A program made the position numbers and the translations under genes. Under the pieces are notes generated by a model, which saw only the letters and a list, made by a program, of their open reading frames with translations, did not search any database and was not told the origin of the DNA. Of a stretch of 64,000 nucleotides of DNA, positions 1 through 64,000 are shown one piece after another (position 1 is the first letter of the stretch; every line of letters starts with the position of its first letter). The stretch is from NCBI GenBank assembly GCA_008273105.1, contig GCA_008273105.1_4080.1, one strand, 5' to 3'. The stretch comes from a phage.

Positions 1-251
1 ATTAATCTTCAAATCAGACCCAGGGCAATATGAAATGTATTCTGCTTTGTAATGAAAGTCATTATCATCAAAGTACTCCGCGTAGATTTGATTACCTCTA
101 CCATTAGTAAATGCTAGTCTTCCTTTAGATGAACTGAACTCATCGTATTGAAACATACCACCAAAAGGTTTAGGACTTCTGAACTCCTTTGCAATGCGAT
201 AGATATTTTCTGCAAATTCTAAAACACCATCGTAATCATATTCTATAGTAA
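1..251 (-). CDS. hypothetical protein, 3' end beyond window
   Basis: Minus-strand frame open from ATG at 251 to window edge (MITIEYDYDGVLEF...); abuts stop of next gene. Confidence 0.4.
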
Positions 252-728
252 TCATAAACCATTTTTCTCCAGGTACTCAATAATACAATCGACATTGTTC
301 AGGTCCAAGTAGAAATGATCACTATCGGAATTTAGTTCATTTTTAAGGGCTGTTAAAATCACTGAACTGAAAACAATCCTCTCTGGATACACAGTACTGT
401 ACTGGAAGAACTCTTCTTCAGTGTTAATTACAATCGTATCAAATGCTTCATTTATAAGAAGATGATTGTAGTATTTGAAATTATCTGAACTTGGGAAATG
501 GTATGAAATAAAATCACCACTTGGTACTTCATCAAGCACTCTAATACTACAAGTTGATTCATCTGAGCTATAGAGTAACCCATCCATAAAGGAAAGATAT
601 CCATTTCGTTTAATAACTTTATTTTTATCAATTAAAAAATCTTCAGTAACATTCGCAAGGAATTTATAAACCCTGATAATGTCTTTTGCTATTTTTTGTG
701 CATTGCTAAATGATAGGTCTTTGGACAT
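252..728 (-). CDS. family-A small protein (F-Q core motif)
   Basis: ORF 158 aa; core motif TEEEFFQYSTVY then FYLD, shared with array paralogs. Confidence 0.6.
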   Translation of the reverse strand: MSKDLSFSNAQKIAKDIIRVYKFLANVTEDFLIDKNKVIKRNGYLSFMDGLLYSSDESTCSIRVLDEVPSGDFISYHFPSSDNFKYYNHLLINEAFDTIVINTEEEFFQYSTVYPERIVFSSVILTALKNELNSDSDHFYLDLNNVDCIIEYLEKNGL

Positions 729-787
729 TGTGTTATAACCCTTTACAATTAATATAAAGGGATTATATCACAAAAAATCGGTGGGTG

Positions 788-1372
788 TCAAGAGTGGTTG
801 CGAAGTTCTACCATTTCTTCCCAAACTAATTGGTAATCTTCTAAGTCCAGATAGAAGTCTTCATTCCAGTGCACATGAAAGTACTTATACATGAATAGAA
901 CTCCTAAATCGTATGCAGGAAACAATAATGATAGTTGAAAGTAGTATTCCTGATTTAAAACTATATCAATAAACTCTAATGTACGTATGCCACCTTTCGA
1001 TGAACGTATCTCAATGTGTGAGGTATCCTTCATACTGTAACACATGAAACCACCTCTAAATTCTGGATCATATTCACATTCGAACTGCTCACTGTTGTTA
1101 TAGAAATCTCTCCCACTTTCTTGATCTTTCGGTCTACGTACTGATACATGAATATTTTTATCACGGTACATTGAACGATTTAGTATTTTCAAACATTTGA
1201 ACTTATCTTCTTTAATGAACTTGATAATATCAATTATATCTTGTGCTGTACTGATAGCTGATTCGAATGTATCCAACTTAAGATGATTATATTGGGTTCC
1301 AGAGTTCATTTTTTTATCTAACATATAAACCTCATAATTCATACATTTTTGATTTGAACTGCATATGACCAC
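788..1372 (-). CDS. family-A small protein (divergent)
   Basis: ORF 194 aa; motif QEYYFQLSLLF ... FYLDLEDY; true start may be internal (about 1324). Confidence 0.5.
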   Translation of the reverse strand: MVICSSNQKCMNYEVYMLDKKMNSGTQYNHLKLDTFESAISTAQDIIDIIKFIKEDKFKCLKILNRSMYRDKNIHVSVRRPKDQESGRDFYNNSEQFECEYDPEFRGGFMCYSMKDTSHIEIRSSKGGIRTLEFIDIVLNQEYYFQLSLLFPAYDLGVLFMYKYFHVHWNEDFYLDLEDYQLVWEEMVELRNHS

Positions 1373-1667
1373 CTATTTCACATGGATAACAATTCATAAT
1401 TTTGTTCAATAGAATCTGGTATTTTTTAATAACTTCTATATCAATTTTTATATTACTATTAAAAACTAATGATTCTTGAAATAATTCCCCCTCGTCAAGT
1501 GAAGTAAAATCATTTATCTTCAAGGGTATATTGTTGCATCGCAAGGAGAATGTATTTTCATCACGAATTAAAGTATAGAAATCATTATGTTTTTTATTAT
1601 AATCAAATTTAACAAGTAGTAGTTTAATATGAGTAGCGTACATTACTTTAACTAATTCAGTCTTCAT
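1332..1667 (-). CDS. family-A small protein
   Basis: ORF 111 aa; motif DEGELFQESLVFN. Confidence 0.55.
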   Translation of the reverse strand: MKTELVKVMYATHIKLLLVKFDYNKKHNDFYTLIRDENTFSLRCNNIPLKINDFTSLDEGELFQESLVFNSNIKIDIEVIKKYQILLNKIMNCYPCEIGGHMQFKSKMYEL

Positions 1668-2019
1668 AACGGAATAAAATTCTCCTGTACTGCTCCGGTC
1701 CAGTACTCAATCTCTTCACTGGATAATTATCAAAGATTCTTTTCATTTCTTTCTGGATTAAACATAAGAAATCAAAGTTACAATCGTACTTATTATCCCA
1801 TACTAAACTTTCTTGGAATAACTCATCCTCTTGCATTAGTGTAGTGTCAATTACATCTTCACGAACATAGCTATATACTTCATAGCTCTTGAAGCCATCT
1901 TCTGATAATTCTAATTCATATGCAGCCATATCAAACATATCATCATGGTTTGTCTTCAATGATATTAAACAAGTAACTAATTTTTTAGTTGTATAGTATG
2001 TAATACTTAATGTGTTCAT
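1657..2019 (-). CDS. family-A small protein
   Basis: ORF 120 aa; motif QEDELFQESLVWD. Confidence 0.55.
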   Translation of the reverse strand: MNTLSITYYTTKKLVTCLISLKTNHDDMFDMAAYELELSEDGFKSYEVYSYVREDVIDTTLMQEDELFQESLVWDNKYDCNFDFLCLIQKEMKRIFDNYPVKRLSTGPEQYRRILFRYED

Positions 2020-2024
2020 TTGTT

Positions 2025-2627
2025 TTATACCTCAGTATAAAGCTTACAATAGCTTTCATCAAAATCACAAACACTTCTCAAGTACTGACACAGGTCATTG
2101 AAAATATTTACATTTGATATATATACATTATCAAATTCTGTTCGTTGAAAGAATGTATGCATAGAATTTGTAATATATCGCATTGCATCTTCACGTCCCA
2201 TAGTTATATCATTTGTGAACATTGCATCTTCATCAGTACTGATGTGTTCTATTTTAAATGATTTCATAAATGGAATACTCTTTCCTAGGGCATAACCATC
2301 ACCATATGATGCTTCTACTGCACCTTTAGAATAAAGGAATTGATATAAGTCCGAATCACGATTATAAAAAGTACGACATACGGAGGAACATAATTTATTA
2401 TCTATATGAAATAAAAATCTTTTAGCATTTTTGTCTAATACTATTCGCAATGCATCACTCTCTAGAAATATATCACCATCAAGCATAAATGAGAACTGTA
2501 CTAATGCTTTTTCTAAATCCGCTCGTTTGTGATAAATCATTTCCTGCATATATATAATATCATTTGCTAATTTCTTAAAAAACAAATGCACATCTGCACT
2601 ACAACATTTATTTGCATTTATTGACAT
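2025..2627 (-). CDS. hypothetical protein
   Basis: ORF 200 aa, co-oriented and abutting neighbours; no clear family motif. Confidence 0.5.
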   Translation of the reverse strand: MSINANKCCSADVHLFFKKLANDIIYMQEMIYHKRADLEKALVQFSFMLDGDIFLESDALRIVLDKNAKRFLFHIDNKLCSSVCRTFYNRDSDLYQFLYSKGAVEASYGDGYALGKSIPFMKSFKIEHISTDEDAMFTNDITMGREDAMRYITNSMHTFFQRTEFDNVYISNVNIFNDLCQYLRSVCDFDESYCKLYTEV

Positions 2628-3178
2628 AATAGTTCCTTATACATATGATGTACTTTACAAATCTCATTATAGTATTTCATATCAATGTCATTTGTATTAA
2701 AAACGGAAACAGACAATACTGCTAACTTATCAATTAAGTAATTATTATCGGCGTACTCTTTTAACTTATTGAACATATAGATGCATTTTATACTTAATTC
2801 ATCATGCAACACACTGTTCTGAAAAATATTCTCTTCAGTATTAGGAGATAAGTAATCTTCAATTATATACGATAAACTACTATCGCAATCTTTATAGATT
2901 GAAATTGATGGATGTAATGTGTCATACATTACACTAAACAGATCACCGTCATATGTGGATATTAAACTATTATTGGAAACAGTAGGATGATAATATTTCA
3001 GTACTGAAAACTTTGAACAATCAGTGCAGTAAAAATGATCCATCCCTCGACGACTTTCGTATGAGAATAGTTTACTTGTATATTCAATCCCTTTGGTGCG
3101 ACGGATTGTTTCATGCATTTCTGCACATTGCATTAAAATTACCATACGTTCAAACGCAATATCTAAATCATCGTACAT
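2618..3178 (-). CDS. family-A small protein
   Basis: ORF 186 aa; motif TEENIFQNSVLHD. Confidence 0.55.
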   Translation of the reverse strand: MYDDLDIAFERMVILMQCAEMHETIRRTKGIEYTSKLFSYESRRGMDHFYCTDCSKFSVLKYYHPTVSNNSLISTYDGDLFSVMYDTLHPSISIYKDCDSSLSYIIEDYLSPNTEENIFQNSVLHDELSIKCIYMFNKLKEYADNNYLIDKLAVLSVSVFNTNDIDMKYYNEICKVHHMYKELLCQ

Positions 3179-3359
3179 AACGGATATCCTTCTTCAGCGA
3201 ATTAATATATTCCAAAATAACTTGTTCCTGATATTGGGTTCCCAAGTACATCAGGACTTTCAACTCTTTGAATTCAGTACTATATGAGTCTGTTTGCATC
3301 ATTCTAGTAGAATATATATTGAATAGTTTAGCAATGTCATTTTGGTCTATTATTTTCAT
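3168..3359 (-). CDS. family-B small protein (LGTxxQ core)
   Basis: ORF 63 aa; motif YLGTQYQEQVI; outlying member of the 16-24 kb array family. Confidence 0.5.
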   Translation of the reverse strand: MKIIDQNDIAKLFNIYSTRMMQTDSYSTEFKELKVLMYLGTQYQEQVILEYINSLKKDIRYVR

Positions 3360-3558
3360 ATATTCTCTTCTGGATTAGTTCCTGTAAGTGCTGAATATAA
3401 CCCTTCATTGCAACATCCTGTTTGTTAGAGCCAACGAAGAACAAGAGCTTAAAGTCATGGTAATCCATTTTTGGTTTAGTAGTGAACCATATGTCCCACA
3501 CTGCACTCACAGTTCTCATGTATTCAATTCGATTAAATGTTTTTGAATACTTCATCAA
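3337..3558 (-). CDS. family-B-like small protein
   Basis: ORF 73 aa; degenerate motif FVGSNKQDVAM. Confidence 0.45.
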   Translation of the reverse strand: MMKYSKTFNRIEYMRTVSAVWDIWFTTKPKMDYHDFKLLFFVGSNKQDVAMKGYIQHLQELIQKRIYENNRPK

Positions 3559-4069
3559 TGTTAATCGCCAATAAGTTAATATACAAATTACTGTTAAATG
3601 CTATCTGCAATTCCATATAGAACTGAATGATAGCATAGTCAGGGTCAGTACACGATAGTTGAAAACACTGTTCGTCAAATGCATTGTAATTGTACTTAGG
3701 GATGTGAATTTCACGCTTCAAATCAGGTTGACCCCACTTCATCGCATACACACCAATGTTATTGTTCTTTTTCCTTTTCTTAAATGTTAATTGTTGAATA
3801 TTTCCAGCGTTGTCTAGGAAAATAGTATTATTCGACACAGGTGCACCAATAGAAAACAATGATGTATCAATTACGTGTGTCTCACGCACCTCACACTTCT
3901 GGAATGCCCCAGTACCCTGTAATACATAATGAAAATTGTACTTCTCATTAACAACAGTACTAGGATCGATTAAACCAGTACTGCATTTTTTGAGTACTGG
4001 TACAATGGTGCGAATCTTTTTTGATAAATCTTGTAATGCATCAAAGTCATTGATGTTAACTTTCATCAC
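3533..4069 (-). CDS. hypothetical protein (weak family-A signal)
   Basis: ORF 178 aa; GTGAFQKCEV weak match to F-Q core. Confidence 0.5.
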   Translation of the reverse strand: MMKVNINDFDALQDLSKKIRTIVPVLKKCSTGLIDPSTVVNEKYNFHYVLQGTGAFQKCEVRETHVIDTSLFSIGAPVSNNTIFLDNAGNIQQLTFKKRKKNNNIGVYAMKWGQPDLKREIHIPKYNYNAFDEQCFQLSCTDPDYAIIQFYMELQIAFNSNLYINLLAINIDEVFKNI

Positions 4070-4515
4070 TCGAATGTAGCCTCTTCAGTAGTAACAAAAT
4101 TGGTTAGTGTATCCAGTTCAGCAGTGTCAAGATAAAATACATCTAGTACAGATTTCTGATATATTACACTGAATGTGCATAGATTGTCAAGTGTCCCTTG
4201 TTCATAAACAGTACTACCCTGGAAGTACCCTTCTTCAGTACTCAGGGATAAAATATCTGAAATTTTAAAAGATTCTTCAGTTGCATGTCTTTCTATATTA
4301 ACTATATTGCCGTTTCGGTTCAATGAAATATAATCGTATGCTAACTCAATTAGACTATAATTATCCGCATTAGTGTCAAATAAAGCGACAATTTTTCGTC
4401 TCAATCTCTCATCGTGATCATGGTTTTCATCAGCTAAGTATTCAGGATTTTCTTTGAAGAATTTAACGACGCGTAGAATATCATTTGCTTTCTTGATTGC
4501 ACTTTCGTAACTCAT
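4066..4515 (-). CDS. family-A small protein
   Basis: ORF 149 aa; motif STEEGYFQGSTVY ... FYLD; ATGA overlap with neighbour. Confidence 0.55.
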   Translation of the reverse strand: MSYESAIKKANDILRVVKFFKENPEYLADENHDHDERLRRKIVALFDTNADNYSLIELAYDYISLNRNGNIVNIERHATEESFKISDILSLSTEEGYFQGSTVYEQGTLDNLCTFSVIYQKSVLDVFYLDTAELDTLTNFVTTEEATFE

Positions 4516-4820
4516 AATAATTCAACCACTCCATCTCTAAAGTACATATAACTACCACCATTGGATACTGTGAATTCTATTGTCCCCAATAATATATTAT
4601 ATTTTTTTATTTCACATGTAGTACTTGTAGTGTAAGGCTCACCATCTCCTAAGTACATTGACATATGACATAGAACTTTTCTACCAGCATATTTCTCTTC
4701 AAACGATTGTTCAAAACTATGCATAATTTGATTTAAAGCTGAAATGTAATTAATAAAGTCAGGTATTTCTGTCAATGAATTATAAACCGTACAAAGTGAA
4801 TCAAATTCATTTTTAGTCAT
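4512..4820 (-). CDS. hypothetical protein
   Basis: ORF 102 aa in operon context; no family motif. Confidence 0.45.
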   Translation of the reverse strand: MTKNEFDSLCTVYNSLTEIPDFINYISALNQIMHSFEQSFEEKYAGRKVLCHMSMYLGDGEPYTTSTTCEIKKYNILLGTIEFTVSNGGSYMYFRDGVVELL

Positions 4821-5134
4821 TATATTTCTATCTCAATGTAATCCTGTGTGATTAAATAATCCCAATGATACTTCACCTGCTTTTGTAATTCAATTAACGT
4901 AAAGAAGTTGATCGATTTATCCCATACGAGAGATTCCTGGAAAATAAATGATTCATGTTCATCGTAATAATCACACTCTAAAAAATCAGGTATATATTCA
5001 CTATCGTGAATGTATTCAACAAACGAACTAGCTTGGCATTTCTTTACTACTAGTAATAATGAATTATCATGATCAAACAGATACAATAAACTAATTTCAC
5101 CAGGGACGTACTGAACACTGAATAAGTTTTTCAT
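4820..5134 (-). CDS. family-A small protein
   Basis: ORF 104 aa; motif ESFIFQESLVWD. Confidence 0.55.
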   Translation of the reverse strand: MKNLFSVQYVPGEISLLYLFDHDNSLLLVVKKCQASSFVEYIHDSEYIPDFLECDYYDEHESFIFQESLVWDKSINFFTLIELQKQVKYHWDYLITQDYIEIEI

Positions 5135-5583
5135 TCTATACCTTCTGGATCTTTACGAAGTTCTTCGAAATCCAAATAAAATCGAGGACAGTTAACACTC
5201 TTTAAGTACCACATAATAACTAATGCTTCAAGTACTTCATCATCGTAAACAGTACTGTTTTGGAAGTAATACTCTTCACTATCCCACGGACCTTCCAGTA
5301 CTTCATAATTCAAAATTAATGGTTTTTTGCGATTAATAAAACGAATGCTACCATTTTCAACATAACTAATAAATTCTGCATCTCTATTGTATTCAGAAAA
5401 CGATATAGGACTATTGGAATTCAACCCAAGAATAACCCTTACACCAACGGAGTTATTATACATTTCATCCTTGTAGTAGTTGCCGTTCTCGGCTTTGTAC
5501 ACTTCTTTGAACTTTCCTGCCTTTATATCGTCAAAGTATCCATGTAGTTCTTTTGCTTTTTCAAGAGCACTTTGTAATGACAT
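5131..5583 (-). CDS. family-A1 protein (MSLQSAL... GPWDSEEYYFQ subfamily)
   Basis: ORF 150 aa; N-term MSLQSALEKAK, core GPWDSEEYYFQNSTVY, MWYLKS, FYLDF. Confidence 0.65.
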   Translation of the reverse strand: MSLQSALEKAKELHGYFDDIKAGKFKEVYKAENGNYYKDEMYNNSVGVRVILGLNSNSPISFSEYNRDAEFISYVENGSIRFINRKKPLILNYEVLEGPWDSEEYYFQNSTVYDDEVLEALVIMWYLKSVNCPRFYLDFEELRKDPEGIE

Positions 5584-6049
5584 TACCTTCTCCTACAGTA
5601 TTCTCTACATATTCATAATCAAAATAGAAACTACTGGAGTCAATACTTTTGAAATACCACATAATTACAATAACATCTAATTCTTCTTCATTGTACAACG
5701 TACTATTCTGGAAGTAATATTCTTCACTATCCCACGGTCCTTCCAGTACTGAATAAGGAATGATAGTGTCATCAGCATCACTATCTGTGTTGTAGATGGT
5801 AATATCTTCATTACGGCAATAACTAATGTACTGATTGTACATATGATATTCACAGTTATCACTGTCACCAGTATCAGTGTGCAGTACTAATGTTTCTGCA
5901 CATATCTCGGACTCGTCATAATCGTCACGGTCTTTTACAAAAAATTCAGTATCAGATGTTTTATATACACCTGGTACTGAACCTTCCTGTACCATAATCA
6001 TGTACTCATGAATCTTCTTTGCTTCTTTCAATGCACTTTGTAATGACAT
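5561..6049 (-). CDS. family-A1 protein
   Basis: ORF 162 aa; MSLQSALKEAK ... GPWDSEEYYFQNSTLY ... MWYFKS. Confidence 0.65.
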   Translation of the reverse strand: MSLQSALKEAKKIHEYMIMVQEGSVPGVYKTSDTEFFVKDRDDYDESEICAETLVLHTDTGDSDNCEYHMYNQYISYCRNEDITIYNTDSDADDTIIPYSVLEGPWDSEEYYFQNSTLYNEEELDVIVIMWYFKSIDSSSFYFDYEYVENTVGEGNVITKCS

Positions 6050-6492
6050 TACAAATCCCCTGTACTTAAATATTCACATGCTCCCCAGTCAAGAAAGAAT
6101 GGTTCAAAATTCAATTCCTTAAAGTACCACAACACAACCAAGGAATCAAGAATTTCTTGGTTAAAAATGAGACTCTGTTGGAAGTAATACTCTTCAGAAC
6201 CCCACGGGCCATCAAGTACCCCGAAGTCAACAGGTGTATTTGTTGTGTCAAAAGTAATCTTAGTACCTGGAATATATACAAAAAAATTAGTATATTGACT
6301 ACATGAAGAGTACTGTATAGTATTGTCTTTATCCTGTCCCATAAGTAAAATATCATCAGAGTATGTCTTTATACCTGATAGATAATACTCATTACCAAAT
6401 GCACTTACTTTATCACCATAGAAACCACTTTTTATGTTATCGTGGAAGTGATGTATTCTGTGTGCTAGTTCAAGTGCACTTGCTAAACTCAT
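6049..6492 (-). CDS. family-A1 protein
   Basis: ORF 147 aa; MSLASALELAH ... GPWGSEEYYFQQSLIF ... LWYFKE. Confidence 0.65.
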   Translation of the reverse strand: MSLASALELAHRIHHFHDNIKSGFYGDKVSAFGNEYYLSGIKTYSDDILLMGQDKDNTIQYSSCSQYTNFFVYIPGTKITFDTTNTPVDFGVLDGPWGSEEYYFQQSLIFNQEILDSLVVLWYFKELNFEPFFLDWGACEYLSTGDL

Positions 6493-6959
6493 ATATCCTC
6501 TTTAATAACTCGTAGTAGATCCAAGTCCAAATAGAAGCTAGGACAATCTGTATTATTAAAGTACCACAGAATGACAAGCTTGTCAAGTACATCTTCCTCG
6601 TAGATAGTATTCTGCTGGAAGTAGTACTCTTCACTTCCCCAGTCATTATCCAGTACTGAATACGGAAGATGTTTCTCTGCTGCACCAGATATAATGTCAG
6701 AATCTTGTATTAAAATATCAGCATCACGACAGAAGTACATGTAATTATCTTCCAAATTAACATCACACCCATTGAGTGTTGTTTCAGAAGAATCTAAGTT
6801 TTCTTCATACATGTGAATGTACTCACTACTGTCATCGTATCTCATTCGACAATATGATTTACCTTCCTTGAATAGATATCCATTAAGACAATTTGCTACA
6901 ATTTCTTTGCTGCATAAATCAATTAACTTCGCAATCTCTAATGCTCTTTCTAAACTCAT
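6489..6959 (-). CDS. family-A1 protein
   Basis: ORF 156 aa; MSLERALEIAK ... DWGSEEYYFQQNTIY ... LWYFNN. Confidence 0.65.
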   Translation of the reverse strand: MSLERALEIAKLIDLCSKEIVANCLNGYLFKEGKSYCRMRYDDSSEYIHMYEENLDSSETTLNGCDVNLEDNYMYFCRDADILIQDSDIISGAAEKHLPYSVLDNDWGSEEYYFQQNTIYEEDVLDKLVILWYFNNTDCPSFYLDLDLLRVIKEDI

Positions 6960-6960
6960 T

Positions 6961-7452
6961 TCAACCCCTGTTAATACCGTTATCTACAGTTTTCTTTACG
7001 TATTTGTAATCGAAATAGAAGTTCCCAGAACCAATACTTTTAAAGTACCACATAATTATAATAACATCAAGTACTTCATTATCATATACAGTACTTTGTT
7101 GGAAGTAATACTCTTCACTATCCCACGGACCTTCCAGTACTTCACTCGGAATTATAATGTCATTGGAATCGCTGTCAGTACTGTTGATGGTATCTGTATC
7201 ATTAATATAGACCATGTACTCATTATGCATATTAATGAAGCATTCATAATCATTAGGGTCGGTATCTAGTATGCACGTTTCTGTATCCAGTACGCACGTT
7301 TCTGTATCTGAGCAGTCATTATAAAGGAGGTTATCCGGTACATAATATTGAGTACTTGTGTCTTTGAAAACACCGTAAACTGAACCTTCTTTTGCCATAT
7401 TCATGTACTCATGAATCTTCTTTGCTTTTTCCAATGAACTCTGTAATGTCAT
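6961..7452 (-). CDS. family-A1 protein
   Basis: ORF 163 aa; MTLQSSLEKAK ... GPWDSEEYYFQQSTVY ... MWYFKS. Confidence 0.65.
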   Translation of the reverse strand: MTLQSSLEKAKKIHEYMNMAKEGSVYGVFKDTSTQYYVPDNLLYNDCSDTETCVLDTETCILDTDPNDYECFINMHNEYMVYINDTDTINSTDSDSNDIIIPSEVLEGPWDSEEYYFQQSTVYDNEVLDVIIIMWYFKSIGSGNFYFDYKYVKKTVDNGINRG

Positions 7453-7461
7453 TTTATAATC

Positions 7462-7821
7462 TCATATATTGAAATAATAATTATTCGTTCTTGATGGGGA
7501 TGGATTAAATACGTTTTCTTTTTCAAATCTCTTCATTTCATTTTGCAAAGAAACCATTTCTTCAAATGTACAGGAGTACTTATTCTTATCAAACACTAAT
7601 GCAGCCTGAAATAGTTCACCATCGTCCAGTACTGTATAATCTATAAGACTCTCAGATTCATAGTCATAGTCGTCATGTGATACATGAATAAATTTAAAAC
7701 AAGAATCTTTGTAATGCATATATAAACTCAACTCATGTTCCGAGTCGCCCTTAATAAGATTACAGCACAAGTCCCATCCTTTAGGTAACTTATAATAGTA
7801 CATAGAATAATCATATGTCAT
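7462..7821 (-). CDS. family-A small protein
   Basis: ORF 119 aa; motif DDGELFQAALVFD. Confidence 0.55.
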   Translation of the reverse strand: MTYDYSMYYYKLPKGWDLCCNLIKGDSEHELSLYMHYKDSCFKFIHVSHDDYDYESESLIDYTVLDDGELFQAALVFDKNKYSCTFEEMVSLQNEMKRFEKENVFNPSPSRTNNYYFNI

Positions 7822-8174
7822 TCTTGAATTCCTAAATTGAATTTGTATTCTTGATTAATACTTGCATTGGGTTTATGCAAAGCAGCATACTCTTTCATTT
7901 CATTTTGTATTGCAATAACTTCTTCAAATGTACACAAGTACTTCTTATCAAATACTAATGATTCTTGGAATAGTTCTGCGGTATCCATTAATGTATAGTC
8001 CGGCATATCTTGGTGTGGATACTGTAATGAACTGTAATCAATGAATGTAAATTTACCCTGAGTGTAATGAATATACTCATTTGCACTGTGCATTAAATCA
8101 CCTTTGTTTAAATTACAAAAGTACTGATAACTGTGCTTGAAAGTATGTACTGATATTAAAAAATCAAATTCCAT
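7818..8174 (-). CDS. family-A small protein
   Basis: ORF 118 aa; motif DTAELFQESLVFD; its N-terminal 79 bp is duplicated at 8625-8703. Confidence 0.55.
   Translation of the reverse strand: MEFDFLISVHTFKHSYQYFCNLNKGDLMHSANEYIHYTQGKFTFIDYSSLQYPHQDMPDYTLMDTAELFQESLVFDKKYLCTFEEVIAIQNEMKEYAALHKPNASINQEYKFNLGIQE
8096..8174. repeat. 79-bp direct repeat, copy 1 (5' end of gene 7818..8174)
   Basis: aatcacctttgtttaaattacaaaagtactgataactgtgctt...ccat, near-identical (2 mismatches) to 8625-8703. Confidence 0.8.
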
Positions 8175-8545
8175 CAGTACTCAACCTCTACATAAATAGA
8201 TTCAGGAAACTTAGTCATATAATCTTCTGGATAGTTCTGCATTACTTTGATCATTTCTGCCTGTGTAGCACGGACGTATTCAATTGGTGCTCCTGGTAAA
8301 TTCCAGACAGTACTTTCCTGAAAGAATTCCTCTTCTGACAGTACTGTCAGATTTACAAAATCATTACGGTAATTTTTTGAATCATCATATGTGAAGATTT
8401 TAAAAGACCCATTTTCATATAGTACAAGAACAAAATGGGAGAATTTTTGTAATGCACCACCAAGGCTTTCCACGACCGCATGATTCAGTGTACAGATGAC
8501 CTCTTTTTTCCTCATACCGAATTGAATTCTAATTTCTTTTTTCAT
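8174..8545 (-). CDS. family-A small protein
   Basis: ORF 123 aa; motif SEEEFFQESTVWN. Confidence 0.55.
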   Translation of the reverse strand: MKKEIRIQFGMRKKEVICTLNHAVVESLGGALQKFSHFVLVLYENGSFKIFTYDDSKNYRNDFVNLTVLSEEEFFQESTVWNLPGAPIEYVRATQAEMIKVMQNYPEDYMTKFPESIYVEVEY

Positions 8546-8703
8546 AAAATCTCCTTCAGATTAGTACTGAATTTGTACAGAATATTAGAACTGTATACAG
8601 CCTCTGTATCTGTATCCATAATCAAATCACCTTTGTTTAAATTACAAAAGTACTGATAACTGTGCTTAAAAGAATGTACTGATATTAAAAAATCAAATTC
8701 CAT
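8542..8703 (-). CDS. chimeric ORF / gene fragment from partial duplication
   Basis: 53-codon frame; first 27 aa duplicate N-terminus of 7818..8174 then diverge; ATGA overlaps at both ends. Confidence 0.3.
   Translation of the reverse strand: MEFDFLISVHSFKHSYQYFCNLNKGDLIMDTDTEAVYSSNILYKFSTNLKEIL
8625..8703. repeat. 79-bp direct repeat, copy 2
   Basis: Near-identical to 8096-8174. Confidence 0.8.
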
Positions 8704-9080
8704 CACTCTTCCCCTAGATTGAAATGATTACAAAAATCATCTTCACCAGTACTGCACCAGATGTCTATACATTCTCTGTGAATACATTTAATTCTACGCT
8801 GTAATTCAATCATCTCTTCTAATGTACAGATGTACTTCTTATCAAATACTAATGCCGCCTGAAACAGTGCAGCATCATCAAGTACTGTATAGTCCAACAT
8901 CTCGGTTGCTTTACCCCTAAACCCAGTACTAAAATCCATCAAATAAAAGTCAGCATTCCAGTACTTTAAAATCTTGTCCCTAGCGTAGTTTAAATCACCC
9001 TTGTATAAGTTAGAGTGCGTAACTAACTCACCAGTGTACATCCATGTCCTTGCACAAAATTCATTATATTTTATTTCCAT
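8703..9080 (-). CDS. family-A small protein
   Basis: Motif DDAALFQAALVFD; start set at MEIKYNEF (9080) because upstream 47 aa of the six-frame ORF look like translated non-coding sequence. Confidence 0.5.
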   Translation of the reverse strand: MEIKYNEFCARTWMYTGELVTHSNLYKGDLNYARDKILKYWNADFYLMDFSTGFRGKATEMLDYTVLDDAALFQAALVFDKKYICTLEEMIELQRRIKCIHRECIDIWCSTGEDDFCNHFNLGEE

Positions 9081-9276
9081 CTTAATCTCTACTATAATTA
9101 ATAAGGTAAACTCCAATATAAGGAGAACGTTCGGCGGCGGGGTATTTTTTGTTTCAAGAAACATGAACTGTACTCTGAAAAACACAATATAAAACTTTAT
9201 ATTAAACATATACCTTAGCATGTTTTTCAGCGGAAATTTTTTTGACCCCCCTGCGGCCTGTCAAAATGAAACGTCT

Positions 9277-9501
9277 CTATTTATTCAGCCTAGAAACCTT
9301 GATTTCTTCAATCCTTTTCATTGCACAAAGCCTTCGACTCGTCCTCTCGTATATATTCAATACTCGCTGTAATGCATTATCTGTATTATCTGCAACTGCA
9401 ATCTGAACCAAATATGTATCCTTCAAAATAGAATCCATCATGAATTCAAAACCTTTCACACTAAAGCAATATGCCACTTCCGGCTCTTCAAACGTAATCA
9501 T
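9277..9501 (-). CDS. hypothetical protein
   Basis: ORF 74 aa, co-oriented. Confidence 0.45.
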   Translation of the reverse strand: MITFEEPEVAYCFSVKGFEFMMDSILKDTYLVQIAVADNTDNALQRVLNIYERTSRRLCAMKRIEEIKVSRLNK

Positions 9502-9691
9502 AATTCCAATCCCCTATTCCCTCTAACCTTCTAAGATATCTTGCGTAAATTATTTCGAAATATCTGTGCAACGAAATTACGGATTGCTCATAATCATCAT
9601 TCCTGTACATTGTGCATGTCAGAAAATCATTTAACCCAAAATCTAAACTGCACTTGAACTTCTCCTTAGCAACATCTCTAAAATTATTCAT
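9488..9691 (-). CDS. hypothetical protein
   Basis: ORF 67 aa, overlaps neighbour stop. Confidence 0.45.
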   Translation of the reverse strand: MNNFRDVAKEKFKCSLDFGLNDFLTCTMYRNDDYEQSVISLHRYFEIIYARYLRRLEGIGDWNYDYV

Positions 9692-9845
9692 AATATGTCC
9701 TCTGTACAGCGTAGGTGTACTGTGAACTCAGCACCACTAATAGGTAATCTATATTGTAAGCACGATTTCCTCGTTGACTAGCACGGCTGGAATAAAGAAT
9801 ATTATCCACATATGTATTGAACTGATCTTCAAATAACTCTTTCAT
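9684..9845 (-). CDS. hypothetical small protein (53 aa, below ORF-track cutoff)
   Basis: Manual translation MKELFEDQFNTYVDN...; stop overlaps next ATG (ATGAATAA). Confidence 0.35.
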   Translation of the reverse strand: MKELFEDQFNTYVDNILYSSRASQRGNRAYNIDYLLVVLSSQYTYAVQRTYYE

Positions 9846-9873
9846 CAGCATTATACCATCACATAATCATACA

Positions 9874-10425
9874 TCATACATTAACAACTTTATCGATGTA
9901 ATCTTCTAACATATCAATATATCTGGTATTGGTTCTAACTAAAAGGTATGCAAATCCAGAGAACTCCTGTGTATAATGCTTTACAGCGTACATACAACGA
10001 AGCTTATCATTGTCATACATTGTACTGTACTGAAACAAACTCTCGTCTGATAGCTCTAATAACGCTTGGGCTTCACTTCTCGTGAACTTCATAGGGTCAT
10101 GTACTGCATCACAAAAACAAACCTGTGTCTCGCTATTGAAACCCTGTGATAGATATATACCTTCACACTCTGAACGCACCGATACTGCATTATAACTATG
10201 TGTTGCCCCCATCATATCTGAACTCAAAACTAAAATCAACCCATTTTTATTTTTAATCAACAAATCTGACTTAAGGGATTTGATCTCCGTATGGGAAATA
10301 TCACCAAATCTTCCTGGGACTTCAAACTTATCAACGTTGTATACAATCTTTTGTACTTGCTCTTTTAAACGCTTAATTGCACTTCTGTCTTTTTCTAATG
10401 TATCTAATAAACTCATTGAACTCAT
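9874..10425 (-). CDS. family-A small protein
   Basis: Motif SDESLFQYSTMYD; start set at MSSMSLL preceded by AAGGAAAG. Confidence 0.5.
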   Translation of the reverse strand: MSSMSLLDTLEKDRSAIKRLKEQVQKIVYNVDKFEVPGRFGDISHTEIKSLKSDLLIKNKNGLILVLSSDMMGATHSYNAVSVRSECEGIYLSQGFNSETQVCFCDAVHDPMKFTRSEAQALLELSDESLFQYSTMYDNDKLRCMYAVKHYTQEFSGFAYLLVRTNTRYIDMLEDYIDKVVNV

Positions 10426-10435
10426 TGTACTTTCC

Positions 10436-10780
10436 TTACATATTTGTACCGAACAAAACGGAACTTTGAATGCCATTAATCGACACTTCATGTACATATA
10501 TATTTTGTCTGAACAAAGGAACTAATTGAACTAAACTCGTTTGCATAATAATATGCATATGTACATTGTCATATGCCGTTTCGTATTGGAATCGTGCAGC
10601 TTCATCTTCTATGAAATTCGGAACTTGGACTGGATTCTCAAAATTTGTCCTTGTACTGAACTGTACATCATTGTCCTGTACCTTAATACCATATGAATTA
10701 TCATTGTTATCAACTACATCAAATTCAATTAAACTACCATCTTTACTGACGTTTACTATATAAACCGAAAATCGACTCAT
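10436..10780 (-). CDS. family-A small protein (divergent)
   Basis: ORF 114 aa; motif EDEAARFQYETAYD. Confidence 0.5.
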   Translation of the reverse strand: MSRFSVYIVNVSKDGSLIEFDVVDNNDNSYGIKVQDNDVQFSTRTNFENPVQVPNFIEDEAARFQYETAYDNVHMHIIMQTSLVQLVPLFRQNIYVHEVSINGIQSSVLFGTNM

Positions 10781-11295
10781 AAACCTATTTCCTCTAAATC
10801 TTTGACAAATGTATCATAATCCGATAATGACAAAAATATGTCTGTACTGATGTTTTGACGTAATGTATTAAACAAATTATGTACCTGTAATAAATCAGGT
10901 GCATAAATCAGGGATTGCTGGAAATACGATTCTTCTGTATCTAATATATCCCTGCACTCAATTTCACGAACTCGTTGGTATATTGAATTTAATAATACAT
11001 TTTCATCTTTGAGCATTGGAAGGTATCTGATGTACATGTGCTCCATCAACTCATCCTGGATTGAACCCCTGAACTGCAACACGTATTCAAAACACATCAC
11101 TACATCTTGTAGGTAATTGGCACTGTAATTATTGCTGTAAACAATCTTATGACTTCTGAACTCATCATCATCATTTCTGAACCAATTGTCACCCACTTTG
11201 GTGTACTTATGACTAAGCTTCCCATCCTCCAACGCTCGAATGAACTTCATAATGTTAATTGCAAAATCATATGAATGATGCTTGTGTTGATGCAT
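10777..11295 (-). CDS. family-A small protein
   Basis: ORF 172 aa; motif DTEESYFQQSLIY. Confidence 0.55.
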   Translation of the reverse strand: MHQHKHHSYDFAINIMKFIRALEDGKLSHKYTKVGDNWFRNDDDEFRSHKIVYSNNYSANYLQDVVMCFEYVLQFRGSIQDELMEHMYIRYLPMLKDENVLLNSIYQRVREIECRDILDTEESYFQQSLIYAPDLLQVHNLFNTLRQNISTDIFLSLSDYDTFVKDLEEIGL

Positions 11296-11303
11296 TTTTT
11301 ACC

Positions 11304-11498
11304 TCAATTCTGTCCGAAAAAATAACCAAAATGTTTAAAGCAAGAAAGCATTACTATGTTCATCACTCTATCATCAAATTCATCTTGTGTTTCTGCACAT
11401 AATGTTTCACAGATATTCAAATGTAATAATTCAAGCTGGAAACTGTCGGTGAACCAATCAAACTTACGGTATTTTTGTTTAACATCAACTGTAAGCAT
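11304..11498 (-). CDS. hypothetical protein
   Basis: ORF 64 aa. Confidence 0.4.
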   Translation of the reverse strand: MLTVDVKQKYRKFDWFTDSFQLELLHLNICETLCAETQDEFDDRVMNIVMLSCFKHFGYFFGQN

Positions 11499-11499
11499 A

Positions 11500-12123
11500 C
11501 TATATATCCAACCCTTTTACAACATCTACGAAATGTTCAAACACTTCTTTTGAAAAATAACCACCTTCACAAAAAAGCATACTAAACGGTGGCAGCATGT
11601 CCGATAACTCTTTAGCTAAATTGATTTCTGCTCTTAACTCTTGAACATCAATGATATCATGTACTAAAGATAATTGAAACATGAATGCATCTACATCTTC
11701 ATTCATTTCTGAATTGTAATATAACTCTTCAGGGAATTTGTCGGTTTCGTAATAATAAAAAACTTTATTGTTGAACACACCACTAATAGGAACATCATTT
11801 TCATCTTTCTTTGAAATGTTTGTTTCCCATGACTCTATATTATTAGGAACAAAAAAATCATAGGCTGATTTTGAACCCTGTACTGAATCCAACTTTATTC
11901 CATAATATTCCGTATCCATGTATTTCTGCTGTAATGTAATACCACGTGTACTGACATTCACTTGGAATATATCATCTTTATCTGGAACACTAAATGGAAT
12001 ACATAACACTGAATTCTCAGGGTATTTGGCAATGAATGCATCCAGCACTTTATTAAGCACCGGAATGGCAATTTTACTGTACTGCATCAAATCATACATT
12101 TTAATTCTGGTCATATCATTCAC
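11500..12123 (-). CDS. family-A protein
   Basis: ORF 207 aa; motif EDVDAFMFQLSLVHD. Confidence 0.55.
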   Translation of the reverse strand: MNDMTRIKMYDLMQYSKIAIPVLNKVLDAFIAKYPENSVLCIPFSVPDKDDIFQVNVSTRGITLQQKYMDTEYYGIKLDSVQGSKSAYDFFVPNNIESWETNISKKDENDVPISGVFNNKVFYYYETDKFPEELYYNSEMNEDVDAFMFQLSLVHDIIDVQELRAEINLAKELSDMLPPFSMLFCEGGYFSKEVFEHFVDVVKGLDI

Positions 12124-12655
12124 CTGTGTATGTTTTCACCCTTAGCGATTCAAAATCCCATACATCACTGATTGTACCATTGTGCCTGTAATCATAATAT
12201 TCTACTAATACATTATACAATAACTTCAACGATACAAATTCATGATTCCACGGAGCTTTATTCTCATGAACACATTTGGTGATATAAGGTATAATATATA
12301 AACTAAACAACACTAATGGTGAATGTATACATTGCATTTGAAAATATTCTTCTTCTTGCATACAATGCTCAGGAATAATCAATTCCGTATGTGACCCTAA
12401 GCTATACGAACCTGCTGTGTATTTTTTCGTATCACATGCGTACCATATTGTACTATCCGAAATAAATGGAATGATACCATTATTGTTTGCAATGTACATC
12501 ATATGGTAAGAGCGATTTGTCTTGTTAAATATCTCGATACTTTCGATATTACTACAAATCATGTATTCAAGGCAATCAATGATCTTATCTTTAAATGTAC
12601 CAATTTCATTGAATGACATTGCTTTCTGTACTTTTGATACTGTTGTACTGCTCAT
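12116..12655 (-). CDS. family-A protein (divergent)
   Basis: ORF 179 aa; motif QEEEYFQMQCIH. Confidence 0.5.
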   Translation of the reverse strand: MSSTTVSKVQKAMSFNEIGTFKDKIIDCLEYMICSNIESIEIFNKTNRSYHMMYIANNNGIIPFISDSTIWYACDTKKYTAGSYSLGSHTELIIPEHCMQEEEYFQMQCIHSPLVLFSLYIIPYITKCVHENKAPWNHEFVSLKLLYNVLVEYYDYRHNGTISDVWDFESLRVKTYTGE

Positions 12656-13326
12656 ATGTTATCCTTAAAAAAATCCAAATACTCTTCATTGAAAGCATAT
12701 GTATCATCTTTTTTGTTATGCACCACATAATCATAAAGAGCTATGAATGCAGGGATTATGATCTTACATGATTTATTATTGTATTTGTGGTACTCCAAAT
12801 CAACGGTGTTCAATTTAGCAATAAGCATAGCAACAAAGATATCTTCATGGCGATGTACTGTACTGTACTGAAAATACTCATCCTCTCCAATATCTGGATG
12901 ATATAACGGTATAACCAAATTATTACGAATTGACATCTTATATTTTTGTAATGCAGCTAAATGTATGAACCACAATCTATCTTCATTGAAATATGGAAAA
13001 ATAATTTTGTCTGTGCTAATAAAAATTTCTTCATTTCGATTATTTGTCACAAGAGGTGCATACATTTTAATTTTTGCAGATCTAATAATTAAATTAAAAA
13101 TATAATGAATCTTATGAACTGCACTTGATGCATCTTCGTATGTACTTGGGATTATGAAACTCACTATATGTTCTCCTTTAAAATGATTACACATGATAAC
13201 AGCTTTGCACTTCTTTGTCAATACCAAAACGAAAAAAGCCCATATCTTACGATACAGGCGTGCTGGGCATGTTGATTTGAATTTCATTGTACAAATCATC
13301 AATATATAGACATGAAAAAAACACAC
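12652..13326 (-). CDS. family-A protein
   Basis: ORF 224 aa; motif GEDEYFQYSTVH; start probably internal (overlap with upstream gene). Confidence 0.5.
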   Translation of the reverse strand: MCFFHVYILMICTMKFKSTCPARLYRKIWAFFVLVLTKKCKAVIMCNHFKGEHIVSFIIPSTYEDASSAVHKIHYIFNLIIRSAKIKMYAPLVTNNRNEEIFISTDKIIFPYFNEDRLWFIHLAALQKYKMSIRNNLVIPLYHPDIGEDEYFQYSTVHRHEDIFVAMLIAKLNTVDLEYHKYNNKSCKIIIPAFIALYDYVVHNKKDDTYAFNEEYLDFFKDNI

Positions 13327-13753
13327 TATCTTGTACTATATTGTTGTGATAAAGCATTTTAAATACTACATAAAAAAATAAATCAATATCATCGTGGACT
13401 AAATTCTGCTGGAACCACCACTCGTCTGTTAAATCTTGTGCATTAAAATCATCAGGAACTTCAATGAACGACATATCACAATCTTCTTTGTACTCAAACC
13501 ACATGTCGTCATTCGGATAACGTTCATGCTTCTCTGGGTAACAATTGCTGGGATTAAATGTTAAAATATTAAACCCCGTAGAGCAACGTTCTTTATTTAA
13601 AAATGTATTATTCCATACCTGATATTTTTCACCAACATCAAGCTCTTCTGTTACTGATTTTATTGCACATAATGTACTGTATATTGTTTCTATCTTGTGA
13701 ACATATTTAAATGCAGCATCTAAGCTGAACTCTAAATCATACATGTACTGCAT
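13247..13753 (-). CDS. family-A protein
   Basis: ORF 168 aa; motif TDEWWFQQNLVHD. Confidence 0.55.
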   Translation of the reverse strand: MQYMYDLEFSLDAAFKYVHKIETIYSTLCAIKSVTEELDVGEKYQVWNNTFLNKERCSTGFNILTFNPSNCYPEKHERYPNDDMWFEYKEDCDMSFIEVPDDFNAQDLTDEWWFQQNLVHDDIDLFFYVVFKMLYHNNIVQDSVFFSCLYIDDLYNEIQINMPSTPVS

Positions 13754-14073
13754 AAAATTACCTCAACTAAAGCAAGGACTGTATTGAATTCCACTATACT
13801 TGTAATTCCTTGAAGGTACATGTACTTTGCTACTACATATTTCTGTACTAAATTATAATTTTTAAATTCCTCAAAATTGTAATTTAGAACAAAATCTGTA
13901 CTCAAAAATAACTTATGCATCTCTAATGCACTTTGATAATACGCGTACAACTCACTGATATCAATACTGGTTAAATTATATTGTTCATATCTATGATACG
14001 GGATGGCTTCAATTTCAATACTATAAAACCATTCTCTTAACTTATTAATATCAAATGTATTATTCAGCTTCAT
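13732..14073 (-). CDS. hypothetical protein
   Basis: ORF 113 aa. Confidence 0.45.
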   Translation of the reverse strand: MKLNNTFDINKLREWFYSIEIEAIPYHRYEQYNLTSIDISELYAYYQSALEMHKLFLSTDFVLNYNFEEFKNYNLVQKYVVAKYMYLQGITSIVEFNTVLALVEVILCSTCMI

Positions 14074-14626
14074 AACTCAATACCTCCATTAAACACTCAT
14101 ACACACCATCAATCGCATAAGCACAAAAATTGAAATTAATTTTGTGATTCTTGTGTAATGGACTATTGTGTACTGTACTCATTATGACATTATAAAATAA
14201 CAAACGCACTGGTACAAGCATTGAACCTTGGAAAAATTCTTCCTCTGATTTATATGTATTGTACTCTATTGTTTTGTTCGTTTCTTTATCATATGTTACC
14301 ATTACTAATGGGGCATTTTTATTATACCATGCGTACTCTAAATCATTCTTTCCAATAACAGCACCAGGTGCGAAATCCAAAAGACCAATAACACTACGGG
14401 AATTTGGGGTATCAGGTGTATTGAATCGTTTATCAAAATGACTCGTGCACGCAATATATGTATTGTACTTCGATGGAATAATACCAATACATTTGTGGAA
14501 ATGACGCTTGTGATATTTCTGGGCATTATATAAGGCTGCAACAATACAAGCTAACTTTTGTCCCATAAGGATTGCATTAGCGTAGGTGTACTGAATTTCA
14601 TTGCTGGTACGGTACTTCGAGGTCAT
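14060..14626 (-). CDS. family-A protein
   Basis: ORF 188 aa; motif SEEEFFQGSMLV. Confidence 0.55.
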   Translation of the reverse strand: MTSKYRTSNEIQYTYANAILMGQKLACIVAALYNAQKYHKRHFHKCIGIIPSKYNTYIACTSHFDKRFNTPDTPNSRSVIGLLDFAPGAVIGKNDLEYAWYNKNAPLVMVTYDKETNKTIEYNTYKSEEEFFQGSMLVPVRLLFYNVIMSTVHNSPLHKNHKINFNFCAYAIDGVYECLMEVLSYEAE

Positions 14627-14909
14627 AATATTTCCTTTGCCATATCATGGGCTTAAAATCAATAACAGCTTTCTGTATCTTTTTTAATAATAAGACATCA
14701 TAACCACCCGTGTCAATCACTAATTGCTGTTGGAACAATTCTTCATCGGATAATGTATTGAAATCTACAAAATAATCTGTAACTATCGAATCATTTAAAT
14801 GTGCCATGTACCAACCTGAACTTCTTGAATAAATCAAATTCCACCCATCGTCATCATCTTCTAATTCAACATAAATCATATCTGGGGTATACATCATTTT
14901 ATACTTCAT
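14598..14909 (-). CDS. family-A small protein
   Basis: ORF 103 aa; motif SDEELFQQQLVID. Confidence 0.55.
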   Translation of the reverse strand: MKYKMMYTPDMIYVELEDDDDGWNLIYSRSSGWYMAHLNDSIVTDYFVDFNTLSDEELFQQQLVIDTGGYDVLLLKKIQKAVIDFKPMIWQRKYYDLEVPYQQ

Positions 14910-15447
14910 AACTATATCCTTGCATTAATAAATCATAAACTACATGGACTAAATTTAATTGAATATAAAATTTTAAACCTTTAATTAATGGATTCAAATG
15001 CATTGTACTGAATAACATTAGATACATCATCTCATGCGGTTTTGTGATTAATGATTGTTGGAATACGCCAGCTTCATCATAAGGGTCTATGAACTGAAAT
15101 TTGTCTTCATCATAATTTGTATTGGAATGCTGATATATAAAATAATCATCATTGGTATTGTACCACAAATACCCTTCGAATCCTGTACTAACACCTTTGG
15201 TCAATGGGGATGCTGATACTGGATTTGAACTGATTAATGCACCTACATCAACAATCCCCGTTGTATCATATTCGATTTCAACATCAATATCAATGTATTT
15301 CCTTGCGATATCTGCGTTTATGGACAAATATAAACTACCACCTGTCCTCTGACTCAGGATTCCATCTATATGCGATATAGGATGGTTGTTATTGAGGATA
15401 AGCATTATTGTACTTATCTTGTGTGCTAATAACTCTATCTCATTCAT
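14899..15447 (-). CDS. family-A protein
   Basis: ORF 182 aa; motif DEAGVFQQSLIT. Confidence 0.5.
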   Translation of the reverse strand: MNEIELLAHKISTIMLILNNNHPISHIDGILSQRTGGSLYLSINADIARKYIDIDVEIEYDTTGIVDVGALISSNPVSASPLTKGVSTGFEGYLWYNTNDDYFIYQHSNTNYDEDKFQFIDPYDEAGVFQQSLITKPHEMMYLMLFSTMHLNPLIKGLKFYIQLNLVHVVYDLLMQGYSYEV

Positions 15448-15647
15448 AATTTACCTATCGATGGATACCTAGGATTTGTAGGATGTAAAATCCTGTCCTG
15501 TACTGAAAGGTGCTCAAATGTAATTAAACTCAAATAATAATCGTAATTATCAATACCACCCTTCAAATGTATATTGTAATACATCTTAATACTATCTAAT
15601 AATGAATCCTGTAATGCATTTAATGTTATCGTATTAATCTTTTGCAT
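15444..15647 (-). CDS. hypothetical protein
   Basis: ORF 67 aa. Confidence 0.45.
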   Translation of the reverse strand: MQKINTITLNALQDSLLDSIKMYYNIHLKGGIDNYDYYLSLITFEHLSVQDRILHPTNPRYPSIGKL

Positions 15648-15810
15648 TAATGTTCTTCTCTTAAAAATCGTTTGATAGCATAATCTAAATAAAATTCATA
15701 ACACATGCTATCTCTGTTCTTTATCCATATTTTGTAATCGGATTTTATATTACGCAACAAATAATTTGTATTAATTGTGTAATAATCTAATCGCCCTAAT
15801 CTTTCCATTT
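15646..15810 (-). CDS. hypothetical small protein (54 aa, below ORF-track cutoff)
   Basis: Manual translation MERLGRLDYYTINTNYLLRN...; TAATG overlap with downstream gene start. Confidence 0.4.
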
Positions 15811-16185
15811 AATAGGATACTCCTTTCCTTGTACTATGTACGACAAAATCCATCCGTAATGAATAGGATGATTTTTGTCTGAATCAGGAATAAAATATAA
15901 AGCTGTACTTGGATTGTGACTGAATAAATCTTTATTGTCAAATGTAAAATGATCTAATTTTATTATACGCGTTGATAAAGAACGTAATACATTTTTAACA
16001 CTGAACTCTGTTCCTTTGTATTTTTCCGATAATTCAAATAATGCATCTGTAATTAAATCACTGAACTCTTGAATTACAAAATTCTGATAAAATGCATTAA
16101 TCTCTTTAAACTCTGTATACATTTCACTTCTTGTATTCAAAAGGAATATTACTTGTTTAAGATCCTGTACTATTGTTGGGTTCAT
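15796..16185 (-). CDS. hypothetical protein
   Basis: ORF 129 aa. Confidence 0.5.
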   Translation of the reverse strand: MNPTIVQDLKQVIFLLNTRSEMYTEFKEINAFYQNFVIQEFSDLITDALFELSEKYKGTEFSVKNVLRSLSTRIIKLDHFTFDNKDLFSHNPSTALYFIPDSDKNHPIHYGWILSYIVQGKEYPIKWKD

Positions 16186-16423
16186 ATTTGTTTATCTCAT
16201 TATGTACCTTAAGCATCAAAATTTGCATATGAATTTTTTGTTCAAGGTGCTTGATAAATTTCTGTGCCATTTCTTCTTGTTCCGATGTACCAAGATAAAA
16301 TAACAGATTAAATTCTGATAATCGCAAAGAAAAATCTTCATCACCACCCTTTAAACAAAAATCCCTGTACTTCGATGCGTACAAATATTGGTTTACTTTT
16401 TTATAATACCCTGTGTTTTGCAT
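16157..16423 (-). CDS. family-B small protein
   Basis: ORF 88 aa; motif YLGTSEQEEMA. Confidence 0.55.
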   Translation of the reverse strand: MQNTGYYKKVNQYLYASKYRDFCLKGGDEDFSLRLSEFNLLFYLGTSEQEEMAQKFIKHLEQKIHMQILMLKVHNEINKYEPNNSTGS

Positions 16424-16608
16424 ACGATCTCCGTTCGCAATGAACTTATATAATAATGAATGTATTGTTCCTGTGAACGTGTTCCAAGAAAAATAAACAT
16501 ATCAAACTCTGTTCTTTTTAAATTCAATTCATCTTTTGTTAAACTAGTACTGAATTCCCTGTACTTTTGGGTCTTCCATTCTTGATTAATTGTCTTGTAC
16601 ATTGACAT
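16393..16608 (-). CDS. family-B small protein
   Basis: ORF 71 aa; motif FLGTRSQEQYI. Confidence 0.55.
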   Translation of the reverse strand: MSMYKTINQEWKTQKYREFSTSLTKDELNLKRTEFDMFIFLGTRSQEQYIHYYISSLRTEIVCKTQGIIKK

Positions 16609-16912
16609 ATATGGTTCTTCCTTGTGTGCCTTGTATTAGCCTATCAAACACATCGAGCATCACTTTTTGAATATTAATTAGTACTGGCATCGTGCAAATA
16701 TCAATGTCGTATACTAAGCTGTACTGGAATAATTCATCTTCCTGCATTTGTACTAAATTAGGTAAAGGATAATTGTCTGCCTCTTCATCCTGGTACTTGA
16801 AATGCATAACACCATCCTTTTTGTACAAAAGAATGTCAATATCACCTAACTCTTCTGCATAACCAAAAATACATATACTCGATGTTTTTGCTATATTAAA
16901 TTTCATCTCCAC
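16586..16912 (-). CDS. family-A small protein
   Basis: ORF 108 aa; motif QEDELFQYSLVYD. Confidence 0.55.
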   Translation of the reverse strand: MEMKFNIAKTSSICIFGYAEELGDIDILLYKKDGVMHFKYQDEEADNYPLPNLVQMQEDELFQYSLVYDIDICTMPVLINIQKVMLDVFDRLIQGTQGRTIYVNVQDN

Positions 16913-17148
16913 CTCTCTCCGTCAGCACAAGAGTACTGGTACGTTGTCGTTAGGGTAGGGACCATGTTTGTAATGGGCATGTTGTTAACAATAACCGTAA
17001 CAGGCATAAGAATCGTCTCTTCTCTACTCTGTCCTGTCCTTGTGCAATTCATCTTCTGCATTTCATCTGAATCCATGAAATACAATACAAATGGTGCAAT
17101 CCCAAGAACAATACACAAAACGATAAGGAAATTTAAAAAATTTAACAT
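16903..17148 (-). CDS. hypothetical small membrane protein
   Basis: ORF 81 aa with hydrophobic N-terminus (LNFLNFLIVLCIVLGIAPFVLYF); sigma70-like promoter directly upstream. Confidence 0.45.
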   Translation of the reverse strand: MLNFLNFLIVLCIVLGIAPFVLYFMDSDEMQKMNCTRTGQSREETILMPVTVIVNNMPITNMVPTLTTTYQYSCADGERWR

Positions 17149-17177
17149 AATTTTTACCCTATGATTAACGTTAGTGT

Positions 17178-17206
17178 ACTATATCAGTAATGAAAAGTAC
17201 TGTCAA
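17178..17206 (-). promoter_or_regulatory. sigma70-type promoter (TTGACA-N17-TATAGT)
   Basis: Minus-strand TTGACA gtacttttcattactga TATAGT upstream of 16903..17148. Confidence 0.45.
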
Positions 17207-17207
17207 G

Positions 17208-17612
17208 CTAGTATTGCACTGTTCTAATGAAAGTACCTGAACTCATGGATTTAAGCTTATGAACCTCTTCCTGCATACCCTTGATTAACCCTAAAGGTAT
17301 AGGTACATCATGTACTAAGCTGTACTGAAAGTATTCTTCTTCAGATAAAGTACTAACATCTGGAACGCCAATTTTAGTTATATAATCTTGATGTGTTGAC
17401 CAATAAATTATATCTTCAGTAGAATTGTACTCCCCATATACTGAACAGTATTGATGAATATCTTTCCTGTACCCTTGAGCAATAAAGAACTTATCTACTG
17501 CATTACCAGCATTAATAGAATTCACTTCGATTGTCACAGTACTTGAGCTTGTATAACTCTTAGTATTATCAGTACTTTTAATACTCAACTGTGTGTTCTT
17601 CATAATCACCAT
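17208..17612 (-). CDS. family-A small protein
   Basis: ORF 134 aa; motif SEEEYFQYSLVHD. Confidence 0.55.
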   Translation of the reverse strand: MVIMKNTQLSIKSTDNTKSYTSSSTVTIEVNSINAGNAVDKFFIAQGYRKDIHQYCSVYGEYNSTEDIIYWSTHQDYITKIGVPDVSTLSEEEYFQYSLVHDVPIPLGLIKGMQEEVHKLKSMSSGTFIRTVQY

Positions 17613-17922
17613 TAGGCTCCTGTTTAGATTCTTTCATTAGTACTATCATCTTATGTACTAATGGCATAGGAAACTCTAAATCCCATACTAATGATTCCTG
17701 AAAGTATTCCTCTGGTGATAAAGTACTTAAATCTTTAATATCAACGTGCTTGTATATTTTATTTTCGTAATTAACAAATGATATATATAAATCACTAACA
17801 TAAGAATCATAGGTAATTGTGAATGGCTTACCCTTGTAATCCATTACATCTCTACATAGACTACTTTTGATATATGTATGTTCAAATGATTTATATACCT
17901 TGAGTTGTATATTAGTTTTCAT
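17578..17922 (-). CDS. family-A small protein
   Basis: ORF 114 aa; motif SPEEYFQESLVWD. Confidence 0.55.
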   Translation of the reverse strand: MKTNIQLKVYKSFEHTYIKSSLCRDVMDYKGKPFTITYDSYVSDLYISFVNYENKIYKHVDIKDLSTLSPEEYFQESLVWDLEFPMPLVHKMIVLMKESKQEPNGDYEEHTVEY

Positions 17923-18187
17923 ATTTCTCTTTATTAGCTTGTTTGGTTTTATAGTGAATTAAATCTATTAATGTAATCAAGTACAACGTCAAATAGTACT
18001 CTTGTTGATCTGTACCTAATGATACAAAGAACTTGTGCTCATAGATTAAAACCTGTTTCTCTTCAAATGGACATTTAATCCTCTGTATAGGCTTAAGTAA
18101 ATGATAGTACTTATTAAATCTATGATACATTTCTAGTTCTGTCAGTACTTTCATATTAAACACATACTCCATTAGCTGTAGCATCAC
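17912..18187 (-). CDS. family-B small protein
   Basis: ORF 91 aa; motif VSLGTDQQEYY. Confidence 0.55.
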   Translation of the reverse strand: MMLQLMEYVFNMKVLTELEMYHRFNKYYHLLKPIQRIKCPFEEKQVLIYEHKFFVSLGTDQQEYYLTLYLITLIDLIHYKTKQANKEKYEN

Positions 18188-18377
18188 GTAAAGCTGTCAA
18201 ATACTTCTGTACGGCTTGCTCTTGCTTATTTGTACCTAAAAGTATATACATCCATAATTCACTGTAATGTACATCTTGTGTATAAGGGTCATTGTAACTT
18301 TTTGATAATATAGCATCAAATTCAGATGCATGAACCCTTGTGAACTTAAGAATATCTTGTTGTGTTATGATTCTCAT
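18156..18377 (-). CDS. family-B small protein
   Basis: ORF 73 aa; motif LLGTNKQEQAV. Confidence 0.55.
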   Translation of the reverse strand: MRIITQQDILKFTRVHASEFDAILSKSYNDPYTQDVHYSELWMYILLGTNKQEQAVQKYLTALRDATANGVCV

Positions 18378-18589
18378 ATCTTTTCCTGTACTATCTGTAT
18401 AAGAATCCCTATGTGTGAATTAACAGTTCTCTCTTGGTGCTGTGTTCCTAAGAGTGTCAGTACTATCATATCTGAACGCAAAAGATTTTTTTCAAGTTCA
18501 CTTATATCAGTTCTTGAATCAAGTGCCATATATTTGTGATTATTCTTCCTGAATAGTGCCAAGTACTCTTGGTTTGATATTATCTTCAT
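18374..18589 (-). CDS. family-B small protein
   Basis: ORF 71 aa; motif LLGTQHQERTV. Confidence 0.55.
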   Translation of the reverse strand: MKIISNQEYLALFRKNNHKYMALDSRTDISELEKNLLRSDMIVLTLLGTQHQERTVNSHIGILIQIVQEKI

Positions 18590-18801
18590 AGTTTACTTTT
18601 AATTTCCATTAAAAGTGCTCTAATATGCTCATTGACAAATCGCTCTTGGGAATCTGTGTCTAGGGTGAGAAGCATTCTTAAATCGGAACCTCTGATGGTA
18701 TATTCTAAATCATTCTTTGATTCTCGCATAAGTTTCTGAAAGGATGAGAAGTGTAATCCCATGAGTTCAATGTATTCTGCTGTTCCTAGTGGTTTTGGCA
18801 T
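18586..18801 (-). CDS. family-B small protein
   Basis: ORF 71 aa; motif LTLDTDSQERFV. Confidence 0.55.
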   Translation of the reverse strand: MPKPLGTAEYIELMGLHFSSFQKLMRESKNDLEYTIRGSDLRMLLTLDTDSQERFVNEHIRALLMEIKSKL

Positions 18802-19019
18802 TTTAGTTCAATAGCTCGTTTAAGTGTATTAATATAATCTTTAATGTCGTGTTCTTGATAGTTCGTTCCAAGGGTAGCTAGAACATAGACTTCATTTCTC
18901 TTAATAATTTTATCCATATCTGGTATATCTGATGTGTTAATGACGAAGAGCTTCAAAAACAGTCCATTTATGATTGTTAGGTATTCTACATCGGTAATGA
19001 TTTTCATTTGCATTTGCAT
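18786..19019 (-). CDS. family-B small protein
   Basis: ORF 77 aa; motif ATLGTNYQEHDI. Confidence 0.55.
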   Translation of the reverse strand: MQMQMKIITDVEYLTIINGLFLKLFVINTSDIPDMDKIIKRNEVYVLATLGTNYQEHDIKDYINTLKRAIELKCQNH

Positions 19020-19225
19020 TTTCTCAGTACTGATTCTTTAAGTTCATTGATGTAGCACTCTACATATTCTTCTTGTAGGTTTGTTCCGATATGTAACAGT
19101 ACTCTTAAATCTGCTCTCAGTACTTCTTTGTCATCTTCATCTATATCAGACAGTGTTATGTTTAAGAATTTACTTGAACTCTCTATAAGTAATATTACTG
19201 AATCACCTTTGCTTAAAATTTTCAT
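19004..19225 (-). CDS. family-B small protein
   Basis: ORF 73 aa; motif HIGTNLQEEYV. Confidence 0.55.
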   Translation of the reverse strand: MKILSKGDSVILLIESSSKFLNITLSDIDEDDKEVLRADLRVLLHIGTNLQEEYVECYINELKESVLRKCKCK

Positions 19226-19433
19226 AATCTCTTTTTGCTTTCCTCGCCAAAAGGTACATATACGATTCTTCGTATTGTGCTTGGTAGTTTGTGTTTAAGA
19301 GTCGAAACAACTTCTGTTCTGCTAGAACGAGTTGCTTATCTTCATAACAACGATAGCGTATCAACTTTTTGTATTCGATGTTGATTACATCCATTACTAT
19401 AAGCCCATGTTCATCATCTGTCAAGTGTTTCAT
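19203..19433 (-). CDS. family-B small protein
   Basis: ORF 76 aa; motif LLNTNYQAQYE. Confidence 0.55.
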   Translation of the reverse strand: MKHLTDDEHGLIVMDVINIEYKKLIRYRCYEDKQLVLAEQKLFRLLNTNYQAQYEESYMYLLARKAKRDYENFKQR

Positions 19434-19672
19434 GCATTTTTTCTTTTTCTTATATGTTTAGTTAAAAGGTATATTAGTTTTCTATTGTATTCTTCCTGAT
19501 AGTTTGTTCCTAATAGTGCAAGAAGTTTTGCTTCAACTAAAGCTAATTGACGTTCTTCAAATGTGTGTTCCAGTATGTACTTTGGGTTTGATTTTTTAGC
19601 GTAATCACTATTAGTTTTCATTACAATCTTATGATATTCATTAACTGTTAGGATTTTTAAATACTTGATCAT
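19430..19672 (-). CDS. family-B small protein
   Basis: ORF 80 aa; motif LLGTNYQEEYN. Confidence 0.55.
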   Translation of the reverse strand: MIKYLKILTVNEYHKIVMKTNSDYAKKSNPKYILEHTFEERQLALVEAKLLALLGTNYQEEYNRKLIYLLTKHIRKRKNA

Positions 19673-19892
19673 GTATCTTTTCCTTTATAGAGAATTTAAG
19701 ATATCGAAGCATACTTTCAATGTAATACTCTTGTCTGTCAGTGCCAAGAAAGTACATGAGTTGAATGTATAAAACTTCTGCACTCCTTTCCGCTGGAGAC
19801 TTGTTTGTGTCGTTTGGAAGTTGATTTGTATGTTTTCTTGATTTAATTAGTCGTTCTTTTAACTCATCGTCTGTTAAGTATTTCATTTGCAT
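19641..19892 (-). CDS. family-B small protein
   Basis: ORF 83 aa; motif FLGTDRQEYYI. Confidence 0.55.
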   Translation of the reverse strand: MQMKYLTDDELKERLIKSRKHTNQLPNDTNKSPAERSAEVLYIQLMYFLGTDRQEYYIESMLRYLKFSIKEKIHDQVFKNPNS

Positions 19893-20118
19893 TTACTTTT
19901 TCCTTAATAGTGATTTTAAGATATCTAATCATACGTGCAACATATTCCTCTTGTCTATCAGTTCCCAGAAGATATGGTAGTGATTGGAATAATACTTCTG
20001 CACTCCTTTCTGCTGGGGTTTGGTTTAGGTCAATTGGACGTTTATTGGTATATCTCTTGGCACGAACTAATCTCTCGACGTATTCATTATAGGTTAAGTA
20101 TATCATTTCATTTTGCAT
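19864..20118 (-). CDS. family-B small protein
   Basis: ORF 84 aa; motif LLGTDRQEEYV. Confidence 0.55.
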   Translation of the reverse strand: MQNEMIYLTYNEYVERLVRAKRYTNKRPIDLNQTPAERSAEVLFQSLPYLLGTDRQEEYVARMIRYLKITIKEKVNANEILNRR

Positions 20119-20338
20119 TAACTTTTTCCTTAATACTCATTATAAGATGTTCAATCATATTTTGAACCATAAATTCTTGTTTATCAGTTCCAAGAACGTA
20201 TGGTAGCTTCTGAAACAATACATTTGCAGATACTTCAGATATTGATTGATTTGGAACGAACTTAAGAGTAATGTTTTTGGTTTTTAACATCTTCTCTTGA
20301 AATTCTTCATTCGTTAAGTATATCATTTCATTTTGCAT
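20108..20338 (-). CDS. family-B small protein
   Basis: ORF 76 aa; motif VLGTDKQEFMV. Confidence 0.55.
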   Translation of the reverse strand: MQNEMIYLTNEEFQEKMLKTKNITLKFVPNQSISEVSANVLFQKLPYVLGTDKQEFMVQNMIEHLIMSIKEKVNAK

Positions 20339-20554
20339 TTACATTCTCTCATATATATTTTGGGTTAAAAGGTCAATCCAGATTTCCACATATCGTTGTT
20401 GGTGTTGCGTCCCTAACAGTACACCCAACTTAGCTTCACACTCTAATAACAATCTGGTTTTGTATGGTAGACTTTGGAATCCTATAGTAGCATCTAATTT
20501 GGTAATTGCATAGTTGATTCGGATGAATCTTTCTTGCAATGTGATGTTGATCAT
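20339..20554 (-). CDS. family-B small protein
   Basis: ORF 71 aa; motif LLGTQHQQRYV. Confidence 0.55.
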   Translation of the reverse strand: MINITLQERFIRINYAITKLDATIGFQSLPYKTRLLLECEAKLGVLLGTQHQQRYVEIWIDLLTQNIYERM

Positions 20555-20841
20555 TTCTTAGTACACCTCAGTGGTTGGGTCATTTGATGAAAGTACAGCT
20601 TACCTCTGATTTCCAGTAGTAACTCCGCGATTAAGCGATTTACTTCTGTATCTTGATAGTTTGTTCCTAAGAATACACCCATCTTTAACTCACGCATCAT
20701 AATCATTTTCTTACTGTGTTGAATTTCTGGGTTGTGATAGATTGTATTACGTTTGTGCGTAATTTTTGTCATACGCTCGGTATATTCATCTTTACTTAAA
20801 TTGATCATTTGCATGTTCATCAACCTCACATTTATTTTCAA
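20551..20841 (-). CDS. family-B small protein
   Basis: ORF 96 aa; motif FLGTNYQDTEV. Confidence 0.55.
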   Translation of the reverse strand: MKINVRLMNMQMINLSKDEYTERMTKITHKRNTIYHNPEIQHSKKMIMMRELKMGVFLGTNYQDTEVNRLIAELLLEIRGKLYFHQMTQPLRCTKK

Positions 20842-20843
20842 TA

Positions 20844-21110
20844 CTATTCTTTAGTTTGTAGATATAGTTTTCTTCCAATGTATCTCTTAAGTGCGATTAT
20901 GTATTCATCTACATAATACTCCTGATAGTTTGTTCCTATGAATGCACCCACCTTTAACTCAAGTTTCATAATCATCTTATTTCCGTGTTTAATGACTTCT
21001 CCGTGATGGATTTCATTAAGTCCAGGTGCAATTTTCACCAGGCGTTCTTTATATTTTGCTTGAGATAATTTAATCATTTTCATGTTAATTACCCTTACAT
21101 TTATTTTCAA
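20844..21110 (-). CDS. family-B small protein
   Basis: ORF 88 aa; motif FIGTNYQEYYV. Confidence 0.55.
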   Translation of the reverse strand: MKINVRVINMKMIKLSQAKYKERLVKIAPGLNEIHHGEVIKHGNKMIMKLELKVGAFIGTNYQEYYVDEYIIALKRYIGRKLYLQTKE

Positions 21111-21315
21111 TACTATTCATTAGTTCTCTAAGATAGTTTTTTACCTTACCTGCCTGATAGTTGGTCCCTAGAAAGTTGCATAACTCTGCTTCTATAATTT
21201 TGATTTTTCTGATATCAGGCTTCAATCTTTTGTTATTGAATATTTGAATCCTTATATCTCTGGATGCATTTAAACGTTTTTGATATTCATGGTAAGTTAA
21301 ATGAATCATTTTCAT
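21085..21315 (-). CDS. family-B small protein
   Basis: ORF 76 aa; motif FLGTNYQAGKV. Confidence 0.55.
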   Translation of the reverse strand: MKMIHLTYHEYQKRLNASRDIRIQIFNNKRLKPDIRKIKIIEAELCNFLGTNYQAGKVKNYLRELMNSIENKCKGN

Positions 21316-21530
21316 TTACGTTTAACCTCTCGCTGGAGGGCATCAATTAACATCAGTACAGCATTCTCTTGATAGTTTGTTCCTAAGACTGAAAGCATCT
21401 TTATCTCATTTACTAAAATCAACTTCTTTGAGGGTTCAATAATGTTACTATCATAAACGGCCTTACGTGCTGGATAAGTTTTCGCCAGTATAACATAAAA
21501 TTCGTCTTTACTTAAATTAATCATTTGCAT
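21312..21530 (-). CDS. family-B small protein
   Basis: ORF 72 aa; motif VLGTNYQENAV. Confidence 0.55.
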   Translation of the reverse strand: MQMINLSKDEFYVILAKTYPARKAVYDSNIIEPSKKLILVNEIKMLSVLGTNYQENAVLMLIDALQREVKRK

Positions 21531-21739
21531 TTACTTTTAACCTCTTTCTGTAGAGCGTCAATCCATAGATCTACATACATTTGTTGATAGTTTGTGCCTA
21601 AGAGTGCACCTACATAGAGTTCAGTTACTAGTGCGTGCTTAAGGTTAGCTTGGATGCTCTTATCGCTTGATATCATTCTCCTTCTGCTTCCACATGTTTT
21701 CAGGAGTCTGATGTATTCAAAGCCTTGTAAATTTCTCAT
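21521..21739 (-). CDS. family-B small protein
   Basis: ORF 72 aa; motif LLGTNYQQMYV. Confidence 0.55.
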   Translation of the reverse strand: MRNLQGFEYIRLLKTCGSRRRMISSDKSIQANLKHALVTELYVGALLGTNYQQMYVDLWIDALQKEVKSKCK

Positions 21740-21951
21740 ATTTTGGATACCACCTTGTTACGTAAGGAACTTAATAATACGTCAGTGTAGATGTTTTGAT
21801 AGTTTGTCCCTACGAATACACCCAACTTCATTTCAGCTATTATAACACATTTGTCCTCTTGTGCAATAGATTTGTTTAACACAATACTATACACTTTTGA
21901 TTTGATAGTTTGTAACCTCCAATGATACTGATACTCATTAAGAATTATCAT
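21736..21951 (-). CDS. family-B small protein
   Basis: ORF 71 aa; motif FVGTNYQNIYT. Confidence 0.55.
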   Translation of the reverse strand: MIILNEYQYHWRLQTIKSKVYSIVLNKSIAQEDKCVIIAEMKLGVFVGTNYQNIYTDVLLSSLRNKVVSKI

Positions 21952-22186
21952 TCTCTTTCCTCCAGATTTCGGTTCTCATGTGTTGGCAGTGTGCATCAAT
22001 ATATTGCTCTATCGATCTGGCGATTGCTGTTTTATCAGTGCCTGTCATCAGTACAAGCATCTCGGCCTCACAGTGAAGTAAACGCATGATATCATAGGGT
22101 AATATTTCAGATACCGTGTCATAGTGTTTCTGTGCCAGTGTCTGCAATAGTTTACAATACATTTTGTGATTTAGTCTTTGTCGCAT
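21938..22186 (-). CDS. family-B-like small protein (divergent)
   Basis: ORF 82 aa; degenerate motif LMTGTDKTAIA. Confidence 0.45.
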   Translation of the reverse strand: MRQRLNHKMYCKLLQTLAQKHYDTVSEILPYDIMRLLHCEAEMLVLMTGTDKTAIARSIEQYIDAHCQHMRTEIWRKENDNS

Positions 22187-22443
22187 TGTTTATTCCATTC
22201 TTTTTTGGCTCTCTGGGTTTTATATTGGATTTGGTTTCTTAATGCTGCCAAGTATCGTTGAATGAACAGATCTTGATAGTTTGTTCCAATGAATTTCATA
22301 AGATAAACATCACCGTTGATAACATCCACTTCAGGTGCACCATGTAATGCATTGTTTTTTCTAAGGGTGTTAATAAGAGAGAAGAGGGCAGTTTGATACT
22401 CAACTCCTGATAAAGTCTTCATGTTTTGCGAGCCAATATTCAT
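22171..22443 (-). CDS. family-B small protein
   Basis: ORF 90 aa; motif FIGTNYQDLFI. Confidence 0.55.
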   Translation of the reverse strand: MNIGSQNMKTLSGVEYQTALFSLINTLRKNNALHGAPEVDVINGDVYLMKFIGTNYQDLFIQRYLAALRNQIQYKTQRAKKEWNKQCDKD

Positions 22444-22663
22444 CTAGTTTATCCTGTATAACATTCATTAATTGATCGACAAATTCTTTGCAAAACTTAT
22501 CTTGATATTGAGTCCCCATAAAGTACAGCAACCATAGCTCATTAACTTTAGCTCGCATTTGGTTCCATGTAAGGGTGGGGTCATCGTAGATTACTCTTGC
22601 TTCTGGGGTGAGCTTTCGAATTCTAAGTGAATATTCATCTTGTGTTAAGTATTTCATTTGCAT
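22400..22663 (-). CDS. family-B small protein
   Basis: ORF 87 aa; motif FMGTQYQDKFC. Confidence 0.55.
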   Translation of the reverse strand: MQMKYLTQDEYSLRIRKLTPEARVIYDDPTLTWNQMRAKVNELWLLYFMGTQYQDKFCKEFVDQLMNVIQDKLDEYWLAKHEDFIRS

Positions 22664-22812
22664 TTGTCCATAATGTAATTCTTGAGTGCAACTATGTGTT
22701 CATGGATATAAAAATTCTGATGAGAAGTTCCAAGAAAGTACAGCATCCATCCCTCACTCTGCTCGACTTCTAGTTTAGTATCGAGTTGGTCAGATATGTT
22801 AATGAAAACCAT
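22657..22812 (-). CDS. family-B small protein (51 aa, below ORF-track cutoff)
   Basis: Manual translation MVFINISDQLDTKLEVEQSEGWMLYFLGTSHQNFYIHEH...; motif FLGTSHQNFYI. Confidence 0.5.
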
Positions 22813-23036
22813 TAGTTCTTTTCCTTTCTTTCTATTTGTTTCATAAGAACATTGATATACTCACCCGCAAACCTATTCTGATACTGCGTCCCCATGAATT
22901 CCAACATCCATACTTCAGCAACCTTTTCTTCAATTTCAGTTCATTGTAAGTACATCATAGTGAAGTAAATGGTGTTCTCTTTTTTTCTGGCACTCTTAGC
23001 ACGGGCCTCGTATTCAAAGTTATTAATGATGTTCAT
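22812..23036 (-). pseudogene. family-B member disrupted by frameshift
   Basis: ATG at 23036 gives MNIINNFEYEARAKSA... ending at in-frame TGA after 32 aa; family motif FMGTQYQNRFAGEYINVLMKQIERK continues in another frame to TAA at 22812. Confidence 0.45.
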
Positions 23037-23250
23037 TACATTTGTCCATTATGTAATTAGTGAGTGCAACTATGTGTGCAACAACATACTCTTCCTGAAA
23101 GTTCGTCCCCAGTACAGCCAACATGCGTACATCGGTGGTGTTTATCTTGTGTTCCAATCGAGTTAAACCTTTTATTTGTAAAAGGGTATCGTATTTGTTT
23201 AATGCATCAATGATAATTCTCATCTTCTCAATATTACTTAAATGTTTCAT
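23023..23250 (-). CDS. family-B small protein
   Basis: ORF 75 aa; motif VLGTNFQEEYV. Confidence 0.55.
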   Translation of the reverse strand: MKHLSNIEKMRIIIDALNKYDTLLQIKGLTRLEHKINTTDVRMLAVLGTNFQEEYVVAHIVALTNYIMDKCNEHH

Positions 23251-23459
23251 AGTTTACTCTTAATGTAGTTCTGAAGTTCAATTAAGTATTTCCCTACATA
23301 ATACTCCTGAAAGTCTGTATCCAAAAATGCACCCATAAGTAAATCCTTCTCCATTGCCCTTGATAAGTTAAGGTCTGCATTTGAAAGGTATATAAGTAAT
23401 ATTTCAGTCTGGACAGAATTGAAACGTTTCTTATATTCTTCTGGTGTTAATATAATCAT
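23247..23459 (-). CDS. family-B small protein
   Basis: ORF 70 aa; motif FLDTDFQEYYV. Confidence 0.55.
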   Translation of the reverse strand: MIILTPEEYKKRFNSVQTEILLIYLSNADLNLSRAMEKDLLMGAFLDTDFQEYYVGKYLIELQNYIKSKL

Positions 23460-23671
23460 AATTTGATCCTGATGTATTTCTCAAGAGATGACAAATACTT
23501 TTCCTCATAATACTCCTGATAGTCTGTTCCCAAGAATGCACCCAAAAGTATTTCATTTTCCAATACCTCGGCTAAGTTTAAATCAGAAGTCTCTTCGTAT
23601 ATTATGAGGATTTCAAGTTGTCTGGCAGCGATGCGTTTAGTATATTGATATGAGTTTTCTATAATAATCAT
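23456..23671 (-). CDS. family-B small protein
   Basis: ORF 71 aa; motif FLGTDYQEYYE. Confidence 0.55.
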   Translation of the reverse strand: MIIIENSYQYTKRIAARQLEILIIYEETSDLNLAEVLENEILLGAFLGTDYQEYYEEKYLSSLEKYIRIKL

Positions 23672-23877
23672 AGTTTACTCTTTATATCTTGAATTAAAAA
23701 TCGAATCCATTCTTCAACATAATCTTCCTGATGGTTTGTGTTCAGTACAGCCAACATGCGGATCTCTGCTCTTGCAACTTCAATTTCAGTTTTAGGCAGG
23801 TCTTTGCTGATATCCACCATTAAGTCCATGTATTTCAAGATAAGACCGTATGATTGGGTTCGTGTTATAGTTTTCAT
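23668..23877 (-). CDS. family-B small protein
   Basis: ORF 69 aa; motif VLNTNHQEDYV. Confidence 0.55.
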   Translation of the reverse strand: MKTITRTQSYGLILKYMDLMVDISKDLPKTEIEVARAEIRMLAVLNTNHQEDYVEEWIRFLIQDIKSKL

Positions 23878-24074
23878 TGTTTCCTCGTGGACAATATTTT
23901 ATTTTTCAATGTATCCATATATTGCCACACCCATCTACCCTGATAGTTTGTTCCCAATGTAATCAAAAGGTATAACTCCATTCGTTCTACGTGTGTGTCT
24001 GTATTATAAATCTTTGTGAAGTTTTTACGTAACAGTGATTGATATTCTTCTTTATTTAAAATACGCATTTTCAT
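23874..24074 (-). CDS. family-B small protein
   Basis: ORF 66 aa; motif TLGTNYQGRWV. Confidence 0.55.
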   Translation of the reverse strand: MKMRILNKEEYQSLLRKNFTKIYNTDTHVERMELYLLITLGTNYQGRWVWQYMDTLKNKILSTRKQ

Positions 24075-24268
24075 AGTTTACTCGTTATATCTTCAATTAA
24101 ATACCAAATCCAATCGTTGACATACCTTTCCTGAAAGTTAGTTCCAATGAATAGTGCCATAATTAATTCACGCTTATAGGCAATACCACGGTCATGTGAC
24201 TTATACATTATCATAGCCATGTTATTGATAAGTCTTTCGTGGTGTTCTGCTTGAGTTAAAATACGCAT
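24071..24268 (-). CDS. family-B small protein (first gene of array)
   Basis: Motif FIGTNFQERYV; start set at MRILTQ preceded by AAGGGAG; promoter-like TTGACT...TAAAAT upstream. Confidence 0.5.
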   Translation of the reverse strand: MRILTQAEHHERLINNMAMIMYKSHDRGIAYKRELIMALFIGTNFQERYVNDWIWYLIEDITSKL

Positions 24269-24517
24269 AGGGACTCCCTTGAAAATAATATCAATCATAT
24301 TTTATACGATTCATATAAAAAGTCAATAACATTTTATTCGTAATACCCCTTTATCGAAGTCGCTAAGGTTACCCGCCCTTTAGCCCCCTACGCATTTTGC
24401 CATAGTCCAATCCCTTTTATTTCAAAAAAGTCAAGGGATTACCTATGCATTTTTTTAACGCATAATTTTAAAAACGCCTTGACTTTTTTCTGAATCAGTA
24501 CTAGATCCCTTTACGCA

Positions 24518-24727
24518 TTAATCCTTCGTTACGCTAACGATTATCTGTGTATCCCCGTAGTCCTGCCATACTTCCACGCCATCGGTCGCCCTGGTTAGTC
24601 GTGCTGTCATCTGCTTAATGGTCTTAGGCTTTAGTGGAACCTGTTGCAGTACTGTACGCATAGCATCATTGACGTTATCATGTACGCCTGCAATAGTACC
24701 TAGAACGCTGTATACTGTATAGAACAT
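24518..24727 (-). CDS. hypothetical early protein
   Basis: ORF 69 aa; AGGAGGG SD 7 nt upstream of ATG. Confidence 0.55.
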   Translation of the reverse strand: MFYTVYSVLGTIAGVHDNVNDAMRTVLQQVPLKPKTIKQMTARLTRATDGVEVWQDYGDTQIIVSVTKD

Positions 24728-24795
24728 ATGTATGCCCTCCTGATATAGTTAAGGCCGCTACAAGGCGGCCTATGATGTTTGGTGATGTGTAACGC

Positions 24796-25197
24796 TTACA
24801 GTCCTAAGATAGTGCGTGCTTCGTTACGTTCCGTACACAGCTGCATGATGTGAGCAAGTAAGTCCTTGCTAATGTATCCGGTGTTCATAGCTTCACGAAT
24901 AGATACATCATAAGCACCGAACCCCGTGCGAACGATACGCACATCATTCAGGTTAGTATTATAGATACCGCCGAGATCAACGGCTTCGAATACTACATCA
25001 ACAGAATATTCATTGTTGCCATCGTGGAAGTTTTCCAGTGCAATAGTATTGGATACCGCCCAACGTTTGCAGTTTCCAATGATGCGGCACTGTTCCGGTT
25101 GGATAGTACCATTACTTACAGCGTACTCCAGTGCATCTTTACCGAAAGTCCGAGCCAGTACTAAAACGTCAGCGAAGGAATTGATTGAGAAGGTCAT
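24796..25197 (-). CDS. hypothetical early protein
   Basis: Start set at MTFSINSF after AAGGAG; six-frame N-terminal extension MVLPPKLRSFI is the translated 5'-UTR hairpin. Confidence 0.55.
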   Translation of the reverse strand: MTFSINSFADVLVLARTFGKDALEYAVSNGTIQPEQCRIIGNCKRWAVSNTIALENFHDGNNEYSVDVVFEAVDLGGIYNTNLNDVRIVRTGFGAYDVSIREAMNTGYISKDLLAHIMQLCTERNEARTILGL

Positions 25198-25250
25198 GAT
25201 AAAACTCCTTAATTTAGGAGGGAGAACCATTTCCCCCTCTCTATGTAAAA

Positions 25251-25278
25251 CATTATACTTGATTCTAAGTACTATGCA
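25251..25278 (-). promoter_or_regulatory. sigma70-type early promoter (TTGCAT-N16-TATAAT)
   Basis: Minus strand: aaaaagtac TTGCAT ... TATAAT gttttacat, followed by GC hairpin and SD. Confidence 0.6.
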
Positions 25279-25286
25279 AGTACTTT

Positions 25287-25619
25287 TTACATTTTAATAC
25301 CTGGATTCAGGTAGCGGTGAGATCCATATTCTGGATCGGTTTCGGTCCAGTACTGTAAATCGATAGTACCTTTCGCGTTAATCTTGTCTACCAGCTTATT
25401 CATCTTAGTGTATACTACGTCAGCATCGATGCGTTTAAAGCCAGTAGCTTTAGTGAAGTAGTAGTGATTTGCTTCACTATCATTAAGGATATACCGAGCA
25501 CCGTTTGCAGTCTGTGCGATAATGATTGAGTATTCTACTTCCCGATCCAGACCGTCGATGAATACAGATGAAACATTGGTACGGATGAAAGCTTTAACGA
25601 TAGCGATTGAAGTACTCAT
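25287..25619 (-). CDS. hypothetical early protein
   Basis: ORF 110 aa; AGGAG SD; TTGACA-N17 promoter upstream. Confidence 0.55.
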   Translation of the reverse strand: MSTSIAIVKAFIRTNVSSVFIDGLDREVEYSIIIAQTANGARYILNDSEANHYYFTKATGFKRIDADVVYTKMNKLVDKINAKGTIDLQYWTETDPEYGSHRYLNPGIKM

Positions 25620-25825
25620 TTTGAATCTCCTAACTTTGTGGGCCGTCGCACCATTGCCGCCCTACGAGATACATTATTGCAGTACTGATATACTTTGTCA
25701 ATACTTTTTTTATTAATAGTTTTCACTTCACCAGCAGATAGTTACTCACCGTTATTAACTATATATTTTGGATACACTTATGCACCCTGTGGGCTAGTTT
25801 TTGTCTATGCGTATATAATAGCAAA

Positions 25826-25858
25826 GGAACTGACCGGAGTCAATCCCTTTTTTATTCT
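25826..25858 (-). terminator. intrinsic terminator hairpin (in repeated intergenic module)
   Basis: ggaactgaccggagtcaatccc hairpin with flanking A/T runs immediately downstream of gene 25861..26118; overlaps a TTGACT -35-like hexamer. Confidence 0.45.
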
Positions 25859-25860
25859 TT

Positions 25861-26118
25861 TTATGAAATATCTTCGATGTAGTCGGCCCATTTCATTTTT
25901 TCAGTACTGTCAATGGCTACCGGATTATTTGGATCAAACCATTCACCATTCCCGCAATACATACCCACGGCAACGGTTTTATAGCCATCCTGTGCAGTAC
26001 TCCACGACATAGCACGATAGATATGGCCTTTAACTGGTTGCAGTACTGGTAATGTTTTATGGTCTTCTACGTAGGCCATAGCTTGAGGATTTACCCGATA
26101 TTGTGTGAACTGTTCCAT
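25861..26118 (-). CDS. hypothetical early protein
   Basis: ORF 85 aa; AGGGGA SD. Confidence 0.55.
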   Translation of the reverse strand: MEQFTQYRVNPQAMAYVEDHKTLPVLQPVKGHIYRAMSWSTAQDGYKTVAVGMYCGNGEWFDPNNPVAIDSTEKMKWADYIEDIS

Positions 26119-26194
26119 TATGTTTCCCCTTGTAGTTAGTAAAGTTATTACATCAGTACTATCAAGCTATGTCAATAGTACTGAAATAAAACTT

Positions 26195-26419
26195 TTAGAT
26201 TAGATTATTGATGCCGTTGATGGTAGACTCGCTTTCTTCTTTCTCCCATTGGCGGTAGTACTTCCATGCTTCATGATATGTGGCGATTAGTTCATCTTTT
26301 TGATCCTGAGTACATGCCAGTACTGAATCACGATGAGCGGTGTTATAGATAGAATCGAATGATTTCTTCTCTTCTGCCAGGTTAGCTACTTCCCGCATTA
26401 GTTCATCAAAGTTAGCCAT
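26195..26419 (-). CDS. hypothetical early protein
   Basis: ORF 74 aa (MANFDEL...); AAGGAG SD; 5'-UTR hairpin gggggaggatatctccccc. Confidence 0.6.
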   Translation of the reverse strand: MANFDELMREVANLAEEKKSFDSIYNTAHRDSVLACTQDQKDELIATYHEAWKYYRQWEKEESESTINGINNLI

Positions 26420-26466
26420 TTTATTACTCCTTTTAGTGGGGGAGGATATCTCCCCCTATGCAAAAC

Positions 26467-26494
26467 ATTATACTTTGTTTTAGTTATTATGCAA
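26467..26494 (-). promoter_or_regulatory. sigma70-type early promoter (TTGCAT-N16-TATAAT)
   Basis: Minus strand TTGCAT aataactaaaacaaag TATAAT, then UTR hairpin 26438-26456. Confidence 0.6.
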
Positions 26495-26750
26495 GTACTT
26501 TTTTCATATAAAGATTATATTCTACACCGCCGTAACCTTCTACGATGATATGTTTTGCGTTATCACGTTTGCACATAGTGAAACCGTTGTTGATGTGTTC
26601 TGCATTTTCCAGGGCGACATCACCGATAGCGGCACATACGGCACTAATAACAGTATTCCGCAAAGTACTGGTATCATTAGCGGTCATAGTAGTTTGCAGT
26701 ACTACGTTGTCGTATACGTGTGCATTGATAGTGATTTCGATAGTGTTCAT
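26487..26750 (-). CDS. hypothetical early protein
   Basis: ORF 87 aa; AGGAG SD. Confidence 0.55.
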   Translation of the reverse strand: MNTIEITINAHVYDNVVLQTTMTANDTSTLRNTVISAVCAAIGDVALENAEHINNGFTMCKRDNAKHIIVEGYGGVEYNLYMKKVLA

Positions 26751-26836
26751 GGTGTATCTCCTGGACTGGCGGGAGAACTATTCCCCCGCTCTATGTAAAA
26801 CATTATACGTTAATCTAACTACAATGCAAGTACTTT

Positions 26837-27028
26837 TTAAATTTTATTTCCGATATAGTCCGGTCTATTCTTTTCGGTCATACGCTTTGCTAATGTTTGC
26901 ATATGGCTTATTGCGTTTAATGTGTCTTCCTCCAGGGATGAATCAACATAATCAGGATCATTCTTCACCTTGCAATGATTATGATAGCGTAGTACTGCCA
27001 GTACTTTTTTAACTTCTTCTACTGTCAT
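26837..27028 (-). CDS. hypothetical early protein
   Basis: ORF 63 aa; ATGA overlap with upstream gene (coupled). Confidence 0.5.
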   Translation of the reverse strand: MTVEEVKKVLAVLRYHNHCKVKNDPDYVDSSLEEDTLNAISHMQTLAKRMTEKNRPDYIGNKI

Positions 27029-27297
27029 AATAAGTACCCCACTTCGTTAGCTTTCAGGTTAGTATCAATCATCAGTGGATTTTTGTAGTTCACAAAACGA
27101 TTAGTTTTCTCGATAGCGAATCCCATATAATCCAGCTTACTAACAGTACATTCATTCTTAAAAACTTCTTTCGCTGCATCGATGGCTGATTGCATGGATA
27201 ACCGACCATCTAAATTAATGTTTCCAAATGATCCACCAGCAGAAGTAGGATTACCGTTCATATCTTTAATGATCATAGTAGCGGAGTAGCTGGACAT
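27025..27297 (-). CDS. hypothetical early protein
   Basis: ORF 90 aa; AGGAA SD; hairpin ggggagaactattctcccc in 5' UTR. Confidence 0.55.
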   Translation of the reverse strand: MSSYSATMIIKDMNGNPTSAGGSFGNINLDGRLSMQSAIDAAKEVFKNECTVSKLDYMGFAIEKTNRFVNYKNPLMIDTNLKANEVGYLL

Positions 27298-27381
27298 AAT
27301 TTTGTTTCCTTTTAGTATCGGGGAGAACTATTCTCCCCTTGATGTAAACTATTATACAGTACTGATATACTTTGTCAATAC

Positions 27382-27603
27382 TTAATTACGTTTAAAATGA
27401 TATGTGCCTTTATCATCCTGTACGCCCCATACTGATTTACCATCAACACCAGTGAAACCGGATTGTAATTCAATATGGAAACCATTATTATCAACTACAA
27501 AAACTTTTTTATTTTCATCCCGATAACATTGATATTCTGAATCAACATTAAAGGCCGCATCATTCAGAAGATTGGAAGCGTAAATGCAAGTCATTGTAGT
27601 CAT
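27382..27603 (-). CDS. hypothetical early protein
   Basis: Start set at MTTMTCIY after AAGGAA; upstream extension is translated UTR hairpin. Confidence 0.5.
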   Translation of the reverse strand: MTTMTCIYASNLLNDAAFNVDSEYQCYRDENKKVFVVDNNGFHIELQSGFTGVDGKSVWGVQDDKGTYHFKRN

Positions 27604-27657
27604 GATTTTATTCCTTATTCTTTGAGGGAGAACCATTTCCCCCTCTCGATATAAAAC

Positions 27658-27685
27658 ATTATACTTGATTCTAAGTACAATGCAA
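27658..27685 (-). promoter_or_regulatory. sigma70-type early promoter (TTGCAT-N16-TATAAT)
   Basis: Minus strand TTGCAT tgtacttagaatcaag TATAAT. Confidence 0.6.
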
Positions 27686-27779
27686 GTACTTTTTAAAAAA
27701 TAGTTTTCAGTACTGAATACTTATATAATAGATACATTTATGCACCCTGTGGGTCAGTGAGCTATCTCTCAATGAATAT

Positions 27780-27828
27780 ATAATAGCAAAGGGACTGACC
27801 GAAGTCAATCCCTTTTTTAATCTTTTTT
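27780..27828 (-). terminator. terminator hairpin overlapping a promoter-like TTGACT-N17-TATTAT element
   Basis: gggactgaccgaagtcaatccc hairpin with A/T flanks just downstream of kinase-like gene; same module at 25.8, 30.7 and 34.4 kb. Confidence 0.45.
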
Positions 27829-28411
27829 ATCGTGTTATAGTTACGGCTTTTACATCCCGCTTTTTATAGTACTGATTCCAGATATTGCGGGTTAAACCGT
27901 AATCAAGTACTTTAATAAGGCCGTTGCGATCCTGGCCGATATTCTGTTTTCTGATATCTCTTATCGTTAGTGTTGACAGTGTATCATCAACGTGTTGTAG
28001 TGCATCAGCAAAGCGGTGCTGGCGTTCAATTGCATTACGTTTAATATTGTACTTTAATTCGTTGCACGCGTTAACGTGCTTTACACTGCCTTTGCTTGCA
28101 GTACTCAACCGATCCATAACGATAAACATATTATCAGGATCGCTTAAATGCATATGCACTTTAGCAAAGTACTGTTTCAATTGAGGGCGGTCATAGTCTA
28201 AAAAATTCCATACCTTACATTCAGTTTCATTTTGTTCTACACCCGCATCACAATTGGCGACCTTAATCACTAACCGATCATTTAAAGCGAAAACTATACG
28301 GGAAGAACCTGCACCGATGATCTCCAAGCCAGCTAACCGACAAGCTGAAAGGATCTCTTTGTTGGTTTCCATTTCTGACAGTGTACGGATGAATTTAGTA
28401 TAATTACGCAT
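27827..28411 (-). CDS. protein kinase-like protein (truncated ePK-like fold)
   Basis: Gly-rich loop IGAGSSRIVF, VIK lysine, catalytic-loop-like IRDIRKQNIG, DYG (DFG-like) with typical spacing; start set at MRNYTKF after AAGGAGA. Confidence 0.6.
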   Translation of the reverse strand: MRNYTKFIRTLSEMETNKEILSACRLAGLEIIGAGSSRIVFALNDRLVIKVANCDAGVEQNETECKVWNFLDYDRPQLKQYFAKVHMHLSDPDNMFIVMDRLSTASKGSVKHVNACNELKYNIKRNAIERQHRFADALQHVDDTLSTLTIRDIRKQNIGQDRNGLIKVLDYGLTRNIWNQYYKKRDVKAVTITR

Positions 28412-28442
28412 TGCATGTTCTCCTTGAGTTAATGAAACTATA

Positions 28443-28685
28443 TTACAGTACTTTACTATCAATGGCAACTACTTTTTTAACATTAACGGCGTGGATCACT
28501 TCCTTCGTGTTTTTAGTACTGAATACTTTTGCCGTACCTTGTTCGACCGCAATACGATAGCGACCGTTAACGTCCACCATGTTGATAAAGTCCGGGGTAC
28601 TGAATGGAGTTACCCGGCATTTAAGAACGGTTAACAGTTCCACCAGCGTTGTAGTCTCTTTGATACGTTTTTCTAAAGTAATCAT
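28443..28685 (-). CDS. hypothetical early protein (paralog of 28743..28961)
   Basis: Start set at MITLEKRIK downstream of TTGACA-N17-TACTAT; six-frame extension MTVLKCFS is translated promoter. Confidence 0.5.
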   Translation of the reverse strand: MITLEKRIKETTTLVELLTVLKCRVTPFSTPDFINMVDVNGRYRIAVEQGTAKVFSTKNTKEVIHAVNVKKVVAIDSKVL

Positions 28686-28742
28686 TTTGTTTTCCCCGTG
28701 TTGGTATGCGTACATAGTACTAAAACATTTGAGTACTGTCAA

Positions 28743-28961
28743 TTAGATAATAGAATATTTCTTTAGTGATAATGCGTCTTCTGTCGGTTGATATTCTACA
28801 CCGTTCCCGTTATCTACCTTAGTGAGTAAACCTTTATCAATGAGTTTTTTGATGGTACGGTTTCCCTGTTGAAAACTGGTGAAGTGTGAATCATTACGAA
28901 AGGTATAACCGTGCTTCACTGCTTCATCAATAGTTTTCTTTTCGATTTTAGATAATTTCAT
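28743..28961 (-). CDS. hypothetical early protein, possible HTH DNA-binding
   Basis: Start set at MKLSKIEKK downstream of TTGACA-N17-TATTAT; HTH assignment is a guess from sequence appearance. Confidence 0.45.
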   Translation of the reverse strand: MKLSKIEKKTIDEAVKHGYTFRNDSHFTSFQQGNRTIKKLIDKGLLTKVDNGNGVEYQPTEDALSLKKYSII

Positions 28962-29017
28962 TTTGTTTCTCTCTCTGTGTTGGTATAGATACATAATACT
29001 AAAACATTTGAGTACTG

Positions 29018-29272
29018 TCAACGTGATATTAGTTTTATTTTTTTATTGTATTGTTGGTGTTCATATAGATTAATTTTTCCAGTACTCTCGATCACTATTC
29101 TATTGTTAGTGTCTACGTCGATTACACGTAGTTTCCCGTTGCTTAACTTCCTAGGCAATAGACTACCATTAATAAACTCATTAGCAAGCTGTACGGCCTT
29201 TGAGATGATTCTCTGTGGGGCTTTATAGTGTACCCGTAATACATTATCGTTTGATAGTTGAACCTTAATCAT
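29018..29272 (-). CDS. hypothetical early protein
   Basis: ORF 84 aa. Confidence 0.5.
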   Translation of the reverse strand: MIKVQLSNDNVLRVHYKAPQRIISKAVQLANEFINGSLLPRKLSNGKLRVIDVDTNNRIVIESTGKINLYEHQQYNKKIKLISR

Positions 29273-29285
29273 TTTGTTTATCCTA

Positions 29286-29311
29286 TAAAAAAGGCGGGAA
29301 CAGTTCCCGCC
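29286..29311 (-). terminator. intrinsic terminator
   Basis: Hairpin ggcgggaacagttcccgcc followed on minus strand by TTTTTTAT, just downstream of 29335..29730. Confidence 0.6.
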
Positions 29312-29334
29312 GTGTTGTTAGTACTGCAATGTTA

Positions 29335-29730
29335 TTAGATAACCTGGCGGCGTTTACTGTATACTGTTACACGGTTTCCTTTACGGTCATGACGGATCTC
29401 TTTCTGGTTACGAATCAGTTCACTTGGACGCTTAAGGTTTGCCAGGTGATCCGCGTGAGTCCATGCATTTGCGTTAACTGTAACTTCAATATCAGAACCT
29501 TCCAAGAAGTCATCTTGAGCGTTCAGTACTTCAGCCAGTTCTTGAGCTTTCTTCAGTTCTGCTTCAGTAAGTACAGGCTCAGGTGAATTCACAATATCAG
29601 AGATCTCTTTGAACTGTACCGCCCAGCGTTGTCCTTTCGGTGCATCTTTGCCCATGTCTTTAAATGTTTCACCTTCTTCACGAGCAACGATGCGAGCTTG
29701 TTCACGGGTAGCGAAGAATTTAGTAATCAT
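29335..29730 (-). CDS. hypothetical early protein (paralog of 41617..41880)
   Basis: Shares KFFATREQARI, TFKDMG, RWAV, DRKGNRVTVY with 41617 gene. Confidence 0.55.
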   Translation of the reverse strand: MITKFFATREQARIVAREEGETFKDMGKDAPKGQRWAVQFKEISDIVNSPEPVLTEAELKKAQELAEVLNAQDDFLEGSDIEVTVNANAWTHADHLANLKRPSELIRNQKEIRHDRKGNRVTVYSKRRQVI

Positions 29731-29829
29731 GGTGTACATCCTATTAGTTAAGTTAATTAGTACTACAAGTTAGAGTCTATTATAAAGTACTATCTGGGCA
29801 ATGTCAAATAGTACTTTAAATGGATTCTA

Positions 29830-30153
29830 TTACATGTCTTTCTTACGTTTTACATCGTAGTAACGAACTGTAATTTCTTTGTTGATCTCTTCCTCGATGC
29901 GGTGAATAACTTTTTCTTTCGGGTTGAAACCTATTACAGTTTCTTTAATGATCTCCAAGCCCGTGTATTCGCCTTGTGTACCGTAACCGTAAGTAAAGGT
30001 TTCATGTCCCAGGTCTTCCCAGCGGTCACCAATCAATGCAGACACGTAGCATGAGTGGTAAGTATTGCCGTGGCTATCAGTCCACCGATTAACTTTAATG
30101 TCAAAGGAAGTTACAATTTTCATTTCTACTTTCTGGGTAAGGATCATAGCCAT
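29830..30153 (-). CDS. hypothetical early protein (paralog of 35992..36315)
   Basis: Shares RWTDSxGNTYHSC, FTYGY and C-terminal VKRKKD. Confidence 0.55.
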   Translation of the reverse strand: MAMILTQKVEMKIVTSFDIKVNRWTDSHGNTYHSCYVSALIGDRWEDLGHETFTYGYGTQGEYTGLEIIKETVIGFNPKEKVIHRIEEEINKEITVRYYDVKRKKDM

Positions 30154-30242
30154 TTTAATTTCTCTCTTTGTTAGGTGGGGAACTATTCCCCACTTGATGT
30201 AAAATATTATACAGTACTAAAAACTATTGTCAAACTATTTTA

Positions 30243-30443
30243 TCAAATTGTTTCCCATTTCATGTTACCCGCTTTACGCTGTGAAACAGGAATAAACATG
30301 TTATTAATGTTACTAATATAACCGACCTGTAAGTCACGCTGTGAACCATACGCCCGACTTGCTGCATTTTTAGCACCGCGTTCTGATTTATAAACGCCGC
30401 TGGATACTGTAAAGCCTACTACACCGAAAGTAAAATGTTTCAT
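30243..30443 (-). CDS. hypothetical early protein
   Basis: ORF 66 aa; TTGACA-N16-TATAAT and AGAGGAA SD upstream; long duplicated leader further upstream. Confidence 0.55.
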   Translation of the reverse strand: MKHFTFGVVGFTVSSGVYKSERGAKNAASRAYGSQRDLQVGYISNINNMFIPVSQRKAGNMKWETI

Positions 30444-30493
30444 TTTGTATTCCTCTTTGTGGTTGATGTAAGTATTATACTCGTTTAATTTCT

Positions 30494-30600
30494 ATTGTCA
30501 AACTATTTTATCAGGGGAGGTTTTCGTATGTCTTACTCCTGGACTACTTAACGGGGAGTTACTTGTTTCGTTCCCCGTCCTGATGTAAAACATTATACGC
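30494..30600 (-). repeat. about 107-bp structured leader repeat (copy 1)
   Basis: Near-identical to 40926-41035; contains hairpin acggggag...ctccccgt and the early promoter -10 region. Confidence 0.7.
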
Positions 30601-30766
30601 TTATCGTGATACTTTGCAAGTACTTTTTAAAAATAGTTTTCAGTACTATCAAATACTAGCCGCCAGCATATAATAGATACATTTATGCACCCTGTGGGCT
30701 GATTTGTTTCTATGCGTATATAATAGCAAAGGGACTGACCGGAGTCAATCCCTTTTTTAATTCTTT

Positions 30767-30916
30767 TTAAACTTGTTTTGGGTTGCGATATGTGATAGCG
30801 TTCGGGTACATTTGTTTAATGTTATTCCATGCCTGGTTAACATTGTAACCACTTGAGCGAATCAGTTGGTTACTACCGACACCTTGAAACACTACTTCGA
30901 ATAAGAATTCTTTCAT
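30767..30916 (-). CDS. hypothetical small protein (49 aa, below ORF-track cutoff)
   Basis: Manual translation MKEFLFEVVFQGVGSNQLIR...; AGGTGA SD; ATGA overlap with upstream gene. Confidence 0.4.
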   Translation of the reverse strand: MKEFLFEVVFQGVGSNQLIRSSGYNVNQAWNNIKQMYPNAITYRNPKQV

Positions 30917-31086
30917 GCTTTCACCTCGCGATCTGCTTTACCTTTACGCCACGACATTACTAATTGTTCGCGTTGCCATAAGTCGAGTGATACAAAAAGT
31001 TTTGCGGTATCACTTTTAGGATACTCGCCATTAGTACCTAACCGATAAAACAGATCTTTCAGTACTGATAATTCTACTTGAATCAT
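30913..31086 (-). CDS. hypothetical small protein (57 aa, below ORF-track cutoff)
   Basis: Manual translation MIQVELSVLKDLFYRLGTNGEYPK...; AGGAG SD; ATGA overlaps both ends. Confidence 0.45.
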   Translation of the reverse strand: MIQVELSVLKDLFYRLGTNGEYPKSDTAKLFVSLDLWQREQLVMSWRKGKADREVKA

Positions 31087-31175
31087 TTTATTACTCCTGA
31101 TTGCGTTAATACTTCTACTATTGCATGAATGATCATAAGTACAGCTAAAACAATAATCATCGGATTCATTTGCAT
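31083..31175 (-). CDS. hypothetical small hydrophobic peptide (30 aa)
   Basis: MQMNPMIIVLAVLMIIHAIVEVLTQSGVIK; AAGGAG SD 8 nt upstream; first gene of a 3-gene mini-operon. Confidence 0.35.
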   Translation of the reverse strand: MQMNPMIIVLAVLMIIHAIVEVLTQSGVIK

Positions 31176-31192
31176 AAGCTGTACTCCTTATA

Positions 31193-31405
31193 TTAATCTT
31201 TCAGCCAATGATCTTGAATGAATTTTTCACAGAATCCCTGTTTCATGGATTCTAACAGGCGTTCGCGGTGAGCGGCGGCATATTGCTCAGTACTATGCGT
31301 TACGCCAGGCTGATAACGTGATACCCCATCCGGTCCGATGTATTGTACATCCCACGGTTTTTCGTTAGTATCAGACCATTTACGAACGATTAGTTGACCT
31401 TGCAT
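31193..31405 (-). CDS. hypothetical early protein
   Basis: ORF 70 aa; AGGAAA SD; UTR hairpin. Confidence 0.55.
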   Translation of the reverse strand: MQGQLIVRKWSDTNEKPWDVQYIGPDGVSRYQPGVTHSTEQYAAAHRERLLESMKQGFCEKFIQDHWLKD

Positions 31406-31489
31406 TTTTCTTTCCTCTTAGTGGGGAGAATCATTTCTCCCCTTCATGTAACTTATTATACAGTACTATAATCTATTGTCAAATACTTT

Positions 31490-31678
31490 TTAAAGTTTAT
31501 GAATCAATTCTTTATCTAAGCGATAGCGTACATTATTAATGGTAACAGCATTATTTTTAATGCTACGCTGTACAGGTCCACCAGCAATAACAAACGTTGC
31601 TTTATTACCCCGAACAATGATAGCACTTCCAGGATTACCGAAATCATCTTGTACTAAAATACTTGATAAGTTTTCCAT
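31490..31678 (-). CDS. hypothetical early protein
   Basis: ORF 62 aa; AGGAAA SD; UTR hairpin aggggaagatgtttcccct. Confidence 0.55.
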   Translation of the reverse strand: MENLSSILVQDDFGNPGSAIIVRGNKATFVIAGGPVQRSIKNNAVTINNVRYRLDKELIHKL

Positions 31679-31756
31679 TTTTATTTCCTCTTAGTAGGGG
31701 AAGATGTTTCCCCTTGATGTAAGTACTATAACAGTACTTAAAACTAAATGCAAGTA

Positions 31757-32113
31757 CTATGATAAAATCATGATAGGATATTCACTATCGATCAGTACCT
31801 CGAATCCGAACCCTTCGTACCATTCTTTAAGATTAAAGGCGTTATCTTCTCCCGTATCGCATTCTAAGATGATACAATCTGAATCATCGGCGGCATCGAT
31901 AAAGGCATTCATTAATTCGTTACCTTCACCATTGCCCCGACTATCAGGATCAACATAAAGAGAATCAATAAACGCTACACGGTCATAATCAAGATCCGGT
32001 GCAATGATTCCACGTTTAACAAACCAGTACTGCAACTGTGCTACTTTGCCCTGTACTTGATAGCCAGTGATCTCGCCATTGTCAGTAGTACGCGTGATAT
32101 GTTGTATTCCCAT
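31757..32113 (-). CDS. GNAT-like acetyltransferase (tentative)
   Basis: VAFIDSLYVDPDSRGNGEGNELMNAF resembles GNAT motif A (R-x-x-G-x-G); short for a GNAT. Confidence 0.35.
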   Translation of the reverse strand: MGIQHITRTTDNGEITGYQVQGKVAQLQYWFVKRGIIAPDLDYDRVAFIDSLYVDPDSRGNGEGNELMNAFIDAADDSDCIILECDTGEDNAFNLKEWYEGFGFEVLIDSEYPIMILS

Positions 32114-32142
32114 GATTTCAATCCTCAGTTAAGATATAAAAT

Positions 32143-32170
32143 ATTATACACTATCTTTCAGTACTGTCAA
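32143..32170 (-). promoter_or_regulatory. sigma70-type promoter (TTGACA-N16-TATAAT)
   Basis: Minus strand TTGACA gtactgaaagatagtg TATAAT upstream of 31757 gene. Confidence 0.6.
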
Positions 32171-32176
32171 TACTTT

Positions 32177-32434
32177 TTATCTCATAGATCTATGCCAACA
32201 ATTACGCGGATCTCTTTTAAAAGTACTATCATGATCCTCCTGGCAAGTAATACAATACATGCACCCTATAACGGCCTGGCGTCGATTCTCAGGGATTTTA
32301 TCGCCGCAGTCGAGGCAATGTACTAGTGATTCTCTTTGTGCGTTAATTTGCTTTCTAGCGTGGTTAACGGCGGCCTGAATCACTGCGTTAATCTCGTCTT
32401 GTTCGGCCCCGTCTTTCGCGAATCCTACAGCCAT
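32177..32434 (-). CDS. traR: TraR/DksA-family C4 zinc-finger protein
   Basis: CLDCGDKIPENRRQAVIGCMYCITCQ matches the TraR/DksA zinc-finger pattern C-x2-C-G-x2-I-P-x2-R ... C-x2-C-Q. Confidence 0.65.
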   Translation of the reverse strand: MAVGFAKDGAEQDEINAVIQAAVNHARKQINAQRESLVHCLDCGDKIPENRRQAVIGCMYCITCQEDHDSTFKRDPRNCWHRSMR

Positions 32435-32763
32435 TATTTTAACCTCATTATAAAAATACTATAGTACTGTAATGCTACAATAATACTACTAGTGCTAATC
32501 TTATTCAAACCACATGATACTACATATCCACCAGCATTACCACGGATAGTAACGCCTTTGTACTGTCTATATAAATTCAACTGCGTATATTGCCTTTGAT
32601 CAAGAATTGATCAGAATTATACGCCTTATGCTAAATTGATCCAGTACTTTTTTGATCATTTATTGATCGATATTATATAGTTACATTTGTGCACCCTATG
32701 GGTTAGTGACGTTCTCGTCTTGATGTAAGTATTATGCCAGTACTGGAGGATATTGTCAATAGA

Positions 32764-32961
32764 TTATTTTAATTTTTTTCTGTCATTGATTAATGCTTTC
32801 AGTACTATACTAATGATTTGCAATGATTCATCAATGACTATAAAATTATTCTCTTTCATTAGATGATAGTTACCATTGATTGTATATTCTAAGGAGTACT
32901 GTTTACGTTTAATTTTTGATAATGTTTCTATTTGTTTTTGTACTGATTTCATGCTAATCAT
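32764..32961 (-). CDS. hypothetical early protein
   Basis: ORF 65 aa. Confidence 0.5.
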   Translation of the reverse strand: MISMKSVQKQIETLSKIKRKQYSLEYTINGNYHLMKENNFIVIDESLQIISIVLKALINDRKKLK

Positions 32962-33066
32962 TGTTAAACGTCCTGTAACGCATTCTAACGAGATAAACGG
33001 TTTAGTACTGACATTGTATAGGGTAATGAATTAAAGCCCACCAGCGTTAACTAGTGGGCTATAATC

Positions 33067-33210
33067 TTACATCTTGCGGATAATCTTAACAGTATCTTTC
33101 ACCGATTTACCGTCTTGCTGGCATTGCTCGATCATTGCGTATTGTTCTGCGGTCAGATCCTCGCCAGTTTTTGCCAGTACTGCGTCGATGAATGAATCCA
33201 GTGCGATCAT
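33067..33210 (-). CDS. hypothetical small protein (47 aa, below ORF-track cutoff)
   Basis: Manual translation MIALDSFIDAVLAKTGEDLTAEQYAMIEQCQQDGK...; hairpin downstream. Confidence 0.4.
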   Translation of the reverse strand: MIALDSFIDAVLAKTGEDLTAEQYAMIEQCQQDGKSVKDTVKIIRKM

Positions 33211-33309
33211 TTTGTTTCTCTCTTAGGTTAAGTTAACTACTGTTGATAAAACTTATTATACAGTACTATCAAACTATGTCAATAACTTTAATAGTACTGG
33301 TAATATATT

Positions 33310-33489
33310 TTAGCGGTAGTCGTCGTATGCTTTATTCACCTGGCGAATGTAACTTTCAAAGGCTTCGTCTACCGTTTCATACTCCCGAACATAATCACCA
33401 TAGGAAACCACATACATACCTTTTTGATCTTCAAACGACATGATGATAGAATCCAGGCCGATGATTTCAGTTTTTGCGATGATAGCCAT
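33310..33489 (-). CDS. hypothetical small protein (59 aa, below ORF-track cutoff)
   Basis: MAIIAKTEIIGLDSIIMSFEDQKG...; preceded by TTGACA-N17-CATAAT and AAGGA SD. Confidence 0.5.
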   Translation of the reverse strand: MAIIAKTEIIGLDSIIMSFEDQKGMYVVSYGDYVREYETVDEAFESYIRQVNKAYDDYR

Positions 33490-33523
33490 TTTTAATTCCT
33501 TAGTAGTGTAGTTGATAAAAGTT

Positions 33524-33552
33524 ATTATGTCAGTACTATCAAACTATGTCAA
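33524..33552 (-). promoter_or_regulatory. sigma70-type promoter (TTGACA-N17-CATAAT)
   Basis: Minus strand TTGACA tagtttgatagtactga CATAAT; AGTACTG sits just upstream of the -10, as in several other promoters. Confidence 0.55.
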
Positions 33553-33571
33553 TAGTACTGTGATAATATTT

Positions 33572-33784
33572 TTAGTTAATGATAGTCAGTGTAAAATTGT
33601 AATCCCCTGCCTGGTATAGTACTTTGTCGCCGAACGTTCCAACACGTTTCATATTGCAATAGATACCCATAACACTTTTTACATCTTTGATATTCCGAAC
33701 GCCAGTAATATCCTTGTTGAAAGTATCATGATCAGAAAATAAAACTTGTTTTGCATTTTTCAGTACAGTGCGGATATTAGCCAT
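33572..33784 (-). CDS. hypothetical early protein
   Basis: ORF 70 aa; UTR hairpin ggggagaactattctcccc upstream. Confidence 0.55.
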   Translation of the reverse strand: MANIRTVLKNAKQVLFSDHDTFNKDITGVRNIKDVKSVMGIYCNMKRVGTFGDKVLYQAGDYNFTLTIIN

Positions 33785-33876
33785 TTTGTTTTTTCTCTGT
33801 TAGTGGGGAGAACTATTCTCCCCTTGATGTAAACTATTATACAGTACTATAATCTATTGTCAAACTATTTTTTATA

Positions 33877-34218
33877 TTATTCGAAATCTTCCGGTACTGA
33901 CTGATAATCATCTTCACCATAAGCACTTTCTAACCGCTCACCAGTGTAATCATCAGTTAGTGAGTCATCCTCATAGTTCACGTCTACGCCAGTGATGTAA
34001 AACTGGCTATCGTCTGGATCATTGAAATTAATTTTTTGGATGTTTACAATAACTGTATTGATGCCCAGGACACCGCCATCAGCCGTTACAAAGTACTGAT
34101 AGTTTTCACAACCGCCTGAATTGAAACCGTAATTAATTTCGGCCCGACCATCATTTAAACGCAGTACCTGGGCGATGATTTCATTTTCAAAGTTAGATTG
34201 AGCAATTGAGATAGTCAT
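33877..34218 (-). CDS. hypothetical early protein, acidic C-terminus
   Basis: ORF 113 aa. Confidence 0.55.
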   Translation of the reverse strand: MTISIAQSNFENEIIAQVLRLNDGRAEINYGFNSGGCENYQYFVTADGGVLGINTVIVNIQKINFNDPDDSQFYITGVDVNYEDDSLTDDYTGERLESAYGEDDYQSVPEDFE

Positions 34219-34428
34219 GATTCGTTTCCTTATTACCAGGGGAAACCGTTTCCCCTTGCGATGTAAAACATTATACGCTTATTGAGATAGTTTGCAAGTA
34301 CTTTTTAAAAATAGTTTTCAGTACTCAAACATTATACAATAGATACACTCCTGCACCCTGTGGGCTAGTGAGCTATCTCTCAATGAATATATAATAGCAA
34401 AATGGCTGACCGAAGTCAACCACTTTTT

Positions 34429-34566
34429 TCATTTATTTTTAGCTTTTAGAATCGCCGCCTTTCGCGTCATGCCTTGCTTGATGTACTCCTTTACTTTCGC
34501 TTTTTTAGCGTTTACCTTGTCTGCTTTCGTTTTAGGAGTACTGTAAATTATACTGTTAGGATTCAT
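34429..34566 (-). CDS. hypothetical small basic protein (45 aa)
   Basis: MNPNSIIYSTPKTKADKVNAKKAKVKEYIKQGMTRKAAILKAKNK; Lys-rich; GGTGA SD; abuts upstream gene stop. Confidence 0.4.
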   Translation of the reverse strand: MNPNSIIYSTPKTKADKVNAKKAKVKEYIKQGMTRKAAILKAKNK

Positions 34567-34656
34567 TTAAATCACCATAAAGAATAGATAGGTTACTAAC
34601 AACGCCGCGATCAATGCACCGACCAGGGCCGAACTGTAATAAGCTAATGATTTCAT
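34567..34656 (-). CDS. hypothetical small hydrophobic peptide (29 aa)
   Basis: MKSLAYYSSALVGALIAALLVTYLFFMVI; ATGA overlap with upstream gene. Confidence 0.3.
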   Translation of the reverse strand: MKSLAYYSSALVGALIAALLVTYLFFMVI

Positions 34657-34805
34657 TTTTTAGCCTGAAAATAATGTTTAATTTGAGCGGCGGTCAGTGC
34701 ACAATTACGCAGGAAGTTTTCTGTATAACTGCGTCGAGTACTGAAAGAAAATTGACCTTTGCCGTTACCGATAGTAACATCAAACCGAGCATTATATTGT
34801 TTCAT
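34656..34805 (-). CDS. hypothetical small protein (49 aa)
   Basis: MKQYNARFDVTIGNGKGQFSF...; AGGAG SD; UTR hairpin ggggagaaccatttccccc. Confidence 0.5.
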
Positions 34806-34886
34806 TTTGATTCTCCTTGTATCAGGGGAGAACCATTTCCCCCTCTATGTAAACAATTATACAGTACTAAAAACTAATTGCAAGTA

Positions 34887-35033
34887 TTATTTTTTAGATT
34901 TACGCAAACTTTCTACCATCTCAGGAGTAAGGCCCGGTGGGTAGGAAACCACTTCATCAACGAAACGTAAAGGGAATACCCCAGCGAAAGGTGAACATGC
35001 TTTCTTAGTATTACTCTTTTTTGATGCTTTCAT
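34887..35033 (-). CDS. hypothetical small protein (48 aa)
   Basis: MKASKKSNTKKACSPFAGVFPLRFVDEVV...; AAGGAA SD; UTR hairpin. Confidence 0.45.
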   Translation of the reverse strand: MKASKKSNTKKACSPFAGVFPLRFVDEVVSYPPGLTPEMVESLRKSKK

Positions 35034-35102
35034 TTCATATTCCTTAATTAGTGGGGAGAATCATTTCTCCCCTTCATGTAAAACATTATACAGTACTGAA
35101 AA

Positions 35103-35312
35103 CTAATTGCAAGTACTATTTGAAAGTAAATGCTCATACGCTGCATTAACTACATTTTCAATAACCGACTGTACAGAAAGATCCCCCACGTCCTGGCTAT
35201 AGTAGAAATTGCTTACAGTGGTGTCATCGTATGCAAATACTTTACCAGGTACTGCATCAATCACATACATATTAACCTTTAAGATGTCGATCTTATCCTG
35301 TACAGTAAGCAT
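35103..35312 (-). CDS. hypothetical early protein
   Basis: ORF 69 aa. Confidence 0.5.
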   Translation of the reverse strand: MLTVQDKIDILKVNMYVIDAVPGKVFAYDDTTVSNFYYSQDVGDLSVQSVIENVVNAAYEHLLSNSTCN

Positions 35313-35317
35313 ATTAA

Positions 35318-35590
35318 TTAACCTTTTAAGTACTGGCTTAAGTAGTCTTTTTGATCTTCGGTGATTGCAGTCATCTTCCCTAGTACTGGATTAATGATAT
35401 AATCCCCTGTAACGTCCTGTAACGCATTCTCAGGCGGTGAAACGGCTGGGGTAGCCATAGCCATTGCCTGGACTTGTTCGACGCTGTAACGCTCATAAAG
35501 GCGGCATTCTTCCGGTGTTAACATAGCATCAGTACGCTTCATCGGTTTAATGATGCTTTCGATCTCATTCAGTACTTGATTAACGTTCAT
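35318..35590 (-). CDS. hypothetical early protein
   Basis: ORF 90 aa. Confidence 0.5.
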   Translation of the reverse strand: MNVNQVLNEIESIIKPMKRTDAMLTPEECRLYERYSVEQVQAMAMATPAVSPPENALQDVTGDYIINPVLGKMTAITEDQKDYLSQYLKG

Positions 35591-35641
35591 GGTATAATCC
35601 CCAATATAAGCGGCCTAAATCGACCGCTAACGATGTTTTGA

Positions 35642-35911
35642 TTAATAGGTGTAAGGTTGACGCTCAAACAATGATTGTACGCTGTACGCCCCGCTAATGG
35701 GCTTCGCTGGCAAATCAATTTTATATTGTTCACGCTTAAAGATAATAAAACGGCAATTGTTTTTAACATCAAAATTGATTGAACGTTCCAGGAGTTTTCC
35801 ATCGTGCACAAATACAAGATAACCGCTTGGTACTTGTTTTGTAGAACTGGTTGCAACCATAGACCGACGAACATGTGTACCTGCATCGATTAAAGTACTG
35901 ATATTTTTCAT
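35642..35911 (-). CDS. hypothetical early protein
   Basis: ORF 89 aa with AGAGGA SD; preferred over overlapping low-complexity frame 35587..35886. Confidence 0.5.
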   Translation of the reverse strand: MKNISTLIDAGTHVRRSMVATSSTKQVPSGYLVFVHDGKLLERSINFDVKNNCRFIIFKREQYKIDLPAKPISGAYSVQSLFERQPYTY

Positions 35912-35991
35912 TTTACTATCCTCTTAAGTTGATTTAATTTCTTTCCCCTATGCAGACACTGTATCAAAGTATCTGCATAAAGTAAAGCTAA

Positions 35992-36315
35992 TTAAAGATC
36001 TTTTTTACGTTTTACATCCTGTACAGTACAATGCAACGGGATAGACAAATCATTACACAAACGAGTAAGGGAGGTTTCAACAGTATCAAGCCCGTCTACT
36101 GATTCCTTTAAGAGATCAAACGCCGTTTGTTGATATGCATCTTCATAGCCATAAGTAAATGATTCAACCGCCAGATCATTCAAACCGTTATCCAGTTCAA
36201 CGCTTACATGACAAGAATGATAAGTATTGCCATATGAATCAGTCCAACGTTTACCGTCAACATTGATTGCATGGATTGCAGCCAGGGAAACGGTGTTGAT
36301 GATAGTTTTAGCCAT
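35992..36315 (-). CDS. hypothetical early protein (paralog of 29830..30153)
   Basis: Shares RWTDSYGNTYHSC, FTYGY, VKRKKD; AAGGAA SD. Confidence 0.55.
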   Translation of the reverse strand: MAKTIINTVSLAAIHAINVDGKRWTDSYGNTYHSCHVSVELDNGLNDLAVESFTYGYEDAYQQTAFDLLKESVDGLDTVETSLTRLCNDLSIPLHCTVQDVKRKKDL

Positions 36316-36406
36316 TTTAGTATTCCTTAAATTAATATGTGTCGTCTTGATAAAATCTATTATGCCAGTACTATCAAACTATGTCAATAGTACTGTGATA
36401 ATATTT

Positions 36407-36619
36407 TTACTTACTTTCTTTCGCTGCTTTATATGTTGCCACTGCCATAACCACATCAGCACGAACAAAGTTTTTAACCGTGTCACTGTAATAATTGATC
36501 GCATCATCTATATCTGCGAACGTCCGATACATACCGCACCAAGATACTTTATAACCTTCTTTCACTTCTGCCAGTTTAACGATAGTCTTGTTAACTTTGA
36601 TTTTAGTAATGATAGCCAT
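36407..36619 (-). CDS. hypothetical early protein
   Basis: ORF 70 aa; AGGAAA SD; UTR hairpin. Confidence 0.55.
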   Translation of the reverse strand: MAIITKIKVNKTIVKLAEVKEGYKVSWCGMYRTFADIDDAINYYSDTVKNFVRADVVMAVATYKAAKESK

Positions 36620-36705
36620 TTTAGTTTCCTTGTAGTGGGGAGAATCATTTCTCCCCTTGATGTAATGTATTATACTTTATTCGATTTACTTTGCAAGTAC
36701 TTTTT

Positions 36706-36933
36706 TTAATTTAATTCATCCAGGCAAAGGATACGCTCAACGCCCAAATCAGTTAAACTAATCGACGGCACTTGATAGGTTTCAATGTATGCTACACTTG
36801 CCCACTGACCGAACTCATTAACGGCCCAGGTATTCATTGCATTTTGCAATTCCGCACCTGCCTTGTTAGTAATGACTGCAACTACTTGTTCGTTGCCAGT
36901 AGTACCAGATACGCGAGTAATGATAATAGCCAT
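36706..36933 (-). CDS. hypothetical early protein
   Basis: Start set at MAIIITRV after AAGGAA; six-frame extension MFYIERG is the translated -10 region. Confidence 0.5.
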   Translation of the reverse strand: MAIIITRVSGTTGNEQVVAVITNKAGAELQNAMNTWAVNEFGQWASVAYIETYQVPSISLTDLGVERILCLDELN

Positions 36934-37170
36934 TGTTTTGATTCCTTTGATTTGGAAGGAGAACCGTTTCCCCCTCTCGATGTAAAACATTATACGCTAA
37001 TCTCTTAATCGTGCAAGTACTTTTTATTACTTTTTGCAAAATACTTTAAACGCTCTCAATCGCATTCTAACGACCTTAACGCCACCAGCTAGGGCGATGT
37101 ATCAGATAATCAGTTTAATGCGTTAGAATCGATTCTAGGCGGTGCTGGTGGACTGGAATACTACAGACAC

Positions 37171-37197
37171 AAAAAAGCCCACTGTTTAAGGTGGGCT
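37171..37197 (-). terminator. intrinsic terminator
   Basis: Hairpin agcccacc ttaaacag tgggct followed on minus strand by TTTTTT; identical copy at 37906-37932. Confidence 0.65.
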
Positions 37198-37218
37198 AGT
37201 GATTCAGTACTTTAATTG

Positions 37219-37701
37219 TTATGCTTCAACTTTGCGATGAGCTTCGATCCATTCCTCGCGAGTCATACCGCTTTCTTTGATAGCGTCCAGTACTACCGCA
37301 ATGCAGTTACCGCGTACAGGAATCATATGTTCTTCCCCGTTATCAAGTACTACAGTAACACGTTCTTGAATCCATTTTTTAGGTTTAGATTCTGGCTTAT
37401 CTTCACCATACTTAACCGCCAGGGCTTTATGTGCCATTTCTACAACTACTTCCAGATCCAATCCAGCCACCGCCGCCTGGATACTTTCGATTGTTGCTTG
37501 CAGTTCGGCTTCACGGGCTTTTTTCTGTTCTTCCAGTTCTGCTACCTTTTTGGCTTGCAGTTCTTTAGCTTCACTGTACGCAATGTTAAAATTGTTGCGT
37601 ACTGCTTTCATGGTATCGTTATCCAGGTCAGCCAACAATTCAGCAGCAATAACAGTATCGTTTGAAATCAGTGCTTTCAGGAATGATTTTACATTAGCCA
37701 T
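37219..37701 (-). CDS. H-NS-like nucleoid-associated protein (tentative)
   Basis: Helical charged N-terminal region (AKELQAKKVAELEEQKKAREAELQ); C-terminus VVLDNGEEH...PVRGNC...AIKESGMTREEWI loosely resembles, from memory, the H-NS C-terminal DNA-binding region; start at MANVKSF after GAGGA. Confidence 0.35.
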   Translation of the reverse strand: MANVKSFLKALISNDTVIAAELLADLDNDTMKAVRNNFNIAYSEAKELQAKKVAELEEQKKAREAELQATIESIQAAVAGLDLEVVVEMAHKALAVKYGEDKPESKPKKWIQERVTVVLDNGEEHMIPVRGNCIAVVLDAIKESGMTREEWIEAHRKVEA

Positions 37702-37905
37702 TTTATAAATCCTCAATTAAAGTTTAGTTTACGTTTATTAGTGTATCAAAGTTTTATCGACGTGTCCAGTTTTTCGTTCGACTTACTGGCGGTCTACTTA
37801 GTGCTCCCCGTCTTGATGTAATACATTCTACGCCTTTTTGTGGTAATGTCAACTACTATTTTAAAACTATTTTTAAAGTATGCAGTACTACGATAATACA
37901 AAAAC

Positions 37906-37932
37906 AAAAAAGCCCACTGTTTAAGGTGGGCT
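37906..37932 (-). terminator. intrinsic terminator (second copy)
   Basis: Same hairpin agcccacc...tgggct + T-run downstream of 37950..38249. Confidence 0.65.
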
Positions 37933-37949
37933 AGTGATTCAGTACTATA

Positions 37950-38249
37950 TTATAAACAGTTAATTACTCCGGTGTGCGTTACTTTCTCAGTATCCATAAC
38001 CGTGACCGATCCACGCTTAGTACTTACATCGTAATAAATTGTCGTGCTACCTTTTTCGTCTTCTTCATGGAACGGGCCGCTTTTAAATGCTTCTGGCTGG
38101 ATCTCTAAATCCTTTAAAACAATCTCGCCAGTACTTTCATCTGTCATCGCAACAGTGCACTGAATGAATTTTTCACTACTTACATCTAACGACGCATTAA
38201 CAGCGAAAGAGGAAACAGATAAAGCCAGGGCGATGATTGCAATTTTCAT
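37950..38249 (-). CDS. secreted/periplasmic protein with N-terminal signal peptide
   Basis: MKIAIIALALSVSSFAVNA-SLD: n-region, hydrophobic core and AxA-like cleavage site; AAGGA SD. Confidence 0.55.
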   Translation of the reverse strand: MKIAIIALALSVSSFAVNASLDVSSEKFIQCTVAMTDESTGEIVLKDLEIQPEAFKSGPFHEEDEKGSTTIYYDVSTKRGSVTVMDTEKVTHTGVINCL

Positions 38250-38333
38250 TTGATTATCCTTAGTTACCAGGGGGAACCGCTCCCCCGTGCGATGTAAAAT
38301 ATTGTACAGTACTAAAAACTAATTGCAAGTACT

Positions 38334-38570
38334 TTATGATTTTTTATAAAACATTTCGGCAGTAATATTTTTACCCGTTGGTTGTACTTTATCCAGAATT
38401 TTTTGATGCCCTGGCCGTCCAAATGAATATGATCCGTAAACCGTAAACCAGTAGTTACCCTCAGTGTTTACATGTACAGCACAATAGGGAACGCCCCGCG
38501 ATTCATCACCAATAAAGTGTGATACCGTTCCCGTTACATTAGCAGACGTTGATTTGATTTGTTCAAGCAT
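38334..38570 (-). CDS. hypothetical early protein
   Basis: ORF 78 aa; AAGGAA SD; UTR hairpin gggggaaccgctccccc. Confidence 0.55.
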   Translation of the reverse strand: MLEQIKSTSANVTGTVSHFIGDESRGVPYCAVHVNTEGNYWFTVYGSYSFGRPGHQKILDKVQPTGKNITAEMFYKKS

Positions 38571-38679
38571 TTTCTTATTCCTTAGTTACCAGGGGGAACC
38601 GCTCCCCCTATGCAAAACATTATACGCGTTTAAAAACTAATAGCAAGTATTTTAATAAAAAGTATTTGAAAAATAATTG

Positions 38680-38708
38680 TTGACAACTGCATCCAGTACT
38701 GGCATAAT
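38680..38708 (+). promoter_or_regulatory. plus-strand sigma70-type promoter (TTGACA-N17-CATAAT), antisense to early genes
   Basis: TTGACA actgcatccagtactgg CATAAT, followed about 28 nt later by CCCACAGGGTGCA at 38737-38749. Confidence 0.45.
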
Positions 38709-38788
38709 TACTACATAAAGACGATACAGTCACTAACCCACAGGGTGCATAGATCCGTCTATTAAATGATTCAGTACTTAACAATAAA

Positions 38789-38806
38789 GGGGATCAATCG
38801 ATCCCC
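38789..38806 (-). terminator. hairpin terminator downstream of 38813..39034
   Basis: ggggatcaatcgatcccc followed on minus strand by TTTATTGTT. Confidence 0.45.
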
Positions 38807-38812
38807 TATGTA

Positions 38813-39034
38813 TTACTTAGTAAGGTATAAACAGAAGTCACCTTTATTTGCTACGCCGCCAGTGTAACGCGATGAATAGTTAGAAACGTCCTGGACTTCT
38901 GCTATTACCAGTGTATCATCATTCAATTCGTCGCAGAAGCAAACGGCTGGATCTTTTACGCCGATCTTGTCGGCATGTTCCCGCATAGATTTAACCAGTG
39001 CTTCCAGTTGAGAAAGAGTAGTGATATTAGCCAT
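38813..39034 (-). CDS. hypothetical early protein
   Basis: Start set at MANITTL after GAGGA; upstream extension is translated hairpin. Confidence 0.5.
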   Translation of the reverse strand: MANITTLSQLEALVKSMREHADKIGVKDPAVCFCDELNDDTLVIAEVQDVSNYSSRYTGGVANKGDFCLYLTK

Positions 39035-39118
39035 TGTATTTTCCTCATTACCAGGGAGAACCATTTCTCCCCTCTATGTAAACTATTATACAGTACTGAA
39101 AACTAATTGCAAGTACTT

Positions 39119-39307
39119 TTAATTAAATTCCATAAAATCATTCTCAACGTGCACAACAATTTGATTGTTTTTAAAGTCCGCAGCGAACTCGATGCAATCA
39201 TAAACCGCTTTTTGTGTTACAATGCTATGAGTACCAATCGGATTAATAGGGGATTGAATTGTTTCAATCTCGTTCCCTTGCTCATTAACAATTAAAATAT
39301 TAAACAT
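39119..39307 (-). CDS. hypothetical early protein
   Basis: ORF 62 aa; AGGAG SD. Confidence 0.5.
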   Translation of the reverse strand: MFNILIVNEQGNEIETIQSPINPIGTHSIVTQKAVYDCIEFAADFKNNQIVVHVENDFMEFN

Positions 39308-39363
39308 CGCTGTTACTCCTGGGTAGTGTTAACTCGATATAAAGTATTATACGCCTTTATTGC

Positions 39364-39567
39364 TTAGTGTCCAGTACTTTTTAAAACATATTCATAAACA
39401 CTACGCACATCATTGATCATCGCCTGGCGGTTAGCAGGTAACGCACCAGGATCGCCACTATCCCAGGCATTGATAAAACTCCCCAAATCATGAAAGATTT
39501 TATTCTGTAAGCCGATTAACTGCAATTCTTTTTCTTCAAGCTCTTTGATACGGTCAATTAAAAGACT
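39364..39567 (-). CDS. hypothetical early protein
   Basis: Start set at MSLLIDRIK after GAGGA. Confidence 0.45.
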   Translation of the reverse strand, partial: SLLIDRIKELEEKELQLIGLQNKIFHDLGSFINAWDSGDPGALPANRQAMINDVRSVYEYVLKSTGH

Positions 39568-39587
39568 CATTAGATAATCCTCAGTAC

Positions 39588-39875
39588 TTAATTGTAAGAT
39601 CCGCAACGGTTACAATAGTGCCCGTCTTCCTCGTCATCGTCAACGAATTGACCGACGAAATTATCTACTTTCTCTTTGAGATTCTGATAATTGTTTTCAA
39701 CTTCCTTTAGACGTTCCTGGTAGTATTCCAGGGCTTGCACATACGCCGCCTCAGCCGTTTTCGCTCTTAAGGCTAAATTCATGCCACGCGTTTCATCGTA
39801 CATCCAAAAGCCATCGGTGCACTCACTGATTGACAATGATTTGGTTAACACTTTATAGTCAATTACTTTGCTCAT
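39588..39875 (-). CDS. hypothetical early protein with C-terminal Cys pair
   Basis: Start set at MSKVIDYKVL after GAGGA; C-terminus HYCNRCGSYN. Confidence 0.45.
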   Translation of the reverse strand: MSKVIDYKVLTKSLSISECTDGFWMYDETRGMNLALRAKTAEAAYVQALEYYQERLKEVENNYQNLKEKVDNFVGQFVDDDEEDGHYCNRCGSYN

Positions 39876-39931
39876 TAGATAATCCTCAGTAAAGGCGGGA
39901 ACCACACCCGCCATTGATTCAGTACTGAATG

Positions 39932-40171
39932 TTACATTCCAACCATTGCAGCACGGATCGCCGTAGTGCTATACTTGAATCCGTCCGGTGTTGTAGTAGT
40001 ACCGTTGGCTTTTAATCTGCGGTACATACATTGGGCCGCAATATCTTTAGTTTTACATTGTGCGATGCAACTTTGAGCAAGCCGATATAATGACTCACCG
40101 TTATTAATCCACAATGAAACATTCCAATGAGTTTTGTTTTTGTGTCCGTTGTAAGTTTTAGTACTAGCCAT
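39932..40171 (-). CDS. hypothetical early protein (paralog of 41972..42211)
   Basis: Shares GHKNKTHWNVSLWINN.ESLYRLAQ and TPDGFKYSTTAIRAAMVGM. Confidence 0.55.
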   Translation of the reverse strand: MASTKTYNGHKNKTHWNVSLWINNGESLYRLAQSCIAQCKTKDIAAQCMYRRLKANGTTTTPDGFKYSTTAIRAAMVGM

Positions 40172-40261
40172 TTTTAAATCCTCGTTTGAGCGGGGAACCA
40201 TTCCCCGCCTCGATATAAAGTATTATACGCTTTTAAACTTAGTTTGCAAGTACTTTTTAAA

Positions 40262-40873
40262 TTAATATGCGATTGATTCTACTACGTCATCAATAACATT
40301 GAATTGATATTCGTTACCCTCAATCAGTGCCGTAATGTTTTCAGTAGTGAATTGATCCTCATATGCATTCTCTAAATCACGGTACAACTTGCGGGATAAT
40401 TCACGAATAGTTTCAGTGAGTAGTTCCTCAAGCTCATTAACTAACGTTTCTTGTTTTGCGGTTAAATCAGTGTAAGCCGATTCAATGTACCCGCTTACAG
40501 TATTCTCATGTGAGTACAAAGAATGAGAACGCTTTACACTCATCGCCAAATCATCTTCATTCAGCAGGTGACGGATTGAGCGATACTTAGTTAATGCTCT
40601 TACCTTGCGTAAAAACTTCACTGCGTCAACGTGGTCAGTACTGATTGATGCACCGTCACCCTGGGACCAAAAACCACTGAATTGTATTTCAGCGTCATTA
40701 ATGCCATATTCCGGTAGTACTGTTTCTTTATAGTATTCAATTTCACTTTCAGAAAAATAATTGTCGTTTGAGTTTTTTTCACGTTCCCGAACCAGTTCGA
40801 TAGCCGCCGCTTGTTGTTCTGCGTTCAGTTCAGAAAAAGCCATAACGAAAGTAGTAGTAGTGATAGTTTTCAT
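40262..40873 (-). CDS. acidic hypothetical protein
   Basis: ORF 203 aa, many D/E residues, motif FSGFWSQGDGASI; GAGGG SD. Confidence 0.55.
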   Translation of the reverse strand: MKTITTTTFVMAFSELNAEQQAAAIELVREREKNSNDNYFSESEIEYYKETVLPEYGINDAEIQFSGFWSQGDGASISTDHVDAVKFLRKVRALTKYRSIRHLLNEDDLAMSVKRSHSLYSHENTVSGYIESAYTDLTAKQETLVNELEELLTETIRELSRKLYRDLENAYEDQFTTENITALIEGNEYQFNVIDDVVESIAY

Positions 40874-40925
40874 TTTGTAACCCTCATTCAGTAGTTTATG
40901 TAAGTATTATACGCTTTTAAAAACA

Positions 40926-41035
40926 TTTGTCAAACTATTTTATCAGGGGAGTTTTTCGTGTGCCTTACTCCTGGGCTACTTAACGGGGAGTTACTTATTT
41001 CGTTCCCCGTCCTGATGTAAAACATTATACGCCTT
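40926..41035 (-). repeat. about 107-bp structured leader repeat (copy 2)
   Basis: Near-identical to 30494-30600. Confidence 0.7.
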
Positions 41036-41095
41036 TAAACATAGTTTGCAAGTACTTTTTAAAAATAGTTTTCAGTACTGAATATTAAAAAAGTA

Positions 41096-41124
41096 TTGAC
41101 AGCATTATCAAGTACTGGCATAAT
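41096..41124 (+). promoter_or_regulatory. plus-strand sigma70-type promoter (TTGACA-N17-CATAAT)
   Basis: Followed by CCCACCGGGTGCA at 41146-41158; convergent with an inverted copy at 41203-41216. Confidence 0.45.
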
Positions 41125-41298
41125 ATACCCCATGACAACAGCTAACCCACCGGGTGCACAATTGTAACTATACTAAACTAATTTTTCTATAGATACACTC
41201 CCGCACCCTATGGGCTACGGCTTATCTGCCAATGAATACATTATGCCAGTACTGACAAAATAAGTCAATACCGGCAATTGTAAAGATTTGTAAACTGC

Positions 41299-41529
41299 TT
41301 ATACTGCAATCGCGTCCAGGCTATAATAATAATAAGTGCCGTATTGGTGTACTTTATTACCTTTTATTTCAGTACTGAATGAATCCGAACGGTTTGCATA
41401 TGATGTTAATTTAAAGTACTTTGATTTGCTGATACGTTGCCATACACCGCAGATCCGCTGTAAGTAAGTAGTTTTATTAGTGGTAGTATCTTTTACGGTT
41501 TTAACTTCAGTCATATACATATTAGTCAT
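41299..41529 (-). CDS. hypothetical early protein
   Basis: ORF 76 aa. Confidence 0.5.
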   Translation of the reverse strand: MTNMYMTEVKTVKDTTTNKTTYLQRICGVWQRISKSKYFKLTSYANRSDSFSTEIKGNKVHQYGTYYYYSLDAIAV

Positions 41530-41616
41530 TTTTATTACTCCAGGTTATAGGCGGGAAGTGTTCCCGCTCTCGATGTAAAACATTATACGCCATTAAACAT
41601 AGTTTGCAAGTACTTT

Positions 41617-41880
41617 TTATTCAAGTACTGCAATCTTTTTAGTACGGTACACGGTCACGCGGTTGCCCTTTCGGTCGAGCTTTATTTCTACCACTCGACG
41701 CGATACACTATCGGGACTTTTTAAGGCCGCTAACCAGTACTGTAATGATCTGGCGGTACTACGCTTTACAATGGCCCAACGTTTACCACGTTCCGATTGT
41801 ACGCCCATATCTTTAAACGTTGCCCCGGCGTGGCGTGCGGCGATCCGAGCTTGTTCACGCGTCGCAAAATACTTAATATT
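41617..41880 (-). CDS. hypothetical early protein (paralog of 29335..29730)
   Basis: Start set at MNIKYFATREQ; shared motifs with 29335 gene. Confidence 0.5.
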   Translation of the reverse strand, partial: NIKYFATREQARIAARHAGATFKDMGVQSERGKRWAIVKRSTARSLQYWLAALKSPDSVSRRVVEIKLDRKGNRVTVYRTKKIAVLE

Positions 41881-41971
41881 CATGCTGTTGCCCTTATCGT
41901 TGGTGTATGAATAAAACACTATTATAAAGTACTATCCCCGTGCAATAGTACTTTAAATAAATTCTATTCTA

Positions 41972-42211
41972 TTACATTCCAACCATTGCCGCACGGATCG
42001 CAGTAGTGCTATATTTGAATCCGTCCGGTGTTTTATCTTGTCCAGTCTGTTCTAAAAATAACATCATATGACGGGCCGCATCATTGCGATTAGTGCTATC
42101 GTTAATAAAGTCCTGGGCCAACCGGTATAATGATTCATCGTTATTAATCCAAAGGCTTACATTCCAATGAGTTTTGTTTTTGTGACCTAAGAACATTTTT
42201 GATTTAGCCAT
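41972..42211 (-). CDS. hypothetical early protein (paralog of 39932..40171)
   Basis: ORF 79 aa; GAGGA SD. Confidence 0.55.
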   Translation of the reverse strand: MAKSKMFLGHKNKTHWNVSLWINNDESLYRLAQDFINDSTNRNDAARHMMLFLEQTGQDKTPDGFKYSTTAIRAAMVGM

Positions 42212-42306
42212 TTTTTTTTAATCCTCTTATATAGTGGGGAACTATTCCCCACCTGATGTAAAACATTATACGCCATTAAACATAGTTTGCAAGTACTTTA
42301 TTAAAC

Positions 42307-42669
42307 TTATTTGTAAATTTTACCACTGTCAGCCCATACCAGGAAACGAGGCATATTATCCCATGCATCTTGTTTTAAGTTTAAGCCGTGCAATTCCTCA
42401 GTTGTTGCCATCCCTGGTACTGGCTTACTACACACCGCGAAATTTTCGCCCATATACTGATAAACCATCGTCAAATCATTTGAGATCATTATATGGATCA
42501 TTGAATCCAGCATCAAAGTAGCGGCGTATTGTTCACGCTTAAGCGGCAACATTGCAATAAGTTCCCGATAAGCTGCAATGTGAATTTTTACAGTTTCAGC
42601 CGGAAGACCTTTCATCTCATCGCGGAAGTTTACCAGGTTAAGCATGATTTTATTGATTTGAGTCGCCAT
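42307..42669 (-). CDS. hypothetical early protein
   Basis: Start set at MATQINKIM; six-frame extension MFYIESG is the translated -10 region. Confidence 0.5.
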   Translation of the reverse strand: MATQINKIMLNLVNFRDEMKGLPAETVKIHIAAYRELIAMLPLKREQYAATLMLDSMIHIMISNDLTMVYQYMGENFAVCSKPVPGMATTEELHGLNLKQDAWDNMPRFLVWADSGKIYK

Positions 42670-42724
42670 CGTTTTAATCTCTCTTAATGTGTAGCGGGAA
42701 GTGTTCCCGCTCTCGATGTAAAAC

Positions 42725-42752
42725 ATTATACGCTTTTATCAGTACGGTGCAA
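42725..42752 (-). promoter_or_regulatory. sigma70-type early promoter (TTGCAC-N16-TATAAT)
   Basis: Minus strand TTGCAC ... TATAAT gttttacatcgag, then hairpin gcgggaagtgttcccgc. Confidence 0.55.
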
Positions 42753-42784
42753 GTACTTTCTACAAATACTTTTAAAATAGTTTT

Positions 42785-42876
42785 CTTTCTATATAGGAGT
42801 ACTATTATTCAGTACTGAATCAATCCAGGGGAACTATCTTTCTATATAGGAGTACTATTATTCAGTACTGAATCAA
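42785..42876. repeat. 39-bp direct repeat x2 (14-bp spacer)
   Basis: ctttctatataggagtactattattcagtactgaatcaa at 42785-42823 and 42838-42876; contains palindrome ttcagtactgaa. Confidence 0.8.
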
Positions 42877-43028
42877 CCAAATCACTACTACACCCCATAA
42901 AACGGCCTCAGACGCATTCTAACGCATTAATACACATAAGCTATACATTTGCACCATTCCAATCATTCCAGGGCTTTACAGGCCGTTTAAACGCGTTAAA
43001 TTATTTTCAATTATTTTGTTTTTAGGTA

Positions 43029-43056
43029 TTGACTTGATCCTGAAAAAGCGTATAAT
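43029..43056 (+). promoter_or_regulatory. plus-strand sigma70-type promoter (TTGACT-N16-TATAAT)
   Basis: Initial transcribed sequence tactacatagacg matches the 38.7 kb copy; CCCAGAGGGTGCG at 43084-43097. Confidence 0.45.
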
Positions 43057-43495
43057 TACTACATAGACGCGAGAAAGCGGAAACCCCAGAGGGTGCGGAA
43101 TTACGCCCAAAATTCAAGATATAAAAAAAGGATACACTCCCGCACCCTAGCAGGTAAACGCACTTTCTCAGTACTGAAATATAGTACCATAGTCCGGCCC
43201 AGGATAGCAAGCAAATTAATTAAAACTTTTTTGCTTCCAGGGTATTGCTTTATTTTTTCAGTACTGTATAATAGTTCCATCAAGTCGAGAAAGACTCAAG
43301 CCCACCGGGTGCATAGTTACGCCCAAAATTCAGTACTGAAAAAAATTTTAAAAATATCCGTCCAGGCCGTTGACATTGCCCCCAGTTTATAAGATAATGA
43401 TTCCAGATTCAGAAAAATCTAACGTTCGATACTGCTGGGGAATTTACCCCGACGCGGTAGGGGAACTATTGGAAAAAACAAAATAAAATTTTGAT

Positions 43496-43600
43496 TTAGC
43501 CGTCTATACTTCCAGACGTGTAACCATCTAGCCGTTTAGCCGTCCAGAAATCTAGCCGTTTAGCCGTCTAGATGGATAGCCATCTTTACTTCCAGACTTC
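43496..43600. repeat. iteron-like cluster (AGCCGT x6, CTTCCAGAC x2, CCATCTAG/CTAGATGG inverted pair)
   Basis: tagccgtttagccgtc repeated; visible by eye in the non-coding hub. Confidence 0.7.
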
Positions 43601-44657
43601 TGGAGGGCTAGACATATCTACGCCCAAAATCCATCCAGGGTAACTACACCCAAAATCCGTCAGTACTATACCATAGATCTATCTTTTGAAAGGGAGTATT
43701 CAGTACTGCCATCATAGCCCTCACTATGTTACCCTAGGAGGATGAAGACCATCATGTAGTACTGAATACTGTTAGAGGGAATCCACCAGCTTGTGCTGGT
43801 GGCATAATGCTTTAGATTAAAATCAGTACTAATACCATTCTGTTAATATCAGTACTGTTATTACGATTTTCATATGAGGTTCAAAAAGATGTACCACCAC
43901 AGGAGGAACTATCTTTTCTGTACTGTACTGTCTCACGACAGGAGGTAGAGTAAATGAATTGTTCGCAGCAACTCATCTCTCTATGTAGAACATTATACAG
44001 TACTGAATCATAATGTCAATAACTTTCTTTCATCTTTCAGTACTGATATTCTTGAGAACTACCCGACTACAATCATCATTATATCCCACAAATCATAAAC
44101 GTCCCAACGTAAATTTCAACTTTCGAAGATCCAACTTTTATTTCATAGGTACTCCAAAATTTTTAGGATCGAGATTTAGGATGGAGTACTAACCAACTTT
44201 TTGCTGGAGCCTCAAGGGGTAATTGAATTTTACCCCGAAGGGTAAAAGGGTAATTGTAATTAAGGTGAAAGTAATAATTCAGTACTAATCATTGCGTGAT
44301 TACTTTTGATTACATTTGATGTAATTTGCAAAATGGAAAAGGAGCTTGGAAACTAAAAAGTACGGCAGACTTCCTCTGCCTACTTAGTGGCATATCAGTA
44401 CTGAATCATTCACACACATTTCCGTGCATTCTTGAGCAATCTTGTCTATACTAATCAGTACTGAATCATATATAATCATTCTGTGATTCTACGGTGCTCA
44501 TATAAATGTTTATATATGATTACTTATGACTACCTATGATTACGGGGTTTAGCCTGGGGAGAATCCTAGTGATCGCATTTGTCCAGGCTGAATTTTAACA
44601 ATTCGCCTGTACATAAAGGTTGTTCACTAGGAGCTTCCCCTGTCTCTATGTGTTTAA

Positions 44658-44849
44658 TTACTTTCTATATATAAGCATTAAGATATAGTAGTACTGATTA
44701 TACTGTACATTCTCTTTAATATTATAAGGGTCTATAGCAATCTCGGTACATCTGTTAAATGCATATCTATTAAATGCCAGTGGAATTATAGATCTAATCC
44801 ATACTTGTTCATTTTCTTTTAGTTTACTTATATAGAAGTTTTTATACAT
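44658..44849 (-). CDS. family-C small protein
   Basis: ORF 63 aa; MYKNFYISKL ... YYILMLIYRK. Confidence 0.55.
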   Translation of the reverse strand: MYKNFYISKLKENEQVWIRSIIPLAFNRYAFNRCTEIAIDPYNIKENVQYNQYYYILMLIYRK

Positions 44850-44864
44850 AGTATTCTCTATTAA

Positions 44865-45047
44865 TTAATATGATAGTACTAGTGTTAGTACTGAGCACAA
44901 TTGTTCTTTATAGTTCTTATGGTATATAGAATCTTTTATGCACTCATTGAAGTGCCATAGGTATAATCTTGGGTCGCATTCTTTATATATTCTTACGGGG
45001 ACGAATGTTAGTTTTCGTATATAGAATTCTTTATGTTCTTTATTCAT
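44865..45047 (-). CDS. family-C small protein
   Basis: ORF 60 aa; MNKEHKEFYIRKL ... LTLVLSY. Confidence 0.55.
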   Translation of the reverse strand: MNKEHKEFYIRKLTFVPVRIYKECDPRLYLWHFNECIKDSIYHKNYKEQLCSVLTLVLSY

Positions 45048-45048
45048 A

Positions 45049-45237
45049 TTAGTACCTGAATATAAGTAGGATTATGTTATAGTACTGGTTAGTACTGCAA
45101 TGATTCTCTATACATCGATTAACAGTTATGGAATAGCTATATCTGGCGTAAGCATTATCCAGGGGGATTTTACATTGAGCACTTAGAGAAAGTACAGTAG
45201 GTAGTGTATTCAAATAGAAGTCTTTGTAATTATTCAT
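45049..45237 (-). CDS. family-C small protein
   Basis: ORF 62 aa; MNNYKDFYLNTL ... ILLIFRY; 1-nt gap to next gene. Confidence 0.55.
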   Translation of the reverse strand: MNNYKDFYLNTLPTVLSLSAQCKIPLDNAYARYSYSITVNRCIENHCSTNQYYNIILLIFRY

Positions 45238-45439
45238 ACAGGAATAGTATACCTATGATACCTGAGTACAGGTTAGTACTGTTACCATCTTCGTTTGCGT
45301 TTAAAGTCATTTGAATACAATTATTGTAGCATACTCTGCCGAAAAATGTATTAGTACTTAAAGGTGGAGTAGTCCTTAGAAACATTTGTTCTGAGGGGCT
45401 TATGTATTTGGAGTAGAATTCTTTATGTTCTTTATTCAT
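45230..45439 (-). CDS. family-C small protein
   Basis: ORF 69 aa; MNKEHKEFYSKY ... IGILFLYE. Confidence 0.55.
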   Translation of the reverse strand: MNKEHKEFYSKYISPSEQMFLRTTPPLSTNTFFGRVCYNNCIQMTLNANEDGNSTNLYSGIIGILFLYE

Positions 45440-45444
45440 ATTAG

Positions 45445-45630
45445 TTAGTGTCTGTATATAAGTAATAGTAAGAATACGTACTGCACATCTTCATCTTTAG
45501 TATTGAGTACTGTACGTATTGCGTCATTAAACAAGAATATAGTACTTGGGTCATGAGAATTTAAAGGGGTTCTGGGTACGGCACATTTGTAGTTCCCTTT
45601 AACAAATTGTGTGTAGTATTCTCTATGCAT
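45445..45630 (-). CDS. family-C small protein
   Basis: ORF 61 aa; MHREYYTQF ... LLLLIYRH. Confidence 0.55.
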   Translation of the reverse strand: MHREYYTQFVKGNYKCAVPRTPLNSHDPSTIFLFNDAIRTVLNTKDEDVQYVFLLLLIYRH

Positions 45631-45631
45631 A

Positions 45632-45817
45632 TTAGTACCTATATATTAGGGCGATAATGTAGTACAATTCATATGGAATGTAATTTGGGGTGATCGCACA
45701 CTGTGTATGGTAAATGAATTGTTCGGTATTTTTCTTATCCTTGATATCTATTGGGATTAGTGGTATAAGCATTTGGGAGTTTAGATCGAGATGGCTTAAG
45801 TAGAATTCTTTATGCAT
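45632..45817 (-). CDS. family-C small protein
   Basis: ORF 61 aa; MHKEFYLSHL ... IIALIYRY. Confidence 0.55.
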   Translation of the reverse strand: MHKEFYLSHLDLNSQMLIPLIPIDIKDKKNTEQFIYHTQCAITPNYIPYELYYIIALIYRY

Positions 45818-45826
45818 ATTGTTCTT

Positions 45827-46015
45827 TTAGAATACGAAAGCTAGGTACAGGGTATGATACAGTACTCGATGATAGCTGTCAAAATCTAGTATACATGCTT
45901 TAGTGCACATAGTAAAGTACACTTTATCGTTTTGTGCATTGATACCGCGAGGTTTATCTAATAGATTAGTACTGAGGTACATTGGGAAATATTTTGTGTA
46001 GTATTCTTTATGCAT
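45827..46015 (-). CDS. family-C small protein
   Basis: Start set at MHKEYYTKY (family N-terminus); ... HTLYLAFVF. Confidence 0.5.
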   Translation of the reverse strand: MHKEYYTKYFPMYLSTNLLDKPRGINAQNDKVYFTMCTKACILDFDSYHRVLYHTLYLAFVF

Positions 46016-46016
46016 A

Positions 46017-46199
46017 TTAGTACCTGAATATAAGTAGGATAGTGTTATATAGCTGGTCATAACTACTACTATTTTCTATACTTCGTTCTATGCAGTTATT
46101 GAATCCCAGTACTACCAAATCGTTATCCATAGGGACTTTGTATCTGGCGTAGTGTTCAAAAATGCTGGGGAGAAATTGTGTGTAGTATTCTTTGTGCAT
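46017..46199 (-). CDS. family-C small protein
   Basis: ORF 60 aa; MHKEYYTQF ... TILLIFRY. Confidence 0.55.
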   Translation of the reverse strand: MHKEYYTQFLPSIFEHYARYKVPMDNDLVVLGFNNCIERSIENSSSYDQLYNTILLIFRY

Positions 46200-46200
46200 A

Positions 46201-46392
46201 TTAGTACCTATATATTAGTAAAAGGATGTGATACAGTACTCGATTATAGTCTTCAATATATATCGAGGATTTAGTGCACTGAATGAAGTAGTCTTTTTCG
46301 TAGTTTTTTTCTATACCCAATGCAACGTTTGGTACAAGGTGTTGGAGATACATTGGGAGTTTCTCTATGTAGTATTCTTTGTGGTTATTCAT
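46201..46392 (-). CDS. family-C small protein
   Basis: ORF 63 aa; MNNHKEYYIEKL ... ILLLIYRY. Confidence 0.55.
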   Translation of the reverse strand: MNNHKEYYIEKLPMYLQHLVPNVALGIEKNYEKDYFIQCTKSSIYIEDYNRVLYHILLLIYRY

Positions 46393-46393
46393 A

Positions 46394-46576
46394 TTAGTAC
46401 CTGAATGTTAGCATTACTACGTAGTACAGCATATATGGATTATCATCGTATATGAGCGTGTACTTAGTACATTATTGGAACATTATCTTTGCGTGATCTT
46501 TTATGCCTATTGGTTCTGTTGGTATATGGTGCTGGAGATGCATAGGGATTTTATCCCTGTAGTATTCTTTGTGCAT
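46394..46576 (-). pseudogene. family-C member with in-frame TAA nonsense codon
   Basis: MHKEYYRDKIPMHLQHHIPTEPIGIKDHAKIMFQ-stop, same frame continues CTKYTLIYDDNPYMLYYVVMLTFRY-stop giving the family C-terminus. Confidence 0.5.
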
Positions 46577-46586
46577 GTTGTTCTCT

Positions 46587-46769
46587 TTAGTACTTATATA
46601 TTAGGAGTAAAATGTTATAGTACTGGTTCATTGTATCATCATTTTCTATAGCACGTTTTACGCTATTCATGTAGTTAGATCGAGCGGCACGAGTTATGAG
46701 AAGAACTTTGTATGCAGCAAAGTATTTTTGCTGCACGGGTAGTTTAGAGATATAGTATTCTTTATACAT
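46587..46769 (-). CDS. family-C small protein
   Basis: Start set at MYKEYYISKL; ... ILLLIYKY. Confidence 0.5.
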   Translation of the reverse strand: MYKEYYISKLPVQQKYFAAYKVLLITRAARSNYMNSVKRAIENDDTMNQYYNILLLIYKY

Positions 46770-47433
46770 AGTTTGTAATATACGTAATGAGGTGATGCAT
46801 TTTCTTATTAGTACTGATAATTTCCTGTACATGTTTTGTCAGATTGTACGCGTTTTTATAGAGTACTGGATTATCGATTACAGTACTGTACATGAATAGT
46901 TCTTCTTCCTGTAGTTCTTTGTGTTCTAGTTCTTTGAGGAATTGCAGTACTGTATCAGTTTCTTCTGTACGTTGTGCTTGCCAGAAGTGCATATTCTCGT
47001 GTACTTTTTCTGCATCAGTAGAGTATATGCCACCCATTTGGAATTGTGCTGTATTGACATCGTGGGAGGTGTTACAATTCCCGAAGAAGTATGTATTCCC
47101 GAAGTATAGCATTAAAGTGCACGGGGTATTATCCAACTGCATATTGATGATGAAGGATGCGTTCTTTAGTACCTTTGTGCTCGTATTAGTACTCAATACT
47201 TTTAAATCAGTATTATAGATATTCATATAATGAACAGCTATATTATTTTTCTTCATGTACAATTCAAGGTTCTTTGATACGTTAACTCCATTTGTACTGG
47301 ATTTTTCCTTTTTATTTCGTTTCTTTAGTACATTCGGGTGATACGTATATGCAGATGTAACTGATTCTGCCTGAATACTATTGAGGTACTTAAAGTGCTT
47401 AAGGTATTGTTTGCTGTGTGCATTAAGTTTCAT
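46762..47433 (-). CDS. hypothetical protein with family-A-like core, embedded in family-C array
   Basis: ORF 223 aa; contains QEEELFMYSTVIDN resembling the family-A F-Q core. Confidence 0.5.
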   Translation of the reverse strand: MKLNAHSKQYLKHFKYLNSIQAESVTSAYTYHPNVLKKRNKKEKSSTNGVNVSKNLELYMKKNNIAVHYMNIYNTDLKVLSTNTSTKVLKNASFIINMQLDNTPCTLMLYFGNTYFFGNCNTSHDVNTAQFQMGGIYSTDAEKVHENMHFWQAQRTEETDTVLQFLKELEHKELQEEELFMYSTVIDNPVLYKNAYNLTKHVQEIISTNKKMHHLITYITNYV

Positions 47434-47443
47434 TTGGTTTCCT

Positions 47444-47623
47444 TTATATAGATGCCAGGGCGAGGATTTCCCTGTAGGGATTATCTTGTGTTAGTACAGC
47501 ATAAATGCAGCTATTGAGATTAATATTTTTAGTACTTTTTGTTCCTAGTTTGTAGTAATCAACGAATGTGTCGTACATGAAACGGTCTTTAATGCTTATG
47601 TGTTCTCTATAGAATTGTTGCAT
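47444..47623 (-). CDS. family-C small protein (59 aa, below ORF-track cutoff)
   Basis: Manual translation MQQFYREHISIKDRFMYDTF ... YREILALASI. Confidence 0.45.
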   Translation of the reverse strand: MQQFYREHISIKDRFMYDTFVDYYKLGTKSTKNINLNSCIYAVLTQDNPYREILALASI

Positions 47624-47631
47624 AGTATTCC

Positions 47632-47820
47632 TTACATAGAGATGAGTTTCAGTACATCAATATACATATAACGTTCAGATGACTGTACACGGGTAGTGAT
47701 AATCTCAATCGATATGTTTTTAATTAGAGGTGAAGATGATTGATGGTTCTGAATAAATGTGTGGTGCATACTTTGTTCTATGTGGTTTAGTTTATTGAAG
47801 TAGTACTCAAAAGTGTTCAT
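47632..47820 (-). CDS. family-C small protein (subtype 2)
   Basis: ORF 62 aa; MNTFEYYFNKL ... YIDVLKLISM. Confidence 0.55.
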   Translation of the reverse strand: MNTFEYYFNKLNHIEQSMHHTFIQNHQSSSPLIKNISIEIITTRVQSSERYMYIDVLKLISM

Positions 47821-47827
47821 GTCTACC

Positions 47828-48007
47828 TTAGATTGAGATTAGTTTAAGTACTTCTCTGTACGTGTACTTTTCGTTTTGTGCTTCTACTGTACACGAGAGT
47901 AGATAACGTTTTTTATCTCTTTTGTTCCCGACTGTGTAGTACCTTTGGAATTTATTATAGTTGTATCTATCTTTGTGCTGGAGGTTATAGATATAGAATT
48001 CTTGCAT
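47828..48007 (-). CDS. family-C small protein (59 aa, below ORF-track cutoff)
   Basis: Manual translation MQEFYIYNLQHKDRYNYNKFQRYY ... YREVLKLISI. Confidence 0.5.
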   Translation of the reverse strand: MQEFYIYNLQHKDRYNYNKFQRYYTVGNKRDKKRYLLSCTVEAQNEKYTYREVLKLISI

Positions 48008-48015
48008 AGAGTACC

Positions 48016-48201
48016 TTATATTGCTATCAGTTTGAGTACTTCAATATATGTGCGGTACTCTGCTTTAATTAAATTTGTACACACTGTAAGGGAATTTCTT
48101 TGTATAAGTTTATTGCCGCTTTTATACGCATTTCTCCACACATAGAGATGAGATCTTTCAGGCATAGATAGTTTATTGGTATAGTACTCAAATGTATTCA
48201 T
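48016..48201 (-). CDS. family-C small protein (subtype 2)
   Basis: ORF 61 aa; MNTFEYYTNKL ... YIEVLKLIAI. Confidence 0.55.
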   Translation of the reverse strand: MNTFEYYTNKLSMPERSHLYVWRNAYKSGNKLIQRNSLTVCTNLIKAEYRTYIEVLKLIAI

Positions 48202-48209
48202 ATATTACC

Positions 48210-48392
48210 TCAAATAGAGATTAGTTTAAGTACTTCTCTGTATGTGTACTTTTCGTTTTGTGCATCTCTTGTGCTTGTATATAGGTATCCTCGACGATAT
48301 TTGTTGCTCCCGTTCTTGTAGTGGAATTCGAACTTATTGTAGATGAATCTATCGCCAGGCTGTAATTTACTTAAGTACAATTCAATGCTCAT
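48210..48392 (-). CDS. family-C small protein (subtype 2)
   Basis: Start set at MSIELYLSKL; ... YREVLKLISI. Confidence 0.5.
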   Translation of the reverse strand: MSIELYLSKLQPGDRFIYNKFEFHYKNGSNKYRRGYLYTSTRDAQNEKYTYREVLKLISI

Positions 48393-48402
48393 AGTATTCT
48401 CT

Positions 48403-48588
48403 TTACATATCAATAAGTTTCAGTACTGCTCGGTACGTGTACTTAGTTGTCAGTGCTTCTTTAATAGAAATACAGAAGTAATGTTGTTTGTCTCTTATAC
48501 TGCCGCGTTTGTAGTACCACACATGGGAGTTGTGACTGTACTTGTCTCTGTCGGATAGTTGTTGGTAGTAGTAGCTTATATGATTCAT
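48403..48588 (-). CDS. family-C small protein (subtype 2)
   Basis: ORF 61 aa; MNHISYYYQQL ... YRAVLKLIDM. Confidence 0.55.
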   Translation of the reverse strand: MNHISYYYQQLSDRDKYSHNSHVWYYKRGSIRDKQHYFCISIKEALTTKYTYRAVLKLIDM

Positions 48589-48640
48589 TATAATGTAATT
48601 AGCCTTACTATATTAAAGTACTCGGTCCCTGGTGTACCTT

Positions 48641-48835
48641 TTAGAACTTAAAGATGAGGTTCAGGATAGAGCGGTACTTAGTTTCAGGGAACTGATGTTC
48701 TATTGCATAACGTGTCACCATCCTGAAATCGTAATTATAATACAGATTATCCTTTCTCATAGGTGGTGCTAAAGAGAATGATAGCTGTTCTTGTTTGGGT
48801 AGTTTACTACAATAGAAATCTTTATGATTATTCAT
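48641..48835 (-). CDS. family-C small protein
   Basis: ORF 64 aa; MNNHKDFYCSKL ... ILNLIFKF. Confidence 0.55.
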   Translation of the reverse strand: MNNHKDFYCSKLPKQEQLSFSLAPPMRKDNLYYNYDFRMVTRYAIEHQFPETKYRSILNLIFKF

Positions 48836-49037
48836 AGAAATATATTAGTCCTATTAAACCTGAGTACATAATATTTTTGTTATTGCATTCGATTGCTTCT
48901 AGAGTACTACGTATACAATTATTAAAGCAATCTCTACCGAATTGAGTATTGGTACTTACAGGTGATACACTCCTTAGAAACAATTGTTCTTCGTTGCTAA
49001 GGTATTTGGTGTAGAATTCTTTATGTTCAGTATTCAT
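48828..49037 (-). CDS. family-C small protein
   Basis: ORF 69 aa; MNTEHKEFYTKYL ... IGLIYFYE; near-duplicate architecture of 45230..45439. Confidence 0.55.
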   Translation of the reverse strand: MNTEHKEFYTKYLSNEEQLFLRSVSPVSTNTQFGRDCFNNCIRSTLEAIECNNKNIMYSGLIGLIYFYE

Positions 49038-49038
49038 A

Positions 49039-49242
49039 TTAGTACTCGATTAATAGGGTAAGGATGTAATAGTATTGCATACATTCTACCCCTTGTAAAG
49101 CATTTCTTATGTTATTATTCCTGTACGAGTTCAGGAGTTTAGGGCTACGTTTGAGGTGTTTGAAATTAGTTTGTGTATGCAGTAGGCTTTCACGTAGACC
49201 TTTTGTTGGTAGTGCATCGATGTAGTACTGTTCGATATTCAT
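49039..49242 (-). CDS. family-C small protein
   Basis: ORF 67 aa; MNIEQYYIDAL ... ILTLLIEY. Confidence 0.55.
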   Translation of the reverse strand: MNIEQYYIDALPTKGLRESLLHTQTNFKHLKRSPKLLNSYRNNNIRNALQGVECMQYYYILTLLIEY

Positions 49243-49466
49243 ATAGATAGCAGTACTAAGATTTTTGATAATTGTTTATTGCTATCCCCGCAGATGTTGC
49301 TGTGTAAAATACTCACAATGAGGGTATCAATTGCATTGTTCATCATAAGGGTGCATCCTGGACTATTATAATTTTTTAGCTCAATTAGCCACGAACTATC
49401 CGCGAGAAATTCCCCGTACTCTAGTTCATTTAGAGTATTGAGGTAGTACTTAAGAGTATTTGTCAT
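49239..49466 (-). CDS. family-C small protein (first gene of operon)
   Basis: ORF 75 aa; MTNTLKYYLNTL; AAGGAGA SD and sigma70-type promoter upstream. Confidence 0.55.
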   Translation of the reverse strand: MTNTLKYYLNTLNELEYGEFLADSSWLIELKNYNSPGCTLMMNNAIDTLIVSILHSNICGDSNKQLSKILVLLSI

Positions 49467-49491
49467 GTGTAGTTCTCCTTATATTCCTTCT

Positions 49492-49520
49492 ATAGTACAC
49501 CAGTACTGAAAGGATGTCAA
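49492..49520 (-). promoter_or_regulatory. sigma70-type promoter for family-C operon (TTGACA-N17-TACTAT)
   Basis: Minus strand TTGACA tcctttcagtactggtg TACTAT, then AAGGAGA SD and ATG at 49466. Confidence 0.55.
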
Positions 49521-49539
49521 GGGTTTTCTTTATGGGGTA

Positions 49540-49568
49540 AATATGATATAATGAATAAGGAGGGATTT
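49540..49568 (+). promoter_or_regulatory. promoter -10 (TATAAT) and SD of first leader-tagged cassette
   Basis: aaatatgatataatgaataaggaggg then ATG at 49569; no good -35. Confidence 0.5.
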
Positions 49569-50678
49569 ATGTTACCTTTTGGAAGAATGTTAAAGTATGG
49601 GAATGTAGCACCTGTACCCAAAAAAATAAAGAAAGTTATTGCAGGATATGATAATTTATATGTACTATATGGTGATGGATCGCTATATGGTTGTGGAATC
49701 AATAACTATCAACAGTTAAATATTACTGGAACTACTACACAAAATAAATGGGTACTGATTACAAATGGCGTTAATAATGCATGGGCTGGTGGATATAATA
49801 TTTTATATTTTAAAGAAGATAAATTTATAATGCACGGAACTAATGTCTCATTAGGTTTAGGAAATAATACAATTCCACTAGGTGGAGTAGATGTAACTTC
49901 TTCATTTCCAGATATATCTGATATTAAAATGATATCCATTGGTTTTGATTCAATGCACTATGTTAGTGCTGATGGTAAAATTGTATATGGAAGAGGTATG
50001 AACACAAATGGTTCTGTTGGTTCAGGTAGTACTTACTCACAGAGTACTTTTACTTCAGTACTGAATAATGGCACTAATCAGGTTATTGATATATTTGGTA
50101 ACGTTAATAATACAGTGCTTCTAACGTCAAATGGCGAGCTTCGTGCGTGTGGTACAAGTGCTTATGGTTCCATAGGAAATGAAACTGGTAAGTGGACATC
50201 GTTTGGTTTAAAATTATCTGGCACTAAAATAATGGGTGGTAATGCGTATAGTACGCTTGCATATACAAATGCGGGAATGTACCACACAGGGTGGCAGTTA
50301 AATGGGGAACTGGGAAATGGTTTAGATACTAACGTACAGGTATATCCATTTCAATTTAACTCTAAAACAATAGATAGCAAGATAGATAAAATTGCTAAAT
50401 CATCATCTGGGTCATATGTTAATATGTACTCAACAACAGAAGGAAAGATATATACTACAGGTGCATATGGTAAAAACGGCTCAACTACTGCATTGAATTT
50501 GTTCACCAATACACTAACACTTGAAAATTACAATCCAGATGCCGCAGCGTTGTATACGTGCACAAACTTCAGTGTTGTATATGATGGTAATGAAACTATT
50601 GCTGTAAGTGGTAGTCCTACATATGTACCAGGTGACGTTGCCGCAAATAGATGGACCACAATTCCATTACCCAAGTAA
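49569..50678 (+). CDS. MLPF-leader RCC1-like beta-propeller repeat protein 1
   Basis: Start MLPFGRMLKYGN after AAGGAGG; body has repeated G-x-L/V-Y-G-C/R-G-x-N-x-x-G-x-L/V/I-G-x-G units (YGCGINNYQQL, YGRGMNTNGSVGSG, ACGTSAYGSIGN). Confidence 0.75.
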   Translation: MLPFGRMLKYGNVAPVPKKIKKVIAGYDNLYVLYGDGSLYGCGINNYQQLNITGTTTQNKWVLITNGVNNAWAGGYNILYFKEDKFIMHGTNVSLGLGNNTIPLGGVDVTSSFPDISDIKMISIGFDSMHYVSADGKIVYGRGMNTNGSVGSGSTYSQSTFTSVLNNGTNQVIDIFGNVNNTVLLTSNGELRACGTSAYGSIGNETGKWTSFGLKLSGTKIMGGNAYSTLAYTNAGMYHTGWQLNGELGNGLDTNVQVYPFQFNSKTIDSKIDKIAKSSSGSYVNMYSTTEGKIYTTGAYGKNGSTTALNLFTNTLTLENYNPDAAALYTCTNFSVVYDGNETIAVSGSPTYVPGDVAANRWTTIPLPK

Positions 50679-50684
50679 TACGAT

Positions 50685-50714
50685 GCCAGTACTTGATACT
50701 GGCTTTCTTATTTG
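50685..50714 (+). terminator. intrinsic terminator (cassette boundary)
   Basis: gccagta cttga tactggc hairpin + tttcttatttg T-run. Confidence 0.65.
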
Positions 50715-50747
50715 TATTAAATATAGTATAATGATAAAGGAGGAACT
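50715..50747 (+). promoter_or_regulatory. cassette promoter -10 (TATAAT) and SD
   Basis: gtattaaatatagTATAATgataAAGGAGG; weak or absent -35. Confidence 0.5.
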
Positions 50748-51926
50748 ATGTTACCTTTTGGAAGAATGTTGAATTATGGAAATGAAGCACCGGGCGTACC
50801 AACACCAAAAGATTTCTTTTTGGATGTATCATCCGGCAAACCTACTATGTTGATGCTTTTGGATAACGGCGAAGTATGGGGTTGTAGTAATGATGGACAA
50901 CTATTAGGTTTAAACACTACCGCGTCAGCATACGGTAAGCCATACTTTGTTATGGAAAATGTTAAGTTAATGTTCGCGTCAGTGTGGGGGACATTACTTA
51001 TCACTAACGATAATAAAGTGAAGTACACTGGTAGACAAACCATGTTTAATGGTTCATCTAATTATTGGAGTACTTTTCAAGATTTTACAACGAAGTACAC
51101 GACTGTTGGTATTGACATAAGTACTATAGAAAAAGTTGGATTCAATACTGGTACATTATTCCTACGCACAACTAATGGTGATTTATGGGGTCATGGAAAT
51201 AACGCTAATGGTTATTTCGGAAAAGGAAATACCGTGGCGAATTACACACCAACCAAGATCAAGACTAATACATTAGATTTTTGGTTAACTAATGGGAATG
51301 CAATTGTACAAACTGGCCCTAAAGAATTCTATGCTACTGGTGATAATTATTATTATCAAATGGGTGTTACGACTACTGGTAATATAACAACATGGACACA
51401 GATTTTTAAGGACGCTACTGATGATCCTGAGTTTGAATATAATGCAATGCGAACAAGTCAAGCAACATTAATACTTTACGGTAAAGGAACTACATTCTAC
51501 GCAAGTGGGAGAAACTATATGAGTTCATGGGGTGTATCTGGAGCACCAGTGGATGTTAATACTACACTATATAAAGGTACGTTACCATTTGTACCCGGGG
51601 ATTTAACATATTTTTATGCTGGTCGAGAACAAGCATATTGGACTAACTTAATCATTGATACTAATGGAGTTCTGTACATATCTGGAACAAAAGATGGGGG
51701 TGGTGGTTCAAATGCACCTATATTTGAAGTATTACCAACCCCAAGTAGTGCAGTTGGATTCAAATGTGGTACAGCAACACGTTCTTATGCTATAATGGAT
51801 TGTACTGGCAATCAATTTATGTACGCACGTGGTACAGCTTTGTCAGACCCTGCTGGCTTTACACCAATGAGTACACCATTAAATCATACATGGACACACA
51901 TAACAGATTTTAAATTTAACCGATAA
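50748..51926 (+). CDS. MLPF-leader RCC1-like beta-propeller repeat protein 2
   Basis: MLPFGRMLNYGN leader; repeats of WGCSNDGQLLG / WGHGNNANGYFGKG type. Confidence 0.75.
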   Translation: MLPFGRMLNYGNEAPGVPTPKDFFLDVSSGKPTMLMLLDNGEVWGCSNDGQLLGLNTTASAYGKPYFVMENVKLMFASVWGTLLITNDNKVKYTGRQTMFNGSSNYWSTFQDFTTKYTTVGIDISTIEKVGFNTGTLFLRTTNGDLWGHGNNANGYFGKGNTVANYTPTKIKTNTLDFWLTNGNAIVQTGPKEFYATGDNYYYQMGVTTTGNITTWTQIFKDATDDPEFEYNAMRTSQATLILYGKGTTFYASGRNYMSSWGVSGAPVDVNTTLYKGTLPFVPGDLTYFYAGREQAYWTNLIIDTNGVLYISGTKDGGGGSNAPIFEVLPTPSSAVGFKCGTATRSYAIMDCTGNQFMYARGTALSDPAGFTPMSTPLNHTWTHITDFKFNR

Positions 51927-51932
51927 TATTAT

Positions 51933-51966
51933 GCCAGTACTTGATACTGGCATTTCTTTTTGTATT
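51933..51966 (+). terminator. intrinsic terminator (cassette boundary)
   Basis: gccagtacttgatactggc + atttctttttgtatt. Confidence 0.65.
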
Positions 51967-51997
51967 AAATATAATATAATGAATAAAGGAGGGAAAT
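51967..51997 (+). promoter_or_regulatory. cassette promoter -10 and SD
   Basis: aaatataatataatgaataAAGGAGGG. Confidence 0.5.
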
Positions 51998-53191
51998 ATG
52001 TTACCTTTTGCAAGAATGGTTAAATACGGGAATAAACAGCCTATTCCTGAACCAGTTGAGTTCACTGATGTTTTACAGCAACATTATACTAATGCTATGT
52101 ATCTACATAAGCCCACGAATACACTATACGGTTATGGTGGTAATAACTTGAGCCAATTAGGTCTAGGGAATCAATCGACAGTTTCTACTTTTACAGTACT
52201 GGCAACGCACTGTGCAGCCTTTTGGTTAGGCGTTCATGGATCATTGATGATTGACTTGGATAATAGAATATATTTCACAGGGAATACAGTAGCATTCCCC
52301 GATTATGGAGATGCAACTCCAGTTAATGGTTATTTTAGAACATGGACTGATGTTACTGCCGCATTTAACAAAATAAATATACACGCTAATTTAATCAAGA
52401 GTGTACATATAGGTGAAAGTACTAGAATATTACTACACGATGGAAGAGTCGTTGTTTGTGGTAAAAATGCAAATGCCGAATGTGGAACAGGTAACCAAAA
52501 TCCCATTCCAGTACTAACAGTTGTTACTGGTATGGGTGAAGTTTCTCAATTGGCGTGTTCATTACAGGGTACGCACTATCTCAAAACAAATAAAGAAGCA
52601 TGGTTTTGTGGTAAGGATAACTTTGGTGAAAGTGGTGGTGGGACTAGCTCATACGTTTTTACTAATAAATTAATACGAACCAACGTCGATTATATAAGTG
52701 CTACTTATGATGTTACCTGGTGGTTCACTGCCGGTAGGGTGTACTGGAGTGGTAGAAACAATTCTGGACAAGCTGGGAATGGTACTACTTCAACTACAAA
52801 CCAATTAACTACAGTTCAGAATTCACAGGTTATAGTGAATATTAGTGATGGTTTCCTGTGTCCTAGTAATATGGGTAACTCAACAATTGGTGCACCTATG
52901 GCTCAATACCCATCATATGTCAGGAGTGCAGGCATCAATACATATGGTCAAGAAGGGACGGGAAATACAACAGTAATTACTTCGTGGGGGGCGTTTTCTT
53001 TAAGTGCGATACAGGGTGGATATGACAATGTTCTTATGGCATCCAAAGACTGGTCCAGAACAATAATTATAACTAAAGATTATAAATTATATGCATGTGG
53101 GGGCTTTAACGGTTCAGGTGGTAACTTACCGGATGGTACTTCCTTAATTAAAACATTAACATTAATGCCAACGCAGTTATGGCAACAATAG
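51998..53191 (+). CDS. MLPF-leader RCC1-like beta-propeller repeat protein 3
   Basis: MLPFARMVKYGN leader; repeats YGYGGNNLSQLGLG, VCGKNANAECGTG, WSGRNNSGQAGNG. Confidence 0.75.
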   Translation: MLPFARMVKYGNKQPIPEPVEFTDVLQQHYTNAMYLHKPTNTLYGYGGNNLSQLGLGNQSTVSTFTVLATHCAAFWLGVHGSLMIDLDNRIYFTGNTVAFPDYGDATPVNGYFRTWTDVTAAFNKINIHANLIKSVHIGESTRILLHDGRVVVCGKNANAECGTGNQNPIPVLTVVTGMGEVSQLACSLQGTHYLKTNKEAWFCGKDNFGESGGGTSSYVFTNKLIRTNVDYISATYDVTWWFTAGRVYWSGRNNSGQAGNGTTSTTNQLTTVQNSQVIVNISDGFLCPSNMGNSTIGAPMAQYPSYVRSAGINTYGQEGTGNTTVITSWGAFSLSAIQGGYDNVLMASKDWSRTIIITKDYKLYACGGFNGSGGNLPDGTSLIKTLTLMPTQLWQQ

Positions 53192-53199
53192 GAGGGAAT

Positions 53200-54309
53200 A
53201 TGTTACCTTTTGGAAGAATGATTAGGTATGGAAATATTGTCCCTGGTCCTAAAAAAATAATTAAAGTTGGTGCTTCTACCCAAGGCCAATTCTTATTGAC
53301 TGATTCACATGATTTATATTACATAGGTAGAAATCAAGGTGGTGAATCTGGAAATGGTAATACCAACACGGTATCTTCATGGATATTAGTAAGTGCAGAT
53401 GTTTCTAATTTTTTCGTGGGTGATCGTACACTTGTTATTATTAAAAATGATAATACTATATGGACATCAGGTCAAACGTACTGGTTCTCATCTTCTACAA
53501 CTACTTCTTACAGTACTGTATTAGTTGAAAGGACTAGTTGGTTTACCAATGCTATACCAGTCAGTGAAATTGCTAATATTGTATGCACAAATGGTTTAAT
53601 ATTTGTACTTAGCACTAATTCAGTACTCTATGGTGCAGGAGATAATGGATATCGTGGTTCTTTGGGTATTGGTTCCTCATCAATTTACACATTAACTCAA
53701 TGTGCTACGAACGTTCGTAAAGTAATGACCAATGCGAATGATAGTATATATCTTACATTAGATAATAAGCTATATAGTTCTGGATGGAATAGTAGTGGGC
53801 AGCATGGTACGGGGAACCAAACACAAATTAACACTTGGGGATTGCGTAGTTCTGGTGTAATCGATGCAGCCATTGGTGGTAATGCATTAAATTACTATAA
53901 TGGTACATCATATTTCGTATGTGGTCAAACTCCAAACTTTCTTAGTTCAGGTACGACTACATTCCGTGCAGTTCCTTTAAGTACTTTGCCTAATAGTTCT
54001 CCGTTGTTTATGACGAATTCACCTGCCTTAAATACTGCTACACAAATGGTAATTACTAGTACATATCAGAAGGGTGTTGGGGCGAACCGTGGTTTGGGAT
54101 TAAACAATTCTCAAACTGGTGCTATATATAGTGCTACCAATTTACAATTACCCGTTGAAGTTAGTGAGATTAGGGATGTTCTTTTTAGTGATGGTTTGAC
54201 ATCGATATTAACCAAAAATGGAGATGTGTATAGTACTGGATCGTATTACGCCATTCCAGGTGCAATCGAGGATGTTGCAGTCTTTACTAAAATTGATTTA
54301 CCAAAATAA
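53200..54309 (+). CDS. MLPF-leader RCC1-like beta-propeller repeat protein 4
   Basis: Start MLPFGRMIRYGN 8 nt after stop of gene 3 (TAG overlaps AGGAGGG SD); no terminator/promoter cassette, so likely co-transcribed. Confidence 0.75.
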   Translation: MLPFGRMIRYGNIVPGPKKIIKVGASTQGQFLLTDSHDLYYIGRNQGGESGNGNTNTVSSWILVSADVSNFFVGDRTLVIIKNDNTIWTSGQTYWFSSSTTTSYSTVLVERTSWFTNAIPVSEIANIVCTNGLIFVLSTNSVLYGAGDNGYRGSLGIGSSSIYTLTQCATNVRKVMTNANDSIYLTLDNKLYSSGWNSSGQHGTGNQTQINTWGLRSSGVIDAAIGGNALNYYNGTSYFVCGQTPNFLSSGTTTFRAVPLSTLPNSSPLFMTNSPALNTATQMVITSTYQKGVGANRGLGLNNSQTGAIYSATNLQLPVEVSEIRDVLFSDGLTSILTKNGDVYSTGSYYAIPGAIEDVAVFTKIDLPK

Positions 54310-54315
54310 CATAAT

Positions 54316-54346
54316 GCCAGTACACTGTACTGGCTTTCTTATTTGT
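54316..54346 (+). terminator. intrinsic terminator (cassette boundary)
   Basis: gccagtac act gtactggc + tttcttatttg; loop differs from other copies, stem conserved. Confidence 0.65.
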
Positions 54347-54379
54347 ATTAAATATAGTATAACAAATAAAGGAGGGAAT
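54347..54379 (+). promoter_or_regulatory. cassette promoter -10 (TATAAC variant) and SD
   Basis: gtattaaatatagTATAACaaataAAGGAGGG. Confidence 0.45.
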
Positions 54380-55519
54380 ATGTTACCTTTTGCAAGAATG
54401 GTTAAGTACGGGAATATCGCACCTGAACTGATTCTACCTAAAAACAGGTTACAATGTTCTGCTGATGCCAAATTTTATTTACACACAAATGGCAATCTAT
54501 ATTGGTTTGGTTCTTCAGCATATGGACAAAGTGGTAATAGTTCATTGGACTCTTCAACTGAATGGACTCTTGTCAACTCAAATGTTACACGATATTGGGG
54601 TGGGGTACAAGGAACAATTGCTATAAAGAAAGATGGTACTATTTGGTACACTGGTAGACGTACTGTTATTCCAATACTATCTTCAAACACTAACGGCGTT
54701 TGGGTTGATATAACACAGAACTTTACTGATTTCGGTGTCAGTGCAGATGATATTGATAGTGTTGTGATATCTTCGTGTATGCGTGTATTTTTAAAAAATG
54801 GAAAGTGGTTCTACTGTGGTGCTGGTACTGGTGGTGTTTTTGGGAATGGATCAACTTCAAGCGTTTCACGATTCACCTATAGTACAATAGAAAATGTTAT
54901 CAGTGCTGGTTGTGCAATATATAGTACTGGATTAGTACTAAATGATGGTTCATATTGGTATGCAGGTAGAACGTTTGTATCAGGAACGACGACACAAAAC
55001 TTGCTCACATTTACACAAGATACTTCGATTAGTAATGCAATTAAAGCAGTCAATACAAATGAAACTTCTTATATATTTCTTAATGATGGTAATGTTAAAG
55101 TTGCATCTATTAACGACTATGGACAAGCAGGTACAGGAAATAGGTCAGTAGCCCCAATGAGTACATTAATTCCAAATTTATCATTCCAAGGAGAAGTGGA
55201 GTTGGTGGGTGAGCTTGGGACAAACCTTACCGGACCATCCTGTATAATTAATAATAATAATAAGTTATTTTCATGTGGCCTTAATTCAAATGGTCAATGT
55301 GGTATTGGTACAACTGATATGTATATAACATCATTCGCTGAAATGGATCTTACTGCATTAGAAGGTAGTAATCTTAGTAGTTTTTGTAAGAGCTATTCTT
55401 ATACGATGTTAGTTGACGAATATAATAATTTATACACATGTGGTGTACCCAATCTTACTGGAATGTCTTCAACTACTGTACCAACAAGGGTTCCTGATTC
55501 ACTTCTACCGTGGAAATAA
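54380..55519 (+). CDS. MLPF-leader RCC1-like beta-propeller repeat protein 5
   Basis: MLPFARMVKYGN leader; repeats WFGSSAYGQSGN, YCGAGTGGVFGNG, SCGLNSNGQCGIG. Confidence 0.75.
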   Translation: MLPFARMVKYGNIAPELILPKNRLQCSADAKFYLHTNGNLYWFGSSAYGQSGNSSLDSSTEWTLVNSNVTRYWGGVQGTIAIKKDGTIWYTGRRTVIPILSSNTNGVWVDITQNFTDFGVSADDIDSVVISSCMRVFLKNGKWFYCGAGTGGVFGNGSTSSVSRFTYSTIENVISAGCAIYSTGLVLNDGSYWYAGRTFVSGTTTQNLLTFTQDTSISNAIKAVNTNETSYIFLNDGNVKVASINDYGQAGTGNRSVAPMSTLIPNLSFQGEVELVGELGTNLTGPSCIINNNNKLFSCGLNSNGQCGIGTTDMYITSFAEMDLTALEGSNLSSFCKSYSYTMLVDEYNNLYTCGVPNLTGMSSTTVPTRVPDSLLPWK

Positions 55520-55525
55520 TATAAT

Positions 55526-55556
55526 GCCAGTACACTGTACTGGCTTTCTTATTTGT
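55526..55556 (+). terminator. intrinsic terminator (cassette boundary)
   Basis: gccagtacactgtactggc + T-run. Confidence 0.65.
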
Positions 55557-55590
55557 ATTAAATATAGTATAATGAATAAAGGAGGGAAAT
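55557..55590 (+). promoter_or_regulatory. cassette promoter -10 and SD
   Basis: attaaatatagTATAATgaataAAGGAGGG. Confidence 0.5.
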
Positions 55591-56739
55591 ATGTTACCTT
55601 TTGTAAGAATGATGAATTATGGGAATATTGCCCCTGGTAAGGATAGGCGTTTTAAAATATATTCAAGTGATTCTATGTATCTTCATGATACTTATACTAA
55701 TAAGTTGTATGCATCTTCTGCGACGAATTGGGGTACTGGAACAGGTGTAGCATCGAGTAAATTTATTCTTTGTGCAGAGAATGTTAAACGAGTTCTATTG
55801 GAAGATAACAGTAGTAGTTGTCAATTGTATGAAGAGAAAGGTACTGGAAAAGTTTTTATCACTGGTAACACGAAGGCATTCACTGGTGTAACTGATACAA
55901 AAACTTTGTGGACGGACTGTACTACGTGGATAACATCAGGTGGTATTAATGTTTCTGATATAAAATACATGAGTAGTTTTAATGATATGAAGGTGAATTT
56001 GATAACAAACGATGGTACGTTGTATTGTTGTGGAGTTAACAATAACTCGAACCTATCATCATTTGGTGATGGTACAAACATTAATTCTTTTAACACATTC
56101 AAAAGGGTAGATACTATAACTTCGGTTAAAAAGGCAGTTGGTAACATATACCTAAAAGAAGATAATACTTTATGGGGTTGTGGTTTTAACTATTACTATC
56201 AGTTAGGTACAGGTAATCAAACTTCTATTACTGGGGTGACGATGATTTCTTCGGATGTTATAGATTTTGATGTAAGTTATCAGAGTACATTTTTTATTAA
56301 ATCGGATAATAATTTGTACGCTTGTGGTAAACAGTTCGGTGCACAATACGGGAACGAATTTGGCACAGGTGGTACTTCTTCATCTACCGATATACAATAC
56401 AAAACTCCGACATTATTGAGTTCGGGAGTTTATACTCTATATACGTGTGTTAGTAACATGGCATCACATATAGCTAAAGGTGATGAAGTTCTATACGCAT
56501 CTGGGTCGAATGGATTTGGTCAATTAGGTGTTGGTAATAATATTAATCAGTACTCATATACTCCTTCGTATACTTCGTTTAATAGTTCGTGTAATTTGGT
56601 ACGCACTCCATCTGGTTCACTTATACTTACGGACACTGAGCAATTATATTATTGTGGGTATGCTATGGTAGTAATGGGGGGAATTGCTGGACAAAACATT
56701 CTTAGTTATACAGAAGTTGATATGTCATTTATACAATGA
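55591..56739 (+). CDS. MLPF-leader RCC1-like beta-propeller repeat protein 6
   Basis: MLPFVRMMNYGN leader; repeats YCCGVNNNSNLSSFGDG, WGCGFNYYYQLGTG, YASGSNGFGQLGVG. Confidence 0.75.
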   Translation: MLPFVRMMNYGNIAPGKDRRFKIYSSDSMYLHDTYTNKLYASSATNWGTGTGVASSKFILCAENVKRVLLEDNSSSCQLYEEKGTGKVFITGNTKAFTGVTDTKTLWTDCTTWITSGGINVSDIKYMSSFNDMKVNLITNDGTLYCCGVNNNSNLSSFGDGTNINSFNTFKRVDTITSVKKAVGNIYLKEDNTLWGCGFNYYYQLGTGNQTSITGVTMISSDVIDFDVSYQSTFFIKSDNNLYACGKQFGAQYGNEFGTGGTSSSTDIQYKTPTLLSSGVYTLYTCVSNMASHIAKGDEVLYASGSNGFGQLGVGNNINQYSYTPSYTSFNSSCNLVRTPSGSLILTDTEQLYYCGYAMVVMGGIAGQNILSYTEVDMSFIQ

Positions 56740-56745
56740 TTTAAT

Positions 56746-56776
56746 GCCAGTACAGAGTACTGGCTTTCTTATTTGT
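56746..56776 (+). terminator. intrinsic terminator (cassette boundary)
   Basis: gccagtac aga gtactggc + T-run. Confidence 0.65.
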
Positions 56777-56810
56777 ATTAAATATAGTATAATGAATAAA
56801 GGAGGAATTT
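56777..56810 (+). promoter_or_regulatory. cassette promoter -10 and SD
   Basis: attaaatatagTATAATgaataAAGGAGG. Confidence 0.5.
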
Positions 56811-58001
56811 ATGTTACCTTTTGTAAGAATGATGAATTATGGGAATATTGTCCCAGTACCACTTCAAATTAAGAAAATAATCCCAACTGATTTAGATGTT
56901 GTTGTTCTGTATACGGATGGTCAACTATATGCACGTGGGAATAATAGTTTTGGGAAATTTGGTAGGGGAAACAACACTGCATTAAAATCATGGACATTAA
57001 TTAGAGAAAACGTTAACGATTGCTGGGTTACACAAGGAACTTTATTAGTAAAAGATAATGACTCAAATTATTTTTATTGTGGATATGGTGATCATGTTGG
57101 TTTACCAACTAGTACTACTACGTTTTTAAGTTATAACCAATATATTGAAAATTTGTACACGCAAAGTTCAAGTACTTCAATTAAACAGATGTATGGAGGT
57201 ACTACGTGGTTTACGGTATTAATGGATAATAATACAATATGGAGTACTGGTTGGAGTGGGGCTAGACAATTCGCTGATGGTACTGGTAGTACTCAACAAA
57301 TAACAGATGGATCATTTGTAAAAGCTGTCACGCCTAATGTTGATATTGCACAAATACTGTCAACAAATAACTGTGTAATGTTTTTTGATACACAAAATAA
57401 TTTATATATTGGTGGTGGTACGTCAGGTATAAGTACCAGTACCACATGGACACCATTTAATGAATATACTTTATATAAACCAAGTACAACATACACAAAA
57501 ACGTTACAATACACTGGATGCTCAAGTGGTGCAGTCAGTGCTTTGGTTGAGAATCCAAGTACTGGTGCACGTCAGTTTCTAGTTGGTGGTTTAGCGAGTA
57601 ATGGTGCATGGGGTAACAATACCACAACCAGTTCGGCAATTGCTGTATTAGGGAGCAATAGTACGACATTACCAACTGGAACTTTGTATTCAATTCATAC
57701 AGGATACCCAACACAATCTAGTATACTAGTTACGAGTACTGGTGTATATGCAACTGGTTTAAATGCGAGTAGTTATGCTGGTTCGTTGGGTGTTGGTTCT
57801 AATGTTACTATTGGTAGATTTACTATATGTCCAATGCCAGCAGAAATATCATATTCTATGTATGATAAAATAAAAATATATCGCGGTTCGTATCGTACTT
57901 TTCTAACTGCTGATATGAAAAATATATATTCAACCGGAACGTATGATGATGGTGGTCCTAGTACAAATAGATATGTTCTGGATACACCTAGACAATTGTA
58001 A
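56811..58001 (+). CDS. MLPF-leader repeat protein 7 (RCC1-like, more divergent)
   Basis: MLPFVRMMNYGN leader; YARGNNSFGKFGRG and Gly/Thr-rich repeats. Confidence 0.7.
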   Translation: MLPFVRMMNYGNIVPVPLQIKKIIPTDLDVVVLYTDGQLYARGNNSFGKFGRGNNTALKSWTLIRENVNDCWVTQGTLLVKDNDSNYFYCGYGDHVGLPTSTTTFLSYNQYIENLYTQSSSTSIKQMYGGTTWFTVLMDNNTIWSTGWSGARQFADGTGSTQQITDGSFVKAVTPNVDIAQILSTNNCVMFFDTQNNLYIGGGTSGISTSTTWTPFNEYTLYKPSTTYTKTLQYTGCSSGAVSALVENPSTGARQFLVGGLASNGAWGNNTTTSSAIAVLGSNSTTLPTGTLYSIHTGYPTQSSILVTSTGVYATGLNASSYAGSLGVGSNVTIGRFTICPMPAEISYSMYDKIKIYRGSYRTFLTADMKNIYSTGTYDDGGPSTNRYVLDTPRQL

Positions 58002-58008
58002 TAATTTA

Positions 58009-58039
58009 GCCAGTACAAAGTACTGGCTTTCTTATTTGT
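58009..58039 (+). terminator. intrinsic terminator (cassette boundary)
   Basis: gccagtac aaa gtactggc + tttcttatttg. Confidence 0.65.
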
Positions 58040-58072
58040 ATTAAATATAGTATAATGAATAAAGGAGGAAGT
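58040..58072 (+). promoter_or_regulatory. cassette promoter -10 and SD
   Basis: attaaatatagTATAATgaataAAGGAGG. Confidence 0.5.
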
Positions 58073-59206
58073 ATGTTACCTTTTGGAAGAATGGTTAAGT
58101 ACGGAAATAAAAGACCATCTAATAATATCAAAAAGATTTCATGCACAACCAATAACAGTGTTTTGGTGCTCACCGAAAGTGGAGATTTGTATGGTTTTGG
58201 ATTCAATTCAGGTGGTGAACTTGGCACTGGTGCAACAACTAGTGTTACTTCAGTTATTCAAATTGACACTGGAGTTGATGATGTATGGGGTGGCAGTCTA
58301 TGTGCAATGTACAGAAAAGGCGATGAATTCTTTGGTAGCGGGAACGGTTCTTATTATGGTTCAAGTACTGTTAACTCAACCACATTTGTAAATGTAACAC
58401 ACATATTCCAAGATATAGATATTCTTAATATTAAGAAAATTAAAATGACAACAGGTTTGTTTATATTAATGCAAAACGGCAACTTATATGGATGTGGGGT
58501 AAACACCAATTGTCAATTTGGTACTGGTGAGGCAGGGAATTTTCGTTATCCTATAGCTACATTAACACAAACGGATGTTGTTGATTTTGATATTTTAGGA
58601 AACGCTAGTATAATATTAAAGACCGATGGGTACATGTACAGTGCGGGTGATAATGGTCGTGGACAACTTGGTAGTGCTGCCGCAACCACAGTTCTGGTAT
58701 ATACACAAATTAGTAAATTTCCAAATGTAACCAATTTGAATCTGTTCGGATGCACACAATCCTGTTCATTATTCAAAGATAGTGATGGTAAAACGTGGTT
58801 GAGTGGTAATAGTTATGGTATTGATTACCCAGTAGTAGCTACAACATTATTCAGTAAAGAAGCACCAGTACCTGAAGGTACATTTAGATTTATCCACACG
58901 AGATCAGGGGCAAATTCACCAGTAATATGTACACCCACTGGGTATTATGTTGCTGGTACTAACCCTTATGGTGCATATGGTATAGGTACAAATGTAACTC
59001 TGACTGCATACACTAGAATGGATTCAATGGATAATTACATATCAAATTATAATGATGTTCCTGTGTTTGATGGTTGTTTCTATGGGACATATTTTGCAGT
59101 CGGAGAACGTCTGTTTGGTGCAGGTAATGGAAATTTAGGTAATGTTCCAGGATATACTGGAACACAACGTAACTATGTAGAAATTAATTATAAAAATAAA
59201 CCTTAA
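58073..59206 (+). CDS. MLPF-leader RCC1-like beta-propeller repeat protein 8
   Basis: MLPFGRMVKYGN leader; repeats YGFGFNSGGELGTG, YGCGVNTNCQFGTG, YSAGDNGRGQLG. Confidence 0.75.
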   Translation: MLPFGRMVKYGNKRPSNNIKKISCTTNNSVLVLTESGDLYGFGFNSGGELGTGATTSVTSVIQIDTGVDDVWGGSLCAMYRKGDEFFGSGNGSYYGSSTVNSTTFVNVTHIFQDIDILNIKKIKMTTGLFILMQNGNLYGCGVNTNCQFGTGEAGNFRYPIATLTQTDVVDFDILGNASIILKTDGYMYSAGDNGRGQLGSAAATTVLVYTQISKFPNVTNLNLFGCTQSCSLFKDSDGKTWLSGNSYGIDYPVVATTLFSKEAPVPEGTFRFIHTRSGANSPVICTPTGYYVAGTNPYGAYGIGTNVTLTAYTRMDSMDNYISNYNDVPVFDGCFYGTYFAVGERLFGAGNGNLGNVPGYTGTQRNYVEINYKNKP

Positions 59207-59212
59207 TACAAT

Positions 59213-59243
59213 GCCAGTACTTGATACTGGCTTTTCTTTTTGG
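59213..59243 (+). terminator. intrinsic terminator (cassette boundary)
   Basis: gccagtacttgatactggc + ttttctttttg. Confidence 0.65.
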
Positions 59244-59276
59244 TTAAATATAGTATAATGAATAAAGGAGGGAATT
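59244..59276 (+). promoter_or_regulatory. cassette promoter -10 and SD
   Basis: gttaaatatagTATAATgaataAAGGAGGG. Confidence 0.5.
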
Positions 59277-60014
59277 ATGTTACCTTTTGCAAGAATGGTT
59301 AAGTTCGGGAATAAAATTGAATATAAGCCACATGGTGAACAATTAATCACGACAATAGGAACAACACAATTTACAGTTCCTGCTGGCGTTACCGAAATAT
59401 CAGTATGTGTTATTTCGCCGGGTGGTCAACGTGGTGCTGGTGGCGGCTTATCGTGGCGTAATAATATTCCGGTTTCTGGTGGTGAGTACTTAAGTGTTTC
59501 TCTTACACATCCCAACACTACTACAGCAGTTGAAAACGGTTTATATCGTGGAACTGAAAAACTATGTGTTAGCTTCACTGGTGAATATAGGGTTGGTGGA
59601 CTAGGTGGGAAAGCTGCTAACGCTATTAATGATGGTGGTGGTAATGGGGGCAACGCTGGTGTAAGTGGTGGTGCAGTCATTGGTGGTGGTGCTGGTGGCT
59701 ACACTGGTAAAGGTGGTAACGGAGATGCAATCACTGGTGAAAATGGTGCTGGCGGCGGCGGTGGTGGTGGTGCATTCTATAATACCTCGTTCATTGGTAC
59801 GGGTGGTGGTACTGGTATCATTGTTCAAGGTGCTAATGGTATTGGCGGTAGATACGATGGTTCATATAATGGTGGTGCTGGTAGTGGTGGTGCTGGTAAG
59901 ATGTATGGTGGTGGTGGTAGTATATGGGATAATTTTTCTTATACGGCTGCTGGTGGTGGTGCTGTGCGAATAATATGGGGACGTGGGAGATATTATCCTA
60001 ACAATTCAGTCTAA
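59277..60014 (+). CDS. MLPF-leader glycine-rich protein (non-RCC1 cargo)
   Basis: Same leader MLPFARMVKFGN fused to a Gly-rich body (GGGNGGNAGVSGG, GAGGGGGGGAF, GGAGSGGAG) unrelated to the propeller paralogs. Confidence 0.7.
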   Translation: MLPFARMVKFGNKIEYKPHGEQLITTIGTTQFTVPAGVTEISVCVISPGGQRGAGGGLSWRNNIPVSGGEYLSVSLTHPNTTTAVENGLYRGTEKLCVSFTGEYRVGGLGGKAANAINDGGGNGGNAGVSGGAVIGGGAGGYTGKGGNGDAITGENGAGGGGGGGAFYNTSFIGTGGGTGIIVQGANGIGGRYDGSYNGGAGSGGAGKMYGGGGSIWDNFSYTAAGGGAVRIIWGRGRYYPNNSV

Positions 60015-60021
60015 AATATAG

Positions 60022-60052
60022 GCCAGTACTTGATACTGGCTTTCTTATTTGT
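60022..60052 (+). terminator. intrinsic terminator (cassette boundary)
   Basis: gccagtacttgatactggc + tttcttatttg. Confidence 0.65.
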
Positions 60053-60085
60053 ATTAAATATAGTATAATGAATAAGGAGGGAATT
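60053..60085 (+). promoter_or_regulatory. cassette promoter -10 and SD
   Basis: attaaatatagTATAATgaatAAGGAGGG. Confidence 0.5.
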
Positions 60086-61228
60086 ATGTTACCTTTTGGA
60101 AGAATGGTTAAGTACGGGAATATTGCACCAGTTCCGGTAGTTCCTACAATAAAAGATTTTAAGATTGGCTTTTCGCATGAAGTGTTATTGGACAGTGCAG
60201 GTGATGCATGGGGTATTGGATACAATACAGATGGGCAGTTAGGCTTTTTGGATGCAAATACCAATTCACTAGGTGCGTGGTCTAAGATATATACTGATGT
60301 TCGATTAATTGGAGTTACTGCTAGATATACAGTGGTAGTTACTAATAATAATAGAATCCTTTACGCAGGAAATAACTTAATTTCTAGTACTACTACTCTT
60401 GGGTGGACCGATATAACTGCCAGTATGGGTCCGGTTGCGGTGGATAGCATCGATGCATTATATTGCACAGATGGTATGATGCATATTAAAACTTCAGATG
60501 GTTCTTTATATGCATATGGTCGTAACATGAACGCAAACAGTGGTGTTACTGGTGGTGTTATTAGTGTTGCAACTAAGGTTAATTTGCCTTCTGCTGTAAA
60601 TGACATGCGATATACGTTTAGTTATGGTTCAGTACTATGTCGATTGGATACGACTTCTATATACGCATGGGGACGAAACACAAATGGTGAATTAGGCCAG
60701 GGTAATACAACAGCTATCGTTACACCAAAACTATTGTCTGGTGCTTCTATTGCAATGGGTACTTCGTATAATGCTACTGCAATTGTTTCTGGTTCTGCAT
60801 CGTTAGTTACGTGTGGTGGTCAGAACAGTGGTCAGTTGGGTAATGGTATTACTACTGATGGTAATGTTTACGTATATGCTGCTAGAACATACCCTGGCGA
60901 TCTTAATACTATAAGAAGTCCAGTGGATTGTAGTACAACGTACACCTCTGCATTTATGAGTCCAGATGGTATATATTACACTGGTGCTAACCGAAGCATG
61001 TTTGGTGGTATTAGTGGTGCTGCTACCGTTGGTGTATATACTAAATGTAGTGATTTACCAATAACATATTCTAATATAATTCAGTGGGGTAGTGGTACTA
61101 TTGGTGGTGCTATATGTAGTAGTACAGAGTTATACCAATGTGGCATCGGTCGATACATTGCTGGAGATGGTGCGAGCACAACCAGGTATGGATTTAGGAA
61201 GACCCCATTACCTTGGGATGTTTATTGA
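60086..61228 (+). CDS. MLPF-leader RCC1-like beta-propeller repeat protein 10
   Basis: MLPFGRMVKYGN leader; repeats WGIGYNTDGQLG, YAYGRNMNANSG, WGRNTNGELGQG, CGGQNSGQLGNG. Confidence 0.75.
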   Translation: MLPFGRMVKYGNIAPVPVVPTIKDFKIGFSHEVLLDSAGDAWGIGYNTDGQLGFLDANTNSLGAWSKIYTDVRLIGVTARYTVVVTNNNRILYAGNNLISSTTTLGWTDITASMGPVAVDSIDALYCTDGMMHIKTSDGSLYAYGRNMNANSGVTGGVISVATKVNLPSAVNDMRYTFSYGSVLCRLDTTSIYAWGRNTNGELGQGNTTAIVTPKLLSGASIAMGTSYNATAIVSGSASLVTCGGQNSGQLGNGITTDGNVYVYAARTYPGDLNTIRSPVDCSTTYTSAFMSPDGIYYTGANRSMFGGISGAATVGVYTKCSDLPITYSNIIQWGSGTIGGAICSSTELYQCGIGRYIAGDGASTTRYGFRKTPLPWDVY

Positions 61229-61234
61229 AATAAT

Positions 61235-61268
61235 GCCAGTACTCAAGTACTGGCATTTCTTTTTGATT
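61235..61268 (+). terminator. intrinsic terminator (cassette boundary)
   Basis: gccagtac tcaa gtactggc + atttctttttg. Confidence 0.65.
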
Positions 61269-61299
61269 AAATATAGTATAATGAATAAAGGAGGGAAGT
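61269..61299 (+). promoter_or_regulatory. cassette promoter -10 and SD
   Basis: attaaatatagTATAATgaataAAGGAGGG. Confidence 0.5.
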
Positions 61300-62475
61300 A
61301 TGTTACCTTTTGCAAGAATGGTTAAGTATGGGAATATTAAACCTGCACCTTCGGGTGTATTAAAGATTAGTACATCTGTAACACATATGGGTATGTTATT
61401 TGATAGTGGTAACTTATATCTACGTGGGCGTGGTGCATATTATATGCTAGGAAATAATAGTACTGAGTATGTACAAAATGGGTGGGTACTTTGTCCATAT
61501 AAAGTTTCTAATGTTTGGTGTTTATTCGCAGGGACAATTATACTTACGACTGACGGAGAATTTTACTTAGCAGGGCAAATGAACTATCTCGGTGTATCTG
61601 CATCACCTGTTCCTGGATGGACTAATATTACATCTATATTGTCTACAATTCCAAGCCTTACTACAGTTCAAGATATAGCTTCTACCGAAACTACCGCATT
61701 TAATGGTTCTTTATTAATTCTGTTAAGTGATGGTAACTTATATGGGATAGGCCGTAATGCTGGGGGTGAATTGGGTGTTACTGGAATACAATCAACACCT
61801 ATTTTGATTAACACGGGTGTTACTTTAATCGCAGGAACACAGTCGGGTGGTGCTTTCCATTTTGTAAAAAATGGACAATATTACAGATGTGGTAATAATG
61901 CAAGTTATAACCTAGGTACAAGTTCATCTAAACTATCCACATTTACAGTAAGTACTGATATATCAGGAACAGTTATTGGTATTTCATGTACTACTGAAAC
62001 GACTTCAGTACTTACATCGAATAATGGTAATATTACAGTATATACGGCTGGAAAAAACACTGATTATTGTTTAGGAATAGGGTATGGAGACACTACGATT
62101 ATCATGAGTCCATTTAGTGCTACTCCCGCAATTAGTGGGATTATACCAGATGCTGCTTCGATGAATAACCACAGTTTGAATTATTTTATAATGGCAATGA
62201 CACAGAATGGTAAACTTTATACATGTGGTAGTGGTGTTCCTCTGGGTTGGCCTCCTTCTAGTGCATCAGAAAGATCTTCTTACCACCAAGTACAATATGA
62301 GGATATGGATATTGCTCCAGATGTTAATGCATTTGCAGTACAAGGTGGTTCTGGTGTGTTATACGCGTTAGTGGGGACTAATGAGGTGTACTGGTGTGGT
62401 AATGGGTCTATGTTTCAGGAACAGAGTCCGGGTACACAACAAGTTAAAATGAAGAAAATGATTTTACCAGAATAG
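61300..62475 (+). CDS. MLPF-leader RCC1-like beta-propeller repeat protein 11
   Basis: MLPFARMVKYGN leader; repeats YGIGRNAGGELG, RCGNNASYNLG. Confidence 0.75.
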   Translation: MLPFARMVKYGNIKPAPSGVLKISTSVTHMGMLFDSGNLYLRGRGAYYMLGNNSTEYVQNGWVLCPYKVSNVWCLFAGTIILTTDGEFYLAGQMNYLGVSASPVPGWTNITSILSTIPSLTTVQDIASTETTAFNGSLLILLSDGNLYGIGRNAGGELGVTGIQSTPILINTGVTLIAGTQSGGAFHFVKNGQYYRCGNNASYNLGTSSSKLSTFTVSTDISGTVIGISCTTETTSVLTSNNGNITVYTAGKNTDYCLGIGYGDTTIIMSPFSATPAISGIIPDAASMNNHSLNYFIMAMTQNGKLYTCGSGVPLGWPPSSASERSSYHQVQYEDMDIAPDVNAFAVQGGSGVLYALVGTNEVYWCGNGSMFQEQSPGTQQVKMKKMILPE

Positions 62476-62483
62476 GAGTGAAT

Positions 62484-63626
62484 ATGTTACCTTTTGCAAG
62501 AATGGTTAAGTACGGGAATATTATAATCCCCCTTGATATAAAAAAAGTTGATTTAACAATAAATGGTTGTATAATACTTACAAGTGATGGTAAATTATAT
62601 GCAAGTGGGACTCAATCAGCAGGTCAATTTGGATTAGGAAATAGAACAACACTTACAGTACGTACATTAATAGCCGAAAATGTGGTTAATTTTTGGTTTA
62701 GTCAGTCTGGATTAACTATTTTAAAAAATGATAGTTCATATTGGTTTAGTGGAGCAGCATATGCATATGGAGATAGTGGTAATGTTTTTATTAACATTGA
62801 TAGTTTAATCAAAGACAAATTTGACAATGCGAGCGAAATATATGTTGCACGTGATCATGCAACTGTTATTGTAAACGCCGATGGTTCAGTTTGGGTTTTA
62901 GGTTCTAATTTATATGGTATGATTGGGTTAGCAAGTACTACAACATACGCCCCTACATGGACACAAAATACAAACCTTACTGGTGTTTCTAAAATGCAAT
63001 TTGGTCATCTGAACGCATGTGGAATAAGATCGAATGGCGACGTTGTTGCGTGGGGTGAGAACAGATTCAACTGCTTCACAACTGTGGGCGGTACTGGTTA
63101 CCTGACACCAAGAGTAGTTAAGTCAAATGTGATTGATTTTTATTTAACTGCAACATCTTGTTTTATGTGGAGTGATGCTACTTCAGTTTATTTTAGTGGC
63201 TATACTGGGGACACTGGATTATTAAATTCTGCGGCTGGTAGTACCTTTCAGTCATACAATATATACAGTGTAGCTCAACCGGAAACATATGTAAGTTCAG
63301 AGTTTCGTTTTATAAAGCATACAAACTACAACTATGGTAATGCTGTTAACTTACCAGTATACGTTAAATTTAGAATTAATGGTGAAGTTTATAGTAGTGG
63401 ATATAACTTAAGTAGTAGTTTGGGGGTAAATTCCGTTTCCACCAGCGTAAAAAATACAACTTTAGTTCCAGGTGCATCAAAAATGACATCGTGGGTGGCT
63501 GGTGATACTAATGTTAAATTAGCTACTATTGATGGTAGTTTATATGGTGCAGGTAACGTACAATATATTTTAGATAAACCAAGTCAAGAAATATATCCCA
63601 CATATCAAAAATTAAATATAATATAA
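62484..63626 (+). CDS. MLPF-leader RCC1-like beta-propeller repeat protein 12
   Basis: Start MLPFARMVKYGN 8 nt after stop of gene 11 (TAGGAG overlap); no cassette, likely co-transcribed. Confidence 0.75.
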   Translation: MLPFARMVKYGNIIIPLDIKKVDLTINGCIILTSDGKLYASGTQSAGQFGLGNRTTLTVRTLIAENVVNFWFSQSGLTILKNDSSYWFSGAAYAYGDSGNVFINIDSLIKDKFDNASEIYVARDHATVIVNADGSVWVLGSNLYGMIGLASTTTYAPTWTQNTNLTGVSKMQFGHLNACGIRSNGDVVAWGENRFNCFTTVGGTGYLTPRVVKSNVIDFYLTATSCFMWSDATSVYFSGYTGDTGLLNSAAGSTFQSYNIYSVAQPETYVSSEFRFIKHTNYNYGNAVNLPVYVKFRINGEVYSSGYNLSSSLGVNSVSTSVKNTTLVPGASKMTSWVAGDTNVKLATIDGSLYGAGNVQYILDKPSQEIYPTYQKLNII

Positions 63627-63636
63627 AGGAGGGAAT

Positions 63637-64000
63637 ATGTTACCTTTTGGAAGAATGTTAAAGTACGGAAATATTAAACCAACTCTTCCTGAAATAAAGA
63701 AATTGGATGGTAGTCAATTACATGTCGGATTACTTTATAGTACAGGGAATATGTACATGCGTGGTTCTGGTTCGAACTATAAATTAGGTACAGGGGATGC
63801 TAGTGATGTATTCGGTGGTTGGGTACATGTACCCTATGAAGTTGATGATTTTTGGGCGTGTGTATCCGGTACATTAATAAAGACTGTTGATAATAAATTA
63901 TATTGTGCAGGTCTATACATGGGTGGATATTTTGGGGCTAGTGGTTCATATGTTAACTGGACTGAAGTAACTTCATTATTTGTAGGTATTGACGTGTCGC
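63637..64000 (+). CDS. MLPF-leader RCC1-like repeat protein 13 (3' end beyond window)
   Basis: Start MLPFGRMLKYGN 10 nt after stop of gene 12 with AAGGAGGG SD; frame open to window end. Confidence 0.7.
   Translation, partial: MLPFGRMLKYGNIKPTLPEIKKLDGSQLHVGLLYSTGNMYMRGSGSNYKLGTGDASDVFGGWVHVPYEVDDFWACVSGTLIKTVDNKLYCAGLYMGGYFGASGSYVNWTEVTSLFVGIDVS

Follow-up and report, generated by a model that had tools for sequence, protein, structure and literature searches.

Rows of RCC1-like genes are known from RaK2-like jumbo phages, and the array analysed here lies at the same locus as those of Asteriusvirus and its relatives (121Q_234-248, PBECO4 gp286-296, the phAPEC6 set of 11 and GAP32 gp1). Published work treats the genes as RCC1 paralogues for which a part in condensing DNA is conjectured, and the phAPEC6 and CBB papers described them as 'chromosome condensation' proteins and found members of the set in virions by mass spectrometry (MS) (PMC7247149, PMC5259590). 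With arrays annotated in dozens of Asteriusvirus genomes and discussed in both papers, the system, of which the earlier note knew no description, is a described one. The shared N-terminal peptide, the non-RCC1 cargo and the boundary modules as exchange points were not mentioned in the literature searched, and while the gene row is known the leader tag seems to be undescribed.

A short N-terminal peptide common to otherwise unrelated proteins also characterises KP32 gp38 and KP34 gp57, secondary receptor-binding proteins of branched systems, and in KP32-type phages such a docking peptide has been demonstrated experimentally to be necessary for virion incorporation and transferable to foreign cargo (Latka et al., PMC13352976). 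That peptide is about 29 aa long, carries trimeric beta-helix depolymerases and has a T4gp10-like branching domain as its partner (PMC13352976), whereas the array tag has 12 aa, a putative docking role, and cargos that are predicted monomeric propellers, lectins and Gly-rich proteins. A close parallel to the gene boundaries is provided by the PeSLs of T4-like phages, which are composite terminator/promoter motifs (Arbiol et al. 2010, PMC2839356; Comeau et al. 2014, PMC4122927). In both cases a stem-loop terminator and a promoter or promoter-like box flank variable genes and the indels of close relatives break there; however the promoters in PeSLs are of the early sigma-70 type and the genes they border are unrelated ORFans, while in the array the AT-rich box has no -35 element, the repeat continues past the Shine-Dalgarno sequence to take in the first 12 codons, and the genes between are all tagged and belong together functionally. 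The array is also reminiscent of T4 in having a Met1 peptide of roughly ten residues on unrelated cargos in a highly polymorphic locus. T4 combines a capsid-targeting sequence with a hyperplastic internal-protein locus; the signal delivers its cargo proteins into the particle and is reportedly removed from them when the prohead protease cleaves behind a Glu. In adenovirus variable fibres are attached to the penton base through the fibre tail motif FNPVYPY, again a short conserved N-terminal peptide that ties a distal binding domain of great variability to a capsid protein that is conserved, but in a eukaryotic virus with a trimeric fibre and one or few genes rather than an array of cassettes.

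The window, by which we mean the whole 64,000-nucleotide stretch analysed, belongs to a giant E. coli phage, an Asteriusvirus jumbo coliphage of the PBECO4/121Q/E9.1 type, and is 96-99% identical to E9.1 across most of the array. Thirteen plus-strand genes between 49569 and 64000 all open with MLPF[GAV]RM.[KNR][YF]GN, which confirms the shared leader described in the earlier note. A search with the leader pattern ATGTTACCNTTTGBNAGAATG tolerating up to 3 mismatches returned 13 matches, each with 0 mismatches, all on the plus strand and all within 49569-63657 (chance expectation 0.06), and a six-frame search of the window placed the dodecapeptide at the same 13 sites only. Some ORF calls begin too early at in-frame ATGs 5' of MLPF; because of the position of the Shine-Dalgarno sequence and the alignment we assigned the true starts to MLPF (Table 1). 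The asymmetry noted previously between leader and body is evident on measurement, with identities across the array of 83% for the leader peptide, 90% for the 36 nt of leader DNA and 97% for its first 21 nt, against approximately 30% (protein) and 54% (DNA) for the bodies. Intergenic invariance is a property of the full modules (87% identity), which are present at 9 of the 12 junctions.

These modules of 69-71 nt comprise a terminator hairpin, a promoter-like box and a Shine-Dalgarno sequence, the remaining three junctions (53192-53199, 62476-62483 and 63627-63636) being only 8-10 nt long with the Shine-Dalgarno sequence alone. The box would be an active promoter; a sigma-70 scan gave no enrichment (56 found against 72.5 expected). 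Conservation between the genes is that of an ordinary regulatory module doubling as a recombination substrate and not of an exotic boundary signal.

Table 1 Tagged cassettes and boundary modules of the array, with positions in the window (SD, Shine-Dalgarno sequence)
Feature	Position	Strand	Details	Basis
Degenerate promoter-like box and SD before cassette A	49537..49568	+	no hairpin; box GTAAATATGATATAATG, 3 mismatches; AAGGAGGG ahead of ATG	
Cassette A, tagged RCC1-like propeller	49569..50678	+	369 aa; MLPFGRMLKYGN	ORF, Pfam, leader search, alignment
Boundary module A/B	50679..50747	+	hairpin 50685-50703 with T-run, box 50717-50733, SD	
Cassette B, tagged RCC1-like propeller	50748..51926	+	392 aa	ORF, Pfam, leader search, alignment
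Boundary module B/C	51927..51997	+	hairpin 51931-51953, box 51965-51981, SD	
Cassette C, tagged RCC1-like propeller	51998..53191	+	397 aa; allele far from its E9.1 counterpart (dS 0.79)	ORF, Pfam, leader search
Cassette D, tagged RCC1-like propeller	53200..54309	+	369 aa; 8 nt after C, SD without hairpin or box	RCC1-like by multiple alignment, outside Pfam set
Boundary module D/E	54310..54379	+	hairpin 54316-54334, box 54348-54364, SD	
Cassette E, tagged RCC1-like propeller	54380..55519	+	379 aa	RCC1-like by multiple alignment, outside Pfam set
Boundary module E/F	55520..55590	+	hairpin 55526-55544, box 55558-55574, SD	
Cassette F, tagged RCC1-like propeller	55591..56739	+	382 aa	ORF, Pfam, leader search, alignment
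Boundary module F/G	56740..56810	+	hairpin 56746-56764, box 56778-56794, SD	
Cassette G, tagged RCC1-like propeller	56811..58001	+	396 aa	ORF, Pfam, leader search, alignment
Boundary module G/H	58002..58072	+	hairpin 58008-58028, box 58041-58057, SD; left copy of the ~104-bp repeat bounding the cassette H indel	
Cassette H, tagged RCC1-like propeller	58073..59206	+	377 aa	Pfam, AlphaFold2 model
Boundary module H/I	59207..59276	+	hairpin 59213-59231, box 59244-59260, SD; right copy of the same repeat	
Cassette I, tagged Gly-rich protein	59277..60014	+	245 aa; MLPFARMVKFGN	phrog_4474, PF21722-like family
Boundary module I/J	60015..60085	+	hairpin 60020-60042, box 60054-60070, SD	
Cassette J, tagged RCC1-like propeller	60086..61228	+	380 aa	ORF, Pfam, leader search, alignment
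Boundary module J/K	61229..61299	+	hairpin 61232-61257, box 61267-61283, SD	
Cassette K, tagged RCC1-like propeller	61300..62475	+	391 aa; protein 100% identical to E9.1	Pfam
Cassette L, tagged RCC1-like propeller	62484..63626	+	380 aa; 8 nt after K	Pfam, leader search
Cassette M, partial	63637..64000	+	121 aa in the window, 389 aa in relatives	leader search, relatives

Twelve bodies are RCC1-like seven-bladed beta-propellers and one is Gly-rich, in agreement with the types assigned previously, although only 11 propellers are complete in the window because the thirteenth gene runs off its end. Profile search and structure prediction both bear out the propeller assignment: each of the nine RCC1-type bodies run against Pfam matched PF25390, PF00415 or PF13540, and an AlphaFold2 model of the cassette H protein gave a confident propeller (pTM 0.85) with a TM-score of 0.78 to UVR8/RCC1. 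The 11 complete propellers have net charges of -4 to +4, few basic residues and an S+T+N content of 27-31%, compared with 20% S+T+N in the Gly-rich protein. The latter falls into phrog_4474, its homologues contain PF21722, and its fold matches the Pam3 fibre along with viral proteins annotated as tail fibre, minor tail protein or baseplate component.

The tag is not confined to Asteriusvirus and is also found in Mimasvirus GAP32 and CBB, Eneladusvirus BF, Xanthomonas phage XaC1 and Salmonella phage Munch, with a wider consensus of M-[LIF]-P-[FI]-x-[RKI]-hydrophobic-x-x-Y-[GA]-N. It heads at least six cargo classes (RCC1, Kelch, Laminin_G_3/ConA-like lectin, Gly_rich_2, phrog_6011 and an unclassified CBB_536/537 type), and is conserved as a peptide across RaK2-like genera, independently of cargo. 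A second dialect exists in the rV5-like Vequintavirinae, where the same cargo families share another start, M[LIF]E[LM][LM], which opens RCC1-like propellers (W70_237-239, EspYZU15, F1M1E, POP15) and Gly-rich proteins (PVP-SE1 gp19 and metagenomic relatives). Its detail tracks genus, MFEM opening both cargo types in Seunavirus, and in the approximately 105 kb scanned it opens only those cargo genes and one spanin-like ORF. In RaK2 there are tailspike classes that share two other short N-termini, and in P0003, a metagenomic relative, the RCC1 repeats are preceded by a long N-terminal extension that is not RCC1.

Published virion MS datasets detect members of the family. In phAPEC6 eight of ten annotated tagged genes were detected compared with 54 of 541 other genes (P = 6e-7), the Gly-rich cassette being unannotated there and outside this set, and among the nine tagged genes found in 43 kb scanned of CBB seven were detected compared with 48 of 545 others (P = 2e-6). 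This amounts to a strong enrichment of tagged proteins in virion proteomes with an odds ratio of about 36. The detected proteins include the phAPEC6 orthologues of cassettes K (gp006) and M (gp010), GAP32 gp1, W70_237-239 and at least two JP4 proteins (JP4_581, JP4_577) that have the tag in their listed sequences; gp002 and gp550 of phAPEC6 and two tagged CBB Kelch proteins were not detected. Coverage of the phAPEC6 members was low, at 1-5 peptides each. Two peptides from CBB virions, LFEYANVIIPPNYK (CBB_536 residues 7-20) and YANVIVEYATK (CBB_548 residues 10-20), come from inside the tag, so that residues 7-20, at the least, are retained in the mature protein; as these peptides start after a tryptic site residues 1-6 may be lost. 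The possibility entertained in the earlier note that these are structural proteins of a known family with a known leader domain applies in its first part, as they are known virion-associated proteins, while the leader matches no known domain searched.

We look on the locus as a set of address-tagged exchangeable binding modules with a virion-docking tag, a reading to which as a whole we give an even chance. Each gene would be a two-part cassette consisting of a 12-residue N-terminal address tag and a small, probably monomeric, beta-rich binding domain, either RCC1-like propeller or Gly-rich. The tag would bring the protein into the phage particle whatever its cargo by docking onto a putative conserved virion protein, and that it is a virion-incorporation signal we consider probable. 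From its correlation with virion presence we infer that the tag causes incorporation. The cargo would bind ligands. Display of the modules outside the particle as accessory adhesins is a tentative suggestion, somewhat short of evenly likely, for which the unexplained hair-like fibres or decorations of phAPEC6 and CBB would be candidate sites. As a rule receptor-binding proteins form trimers and have larger anchor domains, unlike the tagged proteins here, which are predicted to be monomeric propellers.

Were the tag instead to work like the T4 capsid-targeting sequence, it would send the proteins to the prohead as inner-body or internal proteins, co-packed with DNA and perhaps injected, with cargo such as tight-binding inhibitors of host defence and an array comparable to the T-even hyperplastic internal-protein locus. 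A short Met1-starting peptide common to unrelated cargos, a hypervariable locus and virion association at modest abundance would all fit, and RCC1-like propellers are able to inhibit other proteins by binding them very tightly, BLIP-II (3qhy_B) being among the fold matches of the cassette H model. A 40-kDa folded propeller would however have to unfold to traverse the tail tube, and there is no conserved Glu or other cleavage motif after the tag in the tagged proteins, whose tag-internal peptides occur in mature CBB virions whereas the T4 signal is removed. Their near-neutral charge is unlike that of DNA-associated internal proteins, and the lectin, Kelch and Gly-rich folds resemble those of viral proteins annotated as tail fibre or baseplate component. 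Although phAPEC6 has an inner body in which its authors suggested RCC1-like proteins (PMC7247149), we regard an internal location as unlikely. The same paper speculated that the proteins regulate chromosome condensation, compacting or organising DNA, whether that of the phage inside the head or that of the host in its nucleoid, and this was repeated in PMC11370258. Likeness to eukaryotic RCC1 in sequence and fold is confined to the propeller scaffold, with UVR8, a plant photoreceptor, and not RCC1 as the top structural match, and the fold is generic since more than 135,000 proteins match its profile. With a net charge around zero, and with lectin, Kelch and Gly-rich domains, all unconnected with DNA, behind the same tag at the same locus, nothing supports the name 'DNA condensation' proteins, and such a role is highly improbable.

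The leader could also lack any function as a peptide and be a by-product of translation initiation, of pairing between Shine-Dalgarno sequence and leader, or of gene conversion at the boundary repeats. Its codons 1-7 are nearly identical in the 13 copies while the bodies use those codons for the same residues in 31-74% of cases; these codons are frozen at the nucleotide level in this genus, indicating that gene conversion is acting, which could exaggerate the apparent leader conservation inside the window. Recombination breakpoints also fall within the leader, differences at residue 5 among orthologous cassettes fit conversion tracts, and the Shine-Dalgarno AAAGG can pair with leader CCUUU. 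Folding of the Shine-Dalgarno-plus-leader RNA is ordinary, however (z = 0.45), and the residues are kept despite synonymous differences in Munch, CBB, BF, GAP32 and XaC1 (CCA/CCT/CCG, AGA/AGG/CGT and GGN in Munch and CBB). The tag is moreover retained on a lone propeller gene, GAP32_001, the sole RCC1-like gene of its genome, and on translationally coupled (overlapping) genes of relatives that have no intergenic module, while rV5-like phages share a different peptide on the same cargo families, all of which makes a constraint on DNA or RNA very unlikely as the explanation. That the leader is an N-terminal 'velcro' strand closing the last propeller blade is scarcely credible: YGN does resemble the (Y/W)G.N element of RCC1 repeats, but residues 1-14 lie unstructured outside the propeller in the AlphaFold2 model (pLDDT < 50) and the same peptide opens proteins of other folds. 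The leader behaves as the targeting or boundary element envisaged in the earlier note, whose interpretation overall is partly supported.

For the exchangeable modules that we propose, most cassettes would be their own transcription unit, closed by an intrinsic terminator and reopened by the promoter-like box and a strong Shine-Dalgarno sequence, and the repeat of about 100 bp (hairpin, box, Shine-Dalgarno, leader) would serve as a homologous recombination site at which whole cassettes are added, removed or swapped. Exchange within a genome and between co-infecting relatives would leave each phage with its own set. A variable repertoire had been suspected, and among eight close relatives no fewer than 20 cassette types occur, whole cassettes having been gained or lost and alleles swapped; order and content differ in all eight arrays. 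Aligned to E9.1, G17 and SP27 the window breaks at modules only; cassette H is missing from E9.1 and the other seven arrays compared, and cassette L is missing from E9.1 in an indel bounded solely by Shine-Dalgarno sequence and leader. Fast adaptive evolution of a 'diversifying cargo' is contradicted by dN/dS values of 0.07-0.48 in orthologous cassettes, a further pair giving 1.03 on almost no substitutions (dN = dS = 0.006). Cassette diversity is a product of old paralogy and cassette exchange, and dS spans 0 to more than 1 among the cassettes of a single phage pair.

Thirteen consecutive genes had been described as opening with one shared dodecapeptide, and this was borne out when the 64-kb window was scanned with the pattern ATGTTACCNTTTGBNAGAATG, which gave 13 matches, all on the plus strand between 49569 and 63657 and without a mismatch (0.06 expected by chance), while a six-frame peptide search confined ML[PS]F.RM..[YF]GN to the same 13 sites. 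We refer to these genes in window order as cassettes A to M, to the 12-residue N-terminal peptide as the leader or tag and to the rest of each protein as its body or cargo. For six cassettes the mechanical ORF starts further 5', and the true start was placed at the MLPF of the leader because of the alignment of the 13 junctions and a strong AAAGGAGG site 6-8 nt before it. Gene callers often pick such an upstream in-frame ATG (here ahead of cassettes A, E, H and J), so that the promoter and hairpin module is translated, and in the supplement of PMC12648861 'MFIEIMPVQSTGFLICIKYSIMNKGGN' is wrongly set before the MLPF of JP4_581. As a result of such start calls, public protein records of the family carry spurious N-terminal extensions that mask the tag.

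Positions of the features in the window
Feature	Strand	Position (start or range)	Further 5' mechanical ORF start	Remark
Cassette A	+	49569	49551	
Cassette B	+	50748		
Cassette C	+	51998		
Cassette D	+	53200	53179	
Cassette E	+	54380	54218	
Cassette F	+	55591		
Cassette G	+	56811		
Cassette H	+	58073	58055	Modelled propeller
Cassette I	+	59277		Gly-rich protein
Cassette J	+	60086	60068	
Cassette K	+	61300		
Cassette L	+	62484	62478	
Cassette M	+	63637		Gene exits the window
Leader codon 5		49581-49583, 55603-55605 (examples)		GGA/GCA/GTA
Possible Shine-Dalgarno/leader pairing		55578-55604 and equivalent junctions		One predicted fold
Tiny-gene array	-	44658-49466		~22 paralogous genes, 59-81 aa
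Head-to-tail ORFs	-	18156-24298		~30, often overlapping, 70-90 aa
Region poor in long ORFs		~15.5-46 kb		Six ORFs of >=150 aa

The earlier note had also set a conserved leader against diverged bodies, and the two differ accordingly: the leaders are 83% identical as peptide, 90% as DNA (36 nt) and 97% over the first 21 nt, whereas the propeller bodies are ~30% identical as protein (each 21-25% when scored against the reference of the multiple alignment) and 54% as DNA. Codons 1-7 are the same in all 13 leaders save the middle base of codon 5, which encodes G, A or V here and T, S or P in relatives, and the bodies in the window use those codons 31-74% of the time, which argues for local homogenisation by gene conversion on top of selection at the peptide level. 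Leader residue 5 differs between orthologous cassettes of different phages; the pattern suggests gene-conversion tracts that may end inside the leader, with residue 5 unconstrained.

Intergenic DNA, previously taken to be almost invariant, is so in nine full modules (87% identical), but the C/D, K/L and L/M junctions are only 8-10 nt long and carry no module. Each of the nine junctions, 69-71 nt in length, runs from the stop codon through a GC-rich hairpin of 8-11 bp (GCCAGTAC-loop-GTACTGGC) with a T-run to the box TTGTATTAAATATAGTATAATG, then AATAAAGGAGGGA and the ATG. There are 18 terminator-like sites where 7.1 were expected, and the window has 12 copies of the conserved box TTAAATATAGTATAATG instead of an expected 2.1, with 11 of the 12 in the array (one for each of the nine full modules, one that is degenerate and precedes cassette A, and one within the 3' end of cassette L). 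The box contains a good -10 element and no -35, and a sigma-70 scan gave no enrichment (56 versus 72.5 expected), so we term it promoter-like only; it could be a site for a phage-directed polymerase. Hairpins are the dominant RNA structure of the module. Since Rfam gave no match to the array and the RNA of the Shine-Dalgarno site and leader folds no better than shuffles, we abandoned the idea of the leader as a structured RNA. An AAAGG(AGG) Shine-Dalgarno may pair with the CCUUU of leader codons 3-4, and the ribosome-binding site could be occluded in this way; such pairing is not general, as the leaders of Salmonella phage Munch lack the complementarity.

The array is 96-99% identical to that of Escherichia phage vB_EcoM_E9.1 and is matched by 37 Asteriusvirus-type jumbo phages including PBECO4, 121Q, SP27, phAPEC6 and G17. 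Typing of all tagged cassettes of eight arrays at >=60% identity gave at least 20 types, and in this comparison of related genomes, which the earlier note had proposed, cassette content varies through gains, losses, translocations and truncated copies.

Order of cassette types in eight arrays (tr, truncated, <200 aa)
Array	Order
Window	A B C D E F G H I J K L M
E9.1	A B C D E F G I J K M
SHEFM2K	A B C D E F G N(tr) J O M
SP27	B C D E F G I J K O A M
PBECO4	C D E F G N(tr) J P Q
121Q	F E D E G I F J K(tr) O A
G17	R C D S F E G I K L O M
phAPEC6	F T E D C S G I J K O A M

The DNA alignments between the window and E9.1 (49401-58112 and 59213-62523) overlap by 104 bp in E9.1. Those 104 bp run exactly from the hairpin to leader codon 13, so cassette H is an indel with the repeated module at its borders. 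The indel of cassette L is bounded by the Shine-Dalgarno site and leader only, and in the comparisons with G17 and SP27 all breakpoints fall at modules too. Indel and replacement breakpoints lying at motifs in close relatives (E9.1, G17, SP27) recall the promoter-early stem-loop (PeSL), in which a stem-loop terminator and promoter flank variable genes, although here the hairpin and T-run are joined to a box that is promoter-like without a -35; the PeSL idea of regulatory repeats as shuffling points is hereby extended to a repeat that runs into coding sequence. Compared with E9.1, cassettes A, E, G, I, J and K of the window have a dS of ~0 and cassette C one of 0.79, and against other phages dS reaches values above 1, with dN/dS of 0.07-0.48 in informative pairs. 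This range speaks against the diversifying cargo of the earlier note where that means rapid adaptive sequence change, and against adaptive hypermutation or diversification in the style of a diversity-generating retroelement. The picture would rather be one of purifying selection on working proteins together with replacement of whole cassettes by diverged alleles, and the interpretation of the array as a leader-tagged exchangeable repertoire is supported in part.

With regard to the cargo, twelve propellers had been counted; the bodies are indeed RCC1-like, but only eleven are complete in the window. All nine propeller bodies submitted to Pfam match PF25390 (E 4e-13 to 2e-33) with scores of 50-117 bits that lie below its 150-bit cut-off, and most also match PF00415 or PF13540, the repeat families being above their cut-offs in most proteins; the other two complete propellers are RCC1-like by alignment with the nine. 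The AlphaFold2 model of cassette H, the one propeller modelled, is a seven-bladed beta-propeller (pTM 0.85) and was matched by Foldseek to UVR8 (E 7e-23, TM 0.78), RCC1, HERC2 and RPGR, so that profile search and structure prediction agree with the proposed repeats and, for cassette H, with the proposed fold. Residues 1-14 of this model have a pLDDT below 50 and lie outside the propeller, which rules out the leader as a velcro strand closing the ring. A profile built from the paralogue alignment found 135,727 matches in 1.84 billion representatives, with giant multi-RCC1 proteins on top; with more than 135,000 matching proteins the RCC1-like fold is generic, and the search was uninformative on the tag. 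Word-indexed homologue searches returned few propeller relatives (8 for cassette H, 2 for W70_238), and tag diversity was consequently read from phage records. In P0003, a metagenomic relative, the RCC1 repeats are preceded by a long N-terminal extension of non-RCC1 sequence.

Cassette I encodes a protein of 245 aa with 29% Gly that matches phrog_4474 (1e-67); it has no Pfam match of its own at E<=1, and homologues including Munch_544 and P0046 pass the cut-off of PF21722 (Gly_rich_2). Its fold search returned viral 'glycine-rich domain' proteins (E 2e-14), and the domain resembles the cyanophage Pam3 fibre, a tail-tip protein of Bxb1 and viral proteins that bear the names tail fibre, minor tail protein or baseplate component, the structural match to the Pam3 fibre being of high probability with a TM of only 0.30 and therefore used as a hint only. 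Against PDB sequences the family gave nothing beyond one chance galectin match. Net charge of the cassette proteins ranges from -4 to +4 and there is no basic tail, Ser+Thr+Asn make up 27-31% of the eleven complete propellers versus 20% of the Gly-rich protein, and models and fold search give each cargo as a single domain, either propeller or Gly-rich, and reveal neither a beta-helix nor a trimerisation helix.

The leader is also found in phages of distant RaK2-like genera, as MLPFSRIIQYGN and MLPFARIFRYGD in GAP32, MLPFPIISN. and MLPFARIVEYGN in Serratia phage BF, MFPIPIISKYGN in Xanthomonas phage XaC1, MIPF[ATSP][RK][IL]..Y[GA]N in twelve genes of Munch and MLPF[PTAS][RI]...Y[GA]N in nine genes of Pectobacterium phage CBB. 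GAP32_001, the lone propeller gene of GAP32, has the tag, and an IMG/VR scan with the tag DNA pattern returned the isolates 121Q, BF, CBB and GAP32 only. Tagged genes of Munch overlap or nearly abut their upstream neighbour, without the intergenic module. Paralogues of Munch and of CBB differ synonymously in their tag codons and keep the residues constant, which indicates selection on the tag peptide; judged by these codons, the leader is a peptide under selection and not a DNA repeat alone. Across these phages the tag occurs on at least six kinds of protein, and it is independent of the cargo. The linear records of GAP32, BF, XaC1 and CBB have the tagged genes at their extreme end, where in CBB they directly adjoin the 22-kb terminal repeat.

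Kinds of protein bearing the tag in RaK2-like phages
Cargo	Family or examples
RCC1 propellers	phrog_4219
Kelch propellers	CBB_550, 552, 554
Laminin_G_3 / ConA-like lectins	CBB_548, CBB_551, Munch_534
Gly_rich_2	cassette I, Munch_544
'Virion structural protein' (phrog_6011)	GAP32_002, BF gp372, Munch_540; by the record's similarity notes CBB_549, CBB_553
Unclassified type	CBB_536, CBB_537

Outside the RaK2-like group the Gly-rich homologues start with MLELLA, MIELLA, MLEMLTVG or MFEMMLA. The rV5-like phage W70 has three RCC1-like proteins verified in the virion by MS with 141-233 spectra (PMC11370258); these fall in the same PHROG as the window propellers and start with MLEMLNLG, MLEMLNLS and MLEMMNLG. 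Other Vequintavirinae propellers begin MFEMLLGGKAP (EspYZU15), MIELMMTGGKVP and MIELMLAGGKTP (F1M1E) and MFELMMSGGKVP (POP15), and in Seunavirus MFEM opens both a propeller (EspYZU15) and a Gly-rich protein (PVP-SE1 gp19). In ~105 kb scanned, M[LIF]E[LMF][LMIF] at the start of ORFs of >=100 aa was limited to these genes and one spanin-like gene. Most alignments of a W70 propeller with those of the jumbo phages start after the tag, at query residues 9-31. The same cargo families thus bear different tags in RaK2-like and rV5-like phages, so the tag tracks the phage lineage and not the cargo, as would be expected of an address co-evolving with a lineage-specific docking site. On a metagenomic phage contig (L003, Logan ERR11507142_42) two tandem Gly-rich genes at 7879-9746, starting MLELLA.. 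and MIELLA.., are followed immediately by a spanin-like pair and by the genes for terminase, portal, protease and capsid; MLEFM, perhaps by chance, opens the spanin-like gene as well, and the neighbourhood of the Gly-rich homologue gave no pointer to a virion location.

Published proteomes link the tagged proteins to the virion. In the phAPEC6 virion gp003, 005, 006, 007, 009, 010, 549 and 551 were detected (PMC7247149), and mapping of these numbers onto the leader-tagged cassettes places 8 of the 10 annotated tagged genes among the 62 of 551 detected by MS (odds ratio 36, P = 6e-7). The same holds for 7 of the 9 tagged genes of CBB (43 kb scanned) among 55 detected of 554 (odds ratio 36, P = 2e-6), with 2-8 unique peptides and 9.5-50.7% coverage, and the JP4 virion LC-MS/MS table, which gives proteins rather than N-terminal peptides, contains at least two with the tag in their listed sequence. 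Two peptides in the CBB table begin within the tag, namely LFEYANVIIPPNYK (CBB_536 residues 7-20) and YANVIVEYATK (CBB_548 residues 10-20); both follow a tryptic site, limiting the evidence of retention to the second half of the tag. As this half is present in mature particles the tag is not cleaved off whole, and no conserved Glu or other cleavage motif was found after it; the question of leader cleavage raised by the earlier note is thereby answered in part, from residue 7 onwards. The phAPEC6 record (MK817115) carries cassettes T and E at both ends and has 352,598 bp versus 350,175 bp in the paper, probably a redundancy of circular assembly. Cassettes D and G are unannotated in it and I only partly annotated, which put them beyond the reach of the published MS search.

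The array, the fold and the virion association have been annotated and published before and are not new, and the system is undescribed, as had been supposed, apparently only with respect to the tag: we found no mention of the shared N-terminus in the papers on these arrays that could be searched. Records of relatives name the genes 'regulator of chromosome condensation' or 'putative DNA condensation protein', eleven RCC1-like proteins were counted in phAPEC6 and suggested to be DNA organisers in the inner body (PMC7247149), and a 2026 genome paper still treats them as chromosome-condensation regulators, among the most divergent proteins between same-species phages (PMC13070987). The CBB authors reported multi-copy homologues in 121Q and PBECO4, GAP32 gp1 as a structural protein and one cluster as a source of extra structural proteins (PMC5259590), a cluster that we find to be fully tagged. 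A role in DNA condensation was rejected as improbable on indirect evidence that also speaks against a function like that of RCC1, a chromatin-bound Ran exchange factor: the near-neutral charge, the lack of a basic tail and a best fold match to UVR8 rather than RCC1; the annotation derives solely from the name of the fold.

Taken by their predicted folds, the propellers, ConA-like lectins and Gly-rich domain look like a collection of ligand-binding modules. We favour an explanation in which the tag would dock displayed binding modules onto the virion, on account of the kinds of cargo, the hair-like fibres on tail and capsid and the collar decorations that are unexplained in phAPEC6 and CBB (PMC7247149, PMC5259590), and known docking peptides. 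Short N-terminal docking peptides are an established mounting route for variable virion proteins: the second receptor-binding protein of KP32 loses its function when residues 1-29 are deleted, and its docking peptide brings a foreign enzyme into the particle (PMC13352976), and in phiKp24 the N-terminal parts of tail fibres are assigned to docking (PMC9700779). The tag is likewise a short conserved N-terminus on otherwise diverse virion proteins, although its cargo is not a trimeric tailspike or depolymerase, and for the KP32-type partner with a T4gp10-like branching domain the window holds no candidate. The tailspikes of RaK2 (JQ513383, 28455-49683) form two classes by common short N-termini (M.N.LIQPKGSVSKE in gp526, 527, 529 and 530, MSLSNLS.SN in gp531-534), and the MLPF-type tag is absent from that 50-kb stretch.

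The main rival, drawn by analogy, would make the tag a capsid-targeting signal for internal proteins of the kind found in T4, where the prohead protease cuts the signal off at a conserved position and the cargo lies inside the capsid. A peptide at Met1 common to unrelated cargo in a polymorphic, hypervariable locus and an inner body that is unexplained would suit such a signal, but tag residues 7-20 and 10-20 are retained in mature CBB virions, no conserved cleavage motif is present, and the neutral charge and the kinds of fold also tell against it. We regard the tag as probably a virion-incorporation signal; display of the cargo outside the particle is a possibility somewhat short of even, an internal location is unlikely, and the docking explanation as a whole stands in the balance. 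If the tag is an incorporation signal, dozens of 'chromosome condensation' annotations are wrong, the fibres and decorations still unassigned in phAPEC6, 121Q and CBB gain concrete candidates in the tagged proteins, the genes' being the most variable between same-species phages is accounted for, and a very small handle is available to load foreign proteins onto jumbo-phage virions. What is new here is a testable idea of how proteins reach the particle, based on a cargo-independent and virion-retained tag that comes in two lineage versions and is carried by most of the polymorphic virion set. More tentatively, docking could belong to a general plug-in system of RaK2-like and, in a second dialect, rV5-like phages, in which an address tag of ~12 residues mounts any small binding domain through one conserved dock, giving particles with mixed exchangeable monomeric adhesins (propellers, lectins, Gly-rich) that are maybe the basis of the 'hairy' fibres; if true, this would provide phage display with a natural scaffold and host-range engineering with a new route.

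Elsewhere in the window no tRNA genes were found, and the head-to-tail ORFs on the minus strand lie in a region whose AT skew is strongly negative (about -0.2). The tiny-gene array is a second tandem array, divergent from the tagged one; its products share an N-terminus like M(N/H)KE(H)KEFY and a C-terminus like ..LLLIYRY or ..VLKLISI, and it is also present in relatives, being annotated phrog_11711 in SHEFM2K.

What the first reader, a model, noticed from the sequence alone, without database searches (positions are those of the whole stretch)
50679..61299. Conserved terminator-promoter-SD boundary cassette, with variable hairpin loop on a fixed stem
Nine of the ten sampled gene boundaries carry the same element of about 65 bp: GCCAGTA(C)-loop-(G)TACTGGC hairpin, T-run (tttcttatttg), taaatatagTATAAT, AAGGAGG, ATG. 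The stem is invariant while the loop varies (cttga, act, aga, aaa, tcaa), which indicates selection on the structure. Each propeller gene is thus an insulated monocistronic unit. The identical boundaries (plus about 40 nt of identical leader codons) also give about 110 bp of homology flanking every cassette, an obvious substrate for recombinational shuffling, gain and loss. The -10 is consensus but there is no recognisable -35, so an activator or alternative sigma may be required (middle or late timing).
Basis: seen in the sequence. Interest (0 to 1): 0.6.

Follow-up and report, generated by a model that had tools for sequence, protein, structure and literature searches.

The report
Shuffling cassette boundaries in jumbo phage
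A roughly 105-base terminator, promoter, ribosome-site and leader unit separates most genes in a tandem array of virion propeller proteins of a jumbo E. coli phage, and comparison with related phages shows that whole genes are swapped, gained and lost by recombination within this repeated unit.

Summary
Nine of the ten boundaries in 50679-61299 carry the same unit: hairpin GCCAGTA(C)-loop-(G)TACTGGC, T-run, TTAAATA-N3-TATAAT, AAGGAGG, and ATG with about 39 conserved leader bases.

The window is an Asteriusvirus-type jumbo coliphage (PBECO4/121Q group). The genes are RCC1-like propellers; their relatives were detected in phAPEC6 virions by mass spectrometry.

- **Distribution:** in a complete 352-kb relative, both the hairpin and the promoter-like motif occur only in this array.
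- **Conservation:** boundaries are about 90% identical, while gene bodies share 25% amino-acid identity.
- **Shuffling:** gene order differs strongly among phages that are 95-99% identical. 33 of 34 homology breakpoints fall inside the boundary/leader zone, including a one-gene indel flanked by 104-nt repeats.
- **Loops:** they change even at orthologous junctions, partly by inversion (AAA/TTT, TCAA/TTGA).
- **Stem:** the outer pair covaries, and most single changes give G-U wobbles in the + sense.
- **Promoter:** it fits the genus's T4-like late class, (A/C)TAAATA-N3-4-TATA, better than a sigma-70 -10.

Not every gene is insulated: three junctions in the window lack the hairpin. The closest known kind is the PeSL cassette of T4-like phages, and this is a late-promoter variant that extends into the coding leader. 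No transcript data exist.

The parts
50685..50786 (+). Boundary unit 1: hairpin 50685-50703 (loop CTTGA), T-run 50704-50716, TTAAATA 50717-50723, TATAAT 50727-50732, SD 50737-50743, ATG 50748 plus 13 leader codons (MLPFGRMLNYGN..)
51933..52036 (+). Boundary unit 2: hairpin 51933-51951 (loop CTTGA; the stem can extend to ATGCC..GGCAT), T-run ATTTCTTTTTG, TTAAATA 51965-51971, TATAAT 51975-51980, SD 51986-51992, ATG 51998 plus leader
53179..53238 (+). Hairpin-less coupled junction (..caacaaTAGgagggaatATG) followed by the same leader. This is the one boundary of the ten without the unit, and it is conserved in all relatives
54316..54418 (+). Boundary unit 3: hairpin 54316-54334 (loop ACT), T-run, TTAAATA 54348-54354, box TATAAC 54358-54363 (the sigma-70 -7 T is lost), SD 54369-54375, ATG 54380 plus leader
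55526..55629 (+). Boundary unit 4: hairpin 55526-55544 (loop ACT), T-run, TTAAATA 55558-55564, TATAAT 55568-55573, SD 55579-55585, ATG 55591 plus leader
56746..56849 (+). Boundary unit 5: hairpin 56746-56764 (loop AGA; ACT at the same junction in E9.1), T-run, TTAAATA 56778-56784, TATAAT 56788-56793, SD, ATG 56811 plus leader
58009..58112 (+). Boundary unit 6: hairpin 58009-58027 (loop AAA; TTT at the same junction in E9.1), T-run, TTAAATA 58041-58047, TATAAT 58051-58056, SD, ATG 58073 plus leader. Left copy of the 104-nt direct repeat that flanks the one-cassette indel (gene 58073-59206 is absent from E9.1, 121Q and phAPEC6)
59213..59316 (+). Boundary unit 7: hairpin 59213-59231 (loop CTTGA), T-run TTTTCTTTTTGG, TTAAATA 59244-59250, TATAAT 59254-59259, SD, ATG 59277 plus leader. 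Right copy of the 104-nt repeat. The downstream gene 59277-60014 is a glycine-rich non-RCC1 protein with the same leader
60021..60124 (+). Boundary unit 8: hairpin 60021-60040 (loop CTTGA), T-run, TTAAATA 60054-60060, TATAAT 60064-60069, SD 60074-60080, ATG 60086 plus leader
61235..61338 (+). Boundary unit 9: hairpin 61235-61254 (loop TCAA; TTGA at the same junction in E9.1; the stem extends to AATGCC..GGCATT, 11 pairs), T-run ATTTCTTTTTGA, TTAAATA 61267-61273, TATAAT 61277-61282, SD, ATG 61300 plus leader
49521..49607 (+). Head of the array: no hairpin, but GTAAATA-TGA-TATAAT, SD and ATG 49569 with the same leader. It faces the divergent minus-strand early genes
62466..62522 (+). Hairpin-less coupled junction (..ccagaaTAGgagtgaatATG) plus leader. 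Left end of a second cassette indel (gene 62484-63626 is absent from E9.1), flanked only by about 50 nt of SD plus leader homology
63600..63675 (+). Junction with a promoter remnant (TTAAATATAATATAA, where the stop codon lies inside it) and SD but no hairpin, then ATG 63637 plus leader

Best explanation
The window comes from an Asteriusvirus-type jumbo coliphage. Its + strand array encodes diverged RCC1-like beta-propeller proteins, plus one glycine-rich protein. All of them share an N-terminal peptide, MLPF.RM..YGN.

Most genes are separated by a composite unit of about 105 nt that does three things.

1. **Termination (inferred from anatomy).** The GC-rich 7-11 bp hairpin sits 6-7 nt after the stop codon and is followed by a U-rich run. 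It acts as an intrinsic terminator and a protective 3' hairpin for the upstream mRNA. Termination is probably incomplete.

2. **Re-initiation (inferred).** Thirteen bases further on, [T/G/C]TAAATA-N3-TATAAT re-initiates transcription. This is most likely a T4-like late promoter that needs no -35 and is read with a phage late sigma. TATAAT would then be the start-site region, giving a leader of about 20 nt with a strong SD. On this reading most virion-associated propeller genes are their own late transcription units.

3. **Portable homology (shown by comparison of genomes).** The unit and the first 13 codons are kept nearly identical among paralogues whose bodies have diverged to 25% identity. 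They therefore serve as portable homology for the phage's recombination system. Crossovers anywhere within them delete, insert, replace and reorder whole expression-competent cassettes, within a genome and between co-infecting relatives. Gene conversion among the copies keeps them uniform.

The loops change fastest, partly by inversion across the perfect inverted repeat.
For: **Identity and context**
- Best matches are 96% to phages E9.1 and SHEFM2K, and 37 Asteriusvirus-type records match.
- RCC1-like domains are confirmed.
- phAPEC6 gp003, 005, 006, 007, 009 and 010 are array genes, and they were detected in virions (PMC7247149).

**Terminator**
- All nine hairpins are called terminator-like on the + strand.
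- Whole-boundary folds give -14.5 to -18.5 kcal/mol, with z-scores of -2.2 to -3.6.
- ARNold annotates the same hairpins at -10 to -12.8 kcal/mol in G17.
- The T-run is on the + strand only.
- Across 55 distinct hairpins, 90% of cells pair. The outer pair is GC 40 / AU 8 / GU 4, and the one-sided changes are mostly + sense wobbles, for example UG x8.
- The outer pairs covary again in Salmonella phage Munch (TGACAGTACT..AGTACTGTCA versus GGCCAGTAC..GTACTGGCC).

**Promoter class**
- (A/C)TAAATA is the most enriched upstream 7-mer in a complete relative (25 observed versus 1.1 expected).
- It precedes the major head, baseplate wedge and virion structural genes, often directly after a hairpin and T-run.
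- 18 of 42 such motifs are followed by TATA at +3 or +4, against 10.8% of controls (p = 3.6e-7). This is the same spacing as in the unit.
- TAAATA is intact in 104 of 104 hairpin boundaries. TATAAT is altered in 11 of 62 distinct versions, including changes at the sigma-70 -11 and -7 positions.
- In the main type TATAAT lies only 4-6 nt (5 in most copies) from AAGGAGG.

**Recombination**
- Family order differs in every genome compared.
- 33 of 34 homology-block ends fall within -75 to +70 of a leader ATG, a zone covering 13% of the array.
- There is a 104-nt repeat-flanked one-gene indel and a 50-nt repeat-flanked one.
- The same upstream gene is joined to up to six different downstream families.

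**Concerted evolution**
- Boundaries are 89.5% identical and leaders 87%, against 56% nt and 25% aa for the bodies.
- Families C, F, H and R carry EJP2-type boundaries in EJP2 and main-type boundaries elsewhere.
- The hairpin and the exact promoter motif occur only in the array of a 352-kb genome.
Against: - No transcript 5' or 3' ends exist for any Asteriusvirus in the literature I could search.
- TTAAATA and GTAAATA differ at the first base from the genus's (A/C)TAAATA. T at that position is not enriched elsewhere in the genome.
- The 16-mer TTAAATATA(A/G)TATAAT is conserved even in the distant phage Munch. TATAAT may therefore have a role of its own, such as a second, sigma-70-type promoter.
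- A gp55-like late sigma was not verified in this genus. A tblastn with a T4 gp55 sequence written from memory found nothing, so I rely on the report for the related phage CBB (PMC5259590).
- The main-type T-run is interrupted (UUUCUUAUUU), so terminator efficiency is unknown.
- The six core stem pairs hardly vary, so covariation support rests on one or two outer pairs and on wobbles. My rough count is about 9 independent + sense wobble events against about 4 A-C events, which is not significant.
- The CAGTAC/GTACTG core is invariant across genera. A plain terminator does not require that.
Confidence: 0.68

Rival explanations
1. The promoter is a sigma-70-type promoter that consists of a -10 only. 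TATAAT is the true -10, with the AT-rich TTAAATATAG acting as upstream enhancement. It would be read by host RNA polymerase with a phage activator or the phage's RpoD-like sigma, giving middle rather than late timing. The terminator and recombination parts are unchanged.
For: - TATAAT is a perfect -10 in 8 of 9 window copies and in 51 of 62 distinct versions.
- It is conserved in EJP2 and Munch.
- The phage's early promoters use GTATAATG as their -10, and the unit reads aGTATAATG.
- Group 2 jumbo phages encode an RpoD-like sigma (PMC11895373).
Against: - There is no -35 and no TGn extended -10 at the right spacing.
- The critical -7 T or -11 A is lost in copies that persist in front of four different genes in five phages (TATAAC), and also in TATAAA and TCTAAT.
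- The terminal cassette has no TATAAT at all, yet carries a canonical CTAAATA.
- With 4-6 nt between TATAAT and AAGGAGG, the mRNA would begin at or inside the SD.
- TATA at +3 or +4 is a general feature of the genus's late motifs.
Confidence: 0.22
2. The hairpin is mainly a sequence-specific DNA or RNA site rather than a terminator. Its invariant CAGTAC/GTACTG core belongs to the genome-wide over-represented word (C)AGTACT(G). A phage factor binding that word would regulate the cassettes or nucleate recombination at them.
For: - AGTACT occurs 919 times against about 119 expected in a 352-kb relative.
- In coding DNA it occurs 742 times against 215 +/- 12 after synonymous shuffling, and in all three frames.
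- The enrichment also holds in the EJP2 and Munch loci.
- The word sits next to the -10 and the -35 of early promoters.
- The hairpin core is invariant across three lineages while the outer pairs covary.
- Other late-gene terminators in the same genome use unrelated stems.
Against: - The spacing between the arms varies from 3 to 8 nt, which does not suit a rigid dimeric DNA binder.
- Two window hairpins (loop ACT) contain no intact AGTACT.
- The + strand-only T-run, the position right after stop codons and the + sense G-U wobbles are what a terminator predicts.
- Breakpoints are spread over the whole 105 nt and also occur at hairpin-less junctions. Recombination therefore does not need the hairpin.
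Confidence: 0.12
3. The array is essentially one long operon driven from its head. On this reading the hairpins are RNA processing or stability elements, and the promoter-like boxes are passive relics copied along with the duplicated genes.
For: - Three junctions in the window have no hairpin or promoter and must be co-transcribed.
- The main-type T-run is imperfect.
- No transcript data exclude read-through.
Against: - TAAATA is never lost in 104 boundaries and 62 distinct versions, whereas gene bodies diverged to 25% identity.
- The motif and its spacing are kept across genera although the surrounding 5' UTR changed.
- The same hairpin, T-run, TAAATA layout precedes unrelated structural genes.
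Confidence: 0.1
4. The boundaries are alike only because the genes duplicated recently. Under this view there is neither selection nor homogenisation, and the shuffling is incidental.
For: Tandem duplication is the accepted origin of such arrays (PMC7247149).
Against: - Paralogue bodies share 25% amino-acid and 56% nucleotide identity, against about 90% for boundaries.
- Boundary type follows the genome rather than the gene family.
- Breakpoints are concentrated in the boundaries (P about 1e-30).
Confidence: 0.02

Closest known systems
PeSL (promoter-early stem-loop) and PmSL cassettes of T4-like phages (Arbiol et al. 2010, PMC2839356; Comeau et al. 2014, PMC4122927)
   Same: - Both are short, conserved composites of a terminator stem-loop, a promoter, an SD and a start codon, repeated between neighbouring genes of a plastic region.
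- Insertions, deletions and replacements between close relatives have their junctions inside the element.
- In both, transcriptional self-sufficiency makes each gene a portable module.
- Homologous recombination by the phage's own machinery is the proposed mechanism.
   Different: - The promoter here has no -35 and fits a late (TAAATA) class, not a sigma-70 early or Mot-box middle class.
- The conserved unit continues about 39 nt into the coding sequence, as a shared N-terminal peptide.
- It flanks 1.2-kb paralogous virion-associated genes, not small ORFans.
- The stem arms are identical in all copies, and the unit is confined to one array rather than scattered through several hyperplastic regions.
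- The host genome is a 350-kb Asteriusvirus.
- Mini-circles were not tested.
Intrinsic (Rho-independent) terminators followed by T4-type late promoters (TATAAATA, gp55-dependent)
   Same: - A GC-rich hairpin plus U-run lies after the stop codon.
- A -10-like A/T octamer with no -35 lies upstream of virion genes.
- The same compact terminator, late-motif layout precedes head, baseplate and other structural genes of the same genus.
   Different: - The first base of the motif is T or G instead of A or C.
- The motif is fused to a conserved TATAAT.
- Dependence on a late sigma is untested.
Small hairpin-loop inversions flanked by inverted repeats (described for chloroplast non-coding DNA; cited from my own knowledge, not checked here)
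   Same: At the same junction in near-identical genomes, loops occur as reverse-complement pairs (AAA/TTT, TCAA/TTGA; also AGA/TCT and CTTGA/TCAAG across copies), with unchanged arms.
   Different: Here the hairpin is a regulatory element in a phage array. Copy-to-copy conversion also redistributes the loops.
Integron attC / gene-cassette systems
   Same: Both have arrays of single-gene cassettes separated by hairpin-forming imperfect palindromes, with cassette gain, loss and reordering.
   Different: - There is no integrase in or beside the array.
- Each cassette carries its own promoter.
- Junctions are spread over about 105 nt of homology and also occur at hairpin-less junctions. The exchange is therefore homologous, not site-specific.

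Membership tests
PeSL cassettes (T4-like phages) | Conserved intergenic composite of stem-loop, then promoter, then SD and start codon | tested here: met
   Nine copies in the window have this order of parts, and 104 copies occur in the relatives examined.
PeSL cassettes (T4-like phages) | The promoter is a sigma-70-like early promoter with -35 and -10 boxes about 17 nt apart (or a Mot box in PmSL) | tested here: not met
   There is no -35 at 16-18 nt (best 2-3 of 6), no TGCTT Mot box and no extended -10. The motif fits the late class.
PeSL cassettes (T4-like phages) | Indels, replacements and displacements between close relatives have junctions in or next to the elements | tested here: met
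   33 of 34 block ends lie in the boundary zone, and indels are flanked by 104-nt and 50-nt repeats. Family order differs in every genome.
PeSL cassettes (T4-like phages) | Recombination between neighbouring elements releases mini-circles | not testable with these tools
   This needs inverse PCR or long-read sequencing of infected cells.
PeSL cassettes (T4-like phages) | Scattered through hyperplastic regions of early, non-essential small ORFs | tested here: not met
   The unit is confined to one array of 1.2-kb virion-associated genes. All 12 hairpins and all 11 exact promoter motifs of a 352-kb relative lie in the array.
Intrinsic terminator | GC-rich stem of at least 5 bp, short loop, and a U-rich run directly downstream on the transcribed strand, located after a stop codon | tested here: met
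   The stem has 7-11 pairs with 4-5 GC. UUU or AUUU follows directly. The hairpin begins 6-7 nt after the stop.
Intrinsic terminator | RNA 3' ends at the U-run | not testable with these tools
   No transcriptome of this genus was found.
T4-type late promoter | A -10-like TATAAATA-type motif, without a -35, upstream of virion genes | tested here: inconclusive
   TAAATA is present in 104 of 104 boundaries, with the genus-typical TATA at +3. The proteins are in virions. However, the first base is T or G instead of A or C.
T4-type late promoter | A phage-encoded gp55-like sigma | tested here: inconclusive
   A tblastn with a remembered T4 gp55 sequence found nothing in the relative. A gp55-like protein is reported for the related phage CBB (PMC5259590).
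Sigma-70 promoter | TTGACA-like -35 located 16-18 nt upstream of a TATAAT-like -10, or a TGn extended -10 | tested here: not met
   The -10 is present in 8 of 9 copies. The -35 and TGn are absent.
Integron-type site-specific cassettes | An adjacent integrase and a fixed crossover point in the hairpin site | tested here: not met
   Only RCC1-type genes are in the array, and small early genes flank it. Crossover positions vary, and junctions also occur without a hairpin.

The most novel reading that the evidence does not exclude
The boundary unit may be more than a passive terminator-promoter. Its hairpin core, CAGTAC/GTACTG, stays invariant across genera while the outer pairs covary, and it belongs to a genome-wide system built on the palindromic word (C)AGTACT(G). 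That word occurs about 900 times per genome, is 3.5-fold above the synonymous-shuffle expectation in coding DNA, and flanks the -10 and -35 of early promoters. A phage factor or DNA modification that reads this word could time the switch from early genes to the virion-propeller cassettes, or target recombination to them. The array would then be a dedicated diversity-generating locus for virion surface proteins.
Probability: 0.12. Interest if true: 0.8.

Novelty: new variant of a known kind. Interest (0 to 1): 0.5.

Why it matters
This extends the PeSL idea beyond T4-like phages and early ORFans. In that idea, regulatory cassettes double as recombination sites. Here the cassettes are late, virion-associated genes of a jumbo phage, and the unit carries a shared N-terminal peptide.

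It explains how Asteriusvirus isolates that are otherwise 95-99% identical come to carry different sets and orders of RCC1-like propeller genes. These are candidate host-interaction or decoration proteins, so this bears on host range and on the choice of therapeutic phages.

It also gives concrete, testable late-promoter and terminator sequences for a genus with no transcript map. The unit is a natural design for swapping expression-ready modules.

Tried and rejected
- **Hairpin scan of IMG/VR:** It was uninformative.
- **22-mer promoter scan of IMG/VR:** it found only 121Q itself and one chance contig.
- **Metagenome scan:** it gave a few real array contigs (L136, L148, L191 and fragments) among chance hits.
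- **Rfam:** no family matched anywhere in the window.
- **Anti-SD idea:** in minimum-energy folds the U-run pairs with the SD in most copies. This could silence read-through RNA. However, the pairing is not kept in the EJP2 and Munch types (pure U-run, GGAG) and shows no covariation, so I left it as inconclusive.
- **Antisense promoter idea:** the 5' flank plus 5' arm (ATTATGCCAGTAC) is the reverse complement of the early-promoter module GTACTGGCATAAT. It is exact only at 51928-51940 and degenerate elsewhere, and there is no -35. I rejected it as a conserved function.
- **Strand test by wobble versus A-C changes:** the result favours + sense RNA but rests on too few independent events.
- **gp55 search:** a search with a sequence recalled from memory found nothing.
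- **CMSTMSU:** I excluded this record from the counts because its array is full of frameshifts and shortened homopolymers.
- **Integron-like and recent-duplication readings:** both rejected (see rival explanations and membership tests).

Full report
**What the window is.** Megablast of 50000-62000 finds 37 phage records, all jumbo E. coli or Salmonella myophages of the PBECO4/121Q/slurp01/G17 group (Asteriusvirus). The best matches are about 96% identical (E9.1, SHEFM2K) but cover only 68% of the query, in pieces. From 49569 to the window end, the + strand carries a tandem array of genes of about 1.2 kb, flanked on the left by minus-strand early-type genes. In complete relatives the array has 12-16 genes and is flanked by minus-strand genes on both sides. 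Pfam and PHROGs confirm RCC1-like propeller domains. The exception is gene 59277-60014, a glycine-rich protein with no Pfam match that starts with the same peptide.

**The observation.** Nine of the ten boundaries in 50679-61299 contain the described unit, in this order:
- a stop codon, then 6-7 nt;
- the hairpin GCCAGTA(C)-loop-(G)TACTGGC;
- a T-run of 12-13 nt;
- TTAAATA, three bases, then TATAAT (TATAAC at 54358);
- 4-6 nt, then AAGGAGG;
- 4-5 nt, then ATG TTA CCT TTT G.A AGA ATG.

The tenth boundary (53179-53200) is a tight stop/SD/ATG junction. Shuffles give no match to the 28-mer core, against 8 observed. The repeat finder recovers the families independently. Within the window, paired GCCAGTA/TACTGGC arms occur only in the array.

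**Distribution.** I assembled the unannotated complete genome of a relative, ECO103 4-12-1 (351,992 bp). In it the hairpin (one mismatch or fewer) occurs at 12 sites, and the exact 16-mer TTAAATATAGTATAAT at 11. All lie within the array at 328.6-345.2 kb. The unit is therefore array-specific, not a general signal of the phage. A blastn of one unit finds 4-16 copies in each of 37 Asteriusvirus-type records and a single weaker (74% identical) match in each of three Salmonella jumbo phages. A divergent version, TACCAGTAC-N6-8-GT(A/G)CTGGTA, U7-8, GTAAATAC-N3-TATAAT, GGAG, ATG, fills the array of phage EJP2 and also sits at one or two junctions of main-type phages. Salmonella phage Munch has a related array with MIPFARILTYGN leaders. 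Three of the seven junctions read there carry a hairpin, a T-run and TTAAATATA(A/G)TATAAT.

**The terminator part.** The consensus scan calls all nine window hairpins terminator-like on the + strand. Folding each whole boundary gives -14.5 to -18.5 kcal/mol with z-scores of -2.2 to -3.6, and the hairpin is always present in the centroid structure. The G17 GenBank record already labels the same hairpins as ARNold terminators at -10 to -12.8 kcal/mol. Because the stems are invariant in the window, they carry no covariation there. I therefore collected 160 leader-anchored boundaries from 18 sources; 116 have a hairpin, giving 55 distinct hairpin sequences after excluding one poor assembly. On these:
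- 90.3% of cells pair;
- the outer pair is GC 40 / AU 8 / GU 4 / other 3;
- the inner pairs show only one-sided changes, mostly + sense wobbles (UG x8, GU x2, UG x1), against 2-3 A-C or other mismatches.

In Munch, two outer pairs change on both sides while CAGTAC/GTACTG stays fixed. This supports a + sense RNA stem, but only modestly, because the number of independent events is small. The main-type U-run is interrupted (UUUCUUAUUU), so I expect partial read-through. Termination itself is inferred, not shown.

**The promoter part.** Several results point to the genus's late class rather than a sigma-70 -10.

1. In the complete relative, ATAAATA is the most enriched 7-mer upstream of genes outside the array (25 observed versus 1.1 expected), and CTAAATA is also enriched. 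This matches the late motif predicted for the related phages CBB and GAP32 (PMC5259590).
2. The motif precedes the major head, baseplate wedge and virion structural protein genes. It often follows a hairpin and T-run by 11-16 nt, the same geometry as in the unit.
3. 18 of 42 such motifs are followed by TATA starting 3-4 nt later, against 10.8% of control windows (Fisher p = 3.6e-7). The unit reads TAAATA-N3-TATAAT.
4. TAAATA is intact in all 104 hairpin boundaries (62 distinct downstream segments). TATAAT is changed in 11 of the 62. These changes include TATAAC, which persists in front of four different gene families in five phages, as well as TATAAA, TCTAAT and TATGAT. The terminal cassette has a canonical CTAAATA and no TATAAT at all.
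5. In the main type TATAAT ends 4-6 nt before AAGGAGG (5 nt in most copies). A sigma-70 start would therefore fall at or inside the SD. A start 5-9 nt after TAAATA gives a leader of about 20 nt.
6. Six array proteins of phAPEC6 (gp003, 005, 006, 007, 009, 010) were found in purified virions (PMC7247149; positions).

Against this reading, the base before TAAATA is T or G rather than A or C. The whole 16-mer, including TATAAT, is conserved as far as Munch, so a second sigma-70-type use of TATAAT cannot be excluded. No transcript map of this genus was found.

**The recombination part.** This is the best-supported claim.
- Within the window, the 66 nt before the ATG are 89.5% identical between copies and the first 39 coding nt are 87% identical. 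The gene bodies share 56% nucleotide identity (close to background) and 25% amino-acid identity.
The resulting orders differ in every genome (a dot marks a hairpin-less junction):
  - window: L M F.A N C B U D G J.V.E
  - E9.1: L M O.A N C B D G J.E
  - SHEFM2K: L M O.A N C B x G P.E
  - G17: x O.A K C S B D J.V.P.E
  - ECO103: C L H Q.W O.A x X B x G D I E
  - phAPEC6: W S A x.K B D G J P.I E
- In blastn of the window array against five relatives, every homology block begins at a stop codon or hairpin (-64 to -76 from an ATG), or at the SD of a hairpin-less junction. Every block ends 34-65 nt into the next leader. Of 34 ends, 33 lie in a zone that covers 13% of the array.
- Gene 58073-59206 is absent from E9.1, 121Q and phAPEC6. 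In the window it is flanked by 104-nt direct repeats (58009-58112 and 59213-59316) that collapse to a single copy in E9.1. The E9.1 glycine-rich gene carries the SD and codon-5 variant of the window's deleted gene, so the crossover lay inside the leader.
- Gene 62484-63626 is a second indel, flanked by only about 50 nt of SD plus leader.
- A given upstream gene is joined to up to six different downstream families.
- Boundary type follows the genome rather than the gene. Families C, F, H and R have EJP2-type boundaries in EJP2 and main-type boundaries elsewhere. The EJP2-type boundaries found inside main-type phages travel with particular cassettes.

Together these results indicate homologous exchange at variable points within the unit, conversion among copies, and exchange between phages. 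There is no integrase and no fixed crossover point.

**The loops.** Twelve of 21 orthologous boundary groups carry more than one loop. At junctions where every other base of the unit is identical, the loop is inverted:
- B-to-D has AAA in 121Q and phAPEC6 but TTT in E9.1;
- G-to-J has TCAA in the window but TTGA in E9.1.

Across all copies the repertoire contains further reverse-complement pairs, AGA/TCT and CTTGA/TCAAG. So 'variable loop on a fixed stem' largely reflects flip-flop across a perfect inverted repeat, one-base indels and copy-to-copy conversion. It is not in itself evidence of selection on the stem.

- Not every gene is insulated. F.A, J.V and V.E in the window are coupled junctions conserved across phages.
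- One cassette is not a propeller.
- The leader is under protein-level selection. The peptide M[LI]PF.[RK][IM]..YGN is kept in Munch with different codons. It is also homogenised at the DNA level within Asteriusvirus.

**Comparison with what is known.** The concept matches the PeSL cassettes of T4-like phages. Those are a stem-loop terminator plus promoter plus SD plus ATG that mediate modular shuffling, with crossovers mapped between the -10, the SD and the ATG, and with mini-circles demonstrated (PMC2839356; PMC4122927). The present unit meets the architectural and comparative criteria. It fails the defining promoter criterion (early sigma-70 with a -35), extends into the coding sequence, serves late virion-associated paralogues and is confined to one array.

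The RCC1 array itself is known, and tandem duplication was noted for it (PMC7247149). The hairpins are machine-annotated as terminators in some records. I found no description of the composite unit or of cassette shuffling in this genus. I therefore rate it a new variant of a known kind, of moderate interest.

**Unexplained.** The CAGTAC/GTACTG core of the stem is invariant across three lineages, although other late terminators of the same genome use unrelated stems. It is part of a genome-wide excess of AGTACT:
- 919 occurrences against about 119 expected;
- in coding DNA, 742 against 215 +/- 12 after synonymous shuffling, in all three frames;
- CAGTACTG is the commonest 8-mer of the genome;
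- the excess also holds in the EJP2 and Munch loci;
- the word sits beside the -10 and -35 of early promoters.

I could not find this described. It is the basis of the 'novel case'.

Noticed in passing
whole window (259 sites); complete relative OR844650.1 (L123-L130); L202; L203: The palindrome AGTACT is strongly over-represented. The window has 259 sites against about 22 expected. The 352-kb relative has 919 against about 119. In coding DNA the count is 742 against 215 +/- 12 after within-gene synonymous shuffling, and in all three frames. It is the only palindromic hexamer enriched in this way, and CAGTACTG is the commonest 8-mer of the genome. The excess also holds in the EJP2 and Munch loci. 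I found no literature on it, and its function is unknown.
   Followed up: partly
window 32731-32743(-), 36359-36371(-), 38696-38708(+), 41112-41124(+), 41240-41252(-); also 25673(-), 33524(-): Early promoters have the form TTGACA-N10-GTACTGGCATAAT. The 8-mer GTACTGGC in their spacer is identical to the 3' arm of the array hairpin. The hairpin's 5' flank plus 5' arm (ATTATGCCAGTAC) is the reverse complement of this -10 module, exact at 51928-51940. This may be a trace of the hairpin's origin.
   Followed up: partly
window 33524-33567 and 36359-36402: Two back-to-back -10 modules form a long imperfect palindrome, ATTAT(G/C)(C/A)CAGTAC-N18-GTACTG(T/G)(G/C)ATAAT. Only one side has a TTGACA. It resembles the array hairpin with an 18-nt 'loop'.
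   Followed up: no
window about 25200-25300(-) and 26420-26510(-); about 20 copies at 301-321 kb of OR844650.1: A second repeated regulatory cassette occurs in the early region: AAAAAGTACTTGCA-N16-GTATAATGTTTTACAT, followed at once by a GGGGAA..TTCCCC hairpin in the 5' leader. It is PeSL-like, but the stem-loop lies downstream of the promoter.
   Followed up: partly
window about 32680-32730(-), 38709-38760(+), 41125-41175(+), 41190-41239(-): Transcripts from the GTACTGGCATAAT promoters begin with a conserved segment, CACTAACCCA(y)AGGGTGCA, which contains an ACCC..GGGT hairpin. No ORF is obviously attached to it, so it could be a small RNA or a leader element.
   Followed up: no
window 45827-49466 (- strand): Immediately left of the propeller array lies a tandem array of about a dozen small paralogous genes (60-81 aa). 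Several of the orthologous small genes in the SHEFM2K record are annotated as PHROG 11711. The copy number differs between relatives.
   Followed up: no
window 59277-60014 (+): This is a glycine-rich 245-aa protein (PHROG 4474, no Pfam hit) with the same MLPFARMVKFGN leader and boundary unit as the propellers. The leader is therefore a portable N-terminal module, perhaps a virion-incorporation signal, and not part of the propeller fold.
   Followed up: partly
window boundaries, e.g. 50703-50743: In minimum-energy folds the pyrimidine T-run (CUUUCUU) pairs with the downstream SD (AAGGAGG). This could mask the ribosome site on read-through RNA but not on RNA started at the internal promoter. The pairing is not kept in the EJP2 and Munch types.
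   Followed up: partly
relatives: L001 28055-28260, L002 27380-27680, L131 20940-21230, L201 14200-14420 (beyond the window end): The array ends with a degenerate terminal cassette: hairpin GCCAGTGCCTTGTACTGGC (G-U wobble), a T-run, a canonical CTAAATA, no TATAAT, then a short ORF (44-74 aa) beginning MLPF(R/G)RIITS with synonymous codon changes. It appears to be a decaying copy that escaped homogenisation.
   Followed up: partly
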